IMG/VR virus record: IMGVR_UViG_3300027819_000006
DNA from: a virus
Taxonomy: Duplodnaviria > Caudoviricetes
Strand: one strand, 5' to 3'
DNA length: 64,000 nucleotides
This document shows positions 1-64,000 of the stretch, one piece after another. The notes beneath the pieces are model-generated. The model saw nothing but the letters and a program-made list of their open reading frames with translations. It was not told where the DNA came from and made no database searches. Each line of letters begins with the position of its first letter. Within the stretch, counting starts at the first letter, position 1. Made by a program: the position numbers and the translations under genes.

Positions 1-30
1 TATTATCTTTTAATCTGATATTGTCATATT

Positions 31-219
31 TCATGTTATCTCTCGAGTTTTGTTTTCTCTACCATACCATTTTTCTCTTTTATTAACAGCATTGTTGTAT
101 GCTTCTAAACAATTTATTAAATATTCGGCTAATATAAAATCAGGAGTATTACTATAGTTTTCTATGGAATATTTATTTATAAGTTGCGTTAATTCTCTTT
201 GAAAATCAATTTCATTCAT
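31..219 (-). CDS. small hypothetical phage protein
   Basis: 62 aa ORF, co-oriented and overlapping the end of the next gene; SNTPDFILAEYL motif. Confidence 0.65.
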   Translation of the reverse strand: MNEIDFQRELTQLINKYSIENYSNTPDFILAEYLINCLEAYNNAVNKREKWYGRENKTREIT

Positions 220-1819
220 CTTTATAAATCCTTTCTTTAACTTTTTTAGCTGTTAATTCATATTGAAGCTCTTCTCTTTGCAAATCTCTTTTCTGTTTAT
301 CTATTGATTTTCTATGGATTATATGATTGCCGATCAATATAAATTCTTTTTTAGCTCCAATAACTTGCTCATGCGTTTCACCACGAAACTGACATACGTT
401 TTTATTAAATAATCTTTTTTGAGCGTCATGTTCATAATTTATCCATTTAAATCCAGACATATTCCACCCTCTAGATTGACAAAATTCTAATAATTCCTGA
501 TCAGATAGTCCATCTAAAATATTCTTTCTTGGAATAGAAATACAATCTATATTTTTATTTTGCATCTCCCATATGCACCAGTTTATCTGATTTAGAAAAT
601 GATGTTCATATGTTTCATCTGAATCTATAAATAGAATATAATTATTTTTAGCATTCTCTAAAGATGCATTTTTTTGTATTTCAAAGTTATCTTTCCACTC
701 TCTTTCTATAACTTTTACTTTATCTACTCCAACTTTATTTTGAAAGCTATATAGAATATTTTTAGTTCCGTCAGAAGATTTGCTATCTATTACAGATACA
801 AATTCATTATTTATATATAGCTCTATATTATCTAAAGTTCTTTTAATAGTTTCTTTGTCACTTCTTGCAATGTTGCAAATACTATATTTTACATCTGGCT
901 TTTTATGATGTTCATACAAATACATAAACTTGTCAAACACATCTTGAACTTCTGCATTTACATTAGTTTCTACATATAAATTATTGTAAATTTCTGAACT
1001 TCTCTGTGGCAAGTGCACTGGCAAGAAAAACGTGTTTTTTGTATAGATGCATACAGTTGGTATTCTATTTCTTGCTGCAACTTCCCACAGCCAACTATTG
1101 GTTGCTATACATCCTTGAGCGTATTCTTGAATTAGTGCTATAGTTTCTTCTACAGACAATCCCATAGCATCAAAATATTCTACTTCTTTATTCAATGCTT
1201 CTTTTAATCCATAATCTTCATCGTTTATTCCTACTAGCATTGGAGTAAATTCATTTTCATATAACTTTCTACAAATAGAAACCCATTTTTCTTTTGATAA
1301 AAATCTACCCTGCTGTAAATCAACATCAAATCCCTCAGGAGAACCACTAGATGTGATAGGATTAATAATGACATATTTATATTTTAATCGTAATTTTAAA
1401 TTTTTACATCTATTTGGTTCATCCAAATATTTTCTTAGTCTTATATGAGGGTAATATTCAGTTTTATATTTATAGAAATCTTCCATATCATAATTTGAAA
1501 TGAAAGAGGGAGTTTCATTGTTAAAAATTTCAGCACAGAAACATGCATCAATGAGCATGTCGCCATCTTTCAATATAGATTTTTTCAACCATTCTTTGAA
1601 ATATTCTACTTGTGAATGATTTGTGAAATTTTTTATTACAGAAGATTTATATCCTTCTCTTGTAGCTTGTTCTTTACATAAAATAGGACTTTTACCCCAG
1701 CCGCCAAAATAGAAAACTATCTCATGATCTGAATGTTTTTCTTTTATAGATTTACATCTAGTCAAGAAAGATAGAAAATCTCCATAGCCTGCCATATGTA
1801 AAATCACTATTTTATTCAT
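212..1819 (-). CDS. two-domain glycosyltransferase: N-terminal GT9 (heptosyltransferase-like) plus C-terminal GT2
   Basis: N-term LHMAGYGDF and CIATNSWLWEVAA (GT9-like); C-term VIDSKSSDGT, FEIQKNASLENAKNNYILFIDSDE (GT2 DxD). Confidence 0.75.
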   Translation of the reverse strand: MNKIVILHMAGYGDFLSFLTRCKSIKEKHSDHEIVFYFGGWGKSPILCKEQATREGYKSSVIKNFTNHSQVEYFKEWLKKSILKDGDMLIDACFCAEIFNNETPSFISNYDMEDFYKYKTEYYPHIRLRKYLDEPNRCKNLKLRLKYKYVIINPITSSGSPEGFDVDLQQGRFLSKEKWVSICRKLYENEFTPMLVGINDEDYGLKEALNKEVEYFDAMGLSVEETIALIQEYAQGCIATNSWLWEVAARNRIPTVCIYTKNTFFLPVHLPQRSSEIYNNLYVETNVNAEVQDVFDKFMYLYEHHKKPDVKYSICNIARSDKETIKRTLDNIELYINNEFVSVIDSKSSDGTKNILYSFQNKVGVDKVKVIEREWKDNFEIQKNASLENAKNNYILFIDSDETYEHHFLNQINWCIWEMQNKNIDCISIPRKNILDGLSDQELLEFCQSRGWNMSGFKWINYEHDAQKRLFNKNVCQFRGETHEQVIGAKKEFILIGNHIIHRKSIDKQKRDLQREELQYELTAKKVKERIYKDE

Positions 1820-2823
1820 TTATTTAACTCTATTGTCAAGAAATTATCTGCATTTCTAATATTATAATTTAAATGAGACATTATCCATCTATCTAAACAA
1901 ATATTAGTATCTTCTATTTCTTTTTCTGCATATACTATCGTAGGATTTTGCATGCAAAGAGTAAAATCTTTATCTAAGTAGTGCTTTCCAGTATGAATAA
2001 ATAAAAGTTTATTTTTAAGTATGTCTGTAACACCAGTATAAGAATATATGTTGCATTTTCTATGATTTAATGATATAGCTCCATATCTTTGAATACTATT
2101 ATAATTAGAGTATTTATCTGGTCTAAAACTTTTTCTTTGCTCTATAGAAGCCAATACTTTATGTGAACATAATAGATTTATAGTATCTAAACTTTTATTT
2201 TCTGACCACTTACTATACAAATGATCTATGTTGTCGATTGAATTGACATGTAATTTATATGAGCAAGCTATAATTCTATCTATGCAAGAAGATTCTATAT
2301 CATAAAATGAATTTTCAGCGATTATAGTAGAAAATTCAACTTCTGCATCTAATCTATTATATGATTTGAAATTTTTACTAACATCATCTTTAGATATCCA
2401 TCTCTGTCTTAACTTTCTAGTCTGAATAGAAATCTCTCTATCTATTATTGAGACCTTGTTACATTTACAACCATTCAAACTTAAATCTCTTATACTGCAG
2501 CTACAGCTATTTTTATAATATATTGGAATCGTTCTATTCGTATTAGTACATATCCGTATGTTAAACAAGTTATGACAAAAACTTCTATACATTCTAACCC
2601 ATATTGACAATGCTAAAGATTTGAAATATTCATCAGCATAATCAGATTTATTCAGAACACTAAAATTATCTAATATTCTCTTTATTGCAATTTTATGATA
2701 TAATGATTTATTGAAACCCCTTAAAAATGACTGCTCTATTAGACTTATCCATTTTTCTGGTTTGTTATTATATTCATCTAATAGCTTATTTTCATAATCT
2801 TCTATATTAATTTTGCTCTGCAT
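1816..2823 (-). CDS. protein with internal CxC-x8-GCxC module followed by a degenerate gp23-like capsid segment
   Basis: CSCSIRDLSLNGCKC at 2461-2505, then TRKLRQRW...YNRLDAEVEFSTIIAE; ATG at 2823 preferred over the track's start at 2829. Confidence 0.6.
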   Translation of the reverse strand: MQSKINIEDYENKLLDEYNNKPEKWISLIEQSFLRGFNKSLYHKIAIKRILDNFSVLNKSDYADEYFKSLALSIWVRMYRSFCHNLFNIRICTNTNRTIPIYYKNSCSCSIRDLSLNGCKCNKVSIIDREISIQTRKLRQRWISKDDVSKNFKSYNRLDAEVEFSTIIAENSFYDIESSCIDRIIACSYKLHVNSIDNIDHLYSKWSENKSLDTINLLCSHKVLASIEQRKSFRPDKYSNYNSIQRYGAISLNHRKCNIYSYTGVTDILKNKLLFIHTGKHYLDKDFTLCMQNPTIVYAEKEIEDTNICLDRWIMSHLNYNIRNADNFLTIELNK

Positions 2824-3191
2824 TGACATCCAATAGACATTAGAATATTCAAATCACAGCTACATTTCATATCATCAAACATTTTAACTACTTCTACATA
2901 ATCTTCATCTTTTTCAAAATCTAGAGCATCATCTTCATCAAATATAGCATACTCATAATAGTCTTCTAACATTATATTATATGTAGTCTTATTCATAGCA
3001 TATATTATTATTTTTGATATTTGATCATTATCAAACTCAGCATTCAAACAATAAGTAATGTCCCAACTATTCAAACTAGCTGCATCAAAAATAGATTCTA
3101 TACTAGAATAGATGTCATTTTTATCAGAAGTACTAGTTAATTCTGTGTCTTTATAGTAGAGCTGTAGAATATCTGTAATATCTAATTTCAT
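2802..3191 (-). CDS. hypothetical protein with C-terminal CxC-x8-GCxC module
   Basis: ends CSCDLNILMSIGCQCRAKLI. Confidence 0.7.
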   Translation of the reverse strand: MKLDITDILQLYYKDTELTSTSDKNDIYSSIESIFDAASLNSWDITYCLNAEFDNDQISKIIIYAMNKTTYNIMLEDYYEYAIFDEDDALDFEKDEDYVEVVKMFDDMKCSCDLNILMSIGCQCRAKLI

Positions 3192-3385
3192 TGATGCAAG
3201 CTCTCTTCTAATAACTTAAAATTTTTGTTCAGCGATTCAATTATAGAAGTTATTTGTAGTTCTGTGTATGACTTGTTTAATCTCTTTTTGCTATTTTTTA
3301 AACTTTCAAATACCAAAGATGCTGTACACAAATTATCTATTGTTTTTTCTACAATAGATCTATCTAAAGCAATTTTGTCATCCAT
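3188..3385 (-). CDS. small hypothetical protein
   Basis: 65 aa, overlaps both neighbours in operon fashion. Confidence 0.6.
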   Translation of the reverse strand: MDDKIALDRSIVEKTIDNLCTASLVFESLKNSKKRLNKSYTELQITSIIESLNKNFKLLEESLHQ

Positions 3386-3860
3386 TGATCTTTTCTATTA
3401 TGTTAGTTGTTGAAACTCCTTCAATCATTGTAAATTGTAATACTTTTCCACCATATGATTTAACATAGTCTGAGCCTATTATTTTCTTTACAGAATATTC
3501 TGAACCCTTTACAAGAACATCTGGTTTGACAGATTTAACTAAATTTAACACAGATTTATCATTGAATGCTACTATATAATCAACAAATGATATAGCAGAT
3601 AGTACTTTACTTCTGTTTTCTAAATTGTTTATTGGTCTGTCTGGTTCTTTATTCTGTTTAGTAGATTTATCTGAATTTATTCCTACTATAACTATATTGT
3701 TAGCATTTATATTTTTGCAGAAATTTAATAGGTCAGTATGCCCTGCGTGGATCAGATCCCAGATTCCATTAGTAAATATGACAGTTTTATTGCTGAATTT
3801 TGCATTCTGTATGCTGAATAATAAACTCTTTAGATCGACAATTTTTTCTCTATATCTCAT
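3378..3860 (-). CDS. rfaE2: D-glycero-beta-D-manno-heptose 1-phosphate adenylyltransferase (HldE/RfaE domain II type)
   Basis: VFTNGIWDLIHAGH, VVGINSDKS, RPINNLENRSKVL, KPDVLVKGSEY, STTNII motifs. Confidence 0.85.
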   Translation of the reverse strand: MRYREKIVDLKSLLFSIQNAKFSNKTVIFTNGIWDLIHAGHTDLLNFCKNINANNIVIVGINSDKSTKQNKEPDRPINNLENRSKVLSAISFVDYIVAFNDKSVLNLVKSVKPDVLVKGSEYSVKKIIGSDYVKSYGGKVLQFTMIEGVSTTNIIEKING

Positions 3861-4000
3861 TTTTGTTCTCTATATACAAAACTTTCTAATTCATTATCAT
3901 ACAAAAATATTAATCTGTATTTCAATTTCGAAATTTCTTCTTCTGTTTTTATTGGTATGATAGATATTATCTTTTCTGATACTAAATTTGATTTTTGCAT
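3857..4000 (-). CDS. 47 aa small protein missed by the ORF track (MQKSNLVSEK...YREQK)
   Basis: AAGG SD-like then ATG at 4000; TGA overlaps the rfaE2 ATG (ATGA). Confidence 0.5.
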   Translation of the reverse strand: MQKSNLVSEKIISIIPIKTEEEISKLKYRLIFLYDNELESFVYREQK

Positions 4001-4557
4001 TGGCAACCTTTTAATATTAAAGTGTCTATGTCACAAGTGCATCTATTAATTAAGGGTATTTTTATATGTAATTTATGCATTCTATCAGACCTTACTATAG
4101 CGTCACATTCTTCTATCAGTTTTGCAGATTTATTTTTACCATTTTTATACAAGTGCATTGCATCTTCAGATGGAGAAATTACAAACAATGGAGCAAAAAT
4201 TTTTTGAATTTCATTGAGATTATTTTTATCATAATTACTTTTTTTGAATTTTGCTATATCTTGAGAAGTTTCTATGTTAGTTTTTAATCTTCTTTCTATC
4301 ATAGGTACTCCGATAAAATCATCTATACAAACATTTAACATTATATCATTCATCATATTATCTTCAGAAGTAATTTTCCATATGTTTATATTTGATTGAC
4401 ATTCAAAACAATCACAGCTATGAATTTTATATTCTGGCATTACATGCTGACTATAATATATGGCAGCATACTGATTAATTACAGAATATATAAATCCTTT
4501 TACAAATGATTTAGATTCACTTTGAAAATGTTTATTAACATACTCTTCTAATGTCAT
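3982..4557 (-). CDS. hypothetical protein with C-terminal CxC-x8-GCxC module
   Basis: ends CTCDIDTLILKGCQCKNQI. Confidence 0.7.
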   Translation of the reverse strand: MTLEEYVNKHFQSESKSFVKGFIYSVINQYAAIYYSQHVMPEYKIHSCDCFECQSNINIWKITSEDNMMNDIMLNVCIDDFIGVPMIERRLKTNIETSQDIAKFKKSNYDKNNLNEIQKIFAPLFVISPSEDAMHLYKNGKNKSAKLIEECDAIVRSDRMHKLHIKIPLINRCTCDIDTLILKGCQCKNQI

Positions 4558-5603
4558 TTCAATCCTCTTTTCAATAAGATACTATCAACACATTCATCAA
4601 TTATTTCTATTACAGTTTTCTCTTGTTTTCCAAAAAAACTATGCAATAATGATGTATCACCAAGTCTTCTTTTTACCAAATTTGGATCATGTTCTTCATA
4701 TATAATTTTGCTTCTAGTGCAGTCAATTCCTTTGCTTGTAAGCAACTGCTCTATTATTTCTGTTAATTGTAATACAGATGTTTCTTTACCAGAACAAGCA
4801 TTTATAAAGCCCTCAAAATAGTCTGGATTCTTCTTACAAATACCTGATTGTGCAGCTAAAATGTTATATCTAGCTACATCTTCAGCATGTATAATATCTA
4901 GTGTCTGCTGTCCATTTCCATAGATAGTTATATCTTTTCCATCAATGAATGCATTTATAAATTTAGGTACAATCTGCACATAGATATTTTTATCTGACTG
5001 TCTTGGACTAGTTATATTAAAAGGTCTAAAAGATATAAACTTTAGTCCATCATTATCTGAATATGATTTTGCTATATGCTCTACAGATATTTTATTAGCT
5101 CCATATAGCAATGAATTATTTCTGAAATGATGTCTTTCATCTGTAGGAAAATAATCTGAATTTCCATACACAGAAGCAGATGAAGCAAATATTACTTTCT
5201 CTACTCCATATCTCAAAGACAACTCAAACATGTTGACAGAACCCATTACGCCACATTCTATTGCTTCGTATCTTGCTGATCTACTATCAAGAGTTAAAAG
5301 CGACGCTTGATGAAATACATAATTTGGTCTGAAAACATCAAATATGAAATCCATCTTTCTATAATTCGTTATATCATCTCTATAAAAATGTATTCTATTA
5401 TCATTTTCAGAAGCATATTCATAGGCCCTGTCTAGATTAGACAGATTGCCATTATACATATTATCAATTACGACAATATTAGAACCTTTGTAGTATTTAG
5501 CTAATAACTCTACTATATAACTTCCAACATTTCCCGCGCCGCCAGAGATTACAGATGTAGTGCAATCTTTCTGCTCTATCTGTTTGATGTTACTATTCAT
5601 CAA
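4554..5603 (-). CDS. NAD-dependent nucleotide-sugar epimerase/dehydratase (extended SDR)
   Basis: GGAGNVG Rossmann motif, FASSASVYG, YGANK (YxxxK), IYGNGQQTLDIIH. Confidence 0.9.
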   Translation of the reverse strand: MMNSNIKQIEQKDCTTSVISGGAGNVGSYIVELLAKYYKGSNIVVIDNMYNGNLSNLDRAYEYASENDNRIHFYRDDITNYRKMDFIFDVFRPNYVFHQASLLTLDSRSARYEAIECGVMGSVNMFELSLRYGVEKVIFASSASVYGNSDYFPTDERHHFRNNSLLYGANKISVEHIAKSYSDNDGLKFISFRPFNITSPRQSDKNIYVQIVPKFINAFIDGKDITIYGNGQQTLDIIHAEDVARYNILAAQSGICKKNPDYFEGFINACSGKETSVLQLTEIIEQLLTSKGIDCTRSKIIYEEHDPNLVKRRLGDTSLLHSFFGKQEKTVIEIIDECVDSILLKRGLK

Positions 5604-5887
5604 CCTCCACTATCGTCGTCTTCATCATCTGATTCTTCATCTTCAGAATCAAGATCTGAATCTTTGTCTTTATAGCCATGATAAACATGTTCAGCATCTT
5701 CAAATCCCCATTCTAACATTGTCAACATGTTCTCTAATTCTTCTTTTACTATTTTAAGTTTACTTCTGTAATACTTGACCGAGCCTTCAGATCTTCTCAA
5801 ATCTATCATGTCTAAAATGTCTGATGATTCTTCTGACAATACATTTAGAGCATCTTCTAATCTATTGCTGATTCTCACTGAGGCCAT
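5600..5887 (-). CDS. small protein with acidic C-terminal tail
   Basis: 95 aa; D/E-rich tail; GGAG SD upstream. Confidence 0.7.
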   Translation of the reverse strand: MASVRISNRLEDALNVLSEESSDILDMIDLRRSEGSVKYYRSKLKIVKEELENMLTMLEWGFEDAEHVYHGYKDKDSDLDSEDEESDDEDDDSGG

Positions 5888-5888
5888 T

Positions 5889-6235
5889 TTAATTTCTCCT
5901 GTTTTGTTTGCATTGACAGCCTTGTAGCATTAATGTATTCATGTCGCATAAACATTTTCTGCTATAATCAGATTCAAAATGAAAAAATGTATCAGTTGGT
6001 TTTTTCATGGGTTGAGTAACTGCAAATTCTTCTATTATATAGCTAGACTATGTTTTTATCAGCTCTTTCTAAGTATTCATTAAATATTTCTATTGGAGCA
6101 TCTTCTATGGATGGAAAAGTAACAGACATCTCTATATCGTTGTTTACATAGAGCATTCTGTTCCAATCTCTTTTAAAATTTCTGTTGCTTAATTCTTTAC
6201 AGCGCTAATATTTCAATTTCAGATTGCTCAGTCAT
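5889..6235 (-). pseudogene. frameshifted gene ending in the CxC-x8-GCxC module
   Basis: ATG at 6235 (MTEQSEIEILA); two frame changes join CKELSNRNF...DKNIV and SYIIEEF...KCLCDMNTLMLQGCQCKQNRRN*. Confidence 0.6.
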
Positions 6236-6623
6236 TTTTCAGCTCTTTCATTCTATCTGAATAGCACCCACATCCATATCTAGTTAAATTATCTACACTA
6301 CAAATACATTCTGTAAATTCAAAGAAATCATCTAATATAATTGATTCAAGTGTTACAGTTATTTCTGGTATTTCATTAGGTTCTGTTTTGCTTGTTTCAT
6401 ATTTAAGATAGAAATATAGAGGTTTGAAATTAACTTCTTGGCATTTATCTCTTAAAGTTGTTATCTGTCCAACAAAATTTTTCGGTGCTGGCATTTCATA
6501 TGTACCATTATTTTGTTTGAACTGTAATTCTTCTTTTGATATTTCTTTTCTGAGAAATTGACTCAGTAATGTATCTGATTGATCTTTATAAGATTTAATT
6601 GCTCTTGCTTTTGATACTGTCAT
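6228..6623 (-). CDS. hypothetical protein with C-terminal CxC-x8-GCxC module
   Basis: ends CICSVDNLTRYGCGCYSDRMKELKND. Confidence 0.7.
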   Translation of the reverse strand: MTVSKARAIKSYKDQSDTLLSQFLRKEISKEELQFKQNNGTYEMPAPKNFVGQITTLRDKCQEVNFKPLYFYLKYETSKTEPNEIPEITVTLESIILDDFFEFTECICSVDNLTRYGCGCYSDRMKELKND

Positions 6624-7201
6624 AATAGCTCCTTGCTTTTATATAGTTTTTCTAGTTCTTTTAAATGATTGAACTTCAGCTCATTATTTATCAATTTTTC
6701 TGACATTTCAGAATATATTTTATGCCAATCTTTCAGATATGCTGAACTAACTGTTAAGTTAATTTCAACATCTTTATCTTGTTTTGCCATTTTAGTAAGT
6801 TTTTTCAGATCAAGTTCAGAATTAGAATTCAAATAAAACAACATTGGTCTGATATTATTTCCTAAAAATCTAGATAAGAATGCTCCTTCTAATTGTTTTT
6901 CGGGAGTAGCTTTACCTATAGGGTATTTATTCTCAGGATTATATGTCTTGCCTTTCTCTAAAGGTTTTATAGCATTAAATTCTTCTAATGTTATTTCACG
7001 CAAATCAAACTTGAATTTCTCTTTTCCTTGTTGTAACCTATTTAAGAAATTATAAGCATATTTATTGAAATCGTCTAAAACAGCTGAATAAGGTTTTTGT
7101 TTAGTATTAAATCCTAAAAGTTCTTTTTCATTATACTTTTCGTCATATTCAGAATATCTAAATTCTTTAATCTGATAACCATCCATTCTATCTCTGATCA
7201 T
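6620..7201 (-). CDS. hypothetical protein; may originally have started at ATG 7302 (one frameshift)
   Basis: frame stays open upstream of 7201 with no start codon; MTVKEAL at 7302 joins it by a -1 shift. Confidence 0.6.
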   Translation of the reverse strand: MIRDRMDGYQIKEFRYSEYDEKYNEKELLGFNTKQKPYSAVLDDFNKYAYNFLNRLQQGKEKFKFDLREITLEEFNAIKPLEKGKTYNPENKYPIGKATPEKQLEGAFLSRFLGNNIRPMLFYLNSNSELDLKKLTKMAKQDKDVEINLTVSSAYLKDWHKIYSEMSEKLINNELKFNHLKELEKLYKSKELL

Positions 7202-7304
7202 TTCTTCTATTTGCTGTCTTGAATCTGTAAAAACAATTGTATCTCCATTTTTATATTTGTTTTTATGTATTTCTTCATTTTGAGAGCTTCTTTTACTGTC
7301 ATAA

Positions 7305-7538
7305 CTATAGTCTATCTCCTATGAATTCTTTCTTCTGTTTTTTAGCATATTTTTCCATTACTTGTTCATCACTCATTTCATCAAATCCAAGTTCACACCA
7401 TCCAAGGTACCAAAATTTCTTGCTATGCCATTTATTTTTAGTATGATAAGGATTGATGCTTACTGATAAGCCAATATTTTTTATTGATTTACCTTTTAGA
7501 TAAGCTGAAATCTTCTTGTTTTCTCTCTTTTTGTTCAT
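7305..7538 (-). CDS. small basic hypothetical protein
   Basis: 77 aa, operon-like overlap. Confidence 0.6.
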   Translation of the reverse strand: MNKKRENKKISAYLKGKSIKNIGLSVSINPYHTKNKWHSKKFWYLGWCELGFDEMSDEQVMEKYAKKQKKEFIGDRL

Positions 7539-8032
7539 AGTTCATTCCTTCTGTATGATCCACAAGTACATCCCTGCAATATCAATGTATCAATGTTGCA
7601 TGTGCACTTTTTAATTATTGATTGCATGTTTTCTGCAGTTATTGGTCCTAATTTGTATTCTGCTACTATGCTTTTTGCTACATTGCAACAAATAGATTCA
7701 TGAAGATTTTCTAAATCATATAGTCTATTTTTTAGAATGTAATCATAATGTTCATTAATTTTCATAGTTGTAATATCATTATTGAACAATTTATCTGATT
7801 TTGTTAAAGAAGCTTCATCTACTGTTTCTTTAAATAGAATTATATTATCAATATTTTCATGAATATCTACTTTTACTCTATCAAGAGCAACTTTTTGGGT
7901 CCTGTAAGTGAAACATAATTCTAAATAAAATTTAATATCTTCTATACAAGCATAGCATAAATCATATTCTTTATAATTTTCATCAATTTCAAAATATTTA
8001 GAATGATCTACTGTTTTATTAGCACATCTCAT
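7535..8032 (-). CDS. hypothetical protein with C-terminal CxC-x8-GCxC module
   Basis: ends CTCNIDTLILQGCTCGSYRRNEL. Confidence 0.7.
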   Translation of the reverse strand: MRCANKTVDHSKYFEIDENYKEYDLCYACIEDIKFYLELCFTYRTQKVALDRVKVDIHENIDNIILFKETVDEASLTKSDKLFNNDITTMKINEHYDYILKNRLYDLENLHESICCNVAKSIVAEYKLGPITAENMQSIIKKCTCNIDTLILQGCTCGSYRRNEL

Positions 8033-8943
8033 TTAATTTTCTCAATTTCTTGTAAGAATCTCTTAACTGCATCTTTCCAATCTGGCATCTGTTTTAGCTC
8101 TTTGCATTTTCTCAATCTATAGCAATCTAAAGCTGAAAAATTTGGTCTCTTGACATTGGAGTAAAACTCTGAAGCTTTTACTGCTTCTAATAAATTAACA
8201 TCCCAACCCATCAATTCGTAAATATATTTGGCAAACTTATACCAGCTCAGAACTCCTCTGTTAACTATATTCCATGTCCCATATTCTTGTACATCATGAA
8301 TTAGCATATCTACTAAAACTTCACTAATGTCTTTAGTATATGCTATGGAGATAATCTGGTATGACACTACTTTTGTTACATCTTTTCCATTATATTTGTT
8401 CATGATCATATATGGAAAATTGCTCCAATTTTTAGCTGAACTACCTTTCTTGCCAAATAGAGATGATACTCTTATATTAAAATATTTATTGCATATAGCT
8501 TTCAGAGTCATTTCTCCAGCAGCTTTTGTTACTCCATAGAAATTCAGAGGATCTACTTTTGCAAATTCTGTGAATCCTTCAGATGTTAGAGCTTGAGATG
8601 AATCCGAGCCAAGCACATAGTCAGTACTAAAATTAATGAGCAGACTATCGTATTTATTTGCCAACTGAGCCATATTTTTTACAGCAACTATATTGACCTC
8701 GCAAGCTAAAGATGGATTATTTTCAATTTGTTCAACATTATGACATGATGCTCCGTTAATTACGATGTCAGGACGTAAATCTTCAAAATAGTGCTCTATA
8801 AGTTTAGGATCAGTAACATCTAATTCTTCTCTATTTCTAGCTATAGTTAAAAATTTATCTCCATGCAGTTTTAGATTACTATAGAGATCAGAGCATAATT
8901 GCCCATCGCTGCCAGAAATTAAGACTCTCTTTACTAAACTCAT
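8029..8943 (-). CDS. rfbD: dTDP-4-dehydrorhamnose reductase (RmlD)
   Basis: ISGSDGQL, FSTDYV, PLNFYGVTKAAGE, RPNFSALD motifs. Confidence 0.9.
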   Translation of the reverse strand: MSLVKRVLISGSDGQLCSDLYSNLKLHGDKFLTIARNREELDVTDPKLIEHYFEDLRPDIVINGASCHNVEQIENNPSLACEVNIVAVKNMAQLANKYDSLLINFSTDYVLGSDSSQALTSEGFTEFAKVDPLNFYGVTKAAGEMTLKAICNKYFNIRVSSLFGKKGSSAKNWSNFPYMIMNKYNGKDVTKVVSYQIISIAYTKDISEVLVDMLIHDVQEYGTWNIVNRGVLSWYKFAKYIYELMGWDVNLLEAVKASEFYSNVKRPNFSALDCYRLRKCKELKQMPDWKDAVKRFLQEIEKIK

Positions 8944-9524
8944 TACTTAGTTTCCCTCTTCCAATCCCAACCCATTATATCGACAGAAGCTCTATATTCA
9001 TCAGATCCGTTATATTTGTTATTTATAAAGTAGAGTAAAATAGCTTCTTCATTTGTAAAATTAAAAGAGCCATGTTGTAATCCTCTTCTCACTATTACAG
9101 GGCCGTTATTAGTGTTCCTATCAGACAAATAAAACCATTTACATACTGGTCCATTTATAAAATCAGAATATAAATCTTTATTCTGTTTAAAATAATCTGA
9201 ATTCATAAAATCAAACCACTGATTAACTAATTTTAGTCGTTGAATTTTTGAATAATCAGATGTTTTTTTAATGAAATCATCAAGAGTTTTATTATCATAT
9301 CTCTCTCTATATAAATCATAAACTGCTTGACTATAATTTGGAACATTACAAATTCCAATTTTTAGAGAACCTTTGAGCACAATTTGATAATCATCTTGAG
9401 CATAATGCATGTGGAAAGCTGCTAGTGTACCTGGATAAACTATACTGCAATTTATGTCTCCCTCTTTCATAGAAGAAAATATGTCACAGTATCTCTGAGC
9501 TCTATCATCTCCACCTGCTCGCAT
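8943..9524 (-). CDS. rfbC: dTDP-4-dehydrorhamnose 3,5-epimerase-like cupin (RmlC) with internal insertion
   Basis: PGTLAAFHMHYAQDDY and GLQHGS cupin motifs; adjacent to rmlD. Confidence 0.7.
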   Translation of the reverse strand: MRAGGDDRAQRYCDIFSSMKEGDINCSIVYPGTLAAFHMHYAQDDYQIVLKGSLKIGICNVPNYSQAVYDLYRERYDNKTLDDFIKKTSDYSKIQRLKLVNQWFDFMNSDYFKQNKDLYSDFINGPVCKWFYLSDRNTNNGPVIVRRGLQHGSFNFTNEEAILLYFINNKYNGSDEYRASVDIMGWDWKRETK

Positions 9525-9763
9525 TAGATCAATTCCTTTCTACAAATACACCCTTTTAATGTCAAAGTATCTATATCACAGACACATTCTATATTATTAG
9601 TAGCAATTTTATTAGCAAATCTTTCAAATTTAAAGTTATTCCTCATCACACTTCTCATGCCATTTTCTATATACCACTCAGAATAATTTTTTACTGATCT
9701 TATTTCATAGCCACTATTTTTAAGATATCTCTGAATATCTTCTGGTAATTTACTTTCATTCAT
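9524..9763 (-). CDS. small protein with C-terminal CxC-x8-GCxC module
   Basis: ends CVCDIDTLTLKGCICRKELI. Confidence 0.7.
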   Translation of the reverse strand: MNESKLPEDIQRYLKNSGYEIRSVKNYSEWYIENGMRSVMRNNFKFERFANKIATNNIECVCDIDTLTLKGCICRKELI

Positions 9764-9778
9764 AACGCACCTCTTAAT

Positions 9779-10243
9779 TTAATATAGCATCGAAACTTTT
9801 AAAGCATTATCGAGCACTTCGTCAAGCTTGTCAATCGTCAAATTACGCTTCTTATTATAAACTGCTACTTCATCAGCTGCTTCTAATCTTTCTTTATCAG
9901 ATAATTCTTTATTTCTTCTAGCATCCTCAAGCGACCACAGCTTCTTCGTGTAAGTATTCAAATCTGCTATCAAATCTAGAAAATAATCATCTTGTTCTGC
10001 ATGTACTGTTTTATCGTAATTCTTATATTTTTTATACGTAGCTGGTCTATCCCAATTAATTATACTGACAAGTATAGATGATAATTCTTTTATTAACCAG
10101 CCTCTCTGTTCTAGAAGTCTGTCTATTACTTCTAATTCTTCTTCAGATCTTGCTGTTTCTCTGTTTACTTTAATTCTTTGCTCTAATATGCAAAGCTGAT
10201 CAATTATTCCACCTAAAGTTTGAATTTTATAACACTCCATCAA
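9779..10243 (-). CDS. DUF4254-like helical protein
   Basis: LWSLEDARR...YNKKRNLTIDKLD pattern recalled for DUF4254. Confidence 0.5.
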   Translation of the reverse strand: MMECYKIQTLGGIIDQLCILEQRIKVNRETARSEEELEVIDRLLEQRGWLIKELSSILVSIINWDRPATYKKYKNYDKTVHAEQDDYFLDLIADLNTYTKKLWSLEDARRNKELSDKERLEAADEVAVYNKKRNLTIDKLDEVLDNALKVSMLY

Positions 10244-10448
10244 CTAATTCATCTATTTCATGCAACATGCCGTGATTGACATGTTTAATTCTGAGTAATA
10301 CAGTAGATAGTTCTAAAATTTTATTATCTTGATCTTTCAATTCTGCTAACAGTTTTATCTCTCTTGAAGTCAGAGAATTCTGATACATGAATATCTTTAC
10401 ATCATGAAAGAAATCATTTAGAATTTTTCTTTGTTTCCATCTTTTCAA
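10227..10448 (-). CDS. small hypothetical protein
   Basis: 73 aa ORF in operon. Confidence 0.55.
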   Translation of the reverse strand: MKRWKQRKILNDFFHDVKIFMYQNSLTSREIKLLAELKDQDNKILELSTVLLRIKHVNHGMLHEIDELVDGVL

Positions 10449-10609
10449 AATTTTCTCTTTTTATTACAATTTTCTATTTCTTTTAGCATTTTGTTAAATT
10501 GAATCTTGTTTATATGAATGTAGCTGCTAGCAGATAGTGAATCTATGAATAGTTCATAGTAGTTATTATCTTTTTCTGAGTCTAAAATTGTATGAGAATG
10601 AAAAATCAT
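10445..10609 (-). CDS. 54 aa small protein missed by the ORF track (MIFHSHTILD...KKRKF)
   Basis: ATG at 10609, TGA at 10445; fills the gap exactly. Confidence 0.55.
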   Translation of the reverse strand: MIFHSHTILDSEKDNNYYELFIDSLSASSYIHINKIQFNKMLKEIENCNKKRKF

Positions 10610-10610
10610 A

Positions 10611-10874
10611 TTAGTATAACAACCAATCTAGCATCAAAAAATGTAATATTCTATATGTAACAGATATTCTGTGACTAAATTTTATGTTGTATGTTTTGTC
10701 ATCTATTTGCTGCATAGAAAATTTCAGCTTTTTATCAACTAGAAAATTATAATTGCCAAATGTTTCATGCTTGTCATGCATGATAGCATATTTTATTTTC
10801 TCTTTCAATCTATAATACACTATTTCTGATATATCTATATTATAGATTTTATTTTCATAGTTTATATGAATCAT
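10611..10874 (-). CDS. hypothetical protein
   Basis: 87 aa ORF in operon. Confidence 0.55.
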   Translation of the reverse strand: MIHINYENKIYNIDISEIVYYRLKEKIKYAIMHDKHETFGNYNFLVDKKLKFSMQQIDDKTYNIKFSHRISVTYRILHFLMLDWLLY

Positions 10875-10881
10875 CTATCTA

Positions 10882-11208
10882 TTATACAAAAGTCATTTCA
10901 AATTCTTTTTTGCATATACAACCCTGCAATATCAGAGTTTGCATGTCGCATGTACATATGTCATTAATTGTACTTATTCCATTATTTTTATCTTTGCAAT
11001 TGTGCAAACATTCAAAGATATATTTTATGTTATCTTCTGTATATTTGTGAGTGTCAGGAAAATGTATAGCATCTCTATAACAAAATTCACATGTCAATCT
11101 CAGCTTTTCTTTATAGTTGTCCCAAGTGTCTAATTTTGAATTATATGTGAAACCCAAATGTTTTAAAAATTTTTGTATAGTAGCTATATCTTTATTCATT
11201 TCCAGCAT
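10882..11208 (-). CDS. hypothetical protein with C-terminal CxC-x8-GCxC module
   Basis: ends CTCDMQTLILQGCICKKEFEMTFV. Confidence 0.7.
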   Translation of the reverse strand: MLEMNKDIATIQKFLKHLGFTYNSKLDTWDNYKEKLRLTCEFCYRDAIHFPDTHKYTEDNIKYIFECLHNCKDKNNGISTINDICTCDMQTLILQGCICKKEFEMTFV

Positions 11209-11233
11209 CTCAATTAAATTTTAATACAATAGA

Positions 11234-12097
11234 TTAGCAAATTATACGCCAAACTATATCTATTTCGTCTTCCCAGATGCGAATTAGTCTATAACCATTA
11301 TCTTCAGCTATTCTATTTTTTCTATTATCATTATCAATCTTTCCCTTTTGCCATTCATTTACAGGTCCATTAACATATATTCTAGGATTACAGTGATAAT
11401 AGTTACCATCAACTTCTATTAACATGTTATATTCTGGAATATAAAAATCAAAATAAGATTTATTTAAATAAAACTGACTCTTATACTCTATATTTAAACT
11501 ATCTAAAATCTTAGCTATTTTTATTTCAGGTTTACTTATTCTATATTTAAGACATTTTTCATTTCTATTTTTATTTCTTGCAATCCACATTTCTTCTGCT
11601 TTTTCAAGACCATGTTTTTCTATCCATATATCTTTAAGTGATTTACCATACATGGGATTTTTGCTTCCAGAAACATCTGCATGATTTTCTGACATACTAA
11701 CAGTTGATTTTTTTATTCTTTCATCAGTTTCTTTAGTTAAGCCTTTATTCCATGTTATTATAGATCCTTGTTCAAGCCTTTCTATTCGTGTTTCAGATAT
11801 TTTATTACATGATTCGATAGAATGTTTTCTACCATACATGGGATTATTTTCACCCTTTGCTAAACCTTTTTCTATTCTAGTTTTAGATATTTTAGCTTTA
11901 GTTTCTTCAGATGCTTTTCTCCCTTTCAACTTTCCTGAATTTTTACATTTATGACATTTTCTATTCAGCCCAGTAACTTCGTTCAAGCAATTTGTCGCAG
12001 CACATTTATATTTGATATATTCTATGCATTCTTGACATATTCCAGATTTATTTCTATTGCCTAATTCATTAATACCACAAATATAGCATAATAGCAT
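11234..12097 (-). CDS. free-standing homing-type endonuclease: Zn-finger + NUMOD3 repeats + DUF559/Vsr-like nuclease
   Basis: CxxC pairs; SEETKAKIS and NPMYG repeats; C-term YFDFYIPEYNMLIEVDGNYYH...LIRIWEDEI. Confidence 0.8.
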   Translation of the reverse strand: MLLCYICGINELGNRNKSGICQECIEYIKYKCAATNCLNEVTGLNRKCHKCKNSGKLKGRKASEETKAKISKTRIEKGLAKGENNPMYGRKHSIESCNKISETRIERLEQGSIITWNKGLTKETDERIKKSTVSMSENHADVSGSKNPMYGKSLKDIWIEKHGLEKAEEMWIARNKNRNEKCLKYRISKPEIKIAKILDSLNIEYKSQFYLNKSYFDFYIPEYNMLIEVDGNYYHCNPRIYVNGPVNEWQKGKIDNDNRKNRIAEDNGYRLIRIWEDEIDIVWRIIC

Positions 12098-12114
12098 TAT
12101 ACATTCTCAAATAA

Positions 12115-12196
12115 AAAGACTTACAGTGTGGATAAGAAATAATAGCAAAGCTATTTTCACTGTAAGTCTTTGTAAACTACTATTATTTCTTATCCA
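12115..12196 (-). ncRNA. structured 5' leader with two interleaved perfect inverted repeats (14 bp and 17 bp)
   Basis: 12115-12128 pairs with 12158-12171; 12129-12145 pairs with 12180-12196; lies between a putative promoter and the endonuclease SD. Confidence 0.65.
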
Positions 12197-12207
12197 ATAA
12201 TAAATAT
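12197..12207 (-). promoter_or_regulatory. putative late promoter TATATTTATTA
   Basis: same motif recurs in intergenic gaps at 19259, 54766, 58535, 59411, 61075 and 63542, each upstream of a minus-strand gene. Confidence 0.55.
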
Positions 12208-12229
12208 ATTTGAGAAAATGCAAAATGCA

Positions 12230-14608
12230 TTATTTTAGTTTACATTTTATAAAAAATCCCTTATCGATATCTTGTAAATATTCATATTCTAAATTTACTA
12301 AATTTAACAAATATTCTATAGCTTTAGGAGTTGGTAGCCATACGTGCTCTCCCTTACCTATGGTTTGCCATCTCTGCATATGTTCTTGTGCTTCTATGCA
12401 TCTAAAATTTGGACATCCTATAAATAATAGTGAATTTTCATGCATCAAATTTTTACAATTATTTAAGAATTCTAAAGGATTTGTATGCTCTATTACTTGA
12501 TCAGAAAATAGAATATCAAATTTTTTATCAGTAAATAGTTCAAAACTACCATATAGAAGCTTGTTTTTTAATTCTGGGAATAATTCTAATCCTTTATCTA
12601 TGCTGGGCTTATTTATATCTACTCCTACAGCATCATAGCCTTCTTCTATAGCAGCTTTTACAACCAGTCCGCAGTTAGCTCCAATATCTATAAAAGAACC
12701 TGAATTTTTGTACTGCTTAGCTTTCAAAACATTGGGTTTAGAATGATTATTAAAAACTTCTTGCCATCTAAAACTATATTCATCAGATATATTCTTCTCT
12801 TGATCTATATGTATATTGTAATCATTTTTCTGTATGAAATCTAATTCCTCATTTACATAGTATTGACTTCCTGGAATATTAAAATAGAATTTAGATTTTT
12901 TGCTATTATCTATCATTAGCTTAGGTTTTTCTAAGAATTTATCAATAGCTGCTATAACATGCTCTGGTTCGATGCTAGACATGCATATAAATTGACTAGT
13001 GTTTACGCATTTTGGAATAAAAGTTAATCCACCATTGTCTAACAAGTTAAAAAATTGTGAATGTTTGCATGAAATGCATTCTAGAGCATTATTCTGTATA
13101 TAGTATATATATTCTCTGTTAGCATTGCTTAAATAAGTAGAAGCTGCTCCATTGATAGCGATAGAGGGAATATTAAATGATCTTGCTATATGAATTGGAC
13201 CATTATCTCCACCTAAGAAAAATTCGCTATGTTTAATTAGAGATAATAGTGTTTTTAAATCGACTTTATGATACTTGCTGTCTGTCAATTCAGAAAAATC
13301 AGATAGACCAGGCTCTATTACTTTATGACCTTTTTTTTGTAAATATTCTATTATAGATTTATATTTAGCTTGTCCTAAAGTTTTTCCTCCCCACCCGCTA
13401 CCATCTGCTACTACCACAACATAGGGTTTTAAATGAGAAAAATCTTCATATAGATGATTACTATTATCTAGTTCAGCATATTTATCTTTTGGATTATTAA
13501 ACGTTATATCTGCTGTTCTAGCATAGGAATCAATGAATAATTTATTTTTTGAGCTCTCATATGATAGATCGAGAGAGATTTTTAACTGATGATTAGTATT
13601 GTTTAAATGATCTTCTAATATTAATTTGTCATCTATTTTTACTATTTCATCGGGCTTATGAGCAAAATATTCTACTATTTCAGGTTTAGCTGTATAGAAA
13701 GTAATTTTGCATCCTTCATATTTTTGTCTTAATTTCTTTACTATCGGCTCACATAGCAATATATCTCCAATACCAACTACACGAGAAATTCCAATGTCAA
13801 CTATTCCAGATGTCTGTTTTAGTATATCTAATATTCTATTATTGTGTTCTGTAAATGCAGCATTTCCCATCAGAGTTGGAAATGTTCTCTTTATTTCTAT
13901 ATCATCATCTTTTTCTATAATTTCTTCTTTAATGTCTACAGATTTAGGTGCTCCAATTTGCTTAGCTATATCTTCCAAAGACATCTGCTGTTTTCCACCA
14001 CCAAATTTGACCCATTGAACAACAGTAATTTCTGCTGGTATGCAACCTCTATATCCTTTTTCTGCCCATTGCTTCAGTACAAGCCCAGGCATGAATAGAG
14101 GCTGTCCATCTTTTACTTCTACACATTTATTCCAGTCTACTTCTACATCTTTGAAATGACAGATTTCATCTAAACATATTTCTTCTATTTTTGGAGGATT
14201 TGATATTCTGAAACCAATTGTATTCAGAGGATGATCTGGAATATCTACATTTCTATATTCGCAATGTCCAAGAGCATATTTACAGTGCTTATTATTTGCA
14301 AAATCTTCTAAATGTGCAGCTATATGTCTTGGAAACCACATTATGTTATTGACAGTCTTGTAAAAAATAATATCAGCAGAAGCTAACTTAAGTGCCTCAT
14401 TGAATAGAGAGACACTCTCGTCAGTTTTAATAAATCTTATATTTAGAGATATTTCTTTACACTTCTCTTTAACAGTATCTAAATCTCTTATAGAAGACAC
14501 AATTAAATCTATATTTTTATGAGTCTGTTCAAACACATTCTTGATAGAGTTTTGAACATGTATGTCATCTGAATTTTCAGCTATTAATATGACGGTTACT
14601 AAATCCAA
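12230..14608 (-). CDS. multidomain glycosyltransferase: GT2-like + GT9-like + class I SAM methyltransferase
   Basis: RVVGIGDILL, FFLGGDNGPIHIARSF (GT9); FIDIGANCG and FSDQVIEH (MTase). Confidence 0.8.
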   Translation of the reverse strand: MDLVTVILIAENSDDIHVQNSIKNVFEQTHKNIDLIVSSIRDLDTVKEKCKEISLNIRFIKTDESVSLFNEALKLASADIIFYKTVNNIMWFPRHIAAHLEDFANNKHCKYALGHCEYRNVDIPDHPLNTIGFRISNPPKIEEICLDEICHFKDVEVDWNKCVEVKDGQPLFMPGLVLKQWAEKGYRGCIPAEITVVQWVKFGGGKQQMSLEDIAKQIGAPKSVDIKEEIIEKDDDIEIKRTFPTLMGNAAFTEHNNRILDILKQTSGIVDIGISRVVGIGDILLCEPIVKKLRQKYEGCKITFYTAKPEIVEYFAHKPDEIVKIDDKLILEDHLNNTNHQLKISLDLSYESSKNKLFIDSYARTADITFNNPKDKYAELDNSNHLYEDFSHLKPYVVVVADGSGWGGKTLGQAKYKSIIEYLQKKGHKVIEPGLSDFSELTDSKYHKVDLKTLLSLIKHSEFFLGGDNGPIHIARSFNIPSIAINGAASTYLSNANREYIYYIQNNALECISCKHSQFFNLLDNGGLTFIPKCVNTSQFICMSSIEPEHVIAAIDKFLEKPKLMIDNSKKSKFYFNIPGSQYYVNEELDFIQKNDYNIHIDQEKNISDEYSFRWQEVFNNHSKPNVLKAKQYKNSGSFIDIGANCGLVVKAAIEEGYDAVGVDINKPSIDKGLELFPELKNKLLYGSFELFTDKKFDILFSDQVIEHTNPLEFLNNCKNLMHENSLLFIGCPNFRCIEAQEHMQRWQTIGKGEHVWLPTPKAIEYLLNLVNLEYEYLQDIDKGFFIKCKLK

Positions 14609-14615
14609 GTTTTTA

Positions 14616-15128
14616 TTAACCTACCTTTTCTTCATCATACTGATCTTCTAAATCAGATCTCTTATGAATAATTTTTACAAGTCTTGTGTCAATTTTCTTA
14701 ATTTCAGATACATTCTCAGAATTATGTTTAGTCAGAACAATACAATTTCTATAATTAGACCAGTCAACCATGAATTTGTTGTCTAAATTTCCATTGTTCT
14801 GTATTTTTACAAGCTCATTAAGAGCATTCAAAGTATATAGAGTGTTTGTATCTTTCTTTCTGTGTAGAGATACAGTATTTTCTACTATATCAGAAAATTT
14901 ATTAATCTTGTCCTTGTCAACATTATAAGTCAGAACATATTGATGTGGTTTTGTAGTGTCTCTAAGAAGAAATACTTTCTCATTGATGACACTAAAATTA
15001 TTAAAAATGTCATAAACAGTGTTTCTAATACTTCCTTTTTTGACGAATGTTGCTAATAACATTAGATTTACATTCTGTCCATTGTAACCCTTATTTTCTG
15101 ATTCTATAACAACCTCTTGATCTTCCAT
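14616..15128 (-). CDS. conserved large-phage hypothetical protein
   Basis: LLATFV...YTLNALNEL...WSNYRNCIVLT pattern. Confidence 0.65.
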   Translation of the reverse strand: MEDQEVVIESENKGYNGQNVNLMLLATFVKKGSIRNTVYDIFNNFSVINEKVFLLRDTTKPHQYVLTYNVDKDKINKFSDIVENTVSLHRKKDTNTLYTLNALNELVKIQNNGNLDNKFMVDWSNYRNCIVLTKHNSENVSEIKKIDTRLVKIIHKRSDLEDQYDEEKVG

Positions 15129-15135
15129 GACAAAA

Positions 15136-15861
15136 CTAATCCTTTCTTGAAACTAATATGTTTAATTGTTTGTGAACCAATTCGTGTAGAAGATCTAATG
15201 ATTCTTTTTCTTCTACTTTCATTTCACTTAATATTTTTATAAAACTAACAGCAAAATTTTTAAACTTGTAGTCTTCAAAAAATTCTACTAGATATTCTTC
15301 TGGAATTTTATTTAGGATAGTAGAGGCAATATCTTCTTTACTGATTATCTTCACTATTTCTTTAATCTCATCTACTATTACAGCCTTATTCATGTCATCT
15401 AAATCTCTACCATCCAATAAAGAGTTTAATTCATCTACTACATTTTTAAACACTCTATATAGTTTTCTTTTATCTTTTACTATCCAGTTCTCATATTGCT
15501 CAGCATTACCAGTAAAAGAAACTATGTCATTCACATTAATATAGTGAGTACCATCAGATCTGCTTCTGATTTTGTTGACTAAATATGATTCTAGTAGATG
15601 TTTAACTTTCTTAAACATCTCTTCATCATGCATGAATTTGTTTCTTAGAGCCATCATGGACTCACTTACTACAAATTCATAGATGTTTTTAATTTTTTCT
15701 AATAGCTCTGATTTGCTACTTTCATCTGAAACTTTAGATGTTCTAATGTTGTTTTTGTCTTGAATATGCTTTTTAAATTTGTCAAAAACATCTTCTTTAT
15801 TGATTCTAAATAATATTTCTATAGGAGCTGTAGCTTTGTCTGCTGTTTCTTCTGACATCAA
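15136..15861 (-). CDS. hypothetical helical protein
   Basis: 241 aa ORF. Confidence 0.65.
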   Translation of the reverse strand: MMSEETADKATAPIEILFRINKEDVFDKFKKHIQDKNNIRTSKVSDESSKSELLEKIKNIYEFVVSESMMALRNKFMHDEEMFKKVKHLLESYLVNKIRSRSDGTHYINVNDIVSFTGNAEQYENWIVKDKRKLYRVFKNVVDELNSLLDGRDLDDMNKAVIVDEIKEIVKIISKEDIASTILNKIPEEYLVEFFEDYKFKNFAVSFIKILSEMKVEEKESLDLLHELVHKQLNILVSRKD

Positions 15862-17186
15862 ATTTCTCCAATTTTGTTACATTTTAGAGTATAAAGAACA
15901 AATTCATTTTCTAAAATATTTAATGATTCTTTTACTATATCAAATAGCAAATGATGCTCTTCTACAAAACAGTCTAATATAATAGAATCATGCTTTGTAG
16001 CTATTATTTTTGACTTCAAGTTGTTTCTAATAATGTTTGATTGAAAATTTGACACAAACTTTAAGAATATACATACTGCTTCATTCTGACAAAGATTATT
16101 AATGCTCTTGTCTTGAACATCTTCTAAACTGGTGTAAGATATGCTCTTTCCAGAAGAGCATACTATCTTCCTATTTTCTATACTCTTTATGTATTGTAAG
16201 ATTCTAAATTTTAATTCTTTAATTTCTTTAATAGTTTCTAATTCTTTATTTCTATTTTTGTAACCATAAAGAAATGGTATAATAGAATTTTTTAAATTAG
16301 TTCTATTCTTTTTTAGAATTTTAGAATAATAAGTATAAAAATCAGTTTCTAAAAGCTTGATTCTAAAGATTTTATATAGCGTCTTAATCTCAAAATTTGA
16401 AAAGTCAAGAGACACAATTATACCCTGATCATCAAATCTACTCACAATACATTTTTCATACTTCTTCTGAATTGTGTGAAAACTTGAAGATAACCTTCCA
16501 GTACTGGTTTTAGTAAGGCTATAACTTAAGTTAGCTATTTTACTATTCTCTATATAGTCATTGTAATAATTTTTTATGTGGCTATAAACATAGTTTGCAT
16601 GATTTATATCAATATTTATTTTATTTGTTTCTATAATAGAATATGTTATAGAAACTTCATGCAATAGTTTCGTAAATTCATTTTCTTTATAGTTATTCTC
16701 TATATAGTTCTTAAGTTTATTTAATACTACTGTCTCATCTATTAAACTTTTATTTAATAAATTTTCATTAAATATTTGATAAGGGACTATAGATAGATCA
16801 TAGCTTTTATTAACAAAGCTTTTCAGATCATTTCTATATTTTGTTCCAGTAATATTTCTGATCTCTTCATCATCTAGATCTAAATCTTTGTTCAGAATAT
16901 TGCTTAAAGCTATTCTGACATCAATAAATTTAGTATGATCTAATATTATATTTTGTTCAGCAAATGCTTTTGAAAATTCTTTTAAGTCATAAATGTATAA
17001 TCTATTCAACTTATGAATGTTTTCTGCTATCAGCTTTATATCTATACAATTTAGAACATAAATTTCATCATTGCTGCAAAAGCAGAATCTGACTAGTTTG
17101 TTGTCAGAACTGCTTTTGTAATTTATGATGCTGTCATCTTTGAAATTGCTGAAAAATATGTCTTCGTTTACATAGAACACTTTCAT
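15858..17186 (-). CDS. divergent family A DNA polymerase-like protein
   Basis: TSTGRLSS, SLDFSNFEIK (motif A), CQNEA, TKHDSI (motif C). Confidence 0.7.
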   Translation of the reverse strand: MKVFYVNEDIFFSNFKDDSIINYKSSSDNKLVRFCFCSNDEIYVLNCIDIKLIAENIHKLNRLYIYDLKEFSKAFAEQNIILDHTKFIDVRIALSNILNKDLDLDDEEIRNITGTKYRNDLKSFVNKSYDLSIVPYQIFNENLLNKSLIDETVVLNKLKNYIENNYKENEFTKLLHEVSITYSIIETNKINIDINHANYVYSHIKNYYNDYIENSKIANLSYSLTKTSTGRLSSSFHTIQKKYEKCIVSRFDDQGIIVSLDFSNFEIKTLYKIFRIKLLETDFYTYYSKILKKNRTNLKNSIIPFLYGYKNRNKELETIKEIKELKFRILQYIKSIENRKIVCSSGKSISYTSLEDVQDKSINNLCQNEAVCIFLKFVSNFQSNIIRNNLKSKIIATKHDSIILDCFVEEHHLLFDIVKESLNILENEFVLYTLKCNKIGEI

Positions 17187-17192
17187 GTAGAT

Positions 17193-18359
17193 CTATCCGA
17201 TCTTTATTGACTTAACGATATGCTGTCCAGGCAGAGAACATAAATAATTCTGCATTATTTCAGTAGCAGACAAACTTCTATTAAATATTCTAGTAAGCCC
17301 TATAACTCCTGTCAGTCCTGAATTAGACAAATCTAATGATTTACCAATCACCAATCTTGAATTTGCTATCAGTTGTGGAATTGATGTAAAAGCACTATAA
17401 GAAGCACATGCTCCATTTATATAGATTGTAGCACCAGAAAAACTTCCAGTACTTCCATCAAATGTAGCAGCAACATGATACCATTTGCCTAAAGCCAAAG
17501 GACCAGCAGTGAAACTATTAGTCCCTATGTTCAATTTTAATACACCTGAATCTTCTTTTAATCCCAAAGTTTCAGTAGCACCAGATCCTATAGACATTAT
17601 CTGGCTGTGACTGGTAGCAGCAAATTTCACAAAGCATAATACAGACATTCCTGATAATGCTGTGCTAACAGGATTGAATAAAGCTGATGACGCACTTTCC
17701 ATCCAAGATTTACCATCAAATCTAAATCCGCCATCACAAGGAGAATAAGTCCAACCTGTCACAGTAGCACTTAATCCATCTCCTGAAGCGCAACCTTTAA
17801 TACTAGCATTCAGAGAATTTCCTGATCTATCTGCTACAGCAGTTAAAGAAGTACTCAATTCTTGTCTGTTATATGTATAATATAATACAAGACTTGATCC
17901 AGTTACACCATTAGAGGGTAGTTGATCAATATTTGGTCTTATTCCTGTACCAAAATAATTTAGAAGACCTAGTCTCTGAAAACCACTTAGAGAAATATCT
18001 CCAAAATAAACTCCTAAATCGTTTATAATGACACTCAATTTATTATAATTAGACATAGCTGTACTGATAATATATTGAGTAGAGTCAGAAGTCATGCTTC
18101 CTTGCTGAGCTGTATGAGACTGACAATACAAAGCTTGAGAACCTGTAACTGAAGATAGACCGGCTGTAGTTCCAATAGTCAAATATAGAGTTCCGCTGCC
18201 ACCATCATTAGTATTGCTTCTGATTCTGCCTACAGAGATAAAATTATTTCCTGTAAGAGCATCAGATTGTACTAAATTGAATATAGGCTGCTCATTGAAA
18301 GATCCGGTATTACCAAGGAACTTTAGTTTTGTCTCAATAATGAAATTGTCAGTCTGCAT
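17193..18359 (-). CDS. virion structural protein with LamG/concanavalin-like domain
   Basis: S/T/G-rich; KWYHVAATFDG, IYING, RIFNRSLSATEI. Confidence 0.8.
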   Translation of the reverse strand: MQTDNFIIETKLKFLGNTGSFNEQPIFNLVQSDALTGNNFISVGRIRSNTNDGGSGTLYLTIGTTAGLSSVTGSQALYCQSHTAQQGSMTSDSTQYIISTAMSNYNKLSVIINDLGVYFGDISLSGFQRLGLLNYFGTGIRPNIDQLPSNGVTGSSLVLYYTYNRQELSTSLTAVADRSGNSLNASIKGCASGDGLSATVTGWTYSPCDGGFRFDGKSWMESASSALFNPVSTALSGMSVLCFVKFAATSHSQIMSIGSGATETLGLKEDSGVLKLNIGTNSFTAGPLALGKWYHVAATFDGSTGSFSGATIYINGACASYSAFTSIPQLIANSRLVIGKSLDLSNSGLTGVIGLTRIFNRSLSATEIMQNYLCSLPGQHIVKSIKIG

Positions 18360-19161
18360 TTATTTCACCATTATACCAAATTTCTATAAATTTACATTTA
18401 AGAAAATTTTTTATTTCATTTTTTCTTGTTTTATCTTTTTCAATTGCATATTCATGTCTTTTTTCATAGTATTCTATAACAATATTTTTTTCTTTATCAT
18501 ATCCATCTACAAAATATCCTAATTCTTTTATATGAAATTCTCCACCGTTCATTCCATGCTGAAAATTATAGTTATACTGCTTACCATATTCATCAATAAT
18601 TTCACAAGCTTTGGGACTGAATATAGGAAATACTTTACCTATTTTTTCTAAAAATGCTATAGCTTTTATTTTTTTTTTAATTTTAGTTTCGTCAGATTGT
18701 TTAAATTTCATTCCTTTGTTCCAAGCTATTTGTCCCTTATGAGCTTTACTATTTTTCAATCTGTGTTCTTTAGTTTGAACTCTGCCTGTCATAGCTTTCG
18801 ATCTTTTAATATTGGATTCTTCCGAATTCCAAACTTCATTATTATTTTTTCTACTTCTAATTCTTTTATTGTTTCTTTCTAAATCTTTTTTATAATTTTT
18901 CTTATTTCCTTCACTTATATTCTTTTTATGCTCTTCTGTTTGAGGACTCGATTTTCTTTTCTTACCTTATTGTCTACAACCATCTCTATTTCCTATTTTT
19001 GAACAACTTCTACATAATGTTGAAAAAACATTAATTGTATTGTTACACAAATCATTACTACATTTCTTTGTATTAATTCTATGTTTACCACAATACTCTA
19101 TACCCCTCTTTTCTGAATTTATATTTATTTTTTTATTACAATTTTCAGTTTTACATTTCAT
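18349..19161 (-). pseudogene. Zn-finger/NUMOD3/PD-(D/E)XK-type endonuclease with one in-frame TAA at 18967-18969
   Basis: track ORFs 18967-19161 and 18349-18792 are in the same frame with an open 58-codon linker (GKKRKSSPQTEEHKKNIS...); C-term YFVDGYDKEKNIVIEYYE. Confidence 0.75.
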
Positions 19162-19172
19162 GGTGTTTCTCT

Positions 19173-19260
19173 AAATTAAAATTGCTAAGTATTGGATCTT
19201 AAAAGACTATATGTCTAAAGATGCTTAGCAATTAGAATTTAAGTCTTTTAAGATCCAATA
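19173..19260 (-). ncRNA. second structured 5' leader with interleaved inverted repeats
   Basis: 19180-19189 pairs with 19224-19233 (extends to 19173/19240 with a 2x2 loop); 19190-19208 pairs with 19242-19260 (19 bp perfect). Confidence 0.65.
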
Positions 19261-19410
19261 ATAAATATAACTGAATATAAAAAAAACAAAATTGACACTA
19301 TTGAAGCTCCTTTATAGATATTTCTCAATAAATTCTCTACTGTTAAACCACTTTTCATGAAAATTGTTATTTTAGTAATCTGGATTATATCAAATTTAGA
19401 GAACCATTCC

Positions 19411-20040
19411 TCATATTTTTTTAAATTTTTTGCAAATATTTCTATATAATGCTGAGTTTATTTTTATAGCATAAAATCCACTAGAATTTGTTATCATTAT
19501 TTCATGTTTACTTTTTATTGCTCTATCCAAATTTTCTGAAGAATATGTATTTACATGATCTTTGAAAAAATCATATCCAGATTTTAATTCTTCCTCATAT
19601 GTTTCTCTGGGTAATCTATGTATTAAATCATAATCATCTCTATTCTTTTCGACATAATCAACATAATGAATTAAAGAATCACTAAAAGCTCTACTCCATA
19701 AGTATTTAAAATCATCTATCATGAATATTCTATATATTGTCCCATGTAGATTGGCTGTCACTTTTGATCCTGTACAAAAAGTTGAATCACTCATTTTTAT
19801 AAATCCAAAATATTTAGCAGCATTATCAAATCCTTTTACAAATCCTTTATTATCTTGTAATCCTGTTGGTATATTTTTTGCAATTATAGATTTGAAAAAA
19901 AATTCTCTTGTAACAGATATTCCTTTGTATAGAGGCAAATTTTTAGACTCAGTTAAAAAATGTGAACAATCTTTTGTAATAAGATTGTATACTTCTTGAA
20001 CATTAACAGATAATATTTCTATAGCTTCTTTTAGTTTCAT
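19411..20040 (-). CDS. leader-tagged ADP-ribosyltransferase-fold-like protein (paralog family)
   Basis: MKLKEAIE leader; LPLYKG, STFCTG, KHEIMI; paralogous to 30565-31165 and 56223-56855. Confidence 0.6.
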   Translation of the reverse strand: MKLKEAIEILSVNVQEVYNLITKDCSHFLTESKNLPLYKGISVTREFFFKSIIAKNIPTGLQDNKGFVKGFDNAAKYFGFIKMSDSTFCTGSKVTANLHGTIYRIFMIDDFKYLWSRAFSDSLIHYVDYVEKNRDDYDLIHRLPRETYEEELKSGYDFFKDHVNTYSSENLDRAIKSKHEIMITNSSGFYAIKINSALYRNICKKFKKI

Positions 20041-20042
20041 AA

Positions 20043-21509
20043 TTAATTTACTAACTGATAAATTGTCTGTCCTGGTTTTCTAAGTCTACTTGGTGCTATA
20101 AAAGCTTTAAAATCGTCTCCTTCGGAGATCTGAATTCCATCTATCTGAATGAGTCCTCTAGTTTGTATAACTTGAAAACCAACACTTCCAGTCAAAACTG
20201 ATCCAACTAATGTATTCTTAACTACAACTGGCTGCCATGTTCCTGTATCTGTGACCGCAGTTAATGTAACAGCTGAACTTCCCAATGTAAATATTATTCT
20301 ACCTGATGTAGAACCAGATATAGATCTATATCTTAATGAGCAGACATAATCATTTCCAGTAAATAGAAGTGCTGAATTTGATATATTCTGTAAAACTCCA
20401 GTATCTGCTGAAACAGCATTAATTCTAATACCAGATGCTCCATAAAAAATATTATTATTATCTTGAACTATAATAGGATTTGGAGAACCAGAGGGTGTCC
20501 AAACATTCTGAGAATTTTGAATCAGGTTTTCTGATCCCATTTCAAATCTTATAGTATCATCTGAAGGATCAATTGCTAAGAATCCTCCATGATCTAGAGA
20601 GCCTCCTTGTAATGATAATAAATCACCAGAAGCAGATAAGCCCATGATAATTGTTTGTTCTGATGAAATAATATCTGAACCCTGAAAACCTGAAGGTGTT
20701 CCATCTAGATGATTTGGCGTTGAATCTGTAATAGACCCAGATATAGCAGAAAACAATTGAAATGCAGATACTGAATCTAATCTCCACCATCCAGCTAAAA
20801 CATTTGAAGAAGTGGTAAAATCATTTATAGCTAAATCTTCTGGTGCCTTGCCAATAGATGTCAATGATGCTAATCTATTTATAGAACTTACAGAACCCGT
20901 AGCAAGCCATAGTCTCATTTCATCTATGACTCCACCAAATGCAATATTTCTTTCGCCTAACTGAGAAGCAGTCAAAACAGATGTAGTCCCAATAGTTCCT
21001 GATGCATATGCAGCACCATTTAAAAATATATTCATTGTCTTTGCACCAGATGCATATAAACAAAAAACATGATTCCAAGCTGTAGTAACTATAGAAGAAG
21101 TGCCAGACAACACATAAGTTAAATCATGATCAATTCTAAATTCTATTACTGAAGATGTTCCTGCAGATAAAATATGTGCACTATATATTCCATCAAATCC
21201 AGAAGATGTAGCACAAGATGATCTCATTATAGAGACATCAAAGAATGTATTATGTGTATTACCAGATATATTAGGTTTTATCCAACAATCAAAAGACAAA
21301 TTAGCAGCAGAAGTTCCTGATGTTCCAATATCTTCTGTAATTATTATGCTATCAAGAGTAATAGAGTTATTGATTCCATTAAAGGGAATAGATTTTAAAG
21401 ACAGAACTCCTGGAGTATCTAGAAGGTTTATCACCTCTGGATTCTCGATCTGGCGCGAAAGTATGCTCTGAAAACTGCCAGAACTTATTGGGTTTAAATA
21501 GTTGAACAT
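20043..21509 (-). CDS. virion structural protein with LamG domain and C-terminal carbohydrate-binding-like domain
   Basis: AWNHVFCLY, GVIDEMRLW, AGWWRLD. Confidence 0.75.
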   Translation of the reverse strand: MFNYLNPISSGSFQSILSRQIENPEVINLLDTPGVLSLKSIPFNGINNSITLDSIIITEDIGTSGTSAANLSFDCWIKPNISGNTHNTFFDVSIMRSSCATSSGFDGIYSAHILSAGTSSVIEFRIDHDLTYVLSGTSSIVTTAWNHVFCLYASGAKTMNIFLNGAAYASGTIGTTSVLTASQLGERNIAFGGVIDEMRLWLATGSVSSINRLASLTSIGKAPEDLAINDFTTSSNVLAGWWRLDSVSAFQLFSAISGSITDSTPNHLDGTPSGFQGSDIISSEQTIIMGLSASGDLLSLQGGSLDHGGFLAIDPSDDTIRFEMGSENLIQNSQNVWTPSGSPNPIIVQDNNNIFYGASGIRINAVSADTGVLQNISNSALLFTGNDYVCSLRYRSISGSTSGRIIFTLGSSAVTLTAVTDTGTWQPVVVKNTLVGSVLTGSVGFQVIQTRGLIQIDGIQISEGDDFKAFIAPSRLRKPGQTIYQLVN

Positions 21510-21904
21510 TTTTTAAACAAACCTATATTTTTCAATATAAAGGGGAATTTACGTGTCTCATATGATTTATATATCATTCTATTTTTAAACAAGTCTACAT
21601 AAATTGTATCTATACTTTTAGATTTTTCTAATTCATTTATTAGATTTTCCATAGCTCTTTTTGATACATTTTCTTTAGAGTATTCTAATCCTAAGCTAGT
21701 GATAGACTCATCTTTTAATCTTATCCATCCTAAATTTTCATAAACATAAATAAATATATCATCTATATTCTTAAATTTATAGCTCTTTCCAAATTTTCTC
21801 ACTAATAGATCTTTATGTAGCTCACTAGAGTATCCTATAAATTTACCTGTATCATCTATAAATAGAGAATTTTGTAAGCTTTCTAATAAAGTTTTTAATT
21901 TCAT
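21494..21904 (-). CDS. leader-tagged small protein
   Basis: MKLKTLLE; paralogous to 21974-22399 and the N-part of 31069-31578. Confidence 0.7.
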   Translation of the reverse strand: MKLKTLLESLQNSLFIDDTGKFIGYSSELHKDLLVRKFGKSYKFKNIDDIFIYVYENLGWIRLKDESITSLGLEYSKENVSKRAMENLINELEKSKSIDTIYVDLFKNRMIYKSYETRKFPFILKNIGLFKKCSTI

Positions 21905-21973
21905 AATTATAGATCCAGAGACAAAATTACAAACGCGCTAGTAAAATTTTTTGCATCATATAATCTTACATAG

Positions 21974-22399
21974 TTAATATGTTTTATGTATGATAAAGTC
22001 ATTAGTATATTCCAAAATGATCATAAAAATATATTGATCAATGTCTCTTAACTTAATTATTCTATATTTCCAAAAACTTTTAAAAACATCATCGATATAA
22101 ATTTTAAAAGGATTATATTTAACTATAAAGTTAAATATTTCTTTTTTAGCTAAATTTGTTAACATTCTATAATTAAAAGATATACACATATCTGTATTAC
22201 TTAAAACAACTCTTGTATATCCATGAGAATAAGCTTCATCATACATCTCATCCCCAGAATTATGTTGATCTATATTGTGAAATATTTGTTTATTTCTAGA
22301 TAAATATTCAAAATGGTCTTTAACTTCAATAAATATTCCATCATCATTAACCCAATATAGTCTGTATTTAATATATTCTAATAATGTTTTTAATTTCAT
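21974..22399 (-). CDS. leader-tagged small protein
   Basis: MKLKTLLE; YW...H...AY..GY.R pattern. Confidence 0.7.
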   Translation of the reverse strand: MKLKTLLEYIKYRLYWVNDDGIFIEVKDHFEYLSRNKQIFHNIDQHNSGDEMYDEAYSHGYTRVVLSNTDMCISFNYRMLTNLAKKEIFNFIVKYNPFKIYIDDVFKSFWKYRIIKLRDIDQYIFMIILEYTNDFIIHKTY

Positions 22400-23211
22400 A
22401 AATCAAGCTGCAAAATTACAGATGTCGAGGTAAAATTTAATTTTTTAATAGGTTGTGCAAGTTTTGAGATTGCTAGAAGTTCTCCTTCTTGATTATATAG
22501 TCCCACAGAACTTATAATCGGAGAAAAATCCAATCCAGAACTAACTAAAAATGGAGCAAATTCTGCTGCTGTTGTAGAAGATGTCAATGGATCAGACATC
22601 CAGTTTCCAACTCTACCAGAATTGAAAAACGTTGGGTTTAGAGAGTAGTTTTGCTCGTCATGAGGACAGCGACAGAAGACATTCAATCCTGTATGATTTA
22701 CTTTTGATGAATATGAAATAGATGTAATTGCCAAAGTCAAATTTGCTGAACCAGCTGCTGTAACTACAAACATTCCATCATCTACTAGAACACAGCCTAC
22801 AGTAGCACTTGTTGATTTTTGTAGCAACTGACCAGAACCAGAGTCTATATAGTCTCCAGCAAAATCTCCAGTTACAGTAGCTGTCAGAGAACCTTTTTGA
22901 AACCCTGTGTCATAGAATCTTTTCTTCAATGAAAATATTCCAATATATAAAGAAGTCAGACCAGAATATGAATTATAGAATCCTCTGTTGAATAGAGTCA
23001 TCTGTGCATTATTGTAATGTCCACTAAAACTCCCTGTTACTGCTGCTGTTAGAGAACAAGCAGAAGAATTTAGAGTGTCTAAAGCTGTTATAGAGAAATT
23101 GCGGCTAGTATAAAAATTTGTATACAGAATATCAGAAGGATTTAATTGAACATAGGCAGATTCTATATCAGAGTTGACAACGATAGGAGTTTTGGGAGTG
23201 TTGAAAGCCAT
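22396..23211 (-). CDS. virion structural protein, C-terminal VGLY..G.LLA..KL..P domain
   Basis: ISSVGLYNQEGELLAISKLAQPIKK; paralog of 24083-26257 and 26812-27678. Confidence 0.75.
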   Translation of the reverse strand: MAFNTPKTPIVVNSDIESAYVQLNPSDILYTNFYTSRNFSITALDTLNSSACSLTAAVTGSFSGHYNNAQMTLFNRGFYNSYSGLTSLYIGIFSLKKRFYDTGFQKGSLTATVTGDFAGDYIDSGSGQLLQKSTSATVGCVLVDDGMFVVTAAGSANLTLAITSISYSSKVNHTGLNVFCRCPHDEQNYSLNPTFFNSGRVGNWMSDPLTSSTTAAEFAPFLVSSGLDFSPIISSVGLYNQEGELLAISKLAQPIKKLNFTSTSVILQLDL

Positions 23212-23213
23212 TA

Positions 23214-23648
23214 TTACATTCCAATATTTCTATAAATATCATAAATAAATTTATCTACATTCTGTATAATATTTTTTGGCACTTTATTAAATGATAGATA
23301 TGGATCAATAAAATAATCTTTATATTTTATGAAAGAATGCCCATTGACATATCCACTTATCATATCTTCTATGAGATTATTAACAATTTTATTTTTAAAA
23401 TCTATTCTTTTTATATCTACATTTTTTCTCATATAATCTATAAAATTATCTATTTTATCTTCATCCCAAAAAATGAATTCTAAGTCTTTATAATATGGTT
23501 TATTTTTAAACTTTTCTTCTATATTATACACAGAATCATGACATTCTTCGCCATATGAACAATCTTCAGATTTTAAAACAAAATCAATAATTTCATTTTC
23601 TACATTATTAACAGAAAATGTTTCATTTATTAGATGTTTAAGTTTCAT
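23214..23648 (-). CDS. leader-tagged papain-fold-like protein
   Basis: MKLKHLINE; ECH ... GHSFIKYKDYFIDP (candidate C-H-D triad). Confidence 0.5.
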   Translation of the reverse strand: MKLKHLINETFSVNNVENEIIDFVLKSEDCSYGEECHDSVYNIEEKFKNKPYYKDLEFIFWDEDKIDNFIDYMRKNVDIKRIDFKNKIVNNLIEDMISGYVNGHSFIKYKDYFIDPYLSFNKVPKNIIQNVDKFIYDIYRNIGM

Positions 23649-23968
23649 ATTTTAATGTTGTAATCTGACTTATATGTAGAATTATAAAACTGTTGTTTTA
23701 ATTTCTGTAATTCTCTAATCAATTCATCAAAAAATGTCTGTGTGACAGATTTAGATGTATCTGCTGCTAACATCAGAGCTTCTGGCATTCTATTCTTAAT
23801 AACTTTAAGTATTGTATGCTTCAATGGTATTAATTTTTGTGCAGCTTCTTTTGGATGTCCAAGAGCAGAACCACGAGATTTTAGAAACATGTCAAGAGTT
23901 CCAGTTTCTTTTATCAACTCTTTTTCTATCTCTTCTTTGATAAGTTTTTTTAATTGTTTTTCAGTCAT
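23645..23968 (-). CDS. leader-tagged small protein
   Basis: MTEKQLKKLIKEEIEKE. Confidence 0.65.
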   Translation of the reverse strand: MTEKQLKKLIKEEIEKELIKETGTLDMFLKSRGSALGHPKEAAQKLIPLKHTILKVIKNRMPEALMLAADTSKSVTQTFFDELIRELQKLKQQFYNSTYKSDYNIKI

Positions 23969-24082
23969 TTTTATCTCCTAAGATCTTATAACATTATAGC
24001 ACTTCTGCATCTTCCGCAAGTATCAAACACAGATTTTATTGTGCTTTTGAACAATGTTCTCGGACATGTTTTACATTTCATA

Positions 24083-26257
24083 TCAAAAATCCATCAAATT
24101 TTGAATTATTATATCTGTATTAGAATCTTTTCTTATAGGGTTTGCAAGTTTAGAAATTGCTAAAAGATTCCCCCAGTCGTCATACAACCCCACAGTTGTA
24201 ATATAAGTTGCTGGTGAATCTAACAAGCTATCATTTGTATCAGGTGAAACAGATGTTGGGTTCTCTGAATAATTATATTCTGAACCAGAGATTGTAGCAT
24301 TCAGCATCAGTCTTCCTCTATTTTCTATAGAATCAAAAGCTATTCTTCTGATATTGAAAGCTGAATTATTATTTCCTGTAACTGTAAATCCAAAGTCTCC
24401 AGTAGTTCCAGATGCAGGATATAACCAAAATAGTCCAGCATTTGCATCATTATTATCTAATATGATAGTTTTCAGATCATAATAGATTAATCCTACTCTT
24501 GTAATTGTGCCATCACCACCAGATCTAAATATTCTACCTTGTTTCATTCCATTTTGCAAAACAGTTTCAGGTTGATCTGTATATAAATATGTCCTCAGAA
24601 TAGAAGATGCAGAAGATTCTGATATTGGCATAGCTGTAGTTGTAATATCGTCATGATCAAATAAATCTATTCCACTATTTCCAACTAGAACTCCAGTATT
24701 TGAATATTTGCTTATATCGTCAGCAGACAGAGTATTTCTTTCATTGAAATTCCACCAAGCAACTATATTTGTAGAAGTAGATCCTCCTGTCAATGTAGGA
24801 TCCCAAAAATTGCTGAATAGAATGCCAGCTGTTGATGAAGCAGTAACCAATTTATTTATCTGATCTTTAATTCCTGTGCTACCATCTGTAAATCTTTTAT
24901 TCCACATTCTTATATGTTGAATCTGTCCATCATAGCCACCATCTAAATTTGTATCACCAGATAAAGCTAAAGATACTCTATCACCAGTAGTATCAGTTTT
25001 TGCTCTATTATAGTTAGAAATTCCTATGTATAGATTATTGGCAGAGTTTGTAGCACCATCTACCATATCTCCATAAGAAATACTTGTGGTCTTCAAAGGA
25101 ATTCTCTGGTCAAACATATTAGTCTGAACTACTGGTCCATTTGCTGCATCTGAACCGTTTAACCTTGGATCAACTTGTTCACTATTATATAATTTGTAAC
25201 CATCAATATAACCAAATACTGCTCCAGCACCAGATTCTACAGTATTTGAACCATCTACACCAGATATTCCCCAACTAACTATTAATCTATGAAACTTGCC
25301 ATCATAGATATTTATGCCTACATCATCTGGAATGAATAGACCAGAAGCTTGAACATCTTTCTGAGCAAATGTATTTGTAAAATCTGTATCTGAAGAAGAG
25401 CCTCTTATATAAAATCTAAATGCTGATTTCTGTTTGTCTGGTGATTCACAGAGTTCTAACTTCATAAAAGCATTTTGAGTGCTGATATTTGATCCATCAA
25501 AACCAGAGTTTGAAAGTCTTCTCCACAAAATAGTAGAATTAACATTATATGGTCTTATCACAGCTTCTATTGTCAGAGCACTTGTTGCTAAATCTAAACT
25601 GCTATTAGGTGCCCATCTGACTCCAAAGAATGATTTTGTAGGAACACCAATATCTCCGCCATAGGAATTTTTTAAATCTAAAGCTGTAGTAAATCCCGTG
25701 GCATTTCCTGTCACTATTCCCGTAGCAGAACTATTTGAGTTATTAAATTCCATTCTAAAAGAAGAAGGTAATATATGATCTTTTGCTAAATCTCTTCTTA
25801 ATGATATGACTCTAGCTACAGTCAAGTTTATAGATGTAGTAGAGCTAATTATAGAAGTACTACTTTGAGCAGAATATATATTATCTTGTCTGTATAGATA
25901 TCCTTGTAGATAATTGAACAGAGCTTGATGAGACATTGAAGAATTGTCATTAGAGCTGCTTTTATAATTCTGCACAGCAGAGTTAGATAGGAAACATCCA
26001 ACTGGTCTTTCAGCTGTCAGAGAACTTCCAGGTATAGTAGTTTTGTCAAAATTCCATAGATATTTTACTTCTTGAGCTTGAGTTAGGCCAAATTGTAGAG
26101 GAACATCTGTTCTTAAAAGATTTACTTTACCAAGAGATTTGATAGCTGTAAAGAAATGAACATTAGAAGCACAAGGACTTATATTAGAGATAGAAATAGT
26201 CTCTTGATTATCAAACTTTATAGGAATTATCTGCGAAGGTTCAAAGACTTTAAACAT
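24083..26257 (-). CDS. virion structural protein, LamG domain plus VGLY C-terminal domain
   Basis: LTIEAVIRP, DGKFHRLIVSW, IQHIRMWN, ITTVGLYDDWGNLLAISKLANPIRK. Confidence 0.8.
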   Translation of the reverse strand: MFKVFEPSQIIPIKFDNQETISISNISPCASNVHFFTAIKSLGKVNLLRTDVPLQFGLTQAQEVKYLWNFDKTTIPGSSLTAERPVGCFLSNSAVQNYKSSSNDNSSMSHQALFNYLQGYLYRQDNIYSAQSSTSIISSTTSINLTVARVISLRRDLAKDHILPSSFRMEFNNSNSSATGIVTGNATGFTTALDLKNSYGGDIGVPTKSFFGVRWAPNSSLDLATSALTIEAVIRPYNVNSTILWRRLSNSGFDGSNISTQNAFMKLELCESPDKQKSAFRFYIRGSSSDTDFTNTFAQKDVQASGLFIPDDVGINIYDGKFHRLIVSWGISGVDGSNTVESGAGAVFGYIDGYKLYNSEQVDPRLNGSDAANGPVVQTNMFDQRIPLKTTSISYGDMVDGATNSANNLYIGISNYNRAKTDTTGDRVSLALSGDTNLDGGYDGQIQHIRMWNKRFTDGSTGIKDQINKLVTASSTAGILFSNFWDPTLTGGSTSTNIVAWWNFNERNTLSADDISKYSNTGVLVGNSGIDLFDHDDITTTAMPISESSASSILRTYLYTDQPETVLQNGMKQGRIFRSGGDGTITRVGLIYYDLKTIILDNNDANAGLFWLYPASGTTGDFGFTVTGNNNSAFNIRRIAFDSIENRGRLMLNATISGSEYNYSENPTSVSPDTNDSLLDSPATYITTVGLYDDWGNLLAISKLANPIRKDSNTDIIIQNLMDF

Positions 26258-26259
26258 TT

Positions 26260-26786
26260 CTATGTTACTCTAATTTTATATTTTTTATCATTCTTGCTTG
26301 AATATATAATACATTTAGCTATAAAACATAAATTATTGAATTCTTTATTGTTTTCTAAATGGTTACAACTATCTTTTTTAACATAAGCTACTGTGACATG
26401 TGGTTTGTAATCAGGATATGAATTTTTATTATCAAAATTGTCTTCTATATCGTAGTGTAATTTTTCTAAATCTTTACTTGCTATTCTTATAGTTACTACA
26501 TCATGATCACTTGAATCTCTGAATATTTGAACATTTTCAAACAGAATCTAACTTGTCCATAGTTGTCAAGATAATCTCTAATTTTATCTGCTTTTTCATC
26601 CGTTAAGCCATAGAGAACTGTAACGTGTATATCATTTTTAGATTGTCTACCCATGTCATCTTTTGCATATATAGAATTCTGGGGAATATTTTCAATTCCC
26701 CATTTGTAGATTCTACTTGAGATATTTGTTGGTAGATCAATCTGAGTAGATGAATAAGAATGTTCTAGTAGATAAGATAGTTTCAT
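26260..26786 (-). pseudogene. leader-tagged 2H phosphoesterase (Acb1/T4 gp57B-like), split by a 1-nt frameshift near 26540
   Basis: MKLSYLLE; IHVTVLYG in the first frame; -1 frame continues VQIFRDSS...YPDYKPHVTVAYVK...KIRVT* (stop 26260). Confidence 0.75.
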
Positions 26787-26811
26787 TATATTATTTAATA
26801 TTACTTAATAT

Positions 26812-27678
26812 CTAGTACTGAAGAGTGGTAACTATCGAAATTTCTTTTGTGAACAGCTTTCTAACTGGTGGACTAACTTTACCGACTGCCAAAATTTCTC
26901 CTGAATCATTATACAATCCAACAGTTGTGACATACGTTGTTGGAGAACTTGTTAACGATCCAGAAATCGTTCCCAATGTAGGATTAGATATGGCTGTCGG
27001 ATTTGTAGTATAATTACATTCATTTGGAAATGCTCTACAAAAATACATTGTCTGCTTTAAGATATTCAGAGCTTGAAATGACAGAGAAGTACATACAACA
27101 AAACCTGCAGATGCTGCTCCAAATGTAAATCCTGAAGCTGAGTCACAGAGAAAATGTGGCCATCCTGTTCCACCATGAAATAGTAAAGAAGCTGTATCAT
27201 AAAATACAGTTCCTACTATATTAGATGTATTACTTTGCGAAACTAAAGATCCTTTTCTACCAACAGATCCAGTAATAGAAGATTCTGGTATATCTATATA
27301 TGTATTATTAGCAGAAGTTCCGAATGTAAAAGTAGCAGTAACAGTACCAGAAACTATTCCATCATCAGAAGTAGTTCTACCAATAGTCATAGCTCTAATA
27401 AGAGATGTAGTAGAAGCCAAATTATGAGCAACAGGAACTACAGCTGAGGCAGTTGATGAGAAATAGTAATTAGCTATATTTCTAAATGCAGAACTCAGAG
27501 GAGTAGTTGTCACAGTTCCTTGAGCATTATTCATATATGCTGTATCTGAAGCTTGAGCTACAAATGAATTTATATTCTTATTTTGTGCAGCTGAAAGAGA
27601 AGTCAGAGCAAAAGATGTTTTATTTGATATCTCATTCTGCACGATATCACGGTTTTCTTGTAAAGATATGAGACTCAT
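26812..27678 (-). CDS. virion structural protein, VGLY C-terminal domain
   Basis: PTTYVTTVGLYNDSGEILAVGKVSPPVRK. Confidence 0.75.
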   Translation of the reverse strand: MSLISLQENRDIVQNEISNKTSFALTSLSAAQNKNINSFVAQASDTAYMNNAQGTVTTTPLSSAFRNIANYYFSSTASAVVPVAHNLASTTSLIRAMTIGRTTSDDGIVSGTVTATFTFGTSANNTYIDIPESSITGSVGRKGSLVSQSNTSNIVGTVFYDTASLLFHGGTGWPHFLCDSASGFTFGAASAGFVVCTSLSFQALNILKQTMYFCRAFPNECNYTTNPTAISNPTLGTISGSLTSSPTTYVTTVGLYNDSGEILAVGKVSPPVRKLFTKEISIVTTLQY

Positions 27679-27715
27679 TCTTGTTCCTCTAAAGTTATTA
27701 TTTTAAATGTCATTT

Positions 27716-28813
27716 TTAACTTCCACTCGCAGAAACTGTTAGCTGAAAAACACCGCGGGCACCACTTTGCAGACCTACACAGTCTACTAAAACAGTTCCA
27801 GAATTTCCCAAAGCTGTTTTCATTTGAAATGTAGCTATACCTTGTGAATTTTGTTGTACTTTAGAATTCACCAGTGTTGCTATACTTGTATCTCTAGATA
27901 TTCCAGCATATCCAGACACATCTGTTCCATTTGTAGTTTCTACTGTAAAAGAGACTGTGTCTCCATATTTTACTGTAGCTATAGAGGGCTTTATAGATAA
28001 TACAGACACTTTTAGAGAACCTTTAGGCAAAGTTATCAGACGGTATCTTTGAGCTATGTCAGGATTTGATGTAGGCTCAAGAATAGGCAAATTCAGAATA
28101 TTTATGTCTGGATTCGATGGGTTGCTGACATCGTATAACTGATAATTTATTTCCACTTATTCTGGTTGTCACCAACCAGGTTAGACTATATCTTCATATT
28201 ATTACTTCTAATATGCTCTGCTTTTCGATCTATTTTATAAGATCTACTCTACTCTGTGAATATTTTATTATTCCATTTCGATAGTCGTTGAGCTGACTTC
28301 ATTTTACAGAAGATTAGTTGCTGGTTGACTCTAATTAAATATTTTTAAGCATTCACATTCATTATTTCTAATCATGTTGTAGCTATTTAATTTTAGCAAG
28401 CTATTCCAACAATTAACAGAGTTTATAGACGACTCAATAATTTATCTTACAGGATCGTCCCCGAACGAAAATTTTGTAATTTTAAAACTGCCATCGTTCT
28501 TGGCAAGCAATTCTCTTCCTTTGGTCGTTAAAATGCAATCTATGATCGCCGAATTGTTAACTTATAGTTATAATTCCTATAAGACCGGACTATTTCTTCA
28601 ACTGGTATATGTTTCAGTTGCTCGGGGCTTTATGAGATATTATTAGTAAGATTCTTCAATCTCTAGTCTCTGCACCTTTCTATATACTTATTATCTATTC
28701 TATAGAGTAGGCTCAAGATTGGCATTTCAGCTTTCCTTGAGTTTACCGAGTTTTTCATTATATATCGCTATATAAGCTACCTATGATCAAGTAGATGAAT
28801 CAAGATATGCCAC
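27716..28813 (-). CDS. conserved large-phage structural protein, 185 aa after splicing (exons 28813-28790, 28549-28454, 28153-27716)
   Basis: AAGGAG + GTG; spliced product MAYLDSST|AIIDCILTTKGRELLAKNDGSFKITKFSFGDD|EINYQLY matches the recalled MGYLDN..VDAILTKKGRELLA...DDEIDY family. Confidence 0.85.
28154..28453 (-). ncRNA. group I intron (300 nt, no ORF)
   Basis: exon ends U, P1 GACGAU/GUCGUC with U-G; P AATTGTTGGAA, Q AACCAGCA, R CTCAACGACTA, S AAGATATAGTCT; terminal G. Confidence 0.9.
28550..28789 (-). ncRNA. group I intron (240 nt, no ORF)
   Basis: P1 CUACU/GGUAG with U-G; P AAACTCAAGGAA, Q AATCTTGAGCC, R TGCAGAGACTA, S AAGAAATAGTCC; terminal G restores the frame. Confidence 0.88.
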
Positions 28814-29680
28814 TATTTATTCTCCTTTAAATTTAATTCTTTCTCATGTTTTTCTATATCTTTTAAAAACCAAACTTCTAATTCATAATTTAAATTTCTT
28901 ACAGCTTGCCATTTCAATTCATCAGTGCTTGTTTTGAAACCTTTAATTTCTAAATATTTAAATGAATTATCTATATTATTTTAAAATCGATACAGTATGA
29001 ATGATTTTTATCATCTTCTCCAACATATTGCACTCTGTCGTTAGTGTATTCCCAATCTTTAATAATACCTGCATCTTTCATTTTATCTAATATAAAGCAA
29101 GATCTATATTCATAGCTTCCTAAAACTTTTAAATTTTCATTATATTGTATCCATTTTGAAAAAGACTGTCCAGATGGATTTCTACCATTTATATAAGTAT
29201 TCTTTGCAGATTTCGACATCTTGTCTTTAGTTTTTTCAGTTTGTTTAAACCCTTTTCTATTCTTTTTGCTCTAATTTTATCTCTAGTTTCTTTAGAAACA
29301 GGTTTATTATATCGACCATTTTTATCACCTTCAGTTAAATAACCCTTATTATAATGGCCATTCTTACTTCTTGATACTAGATGACCCTTGCCATACATTC
29401 CATTTCTTTCACCTTGACTATGATATTTAGAAACACATTTTATGCTGCAAAACTCATGCTTTAAAGTATCTGTTGGCAAATGATAGCTATTTTCAAACCA
29501 ACTATTGCATTGTAAACATTTAGTGAAGCAGTTAAATACTATATTAGATAGCCAAAATTTACATTTTCTAGAGCAGCAATTTGATTTATAGATTACAGCA
29601 GAGTCATTTTTAACTTCTGTTTCAAACCACTGACAACATGCATCACATTTCTTACTACATGTATAATATTTTGCTTTCAT
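28813..29680 (-). pseudogene. free-standing Zn-finger/NUMOD3/TnsA-like endonuclease with two frameshifts
   Basis: track ORFs 29189-29695 and 28971-29219 joined by a shift near 29245; second shift near 28975 gives IDNSFKYLEIKGFK...KENK* whose TAG overlaps the GTG of the next gene. Confidence 0.75.
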
Positions 29681-29684
29681 ATAA

Positions 29685-30557
29685 CTAAATATCATCTTTC
29701 TCTGTTTTTTGTCCTTCTTCTGCTACTGCTTCTTCAACTACTTCACTGCTATCTTCATTATTCAGTTCTTTCATTACTTCTATTATACTTTCACTATTAT
29801 CTTTCACAAATGCTTCTAATCCTTTATCTGCTTGTTCTCTAGTATCTGTCATAATTTCTTCTTTAGCTGTATCTTGTTCGATCTCTTGTTTACTTCTTCG
29901 TTTTCTTGTTCTTTTTTCTTCTGCGGGTTCAATCTGTTCTATAGTTTCTGTTTTAGTTTCTTCTGCAATTGACACCGCTACATCTGTTTGTACAAAATTC
30001 AGTACACCAAATCCATTAGGGAAACCACCATCATCATTGGTTTCTATCAGCTTTACCGACTTTTCATCATAAGTTCTCTGCCAAGATTCAAATAAAGCTT
30101 TTGACTGCATTTCATCTGTAACTGCACACTGTACATCGTGTATTACAATTGTGCATTTACCTGCAACATTTTTCTTTATGATGTTCCACAATATGTATAA
30201 TTTATCTATACTCAAGCATTCATCTATTAGAATAAAATCAGCATTTTTAAGAATATCTAAATGATTGTCTAAATATTCTATTATATTGGGACTAGTCTTT
30301 ACTGTTACATCATGAATGTTGTTATCTTTTAGATTGTCATAGACTGAGGGTAGCAGATCTCTGTAATAATCTAATGTTATTATTTCTGCTCCTGTTTCTC
30401 TTGCTGCATATGCTAAATATAGAGTGTTAAACCCAGCATATGTGCCAATCTCTACTATATTTTTGCAATTGTTTTCTTTGACTAGATTGTAGAGAATCTC
30501 GCCTTCAGTATGAGTTGAAAGACGCGAGCCTTTAAAGTTGAATCCTTGTAAGTTCAT
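29685..30557 (-). CDS. class I SAM-dependent (O-)methyltransferase with low-complexity acidic tail
   Basis: IVEIGTYAGFNTL, DFILID, IVIHDV. Confidence 0.8.
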   Translation of the reverse strand: MNLQGFNFKGSRLSTHTEGEILYNLVKENNCKNIVEIGTYAGFNTLYLAYAARETGAEIITLDYYRDLLPSVYDNLKDNNIHDVTVKTSPNIIEYLDNHLDILKNADFILIDECLSIDKLYILWNIIKKNVAGKCTIVIHDVQCAVTDEMQSKALFESWQRTYDEKSVKLIETNDDGGFPNGFGVLNFVQTDVAVSIAEETKTETIEQIEPAEEKRTRKRRSKQEIEQDTAKEEIMTDTREQADKGLEAFVKDNSESIIEVMKELNNEDSSEVVEEAVAEEGQKTEKDDI

Positions 30558-30564
30558 TTATTTC

Positions 30565-31165
30565 TAATCCTTTCTATTTTTTATTATTTCTGTATATAGT
30601 TCTTTTTCATATATAACTTCTACTGCATAATATTTGTCACAAGTAATCATTACTTCATATTTCGATCTTATAGCTCTTACTAAATTTTTATCTGTATAGT
30701 ATTCCTTTACTTCATCCCACCATCTCTTTATTTGCTCTATATATCATGTAGATTTACATACTCCAATCCTACATCTCTACCAGTATCTTTTATAAATTTT
30801 TCAAGATAGTCTTTACATCTTGTACTATATGTGAGAAATGAAATGTTTCTATAGGAAAAATTAAGTGTACAGCTCCATATTCAGCAGCTTTTTTAGAATC
30901 ACCTGTACATAGTATAGAATTAGATCTATGAGCTATAAAATTTTTGCTCAATTCACTGTCAACATAATTAAAGAAAAGTTCATGCTTAGTCTTTGATCTC
31001 CTATCTTTTCTGACTGTTCTTATTAATTCTCCTCTTTCTGTTCCTCTATATAATGGTAACAATTTTGATTAGTCTAAAAACTTTGAACAGTCTACGATTA
31101 TAGATTTAGCTAATTGTTTTATGTCAGTGCTATTTATAGCTTCTTTTAATAGTATTTTTGTCATA
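30565..31165 (-). pseudogene. third ADP-ribosyltransferase-fold-like paralog, broken by TAA (31069) and two frameshifts
   Basis: DCSKFLD*SKLLPLYRG aligns to DCSHFLTESKNLPLYKG; later frames give YSTRCKDY and RAIRSKYEVMITCDKYYAV. Confidence 0.75.
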
Positions 31166-31578
31166 TGAATATTTTCTATTAATCCTGAATAATATTCAAA
31201 AAATTCATCTAAATTTATATCTATGTATTTTTGTTGTTTATTGTCTATACTAATCTTTTTGGGTTTATTATTTACAATTAGATTTACAGCTACTTTAAGT
31301 GATTTTTTTGAAACTTTTAGTTTATCATAATGCATATATGCATCACCATATAAAAATCCTATCCTAATATATCCAAAAGTAAACGATTTTTCATATAAAT
31401 CTTTATAGTTTGTTTCATCTTTAATAAATGCTGTCATTTCTGGAAATTTTTCTGGATGCAAAAACATCCAATATTTATGTCCTTCATTTCTATTCACTTT
31501 CAGAGCTTTAGCTAGTGGTGTAATCCAATAAAGAGTTGGATAATAGTCATGTAGTTCTAATATTAGTTTTAGTTTCAT
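31069..31578 (-). CDS. leader-tagged protein, in frame with the 5' part of the ART-like pseudogene
   Basis: MKLKLILE; N-part paralogous to 21974-22399; internal second leader MTKILLKE at 31165. Confidence 0.6.
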   Translation of the reverse strand: MKLKLILELHDYYPTLYWITPLAKALKVNRNEGHKYWMFLHPEKFPEMTAFIKDETNYKDLYEKSFTFGYIRIGFLYGDAYMHYDKLKVSKKSLKVAVNLIVNNKPKKISIDNKQQKYIDINLDEFFEYYSGLIENIHMTKILLKEAINSTDIKQLAKSIIVDCSKFLD

Positions 31579-31581
31579 TTA

Positions 31582-34500
31582 TTAGCTCTGTATACGAATT
31601 CCAACTTGTTGTGAAGATTCGCCCAAAATATTATTATCGTTTGTAATGCCTACTCTTATCACTTGTGTAACATTGCTAAACAAATTAGTAATTCTTATTG
31701 GAACTATTCCCAGAGTACCAGATAATGATGTAGTGTCTGTTGAAAGTGCTCTGACTACATCTGCTAATTGCAAGTTCATCTCTATTGTTGCAATATCAGT
31801 TTTAGTGCTGAATATTCTATCTTTGCCACTGATATCTCTATATTTATTGTTTGCTATATCTCCAATCTGTGCTTTAAATAAGTTTGTAGTTCCATCACCA
31901 GATACAGGGAATTCAAATCTCATTGCTGGTACATTTGACAGCACAGGTTTTCCACCTCTCAATATTCTGAACCTTCCATAGATATTTCCATTGAAAGCTG
32001 AAGGAGATGCTGTAGGAGATAAAACTATTCTGCTAACAGTTATATCTAATTCTGTTTTCTCTGGTGAAGATGGTGTTGATTTTACTGTCAACAATCTACC
32101 AACTCTAGTAGAAGAAAATCTTGGTGTGTTGACAGAGCTGTTAGTAGAAAGATTGGGCAAATTTCTTTCAGAAGAAATAGAATTGCTTATAAATTGTTGT
32201 AATGGATTTTGTATTCTATATCCTTGGAAACTAGAAACTGTTGCAGCAGATACAGAAGTGTCTGATAGCAAAAAGTGATTACTTATTCCAAATTTAAATG
32301 AAGTCAAACTAGAAACTGTATAATATTCTCTCTGATTCTTTGGTCTTTCTAATATATGATTTTTAATTGTCAAACCTTCAGACAGCATATTAGATTTAGC
32401 AGGAATAAATTGGTACATGAATACAAACATGTTTCCGATTGTATCACTGAAATTTTTCAGAGATCTGTTGAAGCTATTAAAATCTATAGGTAGCTTATGA
32501 TTGAATCTAGTAAATATATCTTGTCTGATTGTAACAAATGGACCAGTATAAGATGGTCTGTATAGATCTTCTGGATCTCCTAATGAATTTGCTATATTCA
32601 GATCTCTTTTACTATTCAATATTTCTCTATTCAGCACATTTATAGGATCAAACGCTACAGAAATATATCCTGGATCTAACATGTTTTTTGAAACATCATC
32701 TTGTGTAATCTTGTCATCATCTATAGCTAAAGATGCAGGATACCAGAATGAGAATTTCTCCATGCTTGGTATCATCTTATATCTATTTACAGATTGAAAA
32801 TTTATTGGTATAGCTGAAGCATTTGCTGTAGTAGAATCAACTATAAAATTATATGCACCAGTAAGGACATGATTTTCTTTTAATCTATAGTGAGCTCTCA
32901 AACTACCATAAGTAGCAGAATTAGAAGCAGTCGAATTTTGAAAATCAATACTTTGGAAATTTCTACAATGTTCTTTTAAATCTTCTTCTTCTAATGCAAC
33001 ATTCCATACTCTAATTTCTTGCATATATCCAGAAAATGATCCTGAGCCGGGAAAATAAGTTCCAAAAGTCATAGCTCCACCAGATGAATGCAAATTTATT
33101 GCTTGTAATCCTGTAGTTACTCCTGAAGCTAATATAACTATATCATCATTTCCAGATCCAGAACCAGATAATCCCATAGTCCATATTTTTAAATTATCTC
33201 CAATTCTTGAAGCTATAATATTTATAAAATTATTATCTCTGCTCTGTATAAAAGATGATAAAGAAGATTGAGTTGTTGAAGAAGTTATAGAAGCCCCTAA
33301 AGTTGCATTTATGCAAGCTGATACAGAATCTATTAAAGCAGTATTGGATACAAATACAGGAGATGCTGTAATATTATCAATAAATACTTGGCTACTTACA
33401 GAATTGTTAGCAAAAATAGACAACCAAGCAGTAGTAGCTGTATTACTCCATGATCCTGTTAACTGAATATATGATCCAGATGTAGAAGAAGTAGTTGAAA
33501 AATAGGGAGCTCCTGTTTGACTAGATATAGTTCCTAATCTCATTCCATATGTACCTGGAACTTGAATATTTATAAAACTACTCAATCCATAAACAGTATT
33601 AGCTGTCAATCCAGTAAGCTGAGTAGCAAAAACTTGACTACCACAAGTGCTATTTGTACTTGCTGAAAATGATACTACTTGAGCAGAAGTTCCTGTATAT
33701 TGCCCTCCACCAGCAGTAATTGTCGTAGTTATACTAGAATCTTTAATCCATCCAGATGCAGTATTATTGACATCAAAACCAATTTCAAACCCGGTGTTAG
33801 AAATATAATTGTATATATTACCAGTAGGTAATATAAAATAATCTTGTAACCAAACCCACACAGTTGAAGCAGTATTAGTCCATGTTAATACAGATTTCCC
33901 ATATGTTCCAGTTGTAGTTGCTGTTGTAGATGTTTGCCAATCACTTAATCCGCTATTTGGACCTATTCTAAATACTAAAGTATGCTGATTTGAACCTGTA
34001 AGTGTAGTTATATCTATAAATCCAGTAATCCCATAGGGAATAGAATTAGTAGGTAATCCTGTCAATTGTTGAGCAAATACTGTTCCAGTTCTACTTGCAT
34101 GATCTGGCCAAGTACTAAATTCTAATCTTTGAGCTGAAGATCCAGCATGAACAGTTGTAGTTTCTGCAGAAGCTATAATAGATGGAGATTTAATCCATGC
34201 AGAAGCTAATCCCGTAGTTCCATTCTCAAAAGCGCTATTAGAAACTATATTTGCATATATTCCTGATATGGTATTAGTTATAAAATAAGCTCTACCAGAT
34301 GCATCTATTTGCATTCTATATGCAGGATGTGTTAATAATCTATGAGTAGTTGCTGCTGTTGCAGAAACTCTCATTTCTATTGTGAAGTTGCTCGATGCTC
34401 CAAAATCAAAAGATGATATGCTAGCTGTTGGAGTTTGAGCATAAACATCTCCTGTGCTGAATAATACTGGAGTATCTAAATATTCTGGTATCTTTACATA

Positions 34501-35505
34501 TAATGGATTTTTGAATGTAGAATATTCATTTATTCGCACAAAGTTCTGATTCAGTCCATACAGATTTGTAATAGCTTCTATGCATTTCTTTGTACCTTTT
34601 GTCTTTATCAGATACATCAAATTGTTCAGAATTCTATTCCATATCTCAAATGATATTTCTTCTGATCTTAAACCAGAAACAGAATCTGTAAAGAAGTCAT
34701 CAAATGAGGAATTTACTGCTGTCTGAAATAGATCTACTCCAAATTGTTTTGCCACTGTTGGTAAATATTTATTTGGAGTTCTGTCAAAGTCACCATAGCT
34801 CAAATGTCTAACATGAGACATCTGATCAATAAAACTTTTTAGATTATCTAGTTCATCTCCAAGTACAGCAAGTAACCTTTCTAAATTGTTATCAGTGTCA
34901 TTTAAAAATAGAATATCTGGCAGAGTTTCTTTCAGATTAATATTTCTTGCTACATATTGTTCTGCTGTTGCAGCATAGATTGTACCATCATTTGCAGAAC
35001 CAGGAGTTTGGTATACAAAGTTTAGGCCAGATTCAAAAGAAGTAGCTGAAGCAGATACAGAATTTGTTATAGCTGTTTGAGACCCAGTAATAACATTTAC
35101 AGAATTTCTATAAACTACAGTAAGAGGTATAGTCTGACCTTTGGCATTTGTAGCTCCAGCAGTCAGAGTTCCAGATAGACTAAATTGATCTAGTAGCCAT
35201 AGTTGGAAACCAGTAGAATTTTTTCGAAAATTATCAGCAGCATAAATATTTGCAGCACATAAAGATGCAGTAGTAAAACCATTTAGTCCAATAGGATAGT
35301 TTTGAATGATACCAGTCAGAGCTACATTGAATTTTCTGACAGCATCACCAAAATAGACATGCTTGGAAAAGTCGCTGTAATCTACTAGAGGTAACACTTT
35401 TGTATGTGCACCTGTCACAGAATGAACAGCAAAATTTCCTGAAGCTGCTCCCATGCTAGACAAACTAGATACTAGCGTGTCAAATGAAAATCCTGCATCT
35501 ACCAC
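31582..35505 (-). CDS. large baseplate/tail protein (phage-tail P2_I-like segment, LamG domain split by two CBM-like repeats)
   Basis: YLIKTKGTKKCIEAI, FTIEMRV, GYMQEIRVWN, AHYRLKE; next to the baseplate genes. Confidence 0.75.
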   Translation of the reverse strand: MVDAGFSFDTLVSSLSSMGAASGNFAVHSVTGAHTKVLPLVDYSDFSKHVYFGDAVRKFNVALTGIIQNYPIGLNGFTTASLCAANIYAADNFRKNSTGFQLWLLDQFSLSGTLTAGATNAKGQTIPLTVVYRNSVNVITGSQTAITNSVSASATSFESGLNFVYQTPGSANDGTIYAATAEQYVARNINLKETLPDILFLNDTDNNLERLLAVLGDELDNLKSFIDQMSHVRHLSYGDFDRTPNKYLPTVAKQFGVDLFQTAVNSSFDDFFTDSVSGLRSEEISFEIWNRILNNLMYLIKTKGTKKCIEAITNLYGLNQNFVRINEYSTFKNPLYVKIPEYLDTPVLFSTGDVYAQTPTASISSFDFGASSNFTIEMRVSATAATTHRLLTHPAYRMQIDASGRAYFITNTISGIYANIVSNSAFENGTTGLASAWIKSPSIIASAETTTVHAGSSAQRLEFSTWPDHASRTGTVFAQQLTGLPTNSIPYGITGFIDITTLTGSNQHTLVFRIGPNSGLSDWQTSTTATTTGTYGKSVLTWTNTASTVWVWLQDYFILPTGNIYNYISNTGFEIGFDVNNTASGWIKDSSITTTITAGGGQYTGTSAQVVSFSASTNSTCGSQVFATQLTGLTANTVYGLSSFINIQVPGTYGMRLGTISSQTGAPYFSTTSSTSGSYIQLTGSWSNTATTAWLSIFANNSVSSQVFIDNITASPVFVSNTALIDSVSACINATLGASITSSTTQSSLSSFIQSRDNNFINIIASRIGDNLKIWTMGLSGSGSGNDDIVILASGVTTGLQAINLHSSGGAMTFGTYFPGSGSFSGYMQEIRVWNVALEEEDLKEHCRNFQSIDFQNSTASNSATYGSLRAHYRLKENHVLTGAYNFIVDSTTANASAIPINFQSVNRYKMIPSMEKFSFWYPASLAIDDDKITQDDVSKNMLDPGYISVAFDPINVLNREILNSKRDLNIANSLGDPEDLYRPSYTGPFVTIRQDIFTRFNHKLPIDFNSFNRSLKNFSDTIGNMFVFMYQFIPAKSNMLSEGLTIKNHILERPKNQREYYTVSSLTSFKFGISNHFLLSDTSVSAATVSSFQGYRIQNPLQQFISNSISSERNLPNLSTNSSVNTPRFSSTRVGRLLTVKSTPSSPEKTELDITVSRIVLSPTASPSAFNGNIYGRFRILRGGKPVLSNVPAMRFEFPVSGDGTTNLFKAQIGDIANNKYRDISGKDRIFSTKTDIATIEMNLQLADVVRALSTDTTSLSGTLGIVPIRITNLFSNVTQVIRVGITNDNNILGESSQQVGIRIQS

Positions 35506-35532
35506 TTATATTTTCTCATTAAAAATGAATTA

Positions 35533-35886
35533 CTACAGACTGATAATAGAATTACCAGTTCCAGCTAAATATCTATTGTACAAAGACATAAACCCTATTT
35601 TGAAAGAACTTGTCTTGATAGAATCCAATATTCCATCTAAATAGCCATCACTTATAGCATATTTGCCTTCTGCTGCCAATGCTCTTGCATTCTCTACATA
35701 GTTAATTAGATCATCTTTTCTTTTCTTTGTAGCAAATCCTGATAGTTCTTGATTATGATCTATGATATATTTTGTGAAAGATTTCTTTTCAGATATATCT
35801 ACTACTTCAGACATGACTTTTCTGATTTCATCTTTTACGATTCTTCTGATTATCTGTGCTTCTGTTAGTTGCTGTTTCTGTTTCAT
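35533..35886 (-). CDS. leader-tagged small protein
   Basis: MKQKQQLTEAQIIRRIVKDEIRKVMSE; start at 35886 avoids overlap with the next gene. Confidence 0.6.
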   Translation of the reverse strand: MKQKQQLTEAQIIRRIVKDEIRKVMSEVVDISEKKSFTKYIIDHNQELSGFATKKRKDDLINYVENARALAAEGKYAISDGYLDGILDSIKTSSFKIGFMSLYNRYLAGTGNSIISL

Positions 35887-35911
35887 GTTTTTAAGTCTCC
35901 TTTTTAATTCT

Positions 35912-36172
35912 TTATAGATGTAATTGTTCCAGCTTTGAGTAATACTGCTTATTTTCTTTAAGGTGGGCCCAAGCAATCTTTCCTGTCTTGATTGGATCAT
36001 CGTCTGTTATGTTTGTTTCTGGATCTTTTAACCCATGCTCGCTCTCAATATTTAAGCCCATTGTAAACTGATCTAAGCTGATCTGTTTCCAATCAATGCC
36101 AAGCTGGTTTCCAATGTCTTTAGCTCTTTTCTTAGATATTTGTTTTGATTCTAATAAGATGTTGAGTTTCAT
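35912..36172 (-). CDS. leader-tagged DUF5661-like protein
   Basis: MKLNILLE; ESEHGLKDPETNITDDD..KIAWAHLKE..YYSKL. Confidence 0.7.
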   Translation of the reverse strand: MKLNILLESKQISKKRAKDIGNQLGIDWKQISLDQFTMGLNIESEHGLKDPETNITDDDPIKTGKIAWAHLKENKQYYSKLEQLHL

Positions 36173-36792
36173 TATGGTTTGCCAATTTTAGCAAGAGGAT
36201 GATATATTAAATCTTCATCTCTTTTAATTGAGTTCATATAATATTCATAAGATTGTAATCCAAATTTTTCTAATCTTTTAAATTTATATGCTCCTTGAGT
36301 AGTAGATGTATCTATTTTATCTCTATTTTCATAGTCTTCTTTTGCTTTTTGAGCATTTTCTAATCTTTTTGAAATGCTATTCTTAACTTCTTCAAATATT
36401 TTTGGCACAATATAAATTTTAATCAGATATCTATCGAGAGGTTTTATTGGACCATTTATTAGCAATTCTTCTGCTTCAACTTTATTTTTTTGACTTTCTT
36501 TTCTTCTATCATGAAAAGCATATGCATAAGGTCTAATTTTATATCTAGCTCTTAATTTATCCCAGTCTAATTCAAAACAAACATCCATAGATTTGCTGCC
36601 TATAATAACATATCTGTCTCTAGTAAGTGATACGACACCTGATTCAAAATGAGGATTCTTAAATGTAGCTACATCTTCATATTCTACTTTGCCTATACCA
36701 TTCATAGCAACTATATTTTCTGCCCACCCTACATAAGTCCAATGATATAGAGATTGTCTAGATTGTTCTAATATTAAATCTTTAAGTTTCAC
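36172..36792 (-). CDS. leader-tagged ADP-ribosyltransferase-fold-like protein (His type)
   Basis: GTG start gives MKLKDLILE; LYHWT, VSLTRD, EAEE motifs. Confidence 0.55.
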   Translation of the reverse strand: MKLKDLILEQSRQSLYHWTYVGWAENIVAMNGIGKVEYEDVATFKNPHFESGVVSLTRDRYVIIGSKSMDVCFELDWDKLRARYKIRPYAYAFHDRRKESQKNKVEAEELLINGPIKPLDRYLIKIYIVPKIFEEVKNSISKRLENAQKAKEDYENRDKIDTSTTQGAYKFKRLEKFGLQSYEYYMNSIKRDEDLIYHPLAKIGKP

Positions 36793-36897
36793 TTTCTCAT
36801 TTGCTCCAATATCCAATCTGTTGCTTTATACAGATAGCTCATGATTATCAAAACTATCATTATATGAACGAAATCTGAAATGTATATCAATCATATT

Positions 36898-38286
36898 CTA
36901 TTGCACAGAGAAAAACCATTTCTGTTTATTGGCATAGATATATGTAGATCCTTTTAATGACAGTTTTAACAAAATATAGTATTTCTTATTTGCATATAAG
37001 TCCTGACAGTTAAATTGTAGGAAATTTCCAACCTTATCGAATGATAAAGTGTCAGCTGGAATCTCCGTCGAATCTGTATCTAGCTCATGTAGCTCCCAGG
37101 TGCTATTTGTGGCAATAAAATTCTGTTGCGCTGTTGTAGCTCCAGTTGCAGCTACCAATGATACAGAGTTGTCTTTTATGTTTATTCTAATTCTTGGTTG
37201 TGAATTCTTGTCATAAACATTGCTCAAATTCTGCAATATAACTCTATAAGAAGAAGTCTGATAATTATCAAATCCAGAAGCTGGATTTATTGTTGTAAAT
37301 GAAAATGTATAATTTGCTGTAGGAGATGCAGAGATATACCAATTGTCTTTGAATGAAGTAGCAGCAAATGCATTTGAAGTCAGGGGCATTGTTCCAATAT
37401 TACACTGATAAATACCTTTAGACCATCTTTTAGCTGTCAAACTTGTTTTAATTGCAGAAACAGCATTGTTTGAAGATGAAGTTCCAGATAGAGTAATGTT
37501 TCCAGGGAAATCTCCAGATGCTACAGCATTCAAATCTGTTAGCTGCCCATTGACTATATTATAGAAAAATAGATTAGCTGTTGAATTAAATGCAACAAAA
37601 TTTCTGAAATCTTGTATTGCTCCAGGCCACTCTAGAGAAATAAATGGCCTATTCGTAGTGTTAGTCTGACGAGAATAAAATTTCTTTGTATAGTAACTGA
37701 ATGCTGATAAAGAGCCTGCTTTATTCTCTTCTGTATTAGACATTCTAATCATTAAGCCCTGATTGGCTGTTTGAGAGTTTGTCCATGCCTTAAAAATATT
37801 TGTAATGTTGATTCGGAGATTTTCTTCTCCCTGAGGGAAATATTGAGTAGCAGAATTTGCATCAATTACATAATCTCCACCAGAAGCATTCCAAGCAGTA
37901 GAATTTGTAGCAGACACAGCATTTGCAAAACCAGTTTGAGACATAGAATTGTTTTCTAACCCAGAAGATTCAGACCAATTACTAGTTACTGGATATACAT
38001 TTAAATTGAAATTAGAAGCTAATGGATCTCCATGTTTACAGTTGAAAAGATTTAAATATGCAGACACAGTAGTGTCAGTTATTATGTCGGGCAAATCTCT
38101 ATTTATAATATTAGCTGTGCATGAAGATATATTGAAAGATATTAATATTCTTGCCCAATTTTTAATGTTAGTATTATTATTGAACAATGTCCAAGTTTCT
38201 AATATGGGAGATGCTCCAAAATTAGAAGTTATGGATTTATCTGTTATAAAAGTGTCTTTATCTGACCAAGATCTAAACACGCTCAT
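36898..38286 (-). CDS. virion structural protein (DNRLRE-domain-like)
   Basis: DKDTFIT..SNFGASPILE, ARILISF, NQGLMIRM, YTKKFYSR, RPFISLEW. Confidence 0.7.
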   Translation of the reverse strand: MSVFRSWSDKDTFITDKSITSNFGASPILETWTLFNNNTNIKNWARILISFNISSCTANIINRDLPDIITDTTVSAYLNLFNCKHGDPLASNFNLNVYPVTSNWSESSGLENNSMSQTGFANAVSATNSTAWNASGGDYVIDANSATQYFPQGEENLRINITNIFKAWTNSQTANQGLMIRMSNTEENKAGSLSAFSYYTKKFYSRQTNTTNRPFISLEWPGAIQDFRNFVAFNSTANLFFYNIVNGQLTDLNAVASGDFPGNITLSGTSSSNNAVSAIKTSLTAKRWSKGIYQCNIGTMPLTSNAFAATSFKDNWYISASPTANYTFSFTTINPASGFDNYQTSSYRVILQNLSNVYDKNSQPRIRINIKDNSVSLVAATGATTAQQNFIATNSTWELHELDTDSTEIPADTLSFDKVGNFLQFNCQDLYANKKYYILLKLSLKGSTYIYANKQKWFFSVQ

Positions 38287-39516
38287 TTATTATCTCCATA
38301 ATTCATAACAAATTCTATGTTATTGTTTGAGCAATAAATCTTAGCAGCTTCTATTTTTAAATTTAACTTTTCCTGATCAAATATTCTGCCTTTTGTTTCT
38401 TCTAATACTATTTTATTTTTATATTGTATTAAAAAATCAGGTATATATCGTCTCAATCTGTCATATTCATATTTTATAACTATATGATGTTTTTTTGTCC
38501 ATTTTATAACATTCATATCTTTATCTAATTCTTTCATTCTTTGCAGCTCAAGTCCACTAGCATAAAATTCTTCTATTCCAGTTTTTATAGAAGTATAATA
38601 CCCTCTTTTAAAATATTTTACTCCATAATTTTCGCATCTATTTGCTGCAGCTATACTCATTTTTTGTTTTGTTTCTTCAGATATTATAAAATGTCTGCCA
38701 GTACTAATTTTAGACTGATGTTCACATTTGACTTTCCACATCTCTTCAGCTTTTTCAATTCCATATTTATCTATCCAAACAGATTTTACAGACACTCTAT
38801 ACATTGGATTACCAGAACCAGAAATCTTTTCAGAAATGTTTGCATTTCTTTCTGCCCACATTTCTTTGGCTATTTCAATACCGTATTCTTTTATCCAAAT
38901 ATCTTTTACTGAAACTCCATACATTGGATTCAAATCACCTACTCTATTTGACCCAAACATAGGATTGTTTTCTCCTGACATATTCTTTGAGCCAACTATT
39001 TTAAATTTATCGCTTAATATATCATTAACTGTTTTGCTATCTGGAAATTGTTTTCTATATTTTTCAGAACTAATATTATGTTTGGATTTTAAATGTACAC
39101 ACAAAGCTTCAAAATATCTGTGACATATTAAACATTCTATTTTATTTTCATCTGCATTAAAAGAATTGTCAATATAGATTTGTTTTTTTGATTTTGGTCT
39201 TTTATTTCGTATTTCTTGAATTTTTTCTTCGCTAAACATTTCTTTATATTTTTTATCTTTACTCCAAATAACTATCTCTTTATTTAAATGTCTTCTTTTT
39301 AAAGTTTCAGAAATGCGTCTTTTTCTACATACTAAACATCTTCTGTTTATATCTTTTGTAATATTAGAACAATCTTTTTCTATACAATAGAAAGTTTCAT
39401 TGTCTCTATGTTTAGAGCAAGTAGTATATCCTTTGTTTATAGTTTTTTCTCTTAATTTAGCTGCACAGTATTTACAATTCAAAACTATACCTCCATTTAT
39501 CTGCCCATGATCTAAA
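38257..39516. repeat. 21-bp imperfect direct repeat (38257-38277 and 39496-39516) flanking an endonuclease gene
   Basis: tttatctgaccaagatctaaa vs tttatctgcccatgatctaaa, 19/21 identical; encode FRSWSDK and FRSWADK. Confidence 0.75.
38283..39482 (-). CDS. free-standing Zn-finger/NUMOD3/TnsA-like endonuclease
   Basis: GGAGG + TTG start; CLICHRYF..HLKSKH, NPMYG repeats, YASGLE...RYIPDFLIQY..LEETKG. Confidence 0.8.
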   Translation of the reverse strand: MNCKYCAAKLREKTINKGYTTCSKHRDNETFYCIEKDCSNITKDINRRCLVCRKRRISETLKRRHLNKEIVIWSKDKKYKEMFSEEKIQEIRNKRPKSKKQIYIDNSFNADENKIECLICHRYFEALCVHLKSKHNISSEKYRKQFPDSKTVNDILSDKFKIVGSKNMSGENNPMFGSNRVGDLNPMYGVSVKDIWIKEYGIEIAKEMWAERNANISEKISGSGNPMYRVSVKSVWIDKYGIEKAEEMWKVKCEHQSKISTGRHFIISEETKQKMSIAAANRCENYGVKYFKRGYYTSIKTGIEEFYASGLELQRMKELDKDMNVIKWTKKHHIVIKYEYDRLRRYIPDFLIQYKNKIVLEETKGRIFDQEKLNLKIEAAKIYCSNNNIEFVMNYGDNK

Positions 39517-39938
39517 TATCATTTTTAATTCTCTTCAATATGAAATCATGTTTATGTCTAATTCTATCGATAATATATCCATAATTTAAAATATATTAAT
39601 TAATTTCCTATAAAGATCTTCTTTTTCTTCTTCATTAGCAGTTATGTGTATATATTTTCTTTTTCTAAAAAATCTCTAACTGCATTTATAACATTAGAAA
39701 ATACTATAAATTCATGACCAGATTTAGAAATCAGTGGATCGTAATATACTGTATTATCATTTTTTGTTTTTATACCAAAATAAACATCCCAATAAGTATT
39801 TCCTATATTTTTAGAAACTACATGTTTTGATATGCTTGTTCTATACTTTAATTTATCTACTGTAAAATAATATTCTATTCTATCAACAGATCTTCTTTTG
39901 GTAAATTTTTTAGTGTCAAACAATTCTTTAAGCAGCAT
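39512..39938 (-). pseudogene. leader-tagged paralog of 40621-41043, with apparent frameshifts after 39645
   Basis: MLLKELFD; alternative frame continues ITANEEEKEDLYRKLI, matching FTAKEYSRIKLYKRMI of the paralog. Confidence 0.55.
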
Positions 39939-39940
39939 CT

Positions 39941-40624
39941 CTAATTTCTCTTTTTAGGAATAGATCCACATTTGCAGCCATATAGAATCAAAGTACTCAT
40001 ATCGCATTCACAGTCATGAATCTTTTTAGTCTTACTATCTGGTACAGTATTTACAATCCATTCACTCTCATGATCATATTCTGGAGGATCACATGCATTA
40101 TAATCTATATCTGCATCTTCTTCAAATATTTCACAGAAGAAATTACCAAGACATTCTCTATGATATAAGTCTTCTGTAAATAGATGAGAATAGCTAAGTT
40201 GTTTCATATCTTCTTGGTTTATTGAATATTTCTTATAGAAATTATCATTAACATTTACAAGCTCTAATAATATATCTCTATCTATGCCATGTGCAAAATT
40301 ATAGTAATCTTTCTCTGTTCTCATTTTCATAGGAGTAGTACAGTAATATCCATCTTCTAATATTGGAACTTTATTATCCATAAAATCAAATTCATCAAAA
40401 TATATTTTATGATTGTCATACATAGTCCAGTCTAAGATGTAATCTTTATATGTTACACAATCGAAACTACCAGCATAATTATGACTGTCAACTATGTTAA
40501 TCATGTTATTTTTATTATGTATTACTGTCACTACATTGATACCAGCTGTAATATTTTTTATTACATCTTTGATCAATCTTGTAGTTTTACCAGATCTTCT
40601 ACCAGATATTTCTAAATACATCAT
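39941..40624 (-). CDS. P-loop NTPase domain with C-terminal CxC-x8-GCxC module
   Basis: GRRSGKT Walker A, IYFDE Walker B; CECDMSTLILYGCKC. Confidence 0.75.
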   Translation of the reverse strand: MMYLEISGRRSGKTTRLIKDVIKNITAGINVVTVIHNKNNMINIVDSHNYAGSFDCVTYKDYILDWTMYDNHKIYFDEFDFMDNKVPILEDGYYCTTPMKMRTEKDYYNFAHGIDRDILLELVNVNDNFYKKYSINQEDMKQLSYSHLFTEDLYHRECLGNFFCEIFEEDADIDYNACDPPEYDHESEWIVNTVPDSKTKKIHDCECDMSTLILYGCKCGSIPKKRN

Positions 40625-41043
40625 GATTCCTCTCGTATTAATCTAAAAAATCCGTTATTGGCATTACTACTTTTAGATAACTTAAATCCAATAGTAGGAG
40701 CTAGTTTTTTAATCATTCTTTTGTATAATTTAATTCTAGAATATTCTTTAGCTGTAAAGTTCAAAAAATTAGTTTTTTCTTGTTTTAAAAATTCTTTTAT
40801 TGCATCGACGACAATAGAAAATACTTTAAATTCATTACCGAGATTATTTAAATCTACATAATTATTTGCTTCAAATCTTATATTCCATTGTTTGTCGACA
40901 GTTCCATTATAATGAAAAACAATTTTCTCTATGAATACTCTATATTCTACATCATCTATTTCAAATTTACCAACCCATTCATCTTCTTTTTTAGTAACCC
41001 ATTGAATTTTATCAACAGTATTGAATATTTCTATAAGTTTCAT
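40621..41043 (-). CDS. leader-tagged small protein
   Basis: MKLIEIFN; paralog of 39512-39938. Confidence 0.7.
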   Translation of the reverse strand: MKLIEIFNTVDKIQWVTKKEDEWVGKFEIDDVEYRVFIEKIVFHYNGTVDKQWNIRFEANNYVDLNNLGNEFKVFSIVVDAIKEFLKQEKTNFLNFTAKEYSRIKLYKRMIKKLAPTIGFKLSKSSNANNGFFRLIREES

Positions 41044-41048
41044 AACAA

Positions 41049-41267
41049 TTATGTGATGTCAACTTCTAGCTTTGCACTGCCAGCAGTAGCTTTGACGTTC
41101 ACGCATACTTCGTATTGTATAGTTTCTCCAAGATGTTCATTCTTGAAATCTAATAGTTTAGCTACTTGAGCATTATTCTTTCCAAACTGACCTATGAGCT
41201 GAGATACTTCTGTATATGTTACAGGTATCATAGATTCTGTTAATATATCTTTCAGTTTTATTCTCAC
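41049..41267 (-). CDS. leader-tagged small protein
   Basis: MRIKLKDILTE. Confidence 0.65.
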   Translation of the reverse strand: MRIKLKDILTESMIPVTYTEVSQLIGQFGKNNAQVAKLLDFKNEHLGETIQYEVCVNVKATAGSAKLEVDIT

Positions 41268-41282
41268 TACAATTTCTCCAAT

Positions 41283-41534
41283 TTATGTTAGATCAAACTT
41301 TTTTATACCCAGACTCTGAGATTTTACTTCTACTTCTATGTGTATAAGAATTCTTTCTTCTCCATGATCTTTTTCATGTGCTTTTTTCATGAAAGCAAAA
41401 AGTTCATTACGCTTATTTTTATTAAGTAAAGATGCGCTATTGCTGAGAAAATTTCTTATTTCATCAGCATCTGAATGCACCAGTTCTTCTTTGATCAATT
41501 TTCTTAATTCTTTTACCGTCATTTTATACTCCAA
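41283..41534 (-). CDS. leader-tagged small protein
   Basis: MTVKELRKLIKEE. Confidence 0.65.
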   Translation of the reverse strand: MEYKMTVKELRKLIKEELVHSDADEIRNFLSNSASLLNKNKRNELFAFMKKAHEKDHGEERILIHIEVEVKSQSLGIKKFDLT

Positions 41535-41543
41535 ATTTTTAGT

Positions 41544-43355
41544 TTAAGCTATCCGCATAACGATATCATTATTTGCATTCTTTAATTCCCAGCAAGCTGT
41601 CTCAGGAAATCTTAATACTCCGCCTTTTGTATTAGCCAAAATGTTATATTCTGTATTAGAATAAACTCTTCCATCTACTGTACCAGCAATGTTGACAATA
41701 TTAAATTCTGCCACCGACCTTACTTCTGGCAAACCCTGAATTTTTGAGATCATATCAGGAATCACAATGTAGTCATTAAAATTGGATTGGCTTATGTCCA
41801 ATTCATTCTTAATGACAAAGTAAGATTTGATTAATGCTTCATTAGGGTTAATGTCAGGTTCGGGTACGATGGCAAAATTTACACCAATATTGATTATACT
41901 TCCATTTGTTAATTTTACTGAATCAGAGAATGATCTGTATCGTGATATAAATATTTCTATATTATTTTTTAAGACACTGTCAGGTGCTACTAAATAACCT
42001 TTTGTATCTCGAGCTATAGTAATTAGCTCTACGCCTAAATTGTTTGTAGGGTCTTTTCTAGCATAACTTCTGAATACAGTTCCAAAGTTTTGTGGCATAG
42101 ATAGAGCTATAACTTGATAATCTTGTAGAGTAACAGCTCTATTCTGAGCATTGAAGAATGCAGATGTTCTCTGTCTTATTTCATCTAGAGTTTCTCTTTC
42201 AGATCCTCCAAATGCTGGTGATATATTATTGGCTGACAGACTTCTCAGAATATTAGAAGCAATATTTGATGAAACAGATTCAAAATTTGCAGTTTTGAAT
42301 GAATATCGCAAATTTCTAATTGTTTTCAATGTATTTGCAGCAACATTTGTAGCAATCCCCCCGCCTACTCTGTAATTCACTGTAACAGCTATATTTCTTG
42401 GTGCTACACCCAAACTATTGCCATCAATAAAATTTGTAGGATCTATTGTAGCTGGTGAGAACCCAGATGGAGAACCCCTTAATGTTGGAGGTAAAGCATA
42501 GTCTTCAGGATTTGGTATAATCTCTGTATCTTCTACTCCAAGAGTACCTGAACCGAATACAAGAGAAGTTCTTCCTTTTGTTTCTCTTTCTGTTACAAAT
42601 CTTCTTGGTGATCTTTTAAATGCCAGCACAAATGGAGTATTACCAGAACTAGAAGTTGTGTTAGGTATTCCAGAGAATATTACATCTTGAGCTAAATAAT
42701 CTACTTTATTCCATTCTGTATTATCAGATCCAGATACAGCTACTATTTCTGTAACATCTGGTTCTGGTAGAATAATCTTAAGAAATGGAGTAGCAATAGC
42801 TCCTGCTGTATAGATAAAAGTTTTAGTAGTACCAGCTATAGCCGATATTCCAGATATAGATAAAGTTGTAGTTCCTGCAGCTGTATTGTTAGTAGCAGTT
42901 CTATTTGCTGTCAAAGAAAAGTCTACATCTTGCATTATCTCAAATGGAATAGATGGCAATAAATTGGTCAATACTCCAGTACCCTTATTGATTGTAAACA
43001 GAGAATTAGCAGAAACAGATGTTGGTACAGAAGCGCTTAATGAAATATTTACTAGAGCAGGAACTCTTGATTTGGGCTGCCTACCGAAAGTCTTAGCATT
43101 AGATAGAACATTTCTTTCTTCAATAGCTCTATTTGGATCTACTTCATTGATCTGTCTGTCTATGTAGAAAGAAAGCATGTCTCCGACAAATGCTTCCATT
43201 TCTAGTATAGCAAGACCTCCAGAAGCTTGGTTGAAATCAGAATACTGATCTGGAAAGTGATTGCGAAGATATGTCAGCAGTTCAAGCTTGATGCTGTCGA
43301 AGTCTTTAGAAACATATCCGATTTGGCGTATTTCTTTTGGTGCATTTACTGCCAT
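41544..43355 (-). CDS. baseplate wedge protein (T4 gp6 / baseplate J-like)
   Basis: KDFDSIKLEL...DFNQASGG, GGSERETLDEIR, QNRAVTLQDY. Confidence 0.9.
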   Translation of the reverse strand: MAVNAPKEIRQIGYVSKDFDSIKLELLTYLRNHFPDQYSDFNQASGGLAILEMEAFVGDMLSFYIDRQINEVDPNRAIEERNVLSNAKTFGRQPKSRVPALVNISLSASVPTSVSANSLFTINKGTGVLTNLLPSIPFEIMQDVDFSLTANRTATNNTAAGTTTLSISGISAIAGTTKTFIYTAGAIATPFLKIILPEPDVTEIVAVSGSDNTEWNKVDYLAQDVIFSGIPNTTSSSGNTPFVLAFKRSPRRFVTERETKGRTSLVFGSGTLGVEDTEIIPNPEDYALPPTLRGSPSGFSPATIDPTNFIDGNSLGVAPRNIAVTVNYRVGGGIATNVAANTLKTIRNLRYSFKTANFESVSSNIASNILRSLSANNISPAFGGSERETLDEIRQRTSAFFNAQNRAVTLQDYQVIALSMPQNFGTVFRSYARKDPTNNLGVELITIARDTKGYLVAPDSVLKNNIEIFISRYRSFSDSVKLTNGSIINIGVNFAIVPEPDINPNEALIKSYFVIKNELDISQSNFNDYIVIPDMISKIQGLPEVRSVAEFNIVNIAGTVDGRVYSNTEYNILANTKGGVLRFPETACWELKNANNDIVMRIA

Positions 43356-43366
43356 AGTTTAGCTCT

Positions 43367-43765
43367 TTAAATAGTTAGTGCTACTGTTTCTGAAAAATTT
43401 GGTGCATTTTTCAAAGAATATGTAATCTTTATCATGATCGACGTATCGTCTAAATAGTCTAATTCTGATTTTGTAAGCAGCTGTATATCATTCAATGTAA
43501 TATTTGGCAAGAAATTTGTAACAGCAGAAGTTATTTCATTTCTCATTTTCAGAAGCATTTCATCTCTATTGATATTGTTAAATAATTCTCCACCAATAGT
43601 AGTGATGTTTGTACCAATAGTAGGAAACAATAATCGTTCTCCTTTTCTAGTCATAAGAAGAACTTTTAAATCTTCTCTAGTAGCATTTACTGTAGTCTTG
43701 TTTCCTTCTGGGATTCCCTCATTACCTTTGATGAACGGAAATTTCCAATTAATCGTTTTAGACAT
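43367..43765 (-). CDS. baseplate wedge subunit, gp25/GPW family
   Basis: LLMTRKGERLLFPTIGTNI...FLPNITL. Confidence 0.85.
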   Translation of the reverse strand: MSKTINWKFPFIKGNEGIPEGNKTTVNATREDLKVLLMTRKGERLLFPTIGTNITTIGGELFNNINRDEMLLKMRNEITSAVTNFLPNITLNDIQLLTKSELDYLDDTSIMIKITYSLKNAPNFSETVALTI

Positions 43766-43777
43766 TTATTCTCTGCA

Positions 43778-44971
43778 CTAATTGATAAACTGATGTTTGC
43801 TTAAATGATCTTCTAACTGCGTTTTATATGTGTCTAGCAACTGAGTCAATATCTCACTTTCAAATAAAACTGTATCTATAGTTCCTGCTGCATCATCTAA
43901 TATAGTTACTTCTCTTGCTGGTACAGCTGTAGTTACATTAATATTCCTTGTACCTTCTTTGCCAATATCTATAGTATATGTTGTATTGCTAGTATATGCT
44001 GGGAAAACATGTGTATGATTCTTTAACAGAGTAATGATGTCGCTGTTATTTTTCATTACTGTCTGCAGCAGAAGCATGATATTGTTTAAGAATAAATTCT
44101 GTTTTTCTCCAAGCACTTGTCTAAATAATTGTTTCTCTGATTCTTTAGAAGTAGAAATATTATATATTTCTTCTGATTGATTTAATATTATATTTCTGTC
44201 TGTGTCATCATCTATTTCATTTATAGCTGGAGTTTCTGCTAATGTAGCATTAAGAGATACTTTTATTTTCTTGAAATTAATAACATCTTTAATTTTAGAC
44301 AGAGCTAAATGGATAGTTTTAGTTAAAGTTTTTCCTATGCTGACTGAAGTATTAGTCAGAGCAGGATATTTTATTGCATCTTTTATCCCTGATTCAAGTA
44401 TTCCTTGCTTATTATTAGGATTGAAAGAATGTCTGATATAACTGCCAGATCTACCTTGCTGAAATACATCTCCGTTTCTGACTGGTATAGAGAATATAAT
44501 TCTTTCTTTCTGAGGGCCGGCTTGTTCTATAGATTCTAATGTAAAATCAAATCCATATTTCTGTAAAGGAGTTCCATTGAGATAAGTTCTAGCTAAATAC
44601 TTGTTCAGATTGTTGTTGTCATTTACTCTACATATCCAAAACCCATTAGCATTTATATCATCAGACTCTTTCAGTATCCATATTTCTTCACCAGGTTCTG
44701 GTAGTTCTAAACTATGTATTGGAAATAAAGGAGGGTACCATTTTCTGACATCTGATAGTGGACTTCTTGTGTTTACATCTTCTCCAATAATCTTGGCATA
44801 TATACTGAATGGTGGCACGAAAGAAGCATTTGTTCCATTGTCTATATTTTTCAGAACATCTATGACAATTCCTTTATATAATATAAATATAACGGAGTTA
44901 GCAGATCTTGCACTTGCATATGTTTCTTTGACAAACTTTGTTCCTGGATACAGAATGTTTCTAATTTGCAT
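43778..44971 (-). CDS. baseplate hub/spike (gp5 or gpV-like) protein
   Basis: N-terminal OB-like segment LPEPGEEIWI; GDVFQQGRSG; HTH Zn-tip motif; position in cluster. Confidence 0.6.
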   Translation of the reverse strand: MQIRNILYPGTKFVKETYASARSANSVIFILYKGIVIDVLKNIDNGTNASFVPPFSIYAKIIGEDVNTRSPLSDVRKWYPPLFPIHSLELPEPGEEIWILKESDDINANGFWICRVNDNNNLNKYLARTYLNGTPLQKYGFDFTLESIEQAGPQKERIIFSIPVRNGDVFQQGRSGSYIRHSFNPNNKQGILESGIKDAIKYPALTNTSVSIGKTLTKTIHLALSKIKDVINFKKIKVSLNATLAETPAINEIDDDTDRNIILNQSEEIYNISTSKESEKQLFRQVLGEKQNLFLNNIMLLLQTVMKNNSDIITLLKNHTHVFPAYTSNTTYTIDIGKEGTRNINVTTAVPAREVTILDDAAGTIDTVLFESEILTQLLDTYKTQLEDHLSKHQFIN

Positions 44972-45209
44972 TTTCTATTTTCTCTGTCTTCAATTCAATT
45001 CCCATCAATTTCAATTCTGAACAAACATCTGATAATTCTTTTCTACAATTTGCCAATTTGATCACTTCTTTTTCTAAAGTATATAAAAAATGTTCATTTG
45101 CAGGGTTTAAATCAGAAATACTCTTGATTAAAGAATCTATGATTAGGAGATGCTCTTCATAGTTTCTCATCAGTTCAGAGAACCTTTCCAGTGTTTCTTT
45201 AGAGTTCAT
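44961..45209 (-). CDS. small coiled-coil protein
   Basis: 82 aa in operon. Confidence 0.55.
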   Translation of the reverse strand: MNSKETLERFSELMRNYEEHLLIIDSLIKSISDLNPANEHFLYTLEKEVIKLANCRKELSDVCSELKLMGIELKTEKIENAN

Positions 45210-45918
45210 AGTCTATTGATTTCAATTCTTCTTCTGTTGCTTCATGAAATTCTCTAGAGTTCATGTAGTCAGCTCTCGCTTTTTCATATAGAGATTTTAT
45301 TTTCTTAACAGATTTAGTAATCTTTCTAGTAGGGAGGTTTGTAGCTTCTCGAATATAAATATATAGTTGTTTTTTATTGAAGATGTCAAAATTGAAGGTA
45401 TATTCTTTCAGAATAACTTCTATAATGTCAAGAACTACATAATCTTCTGGATCTAATTCAGACTTATATGTCTTGATATGAAAGATAATAGCAGCCATGA
45501 ATTCTCGTATATCATCTCTGCTCTTATTCTCATTATGTCTATGAACACTGATGTCATGCAATATCTTTAGCTTGTTCTCATCATCTATATCATAATGATT
45601 TTTGTTCTTCTTGTACTCTTGTATTAGCCAATTTTTAGCAATAGTGCCGAAATAAGAAAAAGATTTGAATCCTTTAGTAGGATCAAATTTATCAAGTCTT
45701 TCATATAGATATAGTAGTAAATCTTTCTTAACATAATCATAGTTTTTTACAGTTCTGTTAAAGTTGTATGTGAAGTATATGTTCTCTATCAGTTTTTCTA
45801 ATTTGCTATGAATATTTTTTTGATATATAGAATGTTTTAATTCTGTTGTATCTGCTGCAATGTAATTTTTAATAGCTTCTTCTTCATCACTACCCCAGTA
45901 CATTTTTCCTTCTGCCAC
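45199..45918 (-). CDS. phage sigma-factor-like protein (candidate late sigma)
   Basis: LDKFDPTKGFKSFSYFGTIAKNWLI (sigma region 2 type). Confidence 0.75.
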   Translation of the reverse strand: MAEGKMYWGSDEEEAIKNYIAADTTELKHSIYQKNIHSKLEKLIENIYFTYNFNRTVKNYDYVKKDLLLYLYERLDKFDPTKGFKSFSYFGTIAKNWLIQEYKKNKNHYDIDDENKLKILHDISVHRHNENKSRDDIREFMAAIIFHIKTYKSELDPEDYVVLDIIEVILKEYTFNFDIFNKKQLYIYIREATNLPTRKITKSVKKIKSLYEKARADYMNSREFHEATEEELKSIDYEL

Positions 45919-45986
45919 TAATTGTCCTCGTTCATAAATTGTTCGATGCTAAATTATTTTTAATCTAAATTTGAAGCATTTTAAAC

Positions 45987-48131
45987 TCATGCTGTCTGAT
46001 CCATCCCACCTGGATTTGTGGGTTCTACTGTAGTAGAGTTCATTGGAGAGTCTGCAGGTAAACTGCTATATCTTTGAGCTGAACTATCTACTGTAGGATT
46101 ATTTTTGTCATATGTAGTAGATTTTTCTACTGTGTTACTAATTAATGATGGAGATATTAATCTTGCTTCTATTACAGTAGAGAATGTACCTAAGTCTAGT
46201 TGCTCTGTAAGCTGAGTAATGTTATATATTCCAGATAGATTATCTATAACTCCTTTAAGTATTATGGCATTGTAAGGTTCTAATCCTACAGTGCCATGTA
46301 TAGTTATAGTAGTTTGCTTCAAATAATAACCCATTAGTCTAGCAAATAGATCATTTTCATCTAAAGATGCTTGCACTACGTTAGCATATCTGACAGTATT
46401 TTGTTGAATAAATCTTTCTAATAGAGTGGTGTCATTCTGTGCTCTTATTATAGCATCTGAATTAGATATATCTTTACTATTTATATCCAATTTGACAAAG
46501 TTGAAAAAATCTTTAGCTATTGTAGAACTTAAATCTGCTTTTTCTCCTATCAGTCCTAAATTTGTCAATATTTTTGTGGTAGCTGCAGCTGTGTCCTGCT
46601 GAGTATCTCCAAATATGATTGGAAGATTGTACACATCCATAGCATTTGGATCTAATTTAGATGACAAGTCTATAGTTTCACATAATGAACCTCTAGTACC
46701 AAACTCTATTGTAAATACATTTTCTTGCTGAGCCATTTTTTTAGCATCTATTCCTATTATAGATATAGATACTTTGTTATTCATAAATGCTAAAGCTAAA
46801 GTTAATCCCTTTGGGCTATCTATAATGTCAGAATCTGTTAATGCTCTAACTACATCTAATAATGAAGCAACAGAATTTGTAAATATTTTCTTCACTTTAT
46901 CTGCATTCAACATAAAATCTTCTGCAGTTTTAGGAGTTGTTGCTATTTGAGAAGAAGGATATTCAAAAGCTAAATCTAAATAAGAATGAGATGCTGTATT
47001 TATAGGAACAGCTGTAGAAGTTTGTTGCTGCTTTAATGAAAGCTCTAAAGCATTTACTTGATCTGTAAATTCTTTTTCTGTTATAACACTTGAATCTGCT
47101 TGCTGTACTAAATCTTGATATTGTTGTGTTTGAGTAACATCTATTTGAGCTGTAGAGACTGAAGGCGTGGCTGGAATTCCAGTGTTTGCTTCATGAACAG
47201 CAGTTTGAATTTGATCAAATACATCTTTTAATCTGTAATGAGTAATTACAGCTTGACTTGTAGTAGGACTGACAGGGTCTGTAAATGTTTTAACTTTTGC
47301 AGAATCATTTAAATTTGTAAGAACAGATTTAGATATATTAGCCATTTTTATAAATGATAATAATCCCTGATTTGGAGACATAAATTCTAATGTTCCATTC
47401 ATATGCCCTACTTCATCAAAGCTAAAATTATATCTGTATAATCTGAACAGCATTGCTCTCCAATAACCAAAATTTATTTCATCTAGATCTATGGACAGAT
47501 TATTAGGAGTATTCTCAAAATTTGGAGGGTTTGTAAATTGCAATCCTTCAGAAGATGACCAGCCATAAGATACTAGAAATAGAGAGTTTAGTGTAATTAA
47601 ATTATTCAACTCTACTCTGTCTTTGAATATGTTTATATCTGTGATTGTAACACTCATTGTAGCTGAATAGTTATGCTGGGCACCTCTAGTGATACTAAAA
47701 GATGTAATTCCTTCTCCACCTCTTTGGTTAAGAGTATTTAGTTGAGATTCTATTCCTAATATTGGAACAAATTTAAATTCAATAGATGTCTGTCCCGATA
47801 AAATAGATTTAAAGTCGGCATTAGATGCATTGAATTTATCGTCTATAACAGAGTTACTAAATTGATTGACTGTAGTTCCTTTTATAGATATTGGTTTCAA
47901 TCTGCTTACTAATTGCTGCCACTTATTTGTATTAGCAGCAACTCTAGTTAACTCTGTAACATCTTTGCTATCATATAAGGCAAGTAAATTTATAAATGGA
48001 GACAGTTTAGATAAATTCAAAGAACCCATAGAAAGTTTAGACTTCCAACCTGCAACCAGTTTATCATTTGCATTTTGTAAATCTTTGCTTCCAGGTAGAG
48101 TTACTGGTCGAGCATATGTATTTATAGACAT
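45987..48131 (-). CDS. baseplate hub protein (gp27/gpD-like)
   Basis: VSYGWS, YNFSFD..G, TITIHGTVGLEPYN..SGIYNITQL; position. Confidence 0.6.
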   Translation of the reverse strand: MSINTYARPVTLPGSKDLQNANDKLVAGWKSKLSMGSLNLSKLSPFINLLALYDSKDVTELTRVAANTNKWQQLVSRLKPISIKGTTVNQFSNSVIDDKFNASNADFKSILSGQTSIEFKFVPILGIESQLNTLNQRGGEGITSFSITRGAQHNYSATMSVTITDINIFKDRVELNNLITLNSLFLVSYGWSSSEGLQFTNPPNFENTPNNLSIDLDEINFGYWRAMLFRLYRYNFSFDEVGHMNGTLEFMSPNQGLLSFIKMANISKSVLTNLNDSAKVKTFTDPVSPTTSQAVITHYRLKDVFDQIQTAVHEANTGIPATPSVSTAQIDVTQTQQYQDLVQQADSSVITEKEFTDQVNALELSLKQQQTSTAVPINTASHSYLDLAFEYPSSQIATTPKTAEDFMLNADKVKKIFTNSVASLLDVVRALTDSDIIDSPKGLTLALAFMNNKVSISIIGIDAKKMAQQENVFTIEFGTRGSLCETIDLSSKLDPNAMDVYNLPIIFGDTQQDTAAATTKILTNLGLIGEKADLSSTIAKDFFNFVKLDINSKDISNSDAIIRAQNDTTLLERFIQQNTVRYANVVQASLDENDLFARLMGYYLKQTTITIHGTVGLEPYNAIILKGVIDNLSGIYNITQLTEQLDLGTFSTVIEARLISPSLISNTVEKSTTYDKNNPTVDSSAQRYSSLPADSPMNSTTVEPTNPGGMDQTA

Positions 48132-48135
48132 GTTT

Positions 48136-48456
48136 TTAAAACTCTGCTGCTATTCTGTTATTGATCACATTAAAAATTTTGTTTATGTCTGTTGGTATTC
48201 TTATCAAATCACCAGGAATTAAGTCATGAGAAAATGGCAAGTTGATACCATTAAGCAAACATATAGCCCACCAATATCTGCCATCTCCCAAATATTGATG
48301 TGCAAGAATATCTATTCTCATAGCATCTTTCCATACAATTACTATATCAGAATCTGTTTGCAGTTCTTCTGGTTTTATAACTGGGAAAGTAGCAATTCTA
48401 GCTTTATCATCAGTAGCTTGAATTATCGGAAGATTTCCGTATCTTGAAAGTGGCAT
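48136..48456 (-). CDS. LysM/gp53-like baseplate protein
   Basis: RIDILAHQYLGDGRYWWAICLLN...IRIP. Confidence 0.85.
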   Translation of the reverse strand: MPLSRYGNLPIIQATDDKARIATFPVIKPEELQTDSDIVIVWKDAMRIDILAHQYLGDGRYWWAICLLNGINLPFSHDLIPGDLIRIPTDINKIFNVINNRIAAEF

Positions 48457-48461
48457 CTATA

Positions 48462-50387
48462 TCATCCTCCATGTTCCCAGCGCTTGAGCAAATCTGTGAA
48501 ATCTTCAGATGGAGTACCAACTATACTTCTAGTGTTCAAAGGTATCAATTTAGAATTGTTGTTATGTATTCCCTCTTCCAATCCCCAATAGAAATCTGTA
48601 TTTCTGTCTGGCAATGACTGATGAATTACTTGATAGCTGAATGATACTTCTACTGTTTGTAGCATTCTTAATCCTCTTGTCAGCTCCCACTTCCCTGAAT
48701 GATCCCAGTTAAATGACAAGTTTCTTATGAATCCTGGAATTCTTTGAAATTGATCTCCAACAGTAATTCGTATCAGTGGTCCAGTCTTTATTCTTGATGG
48801 ATTTCTTGTATTGTCAAAAGAACCATAGGTTTGCTGCGCTAACCAGTTAGTTCTTTCATATATGTTCTGCAATTCTCTCATGCTTGAAGCAAATATAATG
48901 AATCTTAGGTCTAATGTTCTTTCTGTGTTTGTATATGTATATATTGGTTCTGTTCTTCCATAGAAAGTTTTAGATGACCAATTCGGATTGTACGATTCCT
49001 GTATAGATTGTAGAGCTGCTTGAAAGAAACAATATTGCTTGAAATCATCTCCATCTCTATTCTCTGTTTCGAATAGAAAAGGAAAATATTGATTTTCTAC
49101 AAATCCGAAATGTTCTAATTCATCAGCTGTAATTCCTAAATCTGCAAGTTTAAAGAATCCTTCAATTCCACCTATAGCTTCTATTAAATTAGCATTTTTA
49201 AAGAGAGATTTAGTATCGCTATGTATTACTGCTGGTAATAATTTATCTTGTGTTACATCTATGTTATTTATGAAACCTCTGTCTTGTCTGTCTGGATGCA
49301 AATATTTTATATCATCAGCAAAACTAAATGCTTTTGTAGTTCTACCATTGATATCTGTATGAGGTTCTTGTATATCTCTTATAGCTACACCAGCCATAAT
49401 TCCATCATTGAATCGCCTATTAACATAATTGTTTCCATTACCTATTCCAGCTTTATTATTTAGATATGTATTCCTGAACAGATTTTCTGCGTCATTTGAA
49501 CCAGCTCTATTAGTTAAAACATCCATTATATAAGAAAAAGAAGATGATTGATAATCTGTTGGCAGTAATAGATTCTGCTCTAATATAACTTCTAGAGGTA
49601 TCTTTCTCAATGTAGGATCTGGTGGTCTACTGAATCCTGGATTATAGTGAGGAGTATTAGACATCTCTGTAGAATTATTTGCTGCATTAATATTTGCTAC
49701 TAGTCTTGAAAGTTCTATTCTGTATATATTTTCTGGTATCAAACCATTTTTGTAATTTTGATCAATTCTTTTAATCAAAGCTTTATAATAGTCTTGTGTA
49801 ATTTTACCTGCAGGGACAGTTGATAATTGCCCTAATATTGTGCCCAAACTTGCTGCAGAATCAATATAGTCTCTAGATAATCCTTTGTCATCACTTTCTA
49901 CAGAATCTATCTTTTTCTGATAATCATTTCCTGGAATATATTGAGGAGTTTCTGTTATAACAGTATTACCAATTAATTTTGCATTCTTTCTATAAACATC
50001 TCCATCAACTAATATTCTGTCTTTACCAGTTTCTGTCCATCGATGATATAAATTGGTACTTTTAACAGTATTAGCAAATTCAAAATATACTTGCCAAGCT
50101 ATATCTGGATTATTAGGATAATTAGAAGTAGCTTTTTCGTATATTGCTTGACCTATAATTTTTGCTTGAGCAAAATCATTAAACTGATCTGTATAATCTA
50201 TACTGGGAGTAAAAGGATTAGTATCTTTGTTCTGATGTTTATCTAAACTTTCATTTAGATCAAACACATTATTTGATAGTATCTTATTAAATGCTTCTAT
50301 CAGAGAAAATCCTCTGACATCTAACTGATTCAGTGTATTCTCTGCTAATCCTCTAACTTCTACAAATTGATTTTTCAAGTTTGGCAT
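48462..50387 (-). CDS. tail tube initiator / baseplate-like protein
   Basis: C-term SYNPNWSSKTFYGRTEPIYTY.NTER, PLIRITVGD. Confidence 0.7.
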   Translation of the reverse strand: MPNLKNQFVEVRGLAENTLNQLDVRGFSLIEAFNKILSNNVFDLNESLDKHQNKDTNPFTPSIDYTDQFNDFAQAKIIGQAIYEKATSNYPNNPDIAWQVYFEFANTVKSTNLYHRWTETGKDRILVDGDVYRKNAKLIGNTVITETPQYIPGNDYQKKIDSVESDDKGLSRDYIDSAASLGTILGQLSTVPAGKITQDYYKALIKRIDQNYKNGLIPENIYRIELSRLVANINAANNSTEMSNTPHYNPGFSRPPDPTLRKIPLEVILEQNLLLPTDYQSSSFSYIMDVLTNRAGSNDAENLFRNTYLNNKAGIGNGNNYVNRRFNDGIMAGVAIRDIQEPHTDINGRTTKAFSFADDIKYLHPDRQDRGFINNIDVTQDKLLPAVIHSDTKSLFKNANLIEAIGGIEGFFKLADLGITADELEHFGFVENQYFPFLFETENRDGDDFKQYCFFQAALQSIQESYNPNWSSKTFYGRTEPIYTYTNTERTLDLRFIIFASSMRELQNIYERTNWLAQQTYGSFDNTRNPSRIKTGPLIRITVGDQFQRIPGFIRNLSFNWDHSGKWELTRGLRMLQTVEVSFSYQVIHQSLPDRNTDFYWGLEEGIHNNNSKLIPLNTRSIVGTPSEDFTDLLKRWEHGG

Positions 50388-50402
50388 TTTATGATTCTCT
50401 GA

Positions 50403-53400
50403 TTACGTTCTCGCTAATTCTTCAAATCTTTCACTGACAACATCTGCTACTTTTCTCCCATCCATATTTATTCTCATTGGTCTATTCATCAGAGCAGTAG
50501 AAAGTGTCTGTATATCTGCTCTTAAACCTTTTATTTCTAACAACATTTCATTATTATTTCCTGCTACCGGAGAACCTTTGCCACCGCCCCAGAGACCTTG
50601 TCTTACAGCAGATAGAGGAGTGATTACTTCTGGTCCATTTTCTCCAACATTGATAGTTTGTGGAGTATAGACTACTCCACCTGAAGCATAACCCTGACCT
50701 GCAGCAGATTGAGTTAGGTCCATTCCTCCTTTTTTGATAGCACCAGATCTGTCTTCTTGTCCCAAGAAACCTGAAGCAGCAATATCTTCCATTGACTGGA
50801 AGCCGTAAGGGAATAGTTGATTGGCTATAGGAACTAATTCGTCATTGTACATTCCATGACCAGGAACCCATGCAGGATTATGAGATTTTAGAGAAGCTAA
50901 TAGAGAAGAGTTCCAATCAGATTTGATTGTTAGTTTCTTTCTGCCGTCAATTCCGAATAGTTTTTTGCCTGCCCAGCTAGCAAGTTTACCCAATGGTTTC
51001 TTGAATACTTTCATAGCTATACCTGCGGCTTGTCCATAGGGTCCCATTGTCATTAATTTGTCTGATGCCATATCATAGCCTTTAGAAATTCCTGCTTTTA
51101 ATGCTCCTTTAACTCCACCTTTAGCAAAACCTTCCATCATAGAAGAGCCTATTTCAGCTGATGCTCCTCTAAATTTAGACATTCCTGTTTCTTCTAATCC
51201 GCCCTCTTTATTAAATTTACCAGTTTTAACTCCTCTTATTAAAGAGAAAAGCTTTCCTCCAGGCTGCGCTTGAGCAGCTAATGCTTCTTTCCAATTACCT
51301 TTATCTAATTGCTGCATTGTAATGTTACCAATAGCAGCAGCTTGAGCAGCTTGCCCCATCTTACCACCAAGAGCATCTATAGTTTCTTTGTCTAAAATTA
51401 TGCCTTTAGACATTGTCTGAATAGCATTTGCTTGATCTTTCAATAATCCATATTGTTTTAATCCACTAGCAGTCTGTGCCAACACATTATGAATTATACT
51501 TTTAGTATTTCCTATAGAAGAAGGAGAAAATGTTTTAGCCATTTCATCTACTTTTTTATTAAATTCTGCATCATCAATTTGTCCTGCAGCATTTTGTTGA
51601 GCTAAATCTTTATAATCAGAAGTAGCATACATTTTATTTCTTAAATCTAATATTTGTTTATTTGTTTTATCTAATGCTTTTATAGCTTCTTTTTGATTTT
51701 TAAATGCTCCAGATAGTATCTTATCTTGATATTCTGTAACCATCTGCTCTTCTGTTTTACCGGGAGTTAGATTGGTTTGTTGTCCTGTCTTATCTATATT
51801 AAATATTGATCCTGCACTTTTAAACAAATCTTTAAGGCCTTTATTTGGATCTAAAAGTGTTTCTTTCATAGTTTTTGTAGCATTTGGATTCAAGATATTA
51901 GCTGTACTTCCAGCAGCTTTCATCCAGTTAGCTGCTCCACCTTTGTGTAAAGCATTTCTTATATCTTCAACTGCTTTAGTTCCTCTATCTATAACTCCGT
52001 ATAATGTTGGACCAAGAATATTTTTTGCTATATCTTTAGCAGCTTGTTTCCAAGTTGCAATCAAATCTATTCCAGTATATCTTTTTACAGAATTTGCGAA
52101 ATTTCTTATTCCTTTTACAAAATTTTCAATTGATCTACCAAATCCATATCTTCCATTTCCAGAACCTCTTAATTCTCTTAGCAATTCTTTCTGATATCTA
52201 TTCTGTTCTTGCACATATTCTTTTTCTCTCTGTCGTATAGCTGCTGGATCTGCATAATCTTGCTGTGCACCCATAGAACCAGTTCTAGCACCTGTAATTT
52301 GTCCGAGTATTGCTCTTATAGAGGGATCTATATGGACTCCTTGTCTGCCTCTGCTTATTGGAGCAATTAAACCTCCAGAACCAAATTTATACCCGCTCCC
52401 AGAAGGACCTGAATTTCTTCCTAATGGGATTATTAATTCTGGACCAGCTTCACCAATAAGAGCTCTAGTGGGTTTGGTTACGAGACCTCCTTTAGCTAAA
52501 CCCTTTGGAAGAGGAATGGGTGTTTTATCTTTTGCATATCTATCATTATCTTTAGCTATTTGAGCATCCAAATCTGAATTATGTTTATTTTGAGCATCAA
52601 TACTTTGCAAGCTTTTCTCTATATTTTCTAATGTTGATTCTCCGCTAATTTTTCTAATTTTAAATATATCATTGACATCTGGAGCTTGTCCTTGAGGATT
52701 AACTCCCATATTACTTTTTGTTATAGATTCTCTTATTTGCTTTATCATATCTGGAGTGACATTCATGCCAGTCAATTGAGCTCTTTGAGTAGTTGCTTGA
52801 ATAGCATCTTCTAAATTTTTTTCAGTTTTGTCTCCTTGATATTTGCTAATTGTTTCAATTGCTTTTTTCTGTGAAGCTTCTTGTTGAGACCCAATTAACC
52901 ATTGCATCCAGCCAGGAAGTCTGTCATATAGCTGTTCAAACATGTGAGAAAACATGTCAGATATTGATTTTTCTAAAGCATTCAATTTAGGCGATTTAGA
53001 TAAAGATTCCCATATACTATCAATCCAACCTTTATTTTTATCCATTCCAAAAGCATCTTTCAATGCATCAGATAACTTACCTGCCATAGTTTTTATATCT
53101 TGTTCTACCTTACTAAAGTCCCAAGTAGCCAAAGCATTCATTACATCTTTTATTGAAGGAGCCCATTTAGAAAATATATCAGCTAAATTACTAGTTATGG
53201 GCTTTATTTTACTGTTTAGATACTGCCCTGCTTGAATAAGATACGGTAAAAATTTAGCTTTAACAGCATAAATAATTTCATCCCACCAAGTCATTGCATC
53301 AGACATTTGTTTTTCTATTGCAGCGTCTTTTGTTGCAATATCTTTCAAGCTTCTACCAAATATTCTTGACTGAGTAATCATTTTTGATAGATCAACAACA

Positions 53401-54731
53401 GACATTCCCATGTCATCAGCCATCAATTTTCTCTGTAAAGCATTCTTAGATTCCCAGATGCCTTGTATTTTTAACTTATCTAGTAGAGTCGTCTGCAGTC
53501 CTACTAAATCACCAGTCATAGCAAGTCTATGCAGAGTCATAGCATTAAAATTAGTGCCAGCAACTAAGTTTAATTCCATAGTACTTTCAAGAGCTGAGTC
53601 TAAAGTTAAAAACTTATTAGACAAAGATTCTACTACAGATAGATTAACTCCTAATCTCTTTGCATATACAGCAGCATTTGCTATATTTTTCCCAGATTTA
53701 TCTGAATACATTGCAACCAATTCTGTATGTTTTGCCACATCTTGCATTACATGATTGACAGAAACACCAGCAGTTCTAGCTTTGCCAGCTAACATTTTCA
53801 CAAATGAATCTATTTCATCATTACTTCTTCCAAGACCTCTGACCATTAAATCTAAAAATGATGCCATATCAGATTCAGCTATATTAAAAGCTTTAGACCA
53901 TAATGTAGCATTTTTTATTAGCCCAGTTACAGTATCTCCAACCGTGCCAAATTCTGACACTAGAGCTGCTGCCATAGTATTGACTTGATCTATATCGACA
54001 CCAAATCTAGCTAATTGTACATAGGTATTCATTGTAGCTTTGCCAACTCCGCCAAGCTGACTTCTCAAAAACCCAGTATTCTGTACAAGATCTGCCATAA
54101 CTTGTTCAGATTTCATCAAATTTTCTAAAAAGAATATAATAACGTTTGTTAAAGGTCCTCCAGTAGCAATACCTCCTCCCTTAGCAATATTTCCTATAGC
54201 TGAAAATAGTGAGCTTCCTATAGATTTTGCAAATTTTCCAAGTCCTTTAAGACCAGTTACAGCACCGCTGATAGCCGAGTTAAGCATTTTAGAACTTGAA
54301 TACATTTGTAGAGAACCTTTATACATCTTCTCTTCTAGTTTTCTTCTTGATTCATATACTCCCAATTCTTTGTCATGAGCTTTGGCCATGTCTTCTATTT
54401 TTGGTGCAATATTCTTTTCAAATATATTATTCCACTTTTCAGAAGCAATATTTCTTTTCTTCATGTCATCTACGAAAGTTTCCATAACCTTGTCAATCTT
54501 GTTCTGATGAGTCTCTTGAGCTTTTTTAATCTTCTCTTGAACTCCATGCATTCTAGCTTGCCAGTCAATGTCAGACTTCAGGAGCTTTCGTTTTGACTTT
54601 AATATTTTTTGCTCAAGCTCCATCGTCTCTTTTGCAAGATTAGACAAACCTTTTGCAGCCTTATAGCCAATCTCAAACTCACTGGCCATTTTCAGAGCTT
54701 CTGCATTTACTTTTTCACCAAGGTCTGCCAT
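50403..54731 (-). CDS. tail tape measure protein
   Basis: 1442 aa helical, A/G-rich; two GGxV..P....GE.GPE.I.PL motifs; follows the chaperone gene. Confidence 0.9.
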   Translation of the reverse strand: MADLGEKVNAEALKMASEFEIGYKAAKGLSNLAKETMELEQKILKSKRKLLKSDIDWQARMHGVQEKIKKAQETHQNKIDKVMETFVDDMKKRNIASEKWNNIFEKNIAPKIEDMAKAHDKELGVYESRRKLEEKMYKGSLQMYSSSKMLNSAISGAVTGLKGLGKFAKSIGSSLFSAIGNIAKGGGIATGGPLTNVIIFFLENLMKSEQVMADLVQNTGFLRSQLGGVGKATMNTYVQLARFGVDIDQVNTMAAALVSEFGTVGDTVTGLIKNATLWSKAFNIAESDMASFLDLMVRGLGRSNDEIDSFVKMLAGKARTAGVSVNHVMQDVAKHTELVAMYSDKSGKNIANAAVYAKRLGVNLSVVESLSNKFLTLDSALESTMELNLVAGTNFNAMTLHRLAMTGDLVGLQTTLLDKLKIQGIWESKNALQRKLMADDMGMSVVDLSKMITQSRIFGRSLKDIATKDAAIEKQMSDAMTWWDEIIYAVKAKFLPYLIQAGQYLNSKIKPITSNLADIFSKWAPSIKDVMNALATWDFSKVEQDIKTMAGKLSDALKDAFGMDKNKGWIDSIWESLSKSPKLNALEKSISDMFSHMFEQLYDRLPGWMQWLIGSQQEASQKKAIETISKYQGDKTEKNLEDAIQATTQRAQLTGMNVTPDMIKQIRESITKSNMGVNPQGQAPDVNDIFKIRKISGESTLENIEKSLQSIDAQNKHNSDLDAQIAKDNDRYAKDKTPIPLPKGLAKGGLVTKPTRALIGEAGPELIIPLGRNSGPSGSGYKFGSGGLIAPISRGRQGVHIDPSIRAILGQITGARTGSMGAQQDYADPAAIRQREKEYVQEQNRYQKELLRELRGSGNGRYGFGRSIENFVKGIRNFANSVKRYTGIDLIATWKQAAKDIAKNILGPTLYGVIDRGTKAVEDIRNALHKGGAANWMKAAGSTANILNPNATKTMKETLLDPNKGLKDLFKSAGSIFNIDKTGQQTNLTPGKTEEQMVTEYQDKILSGAFKNQKEAIKALDKTNKQILDLRNKMYATSDYKDLAQQNAAGQIDDAEFNKKVDEMAKTFSPSSIGNTKSIIHNVLAQTASGLKQYGLLKDQANAIQTMSKGIILDKETIDALGGKMGQAAQAAAIGNITMQQLDKGNWKEALAAQAQPGGKLFSLIRGVKTGKFNKEGGLEETGMSKFRGASAEIGSSMMEGFAKGGVKGALKAGISKGYDMASDKLMTMGPYGQAAGIAMKVFKKPLGKLASWAGKKLFGIDGRKKLTIKSDWNSSLLASLKSHNPAWVPGHGMYNDELVPIANQLFPYGFQSMEDIAASGFLGQEDRSGAIKKGGMDLTQSAAGQGYASGGVVYTPQTINVGENGPEVITPLSAVRQGLWGGGKGSPVAGNNNEMLLEIKGLRADIQTLSTALMNRPMRINMDGRKVADVVSERFEELART

Positions 54732-54818
54732 TATAAAATCTCAATTAAAATACATTTTGATCTAAAATAAATAATATGTTAGATAAACTTATTGCATAAA
54801 CAAAAATAGCCAAGATTT

Positions 54819-54980
54819 TCATCCTGGCATTTTTGATTGTTTTTCTCTTGCTTTATTTTCATCATCAATAGCTTTCTGCACCCTTTGGATATACCATTTT
54901 CTCAATCTAATAGGTATTGCTCTAACTTCAAAGAAACTAAGTTTGCAGTAATACGTACACTGGAAGATTTCTTCATACAT
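54819..54980 (-). CDS. 53 aa ORF, likely the -1 frameshift extension of the tail assembly chaperone
   Basis: -1 frame from T TTT TTC (55022-55016) is open into MYEEIFQ...KMPG*. Confidence 0.7.
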   Translation of the reverse strand: MYEEIFQCTYYCKLSFFEVRAIPIRLRKWYIQRVQKAIDDENKAREKQSKMPG

Positions 54981-55000
54981 CGATTCTACATATCGACTTA

Positions 55001-55864
55001 TTAGATCTGAGGCCAGAAAAAATTATTTGAGATGTTGACGTTAACTATATTTGTCGCTCCACATGAATTGCAAGCAAAATTCTGTTTCATAATAACATCT
55101 GGTTCTTGGTCATCTAAATATTTTCTGAAAGCTCTGACATTTCTCAGACTTAGCGAATCAACAAATCTATTAATCTGTCCTCTATTTGTATCACCATTAA
55201 GAGATAGAATCTGCTTCTTCAAAGTACTAGTTGTATTAGTCTCTGCTGCAGCACCTCTGACTTTTTTCATTGCATTTATTTCATCTGAAATCTCTTTGCT
55301 GTCTTGAGCAGTTAAAAACTTGAATTCTACTTTATTCTTCTTGTCAGGGAATTCATATGAAAACTTGTTCATACCATCTTCTGCAGGTTGCAGAGCTAAC
55401 ATGTTTATATTTAATTTAGACAGATCAAAGTTGAATTCTTTATTCAGCTCACCACAGTCAGGACATGTAACATCTACTGGATATTCTGGTCCATAGCCTG
55501 TGACTCTTATAGCTACCATCAGAGCATTTCTGTCTCCTAATAGTAATTGTTCAGGATGTACAGCTTTATTGACCATACAGCTTTTTAACAACTCATCTAT
55601 AACTCTACCAGATCTAATAAGAGACAGTGATGTCAATATATCTTCTTGTGGAGCTGCCATATGTTTAATTTCTATTTCTTCAGCATTATATAGAGTAGAA
55701 TCTTTAGAATAGACTAAACCTTTAGATGGTATTTGTACAAATTCTGTAGGAACTTTATATTTGTCTTCATTTGCAGCTAATAATTTTGCATTTTCAATTG
55801 CTTTTTGTCTTGCTAGTTCTTCTGGATCGCCAAATGACATAACTGGCGTCTTTTCATCAGGCAT
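55001..55864 (-). CDS. tail assembly chaperone / T4 gp26-like baseplate hub assembly protein
   Basis: IPSKGLVY, QEDILTS, GDRNALMVAIRVTGYG.EY, CPDC and CNSC pairs. Confidence 0.85.
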   Translation of the reverse strand: MPDEKTPVMSFGDPEELARQKAIENAKLLAANEDKYKVPTEFVQIPSKGLVYSKDSTLYNAEEIEIKHMAAPQEDILTSLSLIRSGRVIDELLKSCMVNKAVHPEQLLLGDRNALMVAIRVTGYGPEYPVDVTCPDCGELNKEFNFDLSKLNINMLALQPAEDGMNKFSYEFPDKKNKVEFKFLTAQDSKEISDEINAMKKVRGAAAETNTTSTLKKQILSLNGDTNRGQINRFVDSLSLRNVRAFRKYLDDQEPDVIMKQNFACNSCGATNIVNVNISNNFFWPQI

Positions 55865-55883
55865 ATAGCCTCCTTTATGTTTT

Positions 55884-56186
55884 TTAGATATCTTTTTCGT
55901 AGACTAGATTGTGAAACAGTTCTTCTACATTGTAGTTATCAGTTTCTTTTAATTCTGACAATCTTTTCTTTATCAGTTCTTCAATGCTTCTTTTGTAATT
56001 GCTACCCTTTCCATATTTCAGAAATGACTGTTTCATGATGTTAAAATTCTTTTTGAAGCTACTCTTGTCTAATATTGTATAGATTATTTTAGCATTCTTT
56101 AAATCTTTATATGGAGCAAATTCATGATTGCCAATTATTTCATTAATTTCTTCTTTTATGATCTGTCGGAGTTGCTTAGTAGTCAT
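55884..56186 (-). CDS. leader-tagged small protein
   Basis: MTTKQLRQIIKEE. Confidence 0.65.
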   Translation of the reverse strand: MTTKQLRQIIKEEINEIIGNHEFAPYKDLKNAKIIYTILDKSSFKKNFNIMKQSFLKYGKGSNYKRSIEELIKKRLSELKETDNYNVEELFHNLVYEKDI

Positions 56187-56222
56187 TATATTAACTCTAT
56201 TTTATTTTTTAACATGTTTTCT

Positions 56223-56855
56223 TTAAGCTGCTAATTTTAACATTTTATCGACAATATCCTTTTTAACTGCATAGTATTCTTTACAATTTATCAGTATTTC
56301 ATTATCAGATTTTATAGCTGAATAAATATCAGATTTTCTGTATGTATTTCTATATTCTTCAAAAAAATTGTAACCTTCATCATAACTAAAAATATACTTA
56401 GATCTTTCTTCATAATCGATTTTTTTTATTTTTTCAACATAATAAGTCGCGTAATCATATATTTCATCACTCCAACTGATATTGTAATCTCCAATTATGA
56501 ATATATTATACATGTCTCCATAAGTATAGGCTTCATCTAAATTACCTGTGCAAAATACAGAATTACTTCTATTTGCTTTAAATCCATATTTTTTCATTGA
56601 ATCATTAAACCCTTTGAAAAAATCTTGTCCAAGGCTACCAATATTAAGATCTTTTAATGTAGAACGATTTTGCAATATTGTAAACTTTAAAAAATCTCCT
56701 TTGATAACATTTCTAATACCTCTATATAGACAAAATTTCAAATCTTTTGAATTATATAGAAATTGCTGGCAATCTTTTTGAATGATATTATATATTTCTT
56801 CAGATCTAATATCTAATTTTAGAATATCATTTTCAAATATTTTTCTAAGTTTCAA
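56223..56855 (-). CDS. leader-tagged ADP-ribosyltransferase-fold-like protein
   Basis: GGAG + TTG start gives MKLRKIFE; CLYRG, SVFCTG, DNEILI. Confidence 0.6.
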   Translation of the reverse strand: MKLRKIFENDILKLDIRSEEIYNIIQKDCQQFLYNSKDLKFCLYRGIRNVIKGDFLKFTILQNRSTLKDLNIGSLGQDFFKGFNDSMKKYGFKANRSNSVFCTGNLDEAYTYGDMYNIFIIGDYNISWSDEIYDYATYYVEKIKKIDYEERSKYIFSYDEGYNFFEEYRNTYRKSDIYSAIKSDNEILINCKEYYAVKKDIVDKMLKLAA

Positions 56856-56859
56856 AAAA

Positions 56860-57315
56860 TCAGCTCCATTTCCATACATTAAGTTTTTTGAATATCAGAT
56901 GTAATTTTTCTAAATCTTCCTTTTCAAACAGCCCAAGCTTCACAATTTTCTTATATTGCTGAGCTTGTTTCTTGCCAGTCTCATTGAATGAAGCTTTGAC
57001 TATATAATTGATCTTTGTATTATCTTTTACATCTAGCTGTTTGAATATCATAAAATCAATCACTTTCTGCATCTTTTCATCTTTTTCATCGAATAGCTTG
57101 GGAACAGTTTTTTTGAATGTAACTTTGCTATTCTTAACAAACTTTACTTCATTCACTTCAGAACCATGCTTTTCAAAATATTTTCGTAATAGTCTAGATT
57201 CTTCTGGTGTAAAACTAGTATTTTGAATAGCATTTAGACTCTTAGGTTTTTCTACAGCATCTATTTCTTCTTTTATGATTTGTCGAATAAGTTGTAAAAA
57301 CTTATTTTCATTCAT
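56860..57315 (-). CDS. leader-tagged small protein
   Basis: MNENKFLQLIRQIIKEE. Confidence 0.65.
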   Translation of the reverse strand: MNENKFLQLIRQIIKEEIDAVEKPKSLNAIQNTSFTPEESRLLRKYFEKHGSEVNEVKFVKNSKVTFKKTVPKLFDEKDEKMQKVIDFMIFKQLDVKDNTKINYIVKASFNETGKKQAQQYKKIVKLGLFEKEDLEKLHLIFKKLNVWKWS

Positions 57316-57371
57316 ATTTTGATCTCCTTAATTGTTCAATTTATATAACTTATTTGTTAATAATAATTTGA

Positions 57372-58509
57372 TTAAACTATTGATTTCAATAGCTCATGTA
57401 TTTTTTCAGGTTTCTGTTTTAAATCTTTTTCCCAAATTATCTCTACTTTATAACCATCATCTTTAATTCTGTTTATTCTGATAGTATCTTTTTCTCTAAT
57501 TTCTTTTACTGTCATTTTTGATTGATTTATATAGAAGCTTTCTACATACATCTCTGGATTTCCATGCCAATAATTTCCAAATATCTCTATAACACAATTT
57601 TTACTTTTTATATAGAAATCAACCAAACTTTTAGAAACCCAGTGTTGCCATATTATGTCATCTTTGTCAAAGTATTTAAGTAGAAAATTTTCATAAAAAT
57701 AAGTTTCTAGTTTATTAAACTTAAATTTTGATTTATATTTTTGTAGATTGACACCTATTAATCTGAATTTTTCGACATTTTCAGGATTAGAAAAATATAA
57801 ATCACTAGCTATTTTAAGATTCTTAATGTGTTCTTCAGATTTAGGACCTTTCATTTTATGAGACCAAGTTATTTCTCTGCCTTTAAGTTTTTCAGATATT
57901 TTTTTTACATTCTCGTTAGTCTCTTTAGTTTCACCCTTATTCCATACTACTAATTCTCCACTTTCATACATCTCTCTTTGAGTTTCTTTTGATTTCTTCT
58001 GCGCTTCTTCGTTGTGACCCCAATTGTTCTTCACTCTAGATATATGTCCTCTAATGTATCTTTTGTCGCCAACTTTGTATTGATATTTGTATGAAAACAA
58101 ACTATCGATTTTTTCTCCACATCCACAAGAACAAGTTGGCCAAACTCCATCTAGACAATAGTCTACATAAAATTGATGATAACTTATTTGATGAATTCTA
58201 GTATTATGTTTAGCTAATGATATTAGAGTTATGTATTCTTTTGGACAAGATTTACACTTAAAATCTTTTTTAATATTTTTTACTGATCTCATACTATGAT
58301 TTAAATTATAGATACCCTTTGGATCATGTAAATCTTGTCCACAACCACATTTACATTTAGGATACTCGCCATTAAAATAAAAATCTATATAGAATTTTCT
58401 AGAATCTATTTTATGAGATCGTGTCATATGATACTGTAAAGATCTGTATGTTTTAAAAATTTTCATGCGTACACATTTTACATCTAAATTCTGCTTCTTC
58501 TGTTTGCAT
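57372..58509 (-). pseudogene. free-standing C2H2/NUMOD3/DUF559-type endonuclease with a 5' frameshift near 58460
   Basis: AAGGAG + ATG at 58509 gives MQTEEAEFRCKMCTHE, which joins IFKTYRSLQYHMTRSH only after a +1 shift; C-term VDFYIKSKNCVIEIFGNYWH. May still be expressed from ATG 58466. Confidence 0.65.
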
Positions 58510-58602
58510 TTTTAAGCTCCTTTGTTTTGTATATTAATAAATATACAATGAGAAACTTCAAAATACATATGATCAAGTAATCTTATATAAATTTTAATAA
58601 AA

Positions 58603-59376
58603 TTAAAAGTTGAGCAAAGCCTGGTCGTAGCGCAGCTGTATATCGACAGTCGCAGCTTCTGCAGTTGACATATCTAAGTCGCCGAATGCAGCATTTGTAA
58701 TCCATGCTCCTCTCATTTGCCATTTCTCTACTTCTGCTCCAACTGGATCATATAGAGACAGTTCAATAGTTTTCTTGTAGAATGCAGCATAACCAGCTCT
58801 ACCAGTGATAGTTTCAAAGCTTAGTCTGATCCATTCCATTACTTTTTGAGAAGCAGAAGGTGAAATTGGATCATATAGACCAATTGTAATTTGATCCCAT
58901 TCTGCTTTACCAGCAATATATCTTTTGCTGTTCAAGAAGTCTATTGTGATAGGTTCAATGTTGATTGTGGGTCTGGTTGCAGTTCTAGCTATATATGAAG
59001 GAATCATTTCTCCTCCACCTATATCAAAGCTGAACAGCCATCTATTTTTTCTTTTCAGTGATTATTATCTTGATAGCATTTAACTATCAATTCTAATAGT
59101 TTTTATTCCTATTAGCTTGGACTATATCATCAATTATACCAATTTATACATGTTTATACTAACAATGATGTATAAATTGTTATAAATGTTGGTCTTTCTT
59201 GGAAGTATTATTGCAACTTCTAGTCTCTGAACTTTCTACTTTGTGTGTAGCTTAGCTGCTGATTGCCATTTCTCAGGTTCCCAGCAATTTGACCAATTTA
59301 ACGAGTCCAATTAGAATTTAGGCTCGAATGCATCTGGCAGCATTTGTGCTACTGTCAGAGGTGATGGTAATGACAT
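58603..59376 (-). CDS. tail tube protein (gp19-like), 169 aa after splicing (exons 59376-59320, 59055-58603)
   Basis: spliced MSLPSPLTVAQMLPDAFEP|KRKNRWLFSF; WDQITIGLYDPI, GRAGYAAFYKK, EKWQMRGAW. Confidence 0.9.
59056..59319 (-). ncRNA. group I intron (264 nt, no ORF)
   Basis: exon ends U with U-G in P1; P AAATTGCTGGGAA, Q AATCAGCAG, R GTTCAGAGACTAG, S GATATAGTCC; terminal G. Confidence 0.92.
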
Positions 59377-59410
59377 CAGTTATTTCTCCAATGAAATGTT
59401 TATGTTACAA

Positions 59411-59420
59411 AATAAATATA
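59411..59420 (-). promoter_or_regulatory. putative late promoter TATATTTATT for the tail tube gene
   Basis: recurrent motif, 35 nt upstream of the ATG. Confidence 0.55.
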
Positions 59421-59450
59421 TTTTAAAATGAAAATTTGACAAAACAACTG

Positions 59451-59479
59451 TTTACTTTTTAGCTCAAATTGTTTATATT
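59451..59479 (+). promoter_or_regulatory. sigma70-type promoter TTTACT-N17-TATATT
   Basis: 17-nt spacer; AAGGA SD and ATG 59503 follow. Confidence 0.55.
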
Positions 59480-59502
59480 TAATCATTACAAAAGGATAAA
59501 AT

Positions 59503-59790
59503 ATGAAACTCAAAAAAGTAAAATATATCAAATATCCTCCATATCCAGGTTGCAAAATTGAATGGCTTGGAAAAGAATTTGAATACAATAATAAGACTTG
59601 GAGAGTCATAGCATTTGTGAAAGATAGATGGATAGCTCCAATAGATGTTCAAGATATCAATTCTGGAGAAATACTATGCATGACTATGAAAGATGTTAGA
59701 GAATTATTTGAAGGATATACAGATCCTGCAACTCTAGCTCTTAGAATGTTTATGAAGAAATATGGTTATGATCCTACAAAGGGAGAGTAA
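59503..59790 (+). CDS. hypothetical protein
   Basis: 95 aa, SD, first gene of the plus-strand cassette. Confidence 0.7.
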   Translation: MKLKKVKYIKYPPYPGCKIEWLGKEFEYNNKTWRVIAFVKDRWIAPIDVQDINSGEILCMTMKDVRELFEGYTDPATLALRMFMKKYGYDPTKGE

Positions 59791-59792
59791 AA

Positions 59793-60011
59793 ATGGTTCT
59801 CAAAAATGTTACTGTTCATTCAAGCAAAGGTAAATTCTCAGTAAATGCTTTTGAATTTGAAAAGATTATTTTTGGAGACAAGTCTGCTAATGTTAATATT
59901 GCAATCAATGGAGCAATAAAGAAAGCAGTTGATTGGAAGCAGATTTTCATTAACAGAGAATTTGACATCTATTCTGGCTATGCAATCATTAATGGAAGTG
60001 TTACTATTTAA
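59793..60011 (+). CDS. hypothetical protein
   Basis: 72 aa, GGAG SD. Confidence 0.65.
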   Translation: MVLKNVTVHSSKGKFSVNAFEFEKIIFGDKSANVNIAINGAIKKAVDWKQIFINREFDIYSGYAIINGSVTI

Positions 60012-60023
60012 TAGGAGATTTAT

Positions 60024-60242
60024 ATGATTGATGAATCTGCTAGGCTTGCAAGCAAACATAAACAAGATGTAGATTCTATGATAGAAGAACTTATTAATAT
60101 GGGTGTTACAGATGAAGATTTACTCAATGAAGTTGAATTTGCTCAGACAGATGAAGATTATCAAGAGACTAATATTAATGGATTTATGGCAGATGAATGT
60201 GTCTATGAAAAAGTTAAAGAATGCATTCGATTGCTGTCCTAA
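60024..60242 (+). CDS. acidic hypothetical protein
   Basis: 72 aa, AGGAG SD. Confidence 0.65.
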   Translation: MIDESARLASKHKQDVDSMIEELINMGVTDEDLLNEVEFAQTDEDYQETNINGFMADECVYEKVKECIRLLS

Positions 60243-60352
60243 AAATCAAAAATCAGTAATATATATATATGTTCAAGTTATCAATGATTCAGATAAATAC
60301 ATTAGAACTTATTTTCCTGGCATAGATAGAAATCTTGCTTGGCTCAATGAAT

Positions 60353-60613
60353 ATGATGATTCTTAAACCTCAACAATTTAGTAGAACATACCCTATAACT
60401 ATAGCTTTTGCTGATGAATGTCTACTAAATAGAAATGAGATTGAATGTAGATCATTTGAAATGGTAGATCAATTAAAGTACAGCTAGAAATCTATTAAAA
60501 ATGACATTGAATATTTAGATGAAAGCGATTCAATGTCATTAAATAAAAATTATCTTAATCTACTGTTTGCCATTGAAAAAGTATTTATCACAGAGGATAA
60601 AGATTATGACTGA
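60353..60613 (+). pseudogene. 86-codon frame with an internal TAG (60485-60487)
   Basis: MMILKPQQ...LKYS*KSIKND...KDYD*; final TGA overlaps the start of the SufT-like gene. Confidence 0.45.
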
Positions 60614-60905
60614 AACTGAAATTATAGAAGTTTTAAAAAATATTTTTGATCCCGAAATTCCTGTTAACATTTATGATCTTGGACTTATTTATAAGATTTC
60701 TATAACTGATTCAAAAAATGTGCAAATAGAAATGACTTTAACATCTCCTTCTTGCCCTGTTGCTGAAAATTTATTATCCGAAGTAGAAAATAAAATATCG
60801 GCAATTCAAGATGTAAATAAGGTATATGTAGAATTAGTATGGGAACCTACTTGGAATCCCAATATGATGACTGAAGCAGCTAAAATGCAATTGAATATGT
60901 TATAA
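60606..60905 (+). CDS. sufT: SufT/PaaD-like (DUF59) Fe-S cluster assembly protein
   Basis: LKNIFDPEIPVNIYDLGLIY, MTLTSPSCPVA, VELVWEPTW; ATG at 60606 preferred. Confidence 0.9.
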   Translation: MTETEIIEVLKNIFDPEIPVNIYDLGLIYKISITDSKNVQIEMTLTSPSCPVAENLLSEVENKISAIQDVNKVYVELVWEPTWNPNMMTEAAKMQLNML

Positions 60906-60962
60906 AAAGACACTGTCAGCTTATAAGTAATCAATAAAGATTAGATTTTAGACACAAACAAT

Positions 60963-60995
60963 AAAACCGTATAGAAATTAAATCTATACGGTTTT
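60963..60995. terminator. bidirectional intrinsic terminator between convergent units
   Basis: aaaaccgtataga-N7-tctatacggtttt, 13-bp perfect stem. Confidence 0.8.
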
Positions 60996-61002
60996 AAAGC
61001 AT

Positions 61003-61035
61003 TTATTTATAACTATAGTCATATACTTTTCCCAT
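61003..61035 (-). CDS. 10-codon micro-ORF MGKVYDYSYK
   Basis: AGGAG SD, promoter-like motif at 61075-61084 upstream, terminator downstream. Confidence 0.35.
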   Translation of the reverse strand: MGKVYDYSYK

Positions 61036-61118
61036 TAAAAAATCTCCTAATTTAGATACATTGTATGCATACAATATAAATATACCAAGAGATTTAGTAA
61101 AAACAATATTATAGAACT

Positions 61119-63452
61119 TTAGTCAGAAAATGTAGCATTATTTGCACTTAATTGGAAATCTAGCAAGATCACTTCTGCTGTACTGGTTGGTTGTAACAAT
61201 ATCTTTCCTTTCATTATGTTGCGATCTATCAAATCAGGAGTTGTAGTAGTTTCATCTAATATAGCTCTGAATTGAGTCAACCCTCTTGCTGATTGTACAG
61301 ATGACAAGTAGTTATTGATCAGTCCTAATACTTGAGATCTTGTAGTAGCATCATTTGGTTGGAATACAAACAATCTAGAGAAGTTTGCAATAGTTTTTCT
61401 TACAGTAATCATCAATCTTCTGATATTAATTCTAGTCAGCAAAGATTCTTTTTTCTGTAGAGTCTTTTGTCCCCAAATTACAATTCCTTGTCCTGGGAAG
61501 TTTGCTACTGGATTTACTCTACCAAGATATAACTGATCTCTTTGTGTCTGTGTCAATTTACGTCTTACTTCTAGAACATTCTCAAGACCACCTCTATTGA
61601 ATCCTGCAGGTGCCCACCAAGGTTGTGCAATTCTGTCATTGAATGCATAAGCTCCCATTACTTCTACTGAAGGAGGTACCCAGACAATCTTGTTATTATC
61701 TGTATCATTAATTCTAATCCAAGGGAAGTATCCTGCTGCATAGTTTGTATCATATTTTGCTGCTTCAGTTACAGCGTTCGTAATAGACATTGCAAGACCA
61801 GCTCCAGTTGTAGTAGTGTCTGCTAAATCTAGAACATAGAATGCATCTCCTCTGCTTGATACCATGTCTACAACTCTTTGTGGAATATTCTGTACAGATG
61901 AAGAATGTACACCGGGTACAGCTATTAAGTTGAATACTGTTTCTTCTTGATTTGATAAAATATTTATTGCTTGTACAAAGTCTGCAGATGTTGTACCATC
62001 ATTTAATCCAGATAATGAATCTACTCTTGGATCATATCCATCAAATCCTCCCCACATAGGAACAGTAAATCTTAGAGGATTGGTTGAAGAATAGTTTCCA
62101 GAGTTTGATCCAGCCATATCAACGTTTGTATATGTTGTTATTGAACCTGATGCATTATAATCTGCTGTAAGTGCATAGAACAATAGACCAGTATCGTTTA
62201 TAGTTCCTGCAGATGCTGATGTTATTGTAGCTTTTGTTCTGTCATATACTCCAGATTTTGTGAAGTCAACACCCATGAATATATTATTGTCTACTACTGA
62301 TTGAGAATTTAATTCGCTTGTTACAGTAGGTAATGATGCAATAGCTGGTACCGGAGCAAATTTTTGAACTCCTGTATAACCACTGGGTCTTGCTCCTGCT
62401 GGAAATCCATCTTGTACTTCTACTCTAATTCTATCAGATTTATTTTCATAATTTCCATCATATACTATTGTTGGAGGAGTTGTAGTAAAATCATATGTTG
62501 GTTTCTTGTCACCAATTACTCGAGCGACGTAATTCTTAGAATTAGGGTCTAAATTAATATTAGTATAAGATTCTATAACTACCGGAGAAACATCAGTATC
62601 ATTAAAATCTCTTATAACTACTGTAAAGTTAGGATACGACGTAGAAGATGTATCGACGTTCGTTACAGATACTTTAAACAAACCATTAGAAGAGTTACCA
62701 TCTACTCTTGCAAATATTTGAAATAAGTTGTAAACTAAACCATTATAATTTTGAGAAACTAGCATTGGAGTTCTTGAAGGAGTGAATCCACCAGTTACCT
62801 GTGTTGAAGCTGCAGTTGCACTAGCATAAGAAGCATTAGCTGTTACTCCTGAGCTTACAGAACCTGTAATAGCTGCTACGTTATAATCAAATACAGCATC
62901 TACGTATAAAGCAGTTAAAGAATCGCCTGATTTAACATTTACTGGATCAGTTCCTAATACTTTTCTTATATATGCAGCAGAAGTATCAACCATAGATAAT
63001 CCATTAGCAGTTGCACTTCCTACTACAGCCAAAGAAAAGTTTGTTGGAGAGCCAGAAAGAAATACTTCTCCTGCTGTACCTCTAAATCTTAAAACTCCCA
63101 AAACAGTGTTAGATGCTGTAAGCCCTGATAGAACAACACCACTTGTAGGAAAAGCTAATAATACTGAAGTTCCTAAAGCTGCAGTTCCTCTGCCAAGAGT
63201 TCTAACTACTGTTAGATTGTTTGAATTTCTTAAATATGATTTTGCTGCATAGGGAGTATAGAGTGAAGGGCTTTGACTACCAAAAGTATTTCTGAATTCT
63301 GCATTATTTCGCACTACTTTTGGAATATAAGCAGGTCCTTTCTGTGTGGGTCCTACTAATACAGCTCCTATAGCTGCGGCTGCAACTGGAGCAGAGAATG
63401 AACTATCAATCTCTTGTGAATATGTACCTGGTGAGGCAAAAATTACTGGCAT
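61119..63452 (-). CDS. contractile tail sheath protein
   Basis: SPGTYSQEID, GPTQKGPAY, WWAPAGFNRG, IVIWGQKTLQ, RINIRRL. Confidence 0.95.
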   Translation of the reverse strand: MPVIFASPGTYSQEIDSSFSAPVAAAAIGAVLVGPTQKGPAYIPKVVRNNAEFRNTFGSQSPSLYTPYAAKSYLRNSNNLTVVRTLGRGTAALGTSVLLAFPTSGVVLSGLTASNTVLGVLRFRGTAGEVFLSGSPTNFSLAVVGSATANGLSMVDTSAAYIRKVLGTDPVNVKSGDSLTALYVDAVFDYNVAAITGSVSSGVTANASYASATAASTQVTGGFTPSRTPMLVSQNYNGLVYNLFQIFARVDGNSSNGLFKVSVTNVDTSSTSYPNFTVVIRDFNDTDVSPVVIESYTNINLDPNSKNYVARVIGDKKPTYDFTTTPPTIVYDGNYENKSDRIRVEVQDGFPAGARPSGYTGVQKFAPVPAIASLPTVTSELNSQSVVDNNIFMGVDFTKSGVYDRTKATITSASAGTINDTGLLFYALTADYNASGSITTYTNVDMAGSNSGNYSSTNPLRFTVPMWGGFDGYDPRVDSLSGLNDGTTSADFVQAINILSNQEETVFNLIAVPGVHSSSVQNIPQRVVDMVSSRGDAFYVLDLADTTTTGAGLAMSITNAVTEAAKYDTNYAAGYFPWIRINDTDNNKIVWVPPSVEVMGAYAFNDRIAQPWWAPAGFNRGGLENVLEVRRKLTQTQRDQLYLGRVNPVANFPGQGIVIWGQKTLQKKESLLTRINIRRLMITVRKTIANFSRLFVFQPNDATTRSQVLGLINNYLSSVQSARGLTQFRAILDETTTTPDLIDRNIMKGKILLQPTSTAEVILLDFQLSANNATFSD

Positions 63453-63541
63453 TTCTTTAATCTCCGAGAATACGTAAATTGTAGCTTTTAAATTTGTGGA
63501 TTGGGCTACATACGATAAAACACAATTCCACGTTCTATATA

Positions 63542-63551
63542 AATAAATATA
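63542..63551 (-). promoter_or_regulatory. putative late promoter TATATTTATT for the sheath gene
   Basis: recurrent motif just downstream of the upstream gene's terminator. Confidence 0.55.
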
Positions 63552-63576
63552 CTTGAAAAAAGCTCAAAAAACAAAC

Positions 63577-63604
63577 TAAGTCTGACATTTTCATATCAGA
63601 CTTA
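63577..63604 (-). terminator. intrinsic terminator
   Basis: taagtctga-N10-tcagactta stem followed by a T-rich tract on the minus strand. Confidence 0.7.
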
Positions 63605-63629
63605 AGAATGCTACTTATAGTATATTTTT

Positions 63630-63986
63630 CTATGTATTTCCTTCTACATTTGTTTTATTGATCTCTGACTCTACTTTAATTTTATAAGTAGTTCCCCATT
63701 CTTTCAAAAACATTGAAAGATTACTTGATATAGCTACTTTTATAGTCAAAATTACATCATGCCAGTTGATCTTACCAGAAGATATCGATACAGCATCTAA
63801 AAATGTATATATTGCTATTATTGCAGTATTAACTAAAGACCACTTTAATGCTCTTTTTAATCCACTGCTTTCTATATGTCCTGGTGAAGATGTTGTTGCA
63901 TCAGAAGTAGTTTTTAAATGTGGTTTGAAAATTGAAGCAAAATTCATTAAAAACCTGTAAATCCAGTCTTTTAATCTTCCAAACAT
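63630..63986 (-). CDS. small membrane protein (holin-like)
   Basis: two hydrophobic segments (WSLVNTAIIAIYTFL; VILTIKVAISSNL). Confidence 0.5.
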   Translation of the reverse strand: MFGRLKDWIYRFLMNFASIFKPHLKTTSDATTSSPGHIESSGLKRALKWSLVNTAIIAIYTFLDAVSISSGKINWHDVILTIKVAISSNLSMFLKEWGTTYKIKVESEINKTNVEGNT

Positions 63987-64000
63987 GTCCTTTCTCTGAA

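Follow-up and report, generated by a model that had tools for sequence, protein, structure and literature searches.

The question raised by this locus is whether a short four-cysteine peptide that recurs on proteins of dissimilar appearance is a genuine protein module and, if so, what it might do for the phage that encodes it. The stretch analysed here (the window) comprises 64,000 nucleotides of the 272-kb genome of an uncultured groundwater phage. The initial annotation had reported nine 45-nt copies of the peptide; all nine were recovered at the positions given there, all on the (-) strand and all within open reading frames, and each translates to C.C.{8}GC.C. The copies and the ORFs that carry them (carriers A to I) are as follows.

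2461..2505, (-) strand: module copy CSCSIRDLSLNGCKC, the sole internal copy, residues 109-123 of a 337-aa ORF
1816..2829, (-) strand: carrier A, 337 aa (database form 335 aa), no family match
2820..2864, (-) strand: module copy CSCDLNILMSIGCQC, stop 5 residues further on
2802..3191, (-) strand: carrier B, 129 aa
3997..4041, (-) strand: module copy CTCDIDTLILKGCQC, stop 4 residues further on
3982..4557, (-) strand: carrier C, 191 aa
5910..5954, (-) strand: module copy CLCDMNTLMLQGCQC, stop 6 residues further on
5889..6008, (-) strand: carrier D, 39 aa
6264..6308, (-) strand: module copy CICSVDNLTRYGCGC, stop 11 residues further on
6228..6623, (-) strand: carrier E, 131 aa
7562..7606, (-) strand: module copy CTCNIDTLILQGCTC, stop 8 residues further on
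7535..8032, (-) strand: carrier F, 165 aa, its start overlapping the end of the RmlD-like gene by 4 nt
9542..9586, (-) strand: module copy CVCDIDTLTLKGCIC, stop 5 residues further on
9524..9763, (-) strand: carrier G, 79 aa
10912..10956, (-) strand: module copy CTCDMQTLILQGCIC, stop 9 residues further on
10882..11208, (-) strand: carrier H, 108 aa (database form 105 aa)
39968..40012, (-) strand: module copy CECDMSTLILYGCKC, stop 8 residues further on, 29 kb from the other eight
39941..40624, (-) strand: carrier I, 227 aa, a P-loop NTPase body, a linker and the module

A six-frame regular-expression scan of the window returned exactly these nine copies, and none was found in 50 shuffles. All nine have C1, C3, L8, G12, C13 and C15, with D, S or N at position 4 and I, M, L or V at position 5. 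When the window was scanned with the family HMM described below, the nine copies scored 33-44 bits and the next-best match 6.9 bits; the window therefore holds no degenerate extra copies. The C-terminal placement of eight copies was likewise confirmed (stop codon 4-11 residues away in 8/9), the copy at 2461-2505 being internal with ~214 residues of carrier A downstream of it. The carrier size range had to be corrected from 79-336 aa to 39-337 aa, the ORF that carries the copy at 5910-5954 being only 39 aa long. Copy-to-copy identity at codon positions 1, 2 and 3 was 0.69, 0.73 and 0.415, respectively, compared with 0.33-0.35 in the flanks, and the cysteine codons across the nine copies were divided between TGT (22) and TGC (14). 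Since positions 1 and 2 are conserved and position 3 is only 42% identical, near the flank background, the peptide is under selection, as had been proposed.

The carriers had also been described as otherwise unrelated. With the module removed, their resemblance was no greater than that of shuffled sequences (BLASTP among module-less bodies, 3 matches at E ≤ 1 vs 0-7 in shuffled sets), so that they do not form one paralog family. The single carrier called a P-loop NTPase, carrier I, does have such a body (residues 1-130, followed by a low-confidence linker at 129-199 and then the module), and it is weakly thymidine-kinase-like: it scored 16.5 bits (E 0.0078) against Pfam TK (PF00265; cut-off 20.6 bits), and Foldseek on its model placed thymidine kinases at the top, but at E 0.18 and TM 0.28-0.40, the other rows being weak P-loop matches. 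Relatives of this body occur without the module (P0065, P0066 and P0067) and with it (P0064); therefore, the module has been gained and lost. Comparison with a sister phage locus (L001) also supports selection on the module. Among five orthologous carriers the module was 79% identical (59/75) and the remainder 45% (210/468), with neighbouring enzymes at 75-84%. In the L001 ortholog of carrier B (127 aa; BLASTP identity 56%) the module is retained; the 114-aa counterpart of carrier C resembles it over the first 75 aa (32% identity) and bears the module as well, but the middle ~100 aa of carrier C are missing from it; the carrier H counterpart has 98 aa and 35% identity. No counterpart of carriers A, D or F was found in L001, where a 3'-end relic alone is left of carrier D; a 56-aa counterpart of carrier D stands at the same position in another relative, L012. 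An ortholog of carrier E (P0007, 142 aa, 69% identity) came from groundwater metagenomes. The P-loop relatives and the absence of carriers A, D and F from L001 support the portability of the module.

An HMM search with the module, as the initial annotation had suggested, uncovered an unnamed family on phage-type DNA only. The exhaustive search against 1.84 billion representatives returned 54 matches at E ≤ 1e-3, 52 of them with the exact motif, which sets the family size at 52 representative protein clusters or more. The family consensus is K-CTCDIxxLMxxGCKC-GGK. Across 76 distinct instances, five residues never vary (C1, C3, G12, C13 and C15) and L8 occurs in 75; the C-terminus lies ≤12 residues from the module in 84% of instances and exactly 3 residues beyond the last Cys in 33/76. 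Compared with the protein bodies, the 14 residues preceding the module are more hydrophilic (paired Wilcoxon p ~1e-5). Module-bearing contigs are viral and phage-like, with 28-63% GC, and the carriers found elsewhere have 57-264 aa, none with a Pfam or PHROG family match. At the DNA level, a strict pattern found 12 stretches in IMG/VR (an earlier, first strict pattern found none there) and had no match in 185,579 prokaryote genomes, in which a looser pattern gave 64 matches, none of them credible. A pattern scan of metagenomes yielded 15 loci, of which three are true module carriers; the other 12 represent two recurring sequences in frames 2-13 codons past the previous stop and are not module genes. 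Word-indexed protein searches with module profiles mostly recovered the window's own proteins. When three tail variants were compared by tblastn with 50,697 phage records, the sole match was an uncultured 595-kb phage (LR756511), and no culturable phage with the module was found among these records. No module copy was found in LR756508 or in Microcystis phage Mel-JY01, the closest cultured relative by tail sheath. Four near-complete phage records (167-390 kb) have one copy each, vs nine in this 64-kb window. We conclude that the module is real, selected as a peptide, C-terminal, gained and lost independently of the body that bears it, and unusually numerous in this phage lineage.

Neither a characterised domain matching the module nor homology of the full-length carriers, the two findings that would have counted against the initial interpretation, was found. 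When the nine carriers and ~25 others from elsewhere were scanned against Pfam, PHROGs and NCBIfam, no family was found to span the module (carrier H matched phrog_2727 over residues 9-79, E 3.3e-5). PDB sequence searches with two module profiles gave nothing relevant, querying ESM Atlas features with a module fragment yielded no usable match, and a description of the module was not found in a full-text literature search. The only recurring Pfam match was the SWIM zinc finger (PF04434), which likewise opens with CxC and places its second ligand pair at a comparable distance; 3/54 module fragments matched it at E ≤ 10 (best E 0.019), and none of the nine window carriers did at E ≤ 1. We rejected this identity: all scores fell below the Pfam gathering cut-off (19.6 bits), and the fourth ligand is Cys in 76/76 instances, never the His of CxCxnCxH. 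In phage genomes, canonical SWIM fingers have the sequence CTCDSFKFGKGKYCKH, and alignment of a 77-row module profile with three such fingers (hhalign, a thin SWIM profile) covered 4 columns at a probability of 2.6%. SWIM fingers are described as having a beta-beta-alpha fold, whereas the segment between the ligand pairs of the module is modelled as a helix. Rubredoxin-type knuckles and zinc ribbons resemble the module in that their four Cys form two pairs, one of them adjoined by a Gly; they too are small and often terminal, and they are metal-stabilised, as the module may be. However, both pairs of the module are CxC rather than CxxC, its Gly precedes the second pair, and neither a sequence nor a fold match to these knuckles and ribbons was found (Zn_ribbon_8 was matched by 1/54 module fragments, E 0.084). 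We found the family exclusively on phage-type DNA, and no entry in Pfam, PHROGs, NCBIfam or PDB names it.

AlphaFold2 predicted with confidence a local fold consisting of CxC, a short helix and GCxC. In the carrier G model the module block has a mean pLDDT of ~91, with the helix at residues 64-69; in the carrier I model the block has pLDDT 80-84 and again a short helix. The linker preceding the module is predicted at pLDDT <50. For the carrier G model, no Foldseek or VIA-align match exceeded Z 2.3, and a complex prediction with two module tails and two Zn, which scored 0.02, speaks neither for nor against binding.

We infer a metal knuckle serving as a tag because four Cys and a Gly are invariant and the local fold is confidently modelled, and because the module is C-terminal after a hydrophilic linker and is analogous to the CxC tail of CopY (see below). 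The module would be a C-terminal mini-domain of ~20 residues, in which two CxC pairs flank one short amphipathic helix ending at the invariant Gly. A single metal ion, most likely Zn(II), would be chelated by the four cysteines, so that the flexible hydrophilic linker ends in a rigid knuckle, and Lys-1, Asp/Ser4, Ile/Met5, Leu8, Met9, Lys/Gln14 and Gly+1 may present one common surface. Through the tail they share, unrelated phage proteins would then meet the same partner or reach the same place. We put the chance that the module is such a self-contained, putatively metal-folded docking tag at about even. Against it, single ions are chelated less well by CxC pairs than by CxxC, and CxC pairs often form multinuclear Cu(I) or Zn clusters instead; the conserved hydrophobics I5, L8 and M9 could simply build the mini-core and not a binding surface; and no gene was found to accompany the module in unrelated phages. 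The single copies in the four near-complete phage records are neither required nor predicted by a hub model. As for gene context, eight copies are indeed interleaved with glycosylation genes (GT2, cytidylyltransferase-like, NAD epimerase, RmlD-like and a GT9-methyltransferase fusion); because carriers in other phages occupy unrelated contexts, this link looks specific to the present lineage.

The same knuckle might have no specific partner and only stabilise small, fast-evolving proteins or shield C-termini from host proteases. The carriers are small and quickly diverging ORFans, the module stands at the extreme C-terminus, often with exactly 3 residues after the last Cys, and several near-complete phage records have a single copy, all of which would suit a protective cap. 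However, the non-ligand residues D/S4, I/M5, L8, M9, K-1 and G+1 stay conserved even though the GC content of the loci ranges from 28% to 63%. This exceeds what a generic cap needs and so counts against one; the module is moreover modelled on a long flexible linker rather than packed against the body. We consider a cap unlikely.

A further possibility is that tails of different molecules share a Cu(I), Zn or Fe-S cluster, by which the tagged proteins oligomerise or sense redox state or metal. Bridged clusters are favoured by CxC pairs, and a single operon-like array encodes many of the tagged proteins. In Enterococcus hirae CopY, a 14-residue C-terminal CxCx4CxC tail binds Zn(II) and Cu(I); the isolated tail peptide suffices for this binding and is ordered by metal, and the tail alone is enough for metal-driven dimerisation (PMC12648655). 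Both the module and the CopY tail are short Cys4 motifs that pair their cysteines as CxC, lie at the very C-terminus and precede basic residues. In contrast, the CopY tail has x4 and no helix, whereas the module is invariantly CxC-x9-CxC with a helix and an invariant Gly; the former is confined to one family of repressors, whose body is a winged helix, and the latter is spread over unrelated phage ORFans; and no sequence homology between the two was detected. The x9 spacing with a helix and the fold confidently predicted for the monomer count against an intermolecular cluster, which we consider distinctly unlikely.

The module may instead load diverse small effectors into the phage head for co-injection. 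Encapsulin cargo-loading peptides and the T4 capsid-targeting sequence are short conserved terminal peptides that act through a flexible linker on unrelated cargo. The module shares these properties and is confined to phage-type DNA. However, those address peptides have no cysteines and no metal, unlike the Cys4 module; the T4 signal is N-terminal and cleaved off; and a P-loop NTPase such as carrier I would be improbable cargo. We regard packaging as very unlikely.

That the module is just the best-conserved end of one diverged paralog family is already largely refuted and highly improbable: without composition correction, carriers G and H align over 47 aa and F and G over 70 aa, past the module, and G and H have a short N-terminal motif in common, but module-less bodies match no more often than shuffled sets, the P-loop body occurs with and without the module, and carriers elsewhere range over 57-264 aa with no Pfam or PHROG match. 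A recombination or regulatory repeat in DNA or RNA translated by chance, as recurrence near gene ends on one strand might suggest, is refuted by the codon-position pattern, third-position identity being close to that of the flanks, and the same peptide is encoded by very different DNA in loci from 28% to 63% GC, which leaves such a repeat with next to no probability.

The module defines a domain family for which Pfam, PHROGs, NCBIfam and the PDB have no entry, and shows that a phage lineage can multiply one tag across variable accessory genes. A broader reading of the docking tag, which we think unlikely, is a phage-wide C-terminal address label, putatively metal-folded, that sends the small proteins acquiring it to one destination (the inside of the capsid for co-injection, a hub protein of the host, or an assembly that the phage builds). 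If so, the tagged set built by this lineage would be unusually large, at 9 copies in 64 kb, and the label would be a new cysteine- and metal-based counterpart of encapsulin cargo-loading peptides. As a putative metal-folded tag of 15-20 residues that works on unrelated bodies, the module could also serve as a tool. Function is known for few small phage genes, and a movable tail on dozens of unrelated ones implies a common interaction or destination; identification of the partner would allow all tagged proteins to be annotated together.

Translation of the nine 45-nt stretches on the minus strand yielded CSCSIRDLSLNGCKC, CSCDLNILMSIGCQC, CTCDIDTLILKGCQC, CLCDMNTLMLQGCQC, CICSVDNLTRYGCGC, CTCNIDTLILQGCTC, CVCDIDTLTLKGCIC, CTCDMQTLILQGCIC and CECDMSTLILYGCKC. 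In a six-frame regular-expression scan of the 64-kb window (GC = 30.4%), the four-Cys module (C-x-C-x8-G-C-x-C) was matched exactly nine times, each time within a minus-strand ORF, and never in 50 shuffles of the sequence; all nine copies of the initial annotation were thus recovered in place. With the family HMM, these copies scored 33–44 bits and the next best stretch of the window 6.9 bits, a gap indicating that the window holds no decayed copies. The module lies 4–11 residues ahead of the stop codon in eight of the nine copies, which agrees with the near-C-terminal position first described, and is internal in the ninth (residues 109–123 of the 337-aa ORF, carrier A). The module-bearing proteins (carriers A–I) measure, in ascending order of size rather than by letter, 39, 79, 108, 129, 131, 165, 191, 227 and 337 aa, so that the range first given, 79–336 aa, needs correction. 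Pairwise identity among the copies was 0.69 at codon position 1, 0.73 at position 2 and 0.415 at position 3, against 0.33–0.35 in the 45-nt flanks, and the Cys codons were mixed (22 TGT, 14 TGC). These observations rule out a repeat maintained at the DNA or RNA level. The variable third positions agree with the earlier proposal: selection acts on the peptide.

The window derives from an uncultured myovirus (271,887-bp contig) and encodes a baseplate hub and a tail sheath, the latter sharing 34% identity with the sheath of Microcystis phage Mel-JY01; the sequencing runs containing it are groundwater metagenomes. Eight carriers lie within a dense minus-strand gene array, adjoining genes often overlapping by 1–4 nt, which also encodes a GT2, a cytidylyltransferase-like protein, an NAD epimerase, an RmlD-like protein and a GT9-methyltransferase fusion, and the interleaving with glycosylation genes therefore stands. 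The ninth, carrier I, is found 29 kb from the array, flanked by small DUF6934-like genes and with a nuclease gene nearby. Genes neighboring the carriers include:

11234–12097, minus strand, nuclease-type gene with NUMOD3 and Vsr/DUF559-like regions, upstream of carrier H
12230–14608, minus strand, 792-aa protein joining a GT9 heptosyltransferase-like domain to a class I methyltransferase domain at its C-terminus; its sister-phage counterpart is 78% identical
38283–39482, minus strand, nuclease-type gene with NUMOD3, a ROS/MucR-like region and a TnsA-like N-terminal domain, downstream of carrier I

Both nuclease-type genes are ~500 nt or less from a module carrier. The association of the module with glycosylation genes was seen in the window's lineage only, and probably reflects small accessory genes gathering between conserved genes.

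All-against-all BLASTP of the nine carriers gave similarity centred on the module. Once the module was removed, three matches at E ≤ 1 were obtained, within the 0–7 given by shuffled sets; the carriers are not one family, in keeping with the initial annotation. Carriers G and H have a short N-terminal motif in common and may be distant paralogs. Searches of Pfam, PHROGs and NCBIfam returned no significant family for the carriers apart from H, whose body matches phrog_2727, and I, whose P-loop is thymidine-kinase-like at a sub-threshold level. Homologs of the carrier I body (MYLEISGRRSGKT...FDEFD...EDGYYCTT) were found without the module (P0065, P0066, P0067) and with it (P0064, from an IMG/VR contig), showing that the module is both gained and lost relative to this body. 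The same family of small P-loop proteins, only weakly thymidine-kinase-like (MYLEISGRxSGK(S/T)...FDEFD...EDGYYCTT; window 39941–40624, P0065, P0066, P0067) also occurs on 10-, 179- and 427-kb contigs.

Groundwater metagenomes also yielded a syntenic locus of 15.7 kb from a sister phage (L001), in which the module occurs five times. Its enzymes are 75–84% identical to those of the window and its carriers 32–69%; summed over the five carriers with orthologs, identity is 59/75 within the module and 210/468 in the remainder. L001 lacks counterparts of carriers A, D and F, and carrier C differs by a ~100-aa indel. At L001 10360–10429, aligned at the DNA level with window 5889–5954, the carrier E ortholog continues into ...IGCYSEPNRRN opposite the carrier D end QGCQCKQNRRN; this tail is the decayed 3' remnant of a lost carrier D gene, fused in frame. 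A second locus, L012, retains a 56-aa D-like carrier at the equivalent position. Carriers thus turn over fast while the module is retained. L012 is apparently a chimeric contig (1–700 versus 780–1884): at one end, the overlapping reading frames are long and rich in Arg, Ala and Gly, as is typical of high-GC DNA; the remainder consists of AT-rich phage DNA in synteny with the window (D-like carrier, acidic protein, epimerase).

When 1.84 billion representative proteins were searched exhaustively with the profile, 54 matched at E ≤ 1e-3; the C.C.{8}GC.C motif is exact in 52 of these, and the other two are artefacts of repeats. The carriers found elsewhere (57–264 aa) matched no known family. With further carriers from DNA pattern scans of metagenomes and IMG/VR, 76 distinct instances were collected (consensus K-C-T-C-D-I-x-x-L-M-(R/L)-x-G-C-(K/Q)-C-G-G-K). 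C1, C3, G12, C13 and C15 never vary, and L8 is kept in 75/76; the module lies ≤12 residues from the C-terminus in 84%, with exactly three residues beyond the last Cys in 33/76. Compared with the protein bodies, the 14 residues preceding it show lower hydrophobicity and a higher share of disorder-promoting residues (p ~ 1e-5). Module-bearing loci range from 28% to 63% GC, on records of 32 to 595 kb. Since other records have 1–4 copies (one in each of four near-complete genomes of 167–390 kb, and four apiece in the 595-kb LR756511 and a 64-kb fragment), nine in 64 kb is the densest set among the records examined. The strict pattern had no match in 185,579 prokaryote genomes; a looser one gave 64, all out of frame, stop-containing or Cys/Gly noise, the sole candidate overlapping a permease gene in a different frame. 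INPHARED gave no match among cultured phages. Two module-bearing records are classed as proviruses by IMG/VR, so these phages may integrate.

P0014 (119 aa, metagenomic) has tandem modules at residues 70–84 and 97–111 after a ~65-residue N-terminal domain, and P0017 and P0034 have the module close to the N-terminus. On L016, a metagenomic phage-like contig, ~nine small tandem ORFs (447–5681) share a 'PE(G/D)ATHY...YYW' body and end in (K/E)KLM(E/D)A(F/W); they form a paralog family that has a conserved C-terminal motif of its own, and one adjoining ORF bears the CxC module instead. A near-identical DNA stretch on L008, L010, L011, L013–L015 and L017–L020 (Ga0209700, Ga0209489, Ga0099824 and Ga0123340 contigs) reads in frame as CRCDI(H/D)RL(N/S)FLGC(I/L)C, 2–9 codons past the previous stop, and is probably a conserved non-coding or RNA element rather than the protein module.

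No PDB entry matched the module by sequence or by fold. SWIM was the sole Pfam family matched by more than one module fragment (3/54, best E = 0.019). However, its signature, CxCxnCxH, has a His ligand, which the module never does (76 instances); the genuine SWIM fingers of phage genomes have the form CTCDSFKFGKGKYCKH. Against a thin SWIM profile, hhalign aligned CxCD alone (probability 2.6%). The module was therefore not assigned to SWIM. The HMM search that had been proposed led to no known family, and the module belongs to no named one. Its nearest functional analogue is the tail at the C-terminus of CopY, ECNCIPGQCECKKQ; this tail binds both Zn(II) and Cu(I), and the peptide by itself suffices for metal-driven dimerisation (PMC12648655). 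A role as a tag for metal-bridged oligomerisation in the manner of CopY, or as a redox tag, is a less likely alternative for the module.

In the AlphaFold2 model of carrier G (56-row alignment), pLDDT was ~91 across the module, with a helix at residues 64–69. The carrier I model has a confident P-loop domain (residues 1–130), a ~70-residue linker (pLDDT < 50) and the module at pLDDT 80–84 with a helix at residues 209–215. These models fit a self-contained knuckle on a tether. The module could also be a stabilising cap and no more, or a virion-packaging signal, both less likely readings. We favor a putative metal site formed by the four Cys, most likely for Zn, on a module that would serve its various carriers as a shared tag for docking or addressing. 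We conclude that the module is real, peptide-selected, C-terminal and portable, that it represents an unnamed family found on phage-type DNA only among the data searched, and that it is unusually numerous in the window's phage lineage.

Follow-up and report, generated by a model that had tools for sequence, protein, structure and literature searches.

Interleaved repeats before mobile nuclease genes of a T4-like phage belong to a family of structured RNA leaders with two predicted alternative folds

The interleaved inverted repeats that precede a homing endonuclease gene of a large T4-like phage make up one member of a family of RNA leaders, at least 15 in number, that are alike in structure but not in sequence. 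We consider it about an even chance (probability roughly 0.5) that this region serves as 5' leader RNA to a self-contained cassette for a mobile nuclease and acts as a two-state switch limiting nuclease output. As judged from the sequences, the leaders are an uncatalogued structured RNA family with clear covariation. Homing endonucleases and TnpB are selfish genes that need just enough expression to spread without harming their carrier, and the leaders hint at how a phage, or its parasites, standardizes control of many mobile nucleases.

RESULTS

Phage and nuclease locus

The window, the whole 64,000-nt stretch of DNA that was analyzed, is AT-rich (~29% GC) with all genes on the minus strand, and it comes from a 271,885-bp contig of an uncultured phage in a groundwater metagenome. 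Tail sheath and gp19-like tube genes mark this as a large T4-like phage, as do gp13-like, gp32, and RecA/UvsX-like genes on the contig, a gene for a phage sigma factor, and three group I introns. In a search of sequencing runs the sequence was present only in groundwater DNA runs, with no RNA runs among them.

Copy 1 of the leader occupies the 132-nt gap between a glycosyltransferase/methyltransferase gene (12230-14608) and HEG1, a free-standing homing endonuclease gene (Table 1). The HEG1 product has a Zn-finger-like N terminus, NUMOD3 repeats, and a Vsr/DUF559-like PD-(D/E)xK C terminus, with profile matches to NUMOD3 (E value, 4.9e-10), more weakly to DUF559/Vsr, and to PHROG homing-endonuclease families. 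Copy 2 precedes a second NUMOD3 nuclease gene, HEG2.

Layout of the two leaders in the window

A repeat search recovers both helices of copy 1, one with 17-nt arms that are 100% complementary (12129-12145 and 12180-12196; X' and X) and one with 17-nt arms that are 94% complementary (12112-12128 and 12158-12174) around a perfect 14-nt core (12115-12128 and 12158-12171; Y' and Y). The search reproduces all of the arrangement described in the first-pass annotation, in which X, Y, X', and Y' were called b1, a1, b2, and a2: the order b1-a1-b2-a2, perfect stems of 17 and 14 nt, spacers of 8 and 12 nt, and a zero gap between the last two arms. The small hairpin that it reported as a competitor of b (H3 in Table 1) is likewise present, and its placement of the leader before a NUMOD3/DUF559 nuclease gene agrees with the HEG1 profile matches. 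The search also returned an extra perfect 10-nt pair, 12104-12113 with 12207-12216.

When the whole window is scanned for perfect stems of ≥10 bp that interleave, just two sites come up, 12115-12196 and 19180-19260, compared with ~0.03 expected per window in Markov-simulated sequence, and both precede NUMOD3 nuclease genes. The exact 13-mer TATATTTATTATT has two occurrences in the window, one at each leader. At the Rfam gathering threshold the window matches only three group I introns and the leader has no family, while a permissive Rfam scan of 12050-12280 gives just sub-threshold miRNA-like hairpin noise; a literature search found no description of such a leader.

Table 1. Positions in the window of the leader elements, nuclease genes, and group I introns
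Feature	Position	Strand	Remark
Motif TATATTTAT, late-promoter-like, copy 1	12200-12208	-	X starts 12 nt past its first base
X, 5' arm of 17-bp helix, copy 1	12180-12196	-	17 nt
X-to-Y spacer, copy 1	between 12180 and 12171	-	8 nt
Y, 5' arm of 14-bp helix, copy 1	12158-12171	-	extendable to 12174
Y-to-X' spacer, copy 1	12146-12157	-	12 nt
H3, small hairpin, copy 1	12141-12155	-	6-bp stem, 3-nt loop; Y-to-X' spacer plus 5' part of X'
X', 3' arm of 17-bp helix, copy 1	12129-12145	-	
Y', 3' arm of 14-bp helix, copy 1	12115-12128	-	zero gap after X'
U-tract between Y' and SD, copy 1	12109-12117	-	8 T in 9 nt
Shine-Dalgarno (SD)-like GAGAA, copy 1	12104-12108	-	ATG 6 nt further, 12095-12097
Z, upstream of promoter, copy 1	12207-12229	-	pairs with 12095-12113; only in read-through transcripts
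HEG1, homing endonuclease gene	11234-12097	-	287 aa; NUMOD3, DUF559/Vsr, and PHROG matches
Copy 2 leader	19180-19269	-	precedes HEG2
Motif, copy 2	19261-19269	-	
X, copy 2	19242-19257	-	pairing extends to 19260
Y, copy 2	19224-19233	-	
X', copy 2	19193-19208	-	pairing extends down to 19190
Y', copy 2	19180-19189	-	
HEG2, NUMOD3 nuclease gene	18349-19161	-	single 270-codon frame, one in-frame TAA after codon 64
Group I intron	28162-28479	-	Rfam, 50.8 bits (gathering score met)
Group I intron	28566-28800	-	Rfam, 63.7 bits (gathering score met)
Group I intron	59093-59363	-	Rfam, 78.9 bits (gathering score met)

A family with a common layout

Fifteen copies are clear, 13 in the 272-kb genome and two in related metagenome contigs (L147 and L150); beyond these, one is weak (c4) and one decayed (c9). 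The sequence examined was ~170 kb, that is, the window with 30 kb upstream and 76 kb downstream, reached via 11 exact-protein look-ups. An automatic scan of these 170 kb at tolerant thresholds gives 12 sense-strand matches, nine of them starting right at the motif, at a chance rate of ~1 match per 140 kb of simulated sequence. Copies missed by the automatic scan came from inspection of motif occurrences, and those in L147 and L150 from a metagenome scan using an alignment of paralogous nucleases.

Every copy starts 11 to 13 nt after the first base of the motif and ends shortly before the ribosome site of a nuclease gene. The genes behind the leaders are NUMOD3/Vsr-type homing endonucleases (180 to 430 aa) and two TnpB genes, and also a zinc-ribbon protein and a C2H2/NUMOD3 protein. 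Over the 15 copies, the X helix is 11 to 21 bp long and the Y helix 9 to 17 bp, with 10 to 22 nt between Y and X' and 0 to 34 nt between X and Y; the X'-to-Y' gap is 0 nt in 12 copies, 1 nt in two, and 3 nt in one. An HDV-like ribozyme fold was considered and dropped, there being no joining strand between X' and Y'.

The upstream regions of homologous endonuclease genes, to which the first-pass annotation had pointed as a source of covariation, do not have this layout: it is absent at the gene start of HEG1 homologues at 80 IMG/VR loci (≤37% identity), and the leader is thus lineage-specific and not a feature of the nuclease family. Exact scans of IMG/VR with the promoter-plus-X 17-mer and with the conserved Y'/U-tract 15-mer returned chance single matches, none with the layout.

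Pairing appears to be selected in RNA of the coding strand

Because the helices vary in length and the layout is pseudoknotted, one alignment of all copies would be unreliable, and selection was assessed from pairwise compensatory counts among alignable copies, the pairs compared including c8/c11, c8/c15, c2/c15, c11/c14, and c1/c12. Eight overlapping pairwise comparisons give ~20 double compensatory changes against one break. Between c8, which precedes TnpB, and c11, which precedes an endonuclease, Y shows three double compensatory changes and X one or more, all pairs being kept, and c2 and c15 differ by a U:A-to-C:G change in Y. Non-Watson-Crick positions on the sense strand comprise 14 G-U and 2 A-C, a bias that points to selection on pairing in the coding-strand RNA rather than in DNA or antisense RNA.

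In the second TnpB leader, c15, X arms from c2 are combined with Y arms from c8, and both helices are intact. At the sequence level c15 (L233 14964-15072) is a chimera of window 19180-19269 (c2) and L227 15360-15466, the leader of the first TnpB: X, spacer, and X' are nearly identical to copy 2, and Y and Y' are identical to the first TnpB's leader. On the evidence of this chimera, leader modules recombine between cassettes of unrelated nucleases. We note that a 24-nt repeat common to c2 and c15 breaks Logan assemblies at window 19193-19216.

Two predicted folds compete for one strand

In all 15 copies, the 5' part of X' finds its complement in the spacer between Y and X', which is thus a mimic of the 3' end of X; H3 of copy 1 has an equivalent throughout the family. 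Compared with shuffled spacers, individual P values for H3 are mostly 0.01 to 0.08, and Fisher's combined P value over the 15 copies is 3e-8, whereas the other spacer, tested likewise as a control, gives a P value of 0.9. X' is therefore a contested strand that can pair either with X or, inside Y:Y', with the spacer in every copy, and with two partners available the interleaved arms can be read as two nested alternatives. In state A, X and X' would pair into a hairpin at the predicted 5' end that holds Y in its loop, while Y', the U-tract, and the ribosome site stay unpaired. In state B, a compound hairpin would form with Y:Y' as its lower stem and H3 as its upper stem, leaving 5 to 12 nt of X' unpaired.

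Folding was modeled with nested structures only, as the programs used cannot represent pseudoknots. In prefix folds that end where X' has just been made, the predicted probability of X:X' is 0.73 to 0.98 in every copy. Once Y' plus 8 nt have been made, predicted equilibrium favors Y:Y' in eight of the 15 copies and X:X' in six, with one mixed, so that the equilibrium models give no uniform ground state. The ensemble energies of states A and B are within 3.3 kcal/mol of each other in five of the 10 copies tested. In the predictions, neither state makes the SD and start codon consistently more accessible than the other does, and masking of the SD as the distinction between them was dropped for this reason.

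The U-tract is a feature particular to the leaders, in which 5 to 9 of the nine bases preceding the SD are T (mean, 7.1), compared with 3.5 in all 60 SD genes, leader genes included. Clear terminators of this phage, such as those that follow the sheath gene or immediately precede putative late promoters lacking a leader, have AU-rich stems of 8 to 13 bp and tails similar to the leader U-tract. With a U-rich tract directly after it, state B resembles these intrinsic terminators. Its Y:Y' stem is 9 to 17 bp and its apex, an interrupted region of 29 to 40 nt, is unusually large for a terminator; a simple consensus terminator scan does not call state B.

The upstream motif is a putative late promoter

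The 9-mer TATATTTAT resembles the T4 late promoter, TATAAATA. It has 19 sense-strand occurrences in the 170 kb, 13 of them intergenic, where intergenic sequence is ~9% of the total; one of seven antisense occurrences is intergenic. It precedes not only the leaders but also several leader-less genes and the tail sheath gene, and it is because of the latter that we infer a late promoter. With T4 spacing applied, nearly every copy would have its first transcribed base at position 1 or 2 of X, such that transcripts would start at, or within 1 to 2 nt of, X.

The motif of the sheath gene lies at 63543-63551 (minus strand), 99 nt upstream of that gene, and is preceded by a canonical hairpin-plus-U terminator at ~63576-63605. 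A terminator just upstream is often seen at leader-less late promoters and never at leader-bearing ones.

Two homing endonucleases, one TnpB, a TnsA-like gene, and the gene at window 57372-58466 have the same promoter motif and no leader, and the leader is thus optional. The endonucleases are at L230 14900-15489 and 17450-18377, the TnpB gene (422 aa) at L231 13430-14737, and the TnsA-like gene at L143 3568-4570; these leader-less nuclease genes have just 25 to 50 nt of unstructured leader. The remaining gene, in window region 57372-58545 (minus strand), is a third nuclease-like gene of the window (364 aa) that has PHROG endonuclease families in common with the C terminus of HEG1, and its motif sits within a 7-bp palindrome (58531-58550) without a two-state leader. 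The C2H2 zinc finger of this gene is divided over an 18-codon open reading frame (58509-58456) and the main one (start, 58466); the division falls at TTT TAA A, and either +1 frameshifting at this site or an assembly error in a homopolymer would account for it.

Start-site masking is predicted in read-through transcripts of some copies

From the upstream stop codon to the ATG, copy 1 (12095-12229) has a predicted folding energy of -39.5 kcal/mol (z score, -6.4). In this fold an outer stem pairs 12207-12229 with 12095-12113 and covers the end of the U-tract, the GAGAA, and the AUG, with the motif situated between its two arms. The translation initiation region (TIR) has a predicted unpaired probability of 0.50 in the transcript from the cassette's own promoter and 0.11 in read-through RNA, and none of 30 controls with shuffled upstream sequence is as low. 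The statement in the first-pass annotation that the SD lies outside the stems is therefore correct for the two interleaved stems and incomplete for the locus, where the outer stem buries both SD and AUG. Its contrast with the RBS-sequestering hairpin of T4 likewise does not hold for this outer stem, which would follow T4 logic, though solely in RNA whose start lies upstream of the promoter.

When 100 nt of native upstream sequence is added, predicted TIR accessibility is ≤0.2 in c1, c3, c6, c11, c13, and c14. The masking beats almost all shuffled-upstream controls (Fisher P value, 8e-4) and holds in about 6 to 8 of the 15 copies. In c7 and c13 the transcribed promoter motif itself pairs with the X-to-Y spacer over 12 to 13 bp, enclosing X in the loop; across the copies there is no general sign of an upstream anti-X element able to block X in read-through RNA (Fisher P value, 0.85). 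A T4-style rule that only the cassette's own late transcript is productive would thus apply to about half of the copies, by various means, and as an optional extra on top of the constant two-state core.

DISCUSSION

Proposed mechanism and alternatives

We propose that each cassette consists, in order, of a late promoter, the leader, and the nuclease gene, and that the leader would fold in two mutually exclusive ways. State A would form first while the RNA is being made, and state B, once Y' emerges, would be equally or more stable in about half of the copies. The switch would then throttle nuclease output from a strong late promoter, most likely through premature termination in state B and read-through in state A acting as the antiterminator; alternatively, state A may provide 5'-end protection and ribosome loading. 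The contested X' would follow classical attenuator logic (1:3 against 2:3) with Y:Y' added as a clamp. In c1 and about six others, pairing of upstream sequence with the SD and start codon would also make transcripts that read in from upstream untranslatable, as in T4. Among the three options raised in the first-pass annotation (a conformational switch, a knot-like stable RNA, and a DNA structure used in mobility), the switch fits best, given the presence of H3 in all copies and the similar predicted energies of the two states. Attenuation is our preferred route; a purely post-transcriptional role seems nearly as likely, and the two are not exclusive.

It is also possible, though we regard it as a speculative extension, that the leaders are a new class of promoter-proximal riboregulator placed before unrelated selfish nucleases (homing endonucleases and TnpB) in one phage lineage, namely a terminator whose upper stem is contested by its own 5' end. 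Escape might then be limited to RNAs from the cassette's late promoter, or a common phage factor acting on the small hairpin might serve as a master brake on all of the selfish nucleases.

Control of translation or stability without termination is the leading alternative, though less likely than not. Here the leader would set mRNA lifetime and translation yield, possibly as a timer in which nascent state A gives way to state B: in A a paired 5' end would be shielded from 5'-end-dependent RNases and a long single-stranded U-rich stretch would offer ribosomes a landing pad, whereas in B the 5' end would be exposed and the landing pad hidden. The start of X at the predicted first transcribed base in nearly all copies is consistent with this, as are the predicted order of A before B in eight of 15 copies, the strand-displacement route from A to B that the X-mimic spacer offers, and the Y helix, which reaches through the U-tract up to the SD in c2, c3, c5, c6, and c10. 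A precedent is the seg43(25) gene of Aeromonas phage 25, in which a highly stable hairpin directly precedes an RBS that is not sequestered (PMC2988022). In the leaders, too, a stable helix ends a few nucleotides before the free SD of a free-standing endonuclease gene, but seg43(25) has a single hairpin, and an interleaved partner, a mimic strand, and a multicopy family are not reported there. Arguing against translational control are the lack of a consistent A-B difference in predicted SD and start accessibility, the six copies that favor A at equilibrium, and the pairing of the X-to-Y spacer with the tail, which is not general (Fisher P value, 0.13).

Interleaved complementary segments normally indicate a pseudoknot, and the two long helices could in principle close together into a compact 5' cap structure that blocks an exonuclease or binds a protein. 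The Y-to-X' spacer, always at least 10 nt, is long enough to run back along helix X, and with X at the free 5' end threading is conceivable. Geometry makes such a knot improbable: with a zero X'-Y' linker, coaxial stacking needs the X-to-Y linker (0 to 34 nt) to span 25 to 38 bp, and that linker is effectively 2 nt in c3 and 0 nt in c12, which has only 1 nt between X' and Y'. Full simultaneous closure of both helices is therefore implausible in several copies, c12 among them. Perfect helices of 15 to 21 bp are also unlike known compact pseudoknots, and the conserved competitor H3 would have no role in a static knot.

A DNA-level element, either the ends or recombination site of mobile cassettes (IS200/IS605-like hairpins or cruciforms) or a nuclease operator of the kind that I-TevI binds over its own late promoter (PMC2988022), would suit a leader that travels with mobile nuclease genes, TnpB included, and whose modules are shuffled between cassettes, as in c15, but is very improbable given the strand-specific 14:2 ratio of G-U to A-C, the complete sequence differences among copies (hence no common protein site), spacers of 29 to 58 nt that disfavor cruciform extrusion, a location solely 5' of genes between the motif and the SD, and the absence of flanking target duplications beyond AT-rich similarity. 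A MITE or IS terminal structure was rejected on the common layout without common sequence, the strand-biased pairing, and the restriction to the promoter-to-SD interval.

Comparison with known leaders

In the T4 family, expression of homing endonucleases is controlled by leader hairpins combined with late promoters; I-TevI, I-TevII, I-TevIII, segB, and Aeh1 mobE have an RBS-sequestering hairpin whose 5' arm is missing from late transcripts (PMC2988022). The two-state switch that we favor is similar in setting, with a selfish nuclease gene behind its own putative late promoter in a T4-like phage, and in its presumed purpose of restricting nuclease synthesis, and copy 1 and about six others are predicted to mask the SD and AUG only in read-through RNA. 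It differs in that the constant feature lies downstream of the promoter, within the cassette's own transcript, and is built from a pair of long hairpins that compete with each other, together with a mimic strand and a U-tract; the SD is covered by none of these. Where T4 uses one hairpin over the ribosome site, at least 13 cassettes of unrelated nuclease families here share a single RNA device of greater complexity, whose pairing has persisted although the sequence has turned over completely and modules have been swapped. The copies offer a natural set of putative switches, identical in layout and different in sequence, that can be compared side by side.

Classical attenuators (the trp and pyrBI leaders, T-box, and PyrR/TRAP systems) place a terminator-like hairpin and U-tract between promoter and open reading frame, with an upstream segment competing for one strand of the terminator hairpin. 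In their predicted folds the leaders have counterparts of these elements. They differ in that the contested strand lies in the upper part of the terminator-like hairpin and not at its base, the lower stem is interleaved with the putative antiterminator, and no leader peptide, tRNA, ligand, or protein sensor is evident. Metastable leaders, such as those of hok mRNA of plasmid R1 and the MS2 maturation gene, form an early 5' hairpin and later a long-range fold that pairs the SD directly, and they minimize synthesis of a harmful or low-dose protein. The predicted sequence of events here is similar, a 5' hairpin forming first during transcription and an alternative long-range fold following, but masking of the SD is inconsistent, and the leaders are unrelated to those systems in sequence or family.

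Decay and turnover of cassettes

Several minor observations concern the state of individual cassettes. The decayed cassette c9 (L227 18860-19330) retains a promoter-like motif, a lone 8-bp hairpin, a U-tract, and GGAG, followed by a truncated zinc-finger open reading frame and then a NUMOD3 remnant of 167 aa; here leader and gene decay together. At L147 2120-2150, an ATG at 2131 lies at the proper distance from the leader's GGAG but out of frame with the 359-aa nuclease open reading frame, whose first start is at 2147, and this could be due to an assembly indel, a short coupling open reading frame, or a frameshift. L145, a JGI contig from another sample, has leaders c5 and c6 identical to those in L144 but does not carry the same set of genes. 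A 105-aa gene is missing from it, and the decayed nuclease behind c6 is not broken in the way seen in L144. As far as the two contigs can be compared, these differences indicate strain-level turnover of cassettes.

Follow-up and report, generated by a model that had tools for sequence, protein, structure and literature searches.

The leader of some 100 nt that precedes a nuclease-like gene at positions 19162-19270 of this phage DNA contains two interleaved inverted repeats. It raises the question of whether such a structure is a selected element, whether it acts as RNA or as DNA, and what it may do for the gene behind it. A preliminary description, based on two leaders of this kind, had proposed a selected, undescribed RNA/DNA element linked to nucleases. 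We followed up this proposal in a stretch of 64,000 nucleotides (hereafter the window), which is part of a contig of ~272 kb from an uncultured groundwater phage and is identical base for base in several samples; the phage was found in no RNA run. The phage carries T4-like genes (coding for Gp23, gp13, a baseplate protein, T4 RNA ligase and a gp55-like sigma fragment) and is rich in mobile elements, with three group I introns within the window. These introns score above the Rfam gathering threshold and are all on the minus strand (59093-59363, 28566-28800 and 28162-28479), two of them being adjacent in the gap 28157-28970. In a gene coding for 442 amino acids (15858-17186, minus strand), near both of the nuclease cassettes described below, the only match is to the C-terminal part of the family-A DNA polymerase domain, suggesting that the polymerase gene is split or fragmented.

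Structure of the two leaders of the window

The leaders and nuclease genes of the window are described here by their coordinates on the minus strand. The leader under study (copy 2, 19269-19162) comprises, in this order, a promoter-like motif, the arms b1, a1, b2 and a2, a U-rich tail and an SD-like GAGAA, followed by the ATG of the nuclease gene. The motif, TATATTTATTAT, consists of TATATTTAT followed by TAT (19258-19269) and is the start of a 17-nt common flank. Helix b is built from the 19-nt 5' arm b1 (19242-19260) and the 3' arm b2 (19190-19208), which pair perfectly (19/19). The 5' arm of helix a, a1, lies inside the loop of helix b, with a core at 19233-19224 and an A-rich extension to 19240. 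The 3' arm a2 has its core at 19189-19180, is extendable to 19173 and continues into the U-rich TTTTAATTT. The two cores pair at 10/10 positions, and helix a can be extended to about 17-21 nt at the cost of 2-3 mismatches (19241-19221 with 19192-19172). The linker from b1 to a1 is short, the spacer from a1 to b2 measures 15 nt, and b2 and a2 adjoin without a gap. The spacer and the 5' end of b2 also form a small hairpin, d (AGAC-ATATA-GTCT, 19204-19216), which is in competition with helix b and stacks within helix a; small hairpins of analogous position are present in most other copies. The SD-like sequence (GAGAA at 19171-19167, ahead of the ATG at 19161) is of the GAGA type that is typical of this phage, and AGAGAA together with the start codon (19159-19172) forms the 3' arm, c2, of a long-range pairing described further on. 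In copy 2, helix b is part of the minimum free energy (MFE) fold, with z = -5.5.

Copy 1 (12098-12216, or 12208-12098 from the motif on) has the same plan. It consists of an upstream arm c1 (12216-12207), the motif (12208-12197), b1 (12196-12180), b2 (12145-12129) and the c2/SD region (12113-12104), with helix a formed by a1 (12174-12158) and a2 (12128-12112), which a scan for perfect repeats delimited as 12171-12158 and 12128-12115. The order is again b1-a1-b2-a2, b2 and a2 again adjoin with a gap of 0, and the 17-mer flank is exact in both copies (12192-12208 and 19253-19269).

The gene behind copy 2 (18349-19161) codes for a nuclease-like protein with a Cys-rich N-terminus and a NUMOD3 motif, whose C-terminal domain has many relatives in IMG/VR. 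It is a single frame, open for 271 codons except for an in-frame TAA at codon 65 (18967-18969), and gene calls are split. The TAA sits in sequence that is identical to the window across every other contig aligned, and it could be the mark of a fresh pseudogene or a read-through site. Copy 1 precedes a Zn-finger/NUMOD3/Vsr-DUF559-like homing endonuclease gene (11234-12097).

In the Logan assembly of the source run, a break falls exactly within copy 2 (window 19193-19268). A third contig, of equal depth in the source sample, has the b arms of copy 2 and another a1, with a GCCAAG core like that of a copy found before a TnpB gene, and its sequence points to a further copy and to recombination among leader modules.

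Controls for chance and searches beyond the phage

When perfect interleaved repeats were searched for (b ≥ 10, a ≥ 8, gap ≤ 3), copies 1 and 2 were the only ones returned from the 64-kb window, both on the coding strand. With a score tolerant of mismatches the two window copies obtained 33.1 and 28.8, against a maximum of 22.8 in 18 dinucleotide shuffles of the strand, none of which attained 24. The interleaved plan that the preliminary description had placed at 19162-19270, and the matching plan and flank that it had seen in copy 1, are exact and exceed by far what chance would produce.

In place of a covariance model we used an explicit scan for two helices, because a covariance model cannot represent interleaved pairs and because MAFFT fails to register the unrelated stems (all seven copies then tabulated misalign, and an alignment of two copies puts helix a off by one). 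The expectation that further copies would turn up in phage genomes generally was not borne out in the other phages searched: 159 IMG/VR loci with relatives of the two window nucleases (934 kb, both strands) gave one match, inside an ORF; none of 61 IMG/VR occurrences of the 17-mer flank then shows the repeats; and INPHARED contains no near match to the leader. Rfam covariance models gave no match at either window leader and, at E<=5, chance matches only (mir-499, 19.9 bits, over copy 1), so that a group I intron or another known RNA was rejected as the identity of the leader. Nothing comparable to an interleaved two-helix leader was found in Rfam or in the searchable literature, and the word 'undescribed' holds within these sources. 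A comparison of empty and filled alleles had also been proposed for defining the ends of the element. There was no empty allele among the aligned contigs, which are all identical to the window, or among the contigs of the source run. The flanking proteins of this phage region have no relatives in the collections, and for this reason neither empty alleles nor population variation were found.

Further copies and their linkage to nuclease genes

Walking along the contig of the phage allowed us to cover ~142 kb, to which the same two-helix search was applied. Six further copies were found, for a total of eight, all on the coding strand. Copy 3 (L227:14243-14345) is followed by a NUMOD3 gene (180 aa), copy 4 (L227:18771-18898) by a gene coding for NUMOD3 and a PvuRts1I-like domain (430 aa), copy 5 (L228:17980-18089) by a frameshifted gene with a ROS/MucR-type Zn finger and NUMOD3 (L228:18108-18786) and copy 6 (L231:11784-11889) by a gene coding for NUMOD3 and a DUF1064-like domain (382 aa). 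Copy 7 (L231:15360-15446) precedes a TnpB gene (390 aa), and copy 8 (L232:12855-12954) a Zn-ribbon/NUMOD-like gene (251 aa) that is related to the others. All eight leaders are thus located directly 5' of nuclease-type genes, in which NUMOD3 occurs with Vsr-like, PvuRts1I-like or DUF1064-like domains, plus one TnpB, and no copy was found before any other kind of gene in the ~142 kb. With six more copies, a nuclease-type gene behind each of the eight and pairing kept throughout, the proposal of a selected element linked to nucleases is supported. The leader does not accompany every nuclease gene, since at least eight others of the same phage are without it. One of these genes, at 38283-39482 (minus strand), codes for a protein of 399 aa with a TnsA-like N-terminal endonuclease, a ROS/MucR Zn finger and NUMOD3, and has neither leader nor motif.

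The leaders of copy 2, whose gene carries a stop, and of copy 5, whose gene is frameshifted, may be relics or may serve downstream genes. The copy-5 cassette is located upstream of a carbamoyltransferase gene (L228:19034-20164). Just before the cassette, a 20-codon ORF (L228:17881-17943, MAKIVSLYGCCGF...) resembles the N-terminus of the carbamoyltransferase (MKILGLYGAVGF...) and, from this resemblance, appears to be a remnant or a duplicate of the gene end at the site of insertion.

Conserved and variable features

The motif is conserved, as is the order b1-a1-b2-a2 in all eight copies, and the junction between b2 and a2 measures 0, 0, 0, 0, 0, 1, 0 and 0 nt, respectively. A U-rich tail comes directly after a2 in 8/8 copies, being least U-rich in copy 8, and the SD follows at a distance of 0-8 nt. 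Arm b1 starts 12 nt after the start of the motif in five of the seven tabulated copies, 9 and 13 nt after it in the other two, and 11 nt after it in copy 8. The lengths of helix b (15-21), of helix a (10-22) and of the linker between b1 and a1 (1-26 nt) are variable, and no conserved loop nucleotides were found in the alignment of seven copies.

The stems themselves have an identity of 33-35% in pairwise comparisons between copies, which is random for this composition. The unrelated stems and independent pairing noted earlier in the two window leaders are thus a property of the whole set: all copies differ in stem sequence and yet pair. The stems of seven copies comprise 240 positions, of which 221 form Watson-Crick pairs, the remainder being 11 G.U, 1 A.C and 7 other mismatches; the count of G.U is inflated by the scoring of G.U as mildly positive during helix extension, and a hand tally of only those positions flanked by Watson-Crick pairs gave 7 G.U vs 1 A.C. 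Because of this asymmetry, together with the fixed orientation and the place between promoter motif and ribosome binding site (RBS), our comparison of the copies points to a leader that acts as sense-strand RNA, not as double-stranded DNA. The earlier designation as an RNA/DNA element can therefore be narrowed in the direction of RNA.

The promoter-like motif

The sequence TATATTTAT is the most intergenic-enriched 9-mer, with 13 of its 17 coding-strand occurrences in the 7.4% of the sequence that is intergenic. It is also present before ordinary genes, 20-45 nt ahead of start codons and often right after a terminator-like hairpin. Occurrences before ordinary genes that lack the two helices were seen in the window at 63551, 61084, 59420 and 58545 (minus strand), and also at about 3568 in L227 and about 5926 in L229. 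Judged by this distribution, TATATTTAT is probably a promoter of the phage's own, perhaps of a late type. A second 9-mer, TAGAATTGA, is likewise concentrated between genes (5/6 coding-strand occurrences; L227 about 2204, 3509 and 6069; window about 59095 and 21138, minus strand). Scans with sigma-70 and terminator consensus models were uninformative in this AT-rich DNA, and the terminator scan calls no helix a. Upstream of copy 2, a perfect extended -10 sequence (TGATATAAT) is present at 19392-19384 (minus strand), just 3' of the upstream arm of the long-range pairing; the other copies are without it.

The late promoter of T4, TATAAATA, is located at -13 to -6 (PMC1524935). If the same rule applied here, +1 would be motif position 14, the second base of b1, and the start of b1 would correspond to -1/+1. 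Position 14 is G in five of seven leaders. With such a start site, transcripts initiated within the cassette would carry helix b at their extreme 5' end.

Predicted folding of the leader

Helices a and b are predicted to be mutually exclusive, since with interleaved arms and a junction of 0-1 nt between b2 and a2 they cannot both form. A coaxial H-type pseudoknot would not reconcile them, because a link of 0-1 nt cannot cross the 15-21 bp of stem b. The two alternative folds, form B (b1:b2) and form A (a1:a2), are similar in predicted energy and there is no constant winner: the values for form B and form A, respectively, are -24.3 and -20.4 kcal/mol in copy 1, -30.2 and -16.2 in copy 2, -23.7 and -31.9 in copy 3, -24.3 and -24.0 in copy 4, and -21.9 and -25.4 in copy 5. 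In a modelled RNA that starts at the promoter and ends at a2, form B dominates in 4/7 copies (P >= 0.96) and leads in a fifth at 0.60.

According to folding, form B leaves the 12 nt located 5' of the SD more accessible than form A does in 6/7 copies. The possibility that form A hides the SD itself was rejected, as the accessibility of the SD has no consistent difference between A and B and only the 12 nt upstream differ. In the manner of an intrinsic terminator, a stem followed immediately by a U-tract was found in 8/8 copies. Textbook terminators also have a GC-rich stem and a short loop (about 3-8 nt), and these were not found: the stems are AU-rich, the hairpin of form A is long and irregular, and its loop measures 23-37 nt, contains b2 and is only partly closed by hairpin d. 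As for classical attenuators, no antiterminator was found that shares nucleotides with the 5' arm of the terminator; the arms do not overlap and the exclusion is topological.

A third pairing in read-through transcripts

RNAs that read through from upstream were modelled with starts 120-250 nt upstream. In the MFE fold of the long RNA of copy 2, an upstream arm, c1 (19393-19406, minus strand), pairs with the SD region (19406-19393 with 19177-19164, 13/14), the site being 215 nt upstream. In copies 1, 3, 5 and 7, folding pairs the SD/AUG of the read-through RNA with sequence just 5' of the motif or over it. This pairing of the SD is clear in copies 1, 3 and 5, marginal in copies 2, 6 and 7, and weak or absent in copy 4. 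By folding only, positions -13..+3 are less likely to be unpaired in read-through RNA than in RNA started at the promoter, in 6/7 copies. The same positions are also less accessible than with shuffled upstream sequence (p about 0.002, Fisher's method applied by hand to per-copy counts). An anti-antiterminator specific to read-through RNA was rejected, a shift to form A being seen in only 2-3/7 copies.

Proposed working and alternative explanations

We propose that the element belongs, as a 5' leader, to a portable cassette of promoter, leader and nuclease gene, and that it serves as an on/off device of sense-strand RNA which limits the timing and the amount of nuclease, a proposal to which we give about an even chance. 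Transcription from the cassette's own motif (TATATTTATwwT) would start at about the first base of b1, and the RNA would adopt one of two long hairpins, the interleaved arms and the linkerless b2/a2 junction excluding both at once. Form B, as a 5'-terminal hairpin, would fold first, since b2 exits the polymerase earlier than a2 does. In form B, a2 and the U-tract would remain single-stranded, so that polymerase and ribosomes could proceed and nuclease would be made. Form A, in which a1:a2 would stand on hairpin d and be followed by the U-tract at 0-8 nt from the SD, resembles an intrinsic terminator and would cover the ribosome landing zone; it would be the off state that caps nuclease output. 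In long transcripts from upstream genes, sequence 5' of the motif or over it would pair with the SD/AUG and no nuclease would be made, as in T4 I-TevI, segB and mobE.

An alternative that we regard as unlikely, although it deserves consideration, is that the two helices are separate devices packed into a small space, b being a 5' stabiliser or an RNase III-type site, and a with its U-tract a fixed weak terminator or a standby-site blocker. Such roles would suit a helix b that begins at the predicted +1 as a near-perfect duplex of 15-21 bp and a helix a with a U-rich tail behind it in every copy, and weak terminators in T4 mobE and segF reduce nuclease transcripts (PMC2988022). Separate devices need no interleaving, however, and the order b1-a1-b2-a2 with its junction of 0-1 nt was kept in 8/8 copies though the stems changed. 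Moreover, helix a would be unable to form while b stands, and the two would therefore be coupled, whether or not the coupling is used.

It appears quite improbable that both helices coexist side by side in a compact pseudoknot, for example as a 5' exonuclease-resistant cap or a platform for protein binding. The topology fits such a fold, the helices are similar in length, and crossover-like turns are possible where the linker from b1 to a1 is 1-2 nt, as in copies 1 to 3 when the extended a arm is counted. The length of stem b is an obstacle to a knot of the coaxial H-type, as mentioned above, and in the eight copies the lengths of the linkers (1-26 nt) and of helices b (15-21) and a (10-22) vary without consistent relation. 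The lack of conserved loop nucleotides is a further argument against a pseudoknot.

We consider it very improbable that the repeats act in DNA, either as hairpins or cruciforms that mark the end of the cassette (for recombination, template switching or nuclease recognition) or as by-products of quasi-palindrome correction. The stems are mostly perfect Watson-Crick duplexes, the element is found at the 5' boundary of mobile cassettes, and the additional source-sample contig with the b arms of copy 2 and a different a1 suggests recombination of modules. One copy precedes TnpB, and relatives of TnpB use DNA hairpins at the ends of their elements. Against an action in DNA, the ratio of G.U to A.C (11:1, or 7:1 for internal positions only) is strand-specific, although a hairpin in coding-strand DNA would show the same. 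All eight copies have one and the same orientation with respect to the gene, and the element, with its U-tract, occupies precisely the place between promoter motif and RBS. Finally, one architecture could not suffice for a set of unrelated nucleases to recognise stems of unrelated sequence.

Attenuation mediated by ribosomes, in which a short leader peptide translated across b1 would choose between forms A and B, is scarcely credible and was rejected. In copies 1-4 short ORFs do cross b1, with their stops in b1 or a1; two of these ORFs start at a TAATG overlap with the stop of the upstream gene, and copy 2 alone has AAGGAG-N8-GTG and a hydrophobic ORF of 16 codons that stops inside b1 (19298-19248, minus strand). 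However, in copy 5 b1 is crossed by no ORF that has a start codon, the frames, lengths and peptides are unrelated between copies, and the start codons are upstream of the promoter motif, so that the cassette's own transcripts would lack them.

More tentatively, the on/off leader proposed here could represent a new, portable class of cis-acting RNA switches, in which two hairpins would be exclusive through interleaving and a zero-nt junction instead of shared bases. Such switches would travel with unrelated nucleases (homing-endonuclease types and TnpB) and decide on transcription and translation of the nuclease gene according to the origin of the transcript or to a trans-acting signal; we think of this generalisation as possible rather than probable. 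Should the leader function in the manner proposed above, it would be a compact natural bistable RNA gate whose stems are free to take any sequence, homing endonucleases and TnpB would share a regulatory module, and the architecture would provide a sequence-independent signature for spotting mobile nuclease cassettes in metagenomes.

Comparison with known systems

Selfish nucleases need enough expression to spread, and not so much as to harm the carrier or upset its operons. The interleaved two-helix leader is most likely an elaboration of the known control of phage homing-endonuclease genes by RNA structure. In T-even phages and relatives, the genes of I-TevI, I-TevII/III, segB and Aeh1 mobE have a hairpin that sequesters the RBS, and a late promoter placed in such a way that late transcripts lose the 5' arm (PMC2988022). 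The present phage is itself T4-like (Gp23, gp13, baseplate protein and gp55-like sigma fragment), and here too a selfish nuclease gene is co-oriented within long transcription units. As in these systems, a promoter-like motif of the gene's own lies directly upstream, and only in read-through RNA is the SD/AUG predicted to be paired, with sequence 5' of the motif or over it. In contrast to T-even control, two extra interleaved and exclusive helices are found between promoter and RBS, and nothing of this kind has been described for the T4 genes. In addition, nuclease genes of at least four kinds, among them TnpB, have this leader in common, and its motif is TATATTTAT, whereas the late promoter of T4 is TATAAATA.

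Terminators in T4 mobE and segF lower nuclease transcripts (PMC2988022), and the stem and U-rich tail upstream of the ORF in 8/8 copies resemble these terminators as well as attenuators. The tails of the leaders are similar to the phage's own terminators, e.g. TTTTTATTT, and, as in attenuators, an alternative helix is predicted to block the terminator-like stem. Unlike in attenuators, terminator and antiterminator have no nucleotides in common: the loop of either helix contains an arm of the other, exclusion would come from the junction of 0-1 nt, and the loop of the terminator is long (23-37 nt). A further parallel is the gene seg43(25) of Aeromonas phage 25, which has a very stable hairpin of unknown function just upstream of the RBS (PMC2988022). 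Form A likewise would abut the RBS without covering it, but the hairpin of seg43(25) is single and has no interleaved partner. The answer of T4 is a single hairpin combined with a late promoter, whereas here a more elaborate modular device is apparently reused by many nuclease genes of one jumbo phage, including the gene of the RNA-guided TnpB.

Follow-up and report, generated by a model that had tools for sequence, protein, structure and literature searches.

Seventeen small genes in the window, the 64,000-nucleotide stretch of viral DNA (IMGVR_UViG_3300027819_000006) analyzed here, encode proteins that open with one of two short leaders: 12 have a class I leader of the MKLKxLLE type and 5 a class II leader of the xKQLRxIIKEE type. 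We think it probable that these leaders are T4-type capsid-targeting propeptides, greatly expanded in number in this groundwater T4-like jumbo phage. Because the leader looks and behaves like the T4 capsid-loading signal, the phage probably ships many enzymes together with its DNA. The packaging principle is known from T4; the scale seen here is not.

The leader and its occurrence in the window

Otherwise unrelated proteins of the window have in common a tag at their extreme N terminus. All 17 genes lie on the minus strand, and their N termini are those that the first-pass annotation had described for about 17 small genes with a common leader. Most of its coordinates also stood; the exceptions were 26260, where a frameshifted gene has its 3′ end, 39512, now replaced by a gene at 39642 to 39938, and 35533, whose gene start was moved. 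The class I consensus is M-K/R-hydrophobic-x-x-hydrophobic-L/I-x-E, and that of class II is M-T-I-K-x-L-R/K-x-L/I-I-K-E-E; the leaders span a uniform 8 to 13 residues with an (L/I)-x-E site. When scored with a leave-one-out PSSM (threshold, ≥8), 11 of the 12 class I candidates matched at residue 2, versus 0.07 matches expected from shuffled proteins, the motif being defined in part post hoc; internal matches in the window numbered 11, versus ∼11 by chance. A hydrophobic-x-Glu site falls inside the first 16 residues of every leader protein and takes the form [LI]xE in 16 of the 17. Among the 58 other proteins of the window, 11 have an early [LI]xE, and residue 2 is K or R in 8. All-against-all BLASTP returned three small paralogue groups (19411, 56223, and 30790; 21494, 21974, and 31069; 39642 and 40621), with the remaining proteins unrelated, and the cargos behind the leaders fall into at least eight mutually unrelated families.

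Leu codons within the leaders differ synonymously (CTA, TTA, CTT, CTC, and CTG), and comparison of the window leader genes revealed no conserved DNA upstream of them; the leader is therefore conserved at the protein level and is not a DNA repeat. GGAG is located 6 to 11 nt upstream of each of four starts (GTG at 36792, TTG at 56855, GTG at 41267, and ATG at 41522). We regard it as very improbable that the leader is an artifact of AT-rich codon usage (yielding MK... starts), of selection on translation initiation, or of undetected paralogy, even though the genome has a GC content of ∼30%, its proteins are rich in Lys, Leu, Ile, and Glu, and paralogue groups are present. The scarcity of K or R at residue 2 in other proteins and the excess over shuffled sequences argue against this explanation, as do the absence of the leader from the most highly expressed structural genes, from DUF5661 homologues elsewhere, and from the 95 surveyed genes outside the structural modules, and its conservation both in Atu_ph07, an unrelated phage, and across 141 diverse ART-like representatives.

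Cargos behind the two leader classes

The largest cargo family is ART-like, with 785 cluster representatives, nearly all of which have the same leader followed by a variable linker. Three members are predicted in the window: 19411 to 20040 (leader MKLKEAIE, with an additional L3-K4-E5 site), 56223 to 56855 (MKLRKIFE; TTG start with GGAG 8 nt upstream), and a truncated pseudogene fragment at 30790 to 31062. The AF2 model of 19411 is confident (pLDDT, 89 overall; >90 in the fold and 57 in the flexible residues 1 to 10). VIA-wide matches of this model were weak (Z, 5.7 to 2.5), and at least 15 of the best 50 were ART-superfamily structures, including Arr, diphtheria toxin, DarT, exotoxin A, cholix, PARPs, and Tpt1; a Foldseek search against the PDB gave nothing significant, and 19411 has no Pfam match. 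Across the family, the Arg of LYRG is near-invariant, an Arg-Ser is conserved, and one Glu (E180) is invariant. LYRG is kept in 56223, and 19411 has Lys at the position of the conserved Arg, which counts against an injected effector. The fragment at 30790 is in frame with 31069 to 31578 across a TAA stop, and its former leader, MTKILLKEAI, now lies inside the C terminus of that upstream ORF. The first-pass annotation had counted four ART folds; an ART-like nature is supported for these three loci, and an ART/DarT-like cargo is no more than tentative at 36172 to 36792 (MKLKDLILE; GTG start; 206-aa cargo), which matched a DarT/PARP cluster by ESM features (0.91; rank 49) and has a single-sequence AF2 pLDDT of 40.

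The 141 ART-like representatives start with MK or MR in 82% of cases, and 137 have a hydrophobic-x-E inside the first 13 residues; in long multidomain members, the leader-like motif stays at the extreme N terminus in ∼5 of 7. The leader is separable from its cargo, as seen in the low pLDDT at residues 1 to 10, in the variable linker (13 to 43 residues between leader and conserved domain in the ART-like family), and in the gene at 35912 to 36172. There, MKLNILLES stands ahead of a DUF5661 domain that matches PF18905 above the gathering score (E, 2.6e-18; 66.6 bits; residues 17 to 83), and this 9-residue extension is absent from 10 full-length metagenomic DUF5661 homologues (P0152 to P0161). The AF2 model of 19411 has a short helix at residues 3 to 6, and the motif recurs in kinase-like proteins encoded by the neck module, 70 to 80 residues before the C terminus, a position unexpected for a purely N-terminal signal. 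Both observations would suit an uncleaved helix put to another use on many late proteins, e.g., binding of a common chaperone or partner or oligomerization. We give this explanation little credence: internal matches in the window are no commoner than chance, the clearest of them (in 31069) is the fused pseudogene start, and the fixed-distance Glu, the phage's S77 protease, and the presence of homologues in virions (see below) suit a propeptide better.

The remaining class I cargos are diverse. The gene at 26260 to 26786 (MKLSYLLE) encodes a predicted Acb1-like 2H phosphodiesterase with two HVTV motifs, in keeping with the 2H cargo proposed earlier. A −1 frameshift near 26547 splits it into a leader-bearing ORF (26496 to 26786) and a second half (26260 to 26547), which scores above the cutoffs of PF23474 (Acb1; 30.2 bits, cutoff 27) and PF13563 (28 bits, cutoff 27). 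The DUF5661 cargo had likewise been recognized, and the papain-like one, at 23214 to 23648 (MKLKHLINE), is at best a weak lead: this Cys/His protein has no Pfam or PHROG match, and its low-confidence model resembles Transglut_core clusters in the ESM Atlas structure rows (TM, 0.40 to 0.45). The paralogues at 21494 to 21904 and 21974 to 22399 (both MKLKTLLE) and 31069 to 31578 (MKLKLILE) are without an assigned family, and 41049 to 41267 (MRIKLKDILTE; GTG start) encodes a 72-aa cargo. Variant leaders are found on a DUF6934-like protein at 40621 to 41043 (MKLIEIFN) and its truncated paralogue at 39642 to 39938 (MLLKELFD); in both, the sole early (L/I)xE is at residue 5, and Glu is missing at 8 and 9. 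This, like the broken cargos of the window (the frameshifted 2H gene and the truncated 30790), counts against a propeptide.

Class II leaders are carried by a small helical protein at 23645 to 23968 (MTEKQLKKLIKEEI), a small protein at 41283 to 41522 (MTVKELRKLIKEEL) adjoining a gp6-like baseplate gene, another small protein at 55884 to 56186 (MTTKQLRQIIKEEI), and a 151-aa protein at 56860 to 57315 (MNENKFLQLIRQIIKEEI). The fifth gene, at 35533 to 35886, most likely starts at an internal ATG at 35886, giving the class II-like leader MKQKQQLTEAQIIRRIVKDEI. Class II proteins are small and Lys/Glu rich, without an enzyme signature; their genes are densest beside the scaffold and capsid genes in the head module, and T4 gp67 contains DLIKEEK. 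These proteins may be prohead-core (scaffold-like) components similar to T4 gp67 and gp68 and not effectors.

Structural modules and virion proteins

Our survey extended along the same metagenome contig to a total of 129.5 kb of the 272-kb genome. Of the 95 genes that make up the head, neck, and tail modules there, 32 have a leader; among the other 95 genes, none does (Fisher p = 2e-11). A leader equally common among early nonvirion genes is what the first-pass annotation had named as evidence against its proposal. The genome encodes a T4 gp21-type S77 prohead protease (L012:8346-8960; PF03420) with 35% identity to T4 gp21 and conserved His and Ser motifs (GELDHP and GISSR), as well as a Gp23-type capsid protein (L012:17413-19152) with the N terminus MNDKLILE. 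Also in the head module are a gene for an acidic scaffold-like protein and, in the interval from the portal gene to the capsid gene, ∼13 leader genes. In the window, leader genes form groups of one to four, contrary to the single slots between structural genes proposed earlier; their neighbors include a homing-endonuclease-like gene and a P-loop gene. Gaps to structural neighbors range from −16 to +36 nt, and this tight, operon-like spacing suggests cotranscription, from which the late expression proposed earlier would follow. No enrichment of the T4 late-promoter box, TATAAATA, was found.

If the leaders are capsid-targeting propeptides, the short amphipathic N terminus would dock a new protein into the prohead scaffolding core, the gp21-type S77 protease would cleave on the C-terminal side of the Glu in (L/I)-x-E, and the released cargo would remain in the head and exit with the DNA at infection, where it may serve host takeover or counterdefense. 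The enzyme-like class I cargos (ART-like and Acb1-like 2H) would, by analogy, fit an effector role like that of T4 Alt and the internal proteins. The window's own leader genes, however, sit among tail, baseplate, and fiber genes and not head genes. In the relatives L001 and L021, class I or class II leader genes also adjoin gp6-like and gp25-like baseplate genes, and class II-like genes are near baseplate genes in both (in L001, upstream of the gp25-like gene); the presence of leaders in these relatives also counts in favor of propeptides. The leader could thus send proteins to the virion but not to the head lumen as injected effectors, serving as an address for core/scaffold accessory proteins or for the tail or baseplate. 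In the scaffold version, class II proteins, and perhaps some of class I, would meet the fate of T4 gp67 and gp68 (degradation and expulsion), a reading that accords with the composition of class II proteins, the position of their genes by the scaffold and capsid genes, and the motif in gp67. We consider such an address unlikely, given that the enzyme-like folds of class I have no obvious assembly role, that the true tail proteins of the window (sheath, tube, gp6-like, and gp25-like) are without a leader, and that the sole known protease of such specificity works inside the prohead (PMC9026906).

Virion association is seen, in published data, for homologues in two cultured jumbo phages. All 10 ART-like paralogues of Atu_ph07, gp54 to gp63, were detected in virions by mass spectrometry (Table S5 in PMC6102473; we checked the gp numbering against this table by molecular weight). 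Their N termini read MRWEQLTE, MKWHQLTE, or MRLFQLLE, and Atu_ph07 has a gp21 homologue. Proteins of this phage with M[KR] plus [LI]xE were found in virions in 16 of 20 cases, versus 58 of 238 without the motif (p = 1e-6), an enrichment that is weak once the paralogous ART array is set aside (5 of 9; p = 0.05); [LI]xE alone is not enriched among Atu_ph07 virion proteins (p = 0.3). Since the virions were PEG purified and 131 proteins were listed (PMC6102473), some of these proteins may be contaminants, and the Atu_ph07 data denote virion association only, a point in favor of an address outside the head lumen. In PA5oct, the annotation of the homologue of 40621 (EST35_0349 product; MHLFELFD...) lists it as a structural protein on the basis of ESI-MS/MS. 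Together with the S77 protease, the Gp23-type capsid protein, and the restriction of leaders to structural modules, these virion data lend partial support to the T4-type leader-plus-cargo packaging of the first-pass annotation, in which delivery into the host would be the final step.

A bolder possibility, which we view as rather doubtful, is that a tag for packaging, recognizable in sequence as M-(K/R)-hydrophobic-x-x-hydrophobic-(L/I)-x-E, spans a very large clade of jumbo phages in the T4 superfamily, most of them uncultured, and marks hundreds of families of premade enzymes for injection. Groundwater phages would belong to this clade together with Rak2-like phages, Atu_ph07 among them, and the enzymes would include ART-like proteins, kinases, Acb1-like phosphodiesterases of cyclic nucleotides, and further families. 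In that case, the class II leaders may direct proteins to another part of the head or to another function, and genome sequences would suffice to list the effectors that such phages inject.

Comparison with known packaged proteins

L/I-x-E is the site after which T4 gp21 cleaves, and capsid-targeting sequences in T4 have a length of 10 to 19 residues (PMC9026906); T-even internal proteins are described as diverse defense proteins that have only this sequence in common (PMC3012670, PMC12373910). The T4 N termini (NC_000866) are MKTYQEFIAE in ipII and ipIII, MELITELFDE in Alt, MAKINELLRE in gp24, and MNEPQLLIE in gp21. Like the T4 sequences, the leaders here are short N-terminal M-K tags with hydrophobic positions and an (L/I)-x-E end on unrelated small proteins, in a genome that has a gp21-type S77 protease and a Gp23-type capsid. 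Unlike them, they fall into two classes, cannot be aligned as homologues of MKTYQEFIAE, and mark at least 32 genes in 129.5 kb, compared with the three internal proteins and Alt of T4. The tagged genes lie within head, neck, and tail operons, whereas those of T4 are in two accessory loci, and the cargos here are mostly enzyme sized.

T4 Alt, a packaged and injected ADP-ribosyltransferase, has a short N-terminal propeptide that is removed by gp21 (PMC9026906), and 19411 and 56223 are likewise ART-like behind a short leader. The Alt N terminus is resembled by those of 39642 and the PA5oct homologue. The ART-like cargos differ from Alt in having no detectable sequence homology to it and in size (∼200 versus 682 aa); their ART-like nature is predicted, and 19411 is without the conserved Arg. 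The 2H gene is comparable to T4 Acb1 (gene 57B), an anti-CBASS 2H phosphodiesterase, in exceeding the Pfam Acb1 cutoff and in its two H-x-T motifs, but it is leader bearing and frameshifted. Packaging is not known for T4 Acb1.

In phiKZ-like giants (phiKZ, 201phi2-1, and SPN3US), whose jumbo capsids hold a large protein cargo, a gp21-related prohead protease processes many proteins of the virion interior, cleaving after Glu (PMC9026906, PMC5694885). Their sites are S/A/G-x-E, often following long propeptides, with no common short leader reported, whereas the proteins described here have (L/I)-x-E inside a leader of uniform length.

Leader peptides on small genes

The window has a GC content of ~30% and nearly all of its genes on the minus strand. 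PHROG profiles identify a contractile-tail module of sheath (61119-63452), tube (58603-59007), baseplate hub (55001-55864), gp25-like (43367-43765), and gp6-like (41544-43355) genes. The sheath is only ~33% identical to its nearest cultured relatives, a related-locus search with the gp6-like gene returned a single relative (31% identity), and most cargos and large neighboring proteins have no Pfam or PHROG match.

All 17 leader genes listed in the first-pass annotation are present with the N termini given there. Two coordinates required correction: the entry 26260 marks where a frameshifted gene ends, and 39512 should read 39642. The genes were also described as slotted singly between structural genes; they occur in groups of one to four. 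Twelve follow a class I pattern, M-K-L-K/S/N/R-x-L/I-L/I/F-E with the Glu optionally one residue later (19411, 21494, 21974, 23214, 26496, 31069, 35912, 36172 with GTG at 36792, 39642, 40621, 41049, and 56223 with TTG at 56855), and five share a class II core, L-R/K-x-L/I-I-K-E-E-I/L (23645, 41283 with ATG at 41522, 55884, 56860, and 35533 read from an internal ATG at 35886). GGAG lies 6-11 nt ahead of each alternative start. In leave-one-out scoring, 11/12 class I candidates reached a profile score of ≥8 at residue 2 versus 0.07 hits in shuffled proteins; the 11 internal class I hits compare with ~11 expected by chance. A hydrophobic-x-Glu motif falls within the first 16 residues of 17/17 window leader proteins, in 16 of them as [LI]xE, which is found in 11/58 other window proteins; 19411 additionally has L3-K4-E5. 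This Glu mostly occupies position 8-9 of class I leaders and position 12 of class II leaders.

The leader Leu codons vary between genes and the upstream DNA is unrelated, so that selection acts on the leader peptide and a DNA-level repeat is ruled out. A secretion or lipoprotein signal was rejected because the leaders lack a hydrophobic core or lipobox. That the leader is an integral part of the cargo fold was likewise ruled out, as it is flexible in the AF2 model and absent from DUF5661 homologues.

Leader genes along the genome

Capsid targeting is the best-supported reading of the leaders and, given their genomic context and the proteomics of homologues, a fairly likely one. The window DNA is present in groundwater metagenome sequencing runs, and exact-protein look-ups map the window, in reverse complement, onto a contig of 271,885 bp from a metagenome assembly in ENA. 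Seven such look-ups extended the contig to 129.5 kb (record 50,652-180,128), and the overlapping parts agreed without a mismatch. Across these 129.5 kb, N-terminal leaders are carried by 13/33 head-module, 2/17 neck, and 17/45 tail, baseplate, and fiber genes versus 0/95 genes in three intervening nonstructural stretches (Fisher P = 2e-11). For this part of the genome, the counts go against the refuting outcome named in the first-pass annotation, a leader equally frequent among early nonvirion genes. The opposite strand gave only five weak profile hits. Leader genes lie close to their neighbors, with gaps of -16 to +36 nt. Matches to the T4 late promoter box are not enriched, at 26 versus 18.7 ± 4.0 expected.

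In the head module, genes for the large terminase and a T4-type portal with an intein are followed by a Peptidase_S77 gene (L012:8346-8960, on the same contig outside the window), a homing-endonuclease-like gene, roughly twelve small genes, the majority of them with MTIKQLRKLIKEE-like or MKLRQLLE-like starts, the gene of an acidic, scaffold-like protein of 352 aa (L012:15402-16460), three more MTIKQLRKLIKEE genes, and the gene of a Gp23-type major capsid protein. The S77 protease is 35% identical to T4 gp21, with GELDHP and GISSR aligned to GELNHP and GVSSR of T4. The capsid protein begins MNDKLILE, agreeing with class I at positions 4 and 6-8.

Several other features of these regions were recorded. 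Outside the window, the portal gene (L012:1993-5721, 1242 aa) has Pfam Intein_splicing between two Portal_T4 hits. Upstream of the sheath gene, in a stretch with carbamoyltransferase and HAD-hydrolase genes, lies the gene of a second phage protease, which is ClpP-like and unrelated to S77 (L006:3336-3935). Class I-like motifs (EREMKLKQIIKED and EQLKLKTILEQ) lie ~70-80 residues before the C termini of neck-module kinase-like proteins (L008:7511-9992 and L009; record ~94.7-97.3 kb); they may derive from fusion with small leader genes or be protease sites within the protein. In an open reading frame at L011:5700-5979 (record ~65.7 kb), the class II-like sequence KKELRELIKEEL precedes the first ATG/GTG/TTG, which suggests a noncanonical start or a frameshift from the preceding gene. 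Within the window, a C-terminal domain of ~270 aa is common to three large late proteins (22396-23211, 24083-26257, and 26812-27678), and two others carry Laminin_G_3 domains (20043-21509 and 17193-18359); none of the five has a PHROG match, and they are probably fiber or receptor-binding proteins. Of three homing-endonuclease-like paralogues of the zinc-finger/NUMOD3 type dispersed across the window (11234-12097, 38283-39482, and 57372-58466), one lies within the late region. A Cys-rich C-terminal tail, C-x-C-D-(I/M)-x-T-L-(I/T)-L-x-G-C-x-C, is common to seven proteins that are dissimilar elsewhere, six of which are encoded in the nonstructural part of the window (2802-3191, 3982-4557, 6228-6623, 7535-8032, 9524-9763, 10882-11208, and 39941-40624); it looks like a second modular tag, possibly a zinc knuckle.

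Cargos and the modularity of the tag

The domains behind the leaders are diverse, and BLASTP among the cargos found only three small paralogue groups. The DUF5661 assignment of 35912 was borne out by Pfam, with the domain beginning at residue 17; the MKLNILLES extension is found in 0/10 full-length metagenomic DUF5661 homologues, in which the domain starts 5-12 residues after Met or behind an unrelated N terminus. The homologous-protein search gave no relatives of 19411 or 36172; an exhaustive HMMER search with 19411 yielded 785 cluster representatives. Among 141 full-length representatives, 82% start with MK or MR, 137 have hydrophobic-x-E in the first 13 residues, and the leader consensus is M-(K/R)-(L/F)-x-(E/Q)-(F/Y/L/I)-(L/I)-x-E. 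Between 13 and 43 residues separate the leader from the first conserved motif of the domain, and in long members, with the domain 90 to 1,700 residues in, a leader-like motif stands at the extreme N terminus in ~5/7. AF2 with the family alignment reached a pLDDT of 89 overall and only 57 for residues 1-10. The genomic context of P0015 is limited to a 4.7-kb contig.

The first-pass annotation had counted four ART folds. The family of 19411 and 56223 has LYRG, a conserved Arg-Ser, and an invariant Glu, with Lys at the conserved Arg position in 19411. Its ESM features point to DUF2441 and DUF3841, which we take to be ART-clan families. A Foldseek search of the model against the PDB gave nothing significant; a VIA-wide comparison gave weak Z scores (5.7-2.5), with ART-superfamily structures dominating the matches (at least 15 of the top 50). 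With moderate confidence, we regard 19411 and 56223 as ART-like; 30790 is a truncated ART-like copy, and the single-sequence AF2 model of 36172 has a pLDDT of 40. The 30790 copy is in frame with 31069 across one TAA stop (31062-31071), and its former leader, MTKILLKEAI, makes the "internal" motif of 31069. Together, 31069-31578 and 30790-31062 are a gene pair that has fused and decayed, and do not count as two independent genes.

The proposed 2H phosphoesterase was recovered as an Acb1-like 2H phosphodiesterase (26260-26786). It contains the HVTV motif twice, and its gene is interrupted by a -1 frameshift, which may mark a pseudogene or programmed frameshifting. The frameshift region (26496-26560) is identical in the assemblies of ENA and Logan; both may draw on common source data. 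In contigs from four groundwater runs, neither the frameshift nor the in-frame stop varied; the two full-length carriers may themselves be the source data and so do not count as independent. The papain-like reading of 23214 comes down to a weak transglutaminase-core resemblance, and 40621 and 39642 are DUF6934-like. The class II proteins are small and Lys/Glu rich, with no mutual homology beyond the leader detected by BLASTP; they may be prohead-core proteins. An effector arsenal is a plausible idea for those class I cargos that resemble enzymes; for class II it is doubtful.

Virions of relatives and comparison with T4

By tblastn, the 19411 family was found in the Agrobacterium jumbo phage Atu_ph07, where it forms a tandem array with the N termini MRWEQLTE, MKWHQLTE, or MRLFQLLE. 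With gp numbers tied to the sequence record by molecular weight, every product from gp54 to gp63 is among the virion proteins identified by ESI-MS/MS, each from 3-15 unique peptides (Table S5, PMC6102473); the leader and the family went unremarked by the authors of that study. The gp21 homologue is gp204. Of the 258 CDS in the first 200 kb of Atu_ph07, 20 have M[KR] together with an [LI]xE that ends at residues 5-14, a feature chosen a priori; 16 of these 20 are virion proteins, versus 58/238 of those without it (P = 1e-6). Support independent of the 19411 family is modest because the count without the paralogous array is 5/9 (P = 0.05) and [LI]xE on its own shows no virion-protein enrichment in the same 200 kb. 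Pseudomonas phage PA5oct encodes a homologue of 40621 (MHLFELFDQ...) that is annotated, from ESI-MS/MS, as structural. Leader genes of class I or class II also adjoin gp6-like and gp25-like baseplate genes in L001 and L021, both distant relatives.

Just a handful of injected proteins are known in T4, discovered via their common leader. Injected phage proteins work ahead of all phage gene expression, making them prime candidates for counter-defense or host takeover. If the leader works as in T4, it would provide a simple sequence rule by which each genome of a large jumbo-phage group yields dozens of candidate injected proteins, the "unique structural proteins" of Atu_ph07 would become tagged cargo, and prepackaged enzymes (an Acb1-like nuclease and ART-like proteins) would be indicated, testable against CBASS and other defense systems.

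T4 N termini (NC_000866) read MKTYQEFIAE (ipII and ipIII), MKTFKEF... (ipI), MELITELFDE (Alt), MAKINELLRE (gp24), MNEPQLLIE (gp21), MLKEQLIAE (gp22), and MEGLIEAIK (gp67). In T4, exchanging the cleavage-site Glu for Asp prevents cutting. The capsid-targeting sequences of T4 internal proteins are 10-19 residues long, with targeting set by residues 4 and 7 and processing by residues 8 and 10; gp21 cleaves after Glu in L/I-x-E, and Alt, an ADP-ribosyltransferase, loses a short N-terminal propeptide (PMC9026906). T-even internal proteins are diverse injected anti-defense proteins with only the leader in common (PMC3012670, PMC12373910). The leader principle is therefore already known from T4; new here are a leader consensus with two classes, its scale, with half the genome carrying at least 32 tagged genes, its conservation across a large metagenomic family, and the connection to unexplained virion proteins of cultured jumbo phages.
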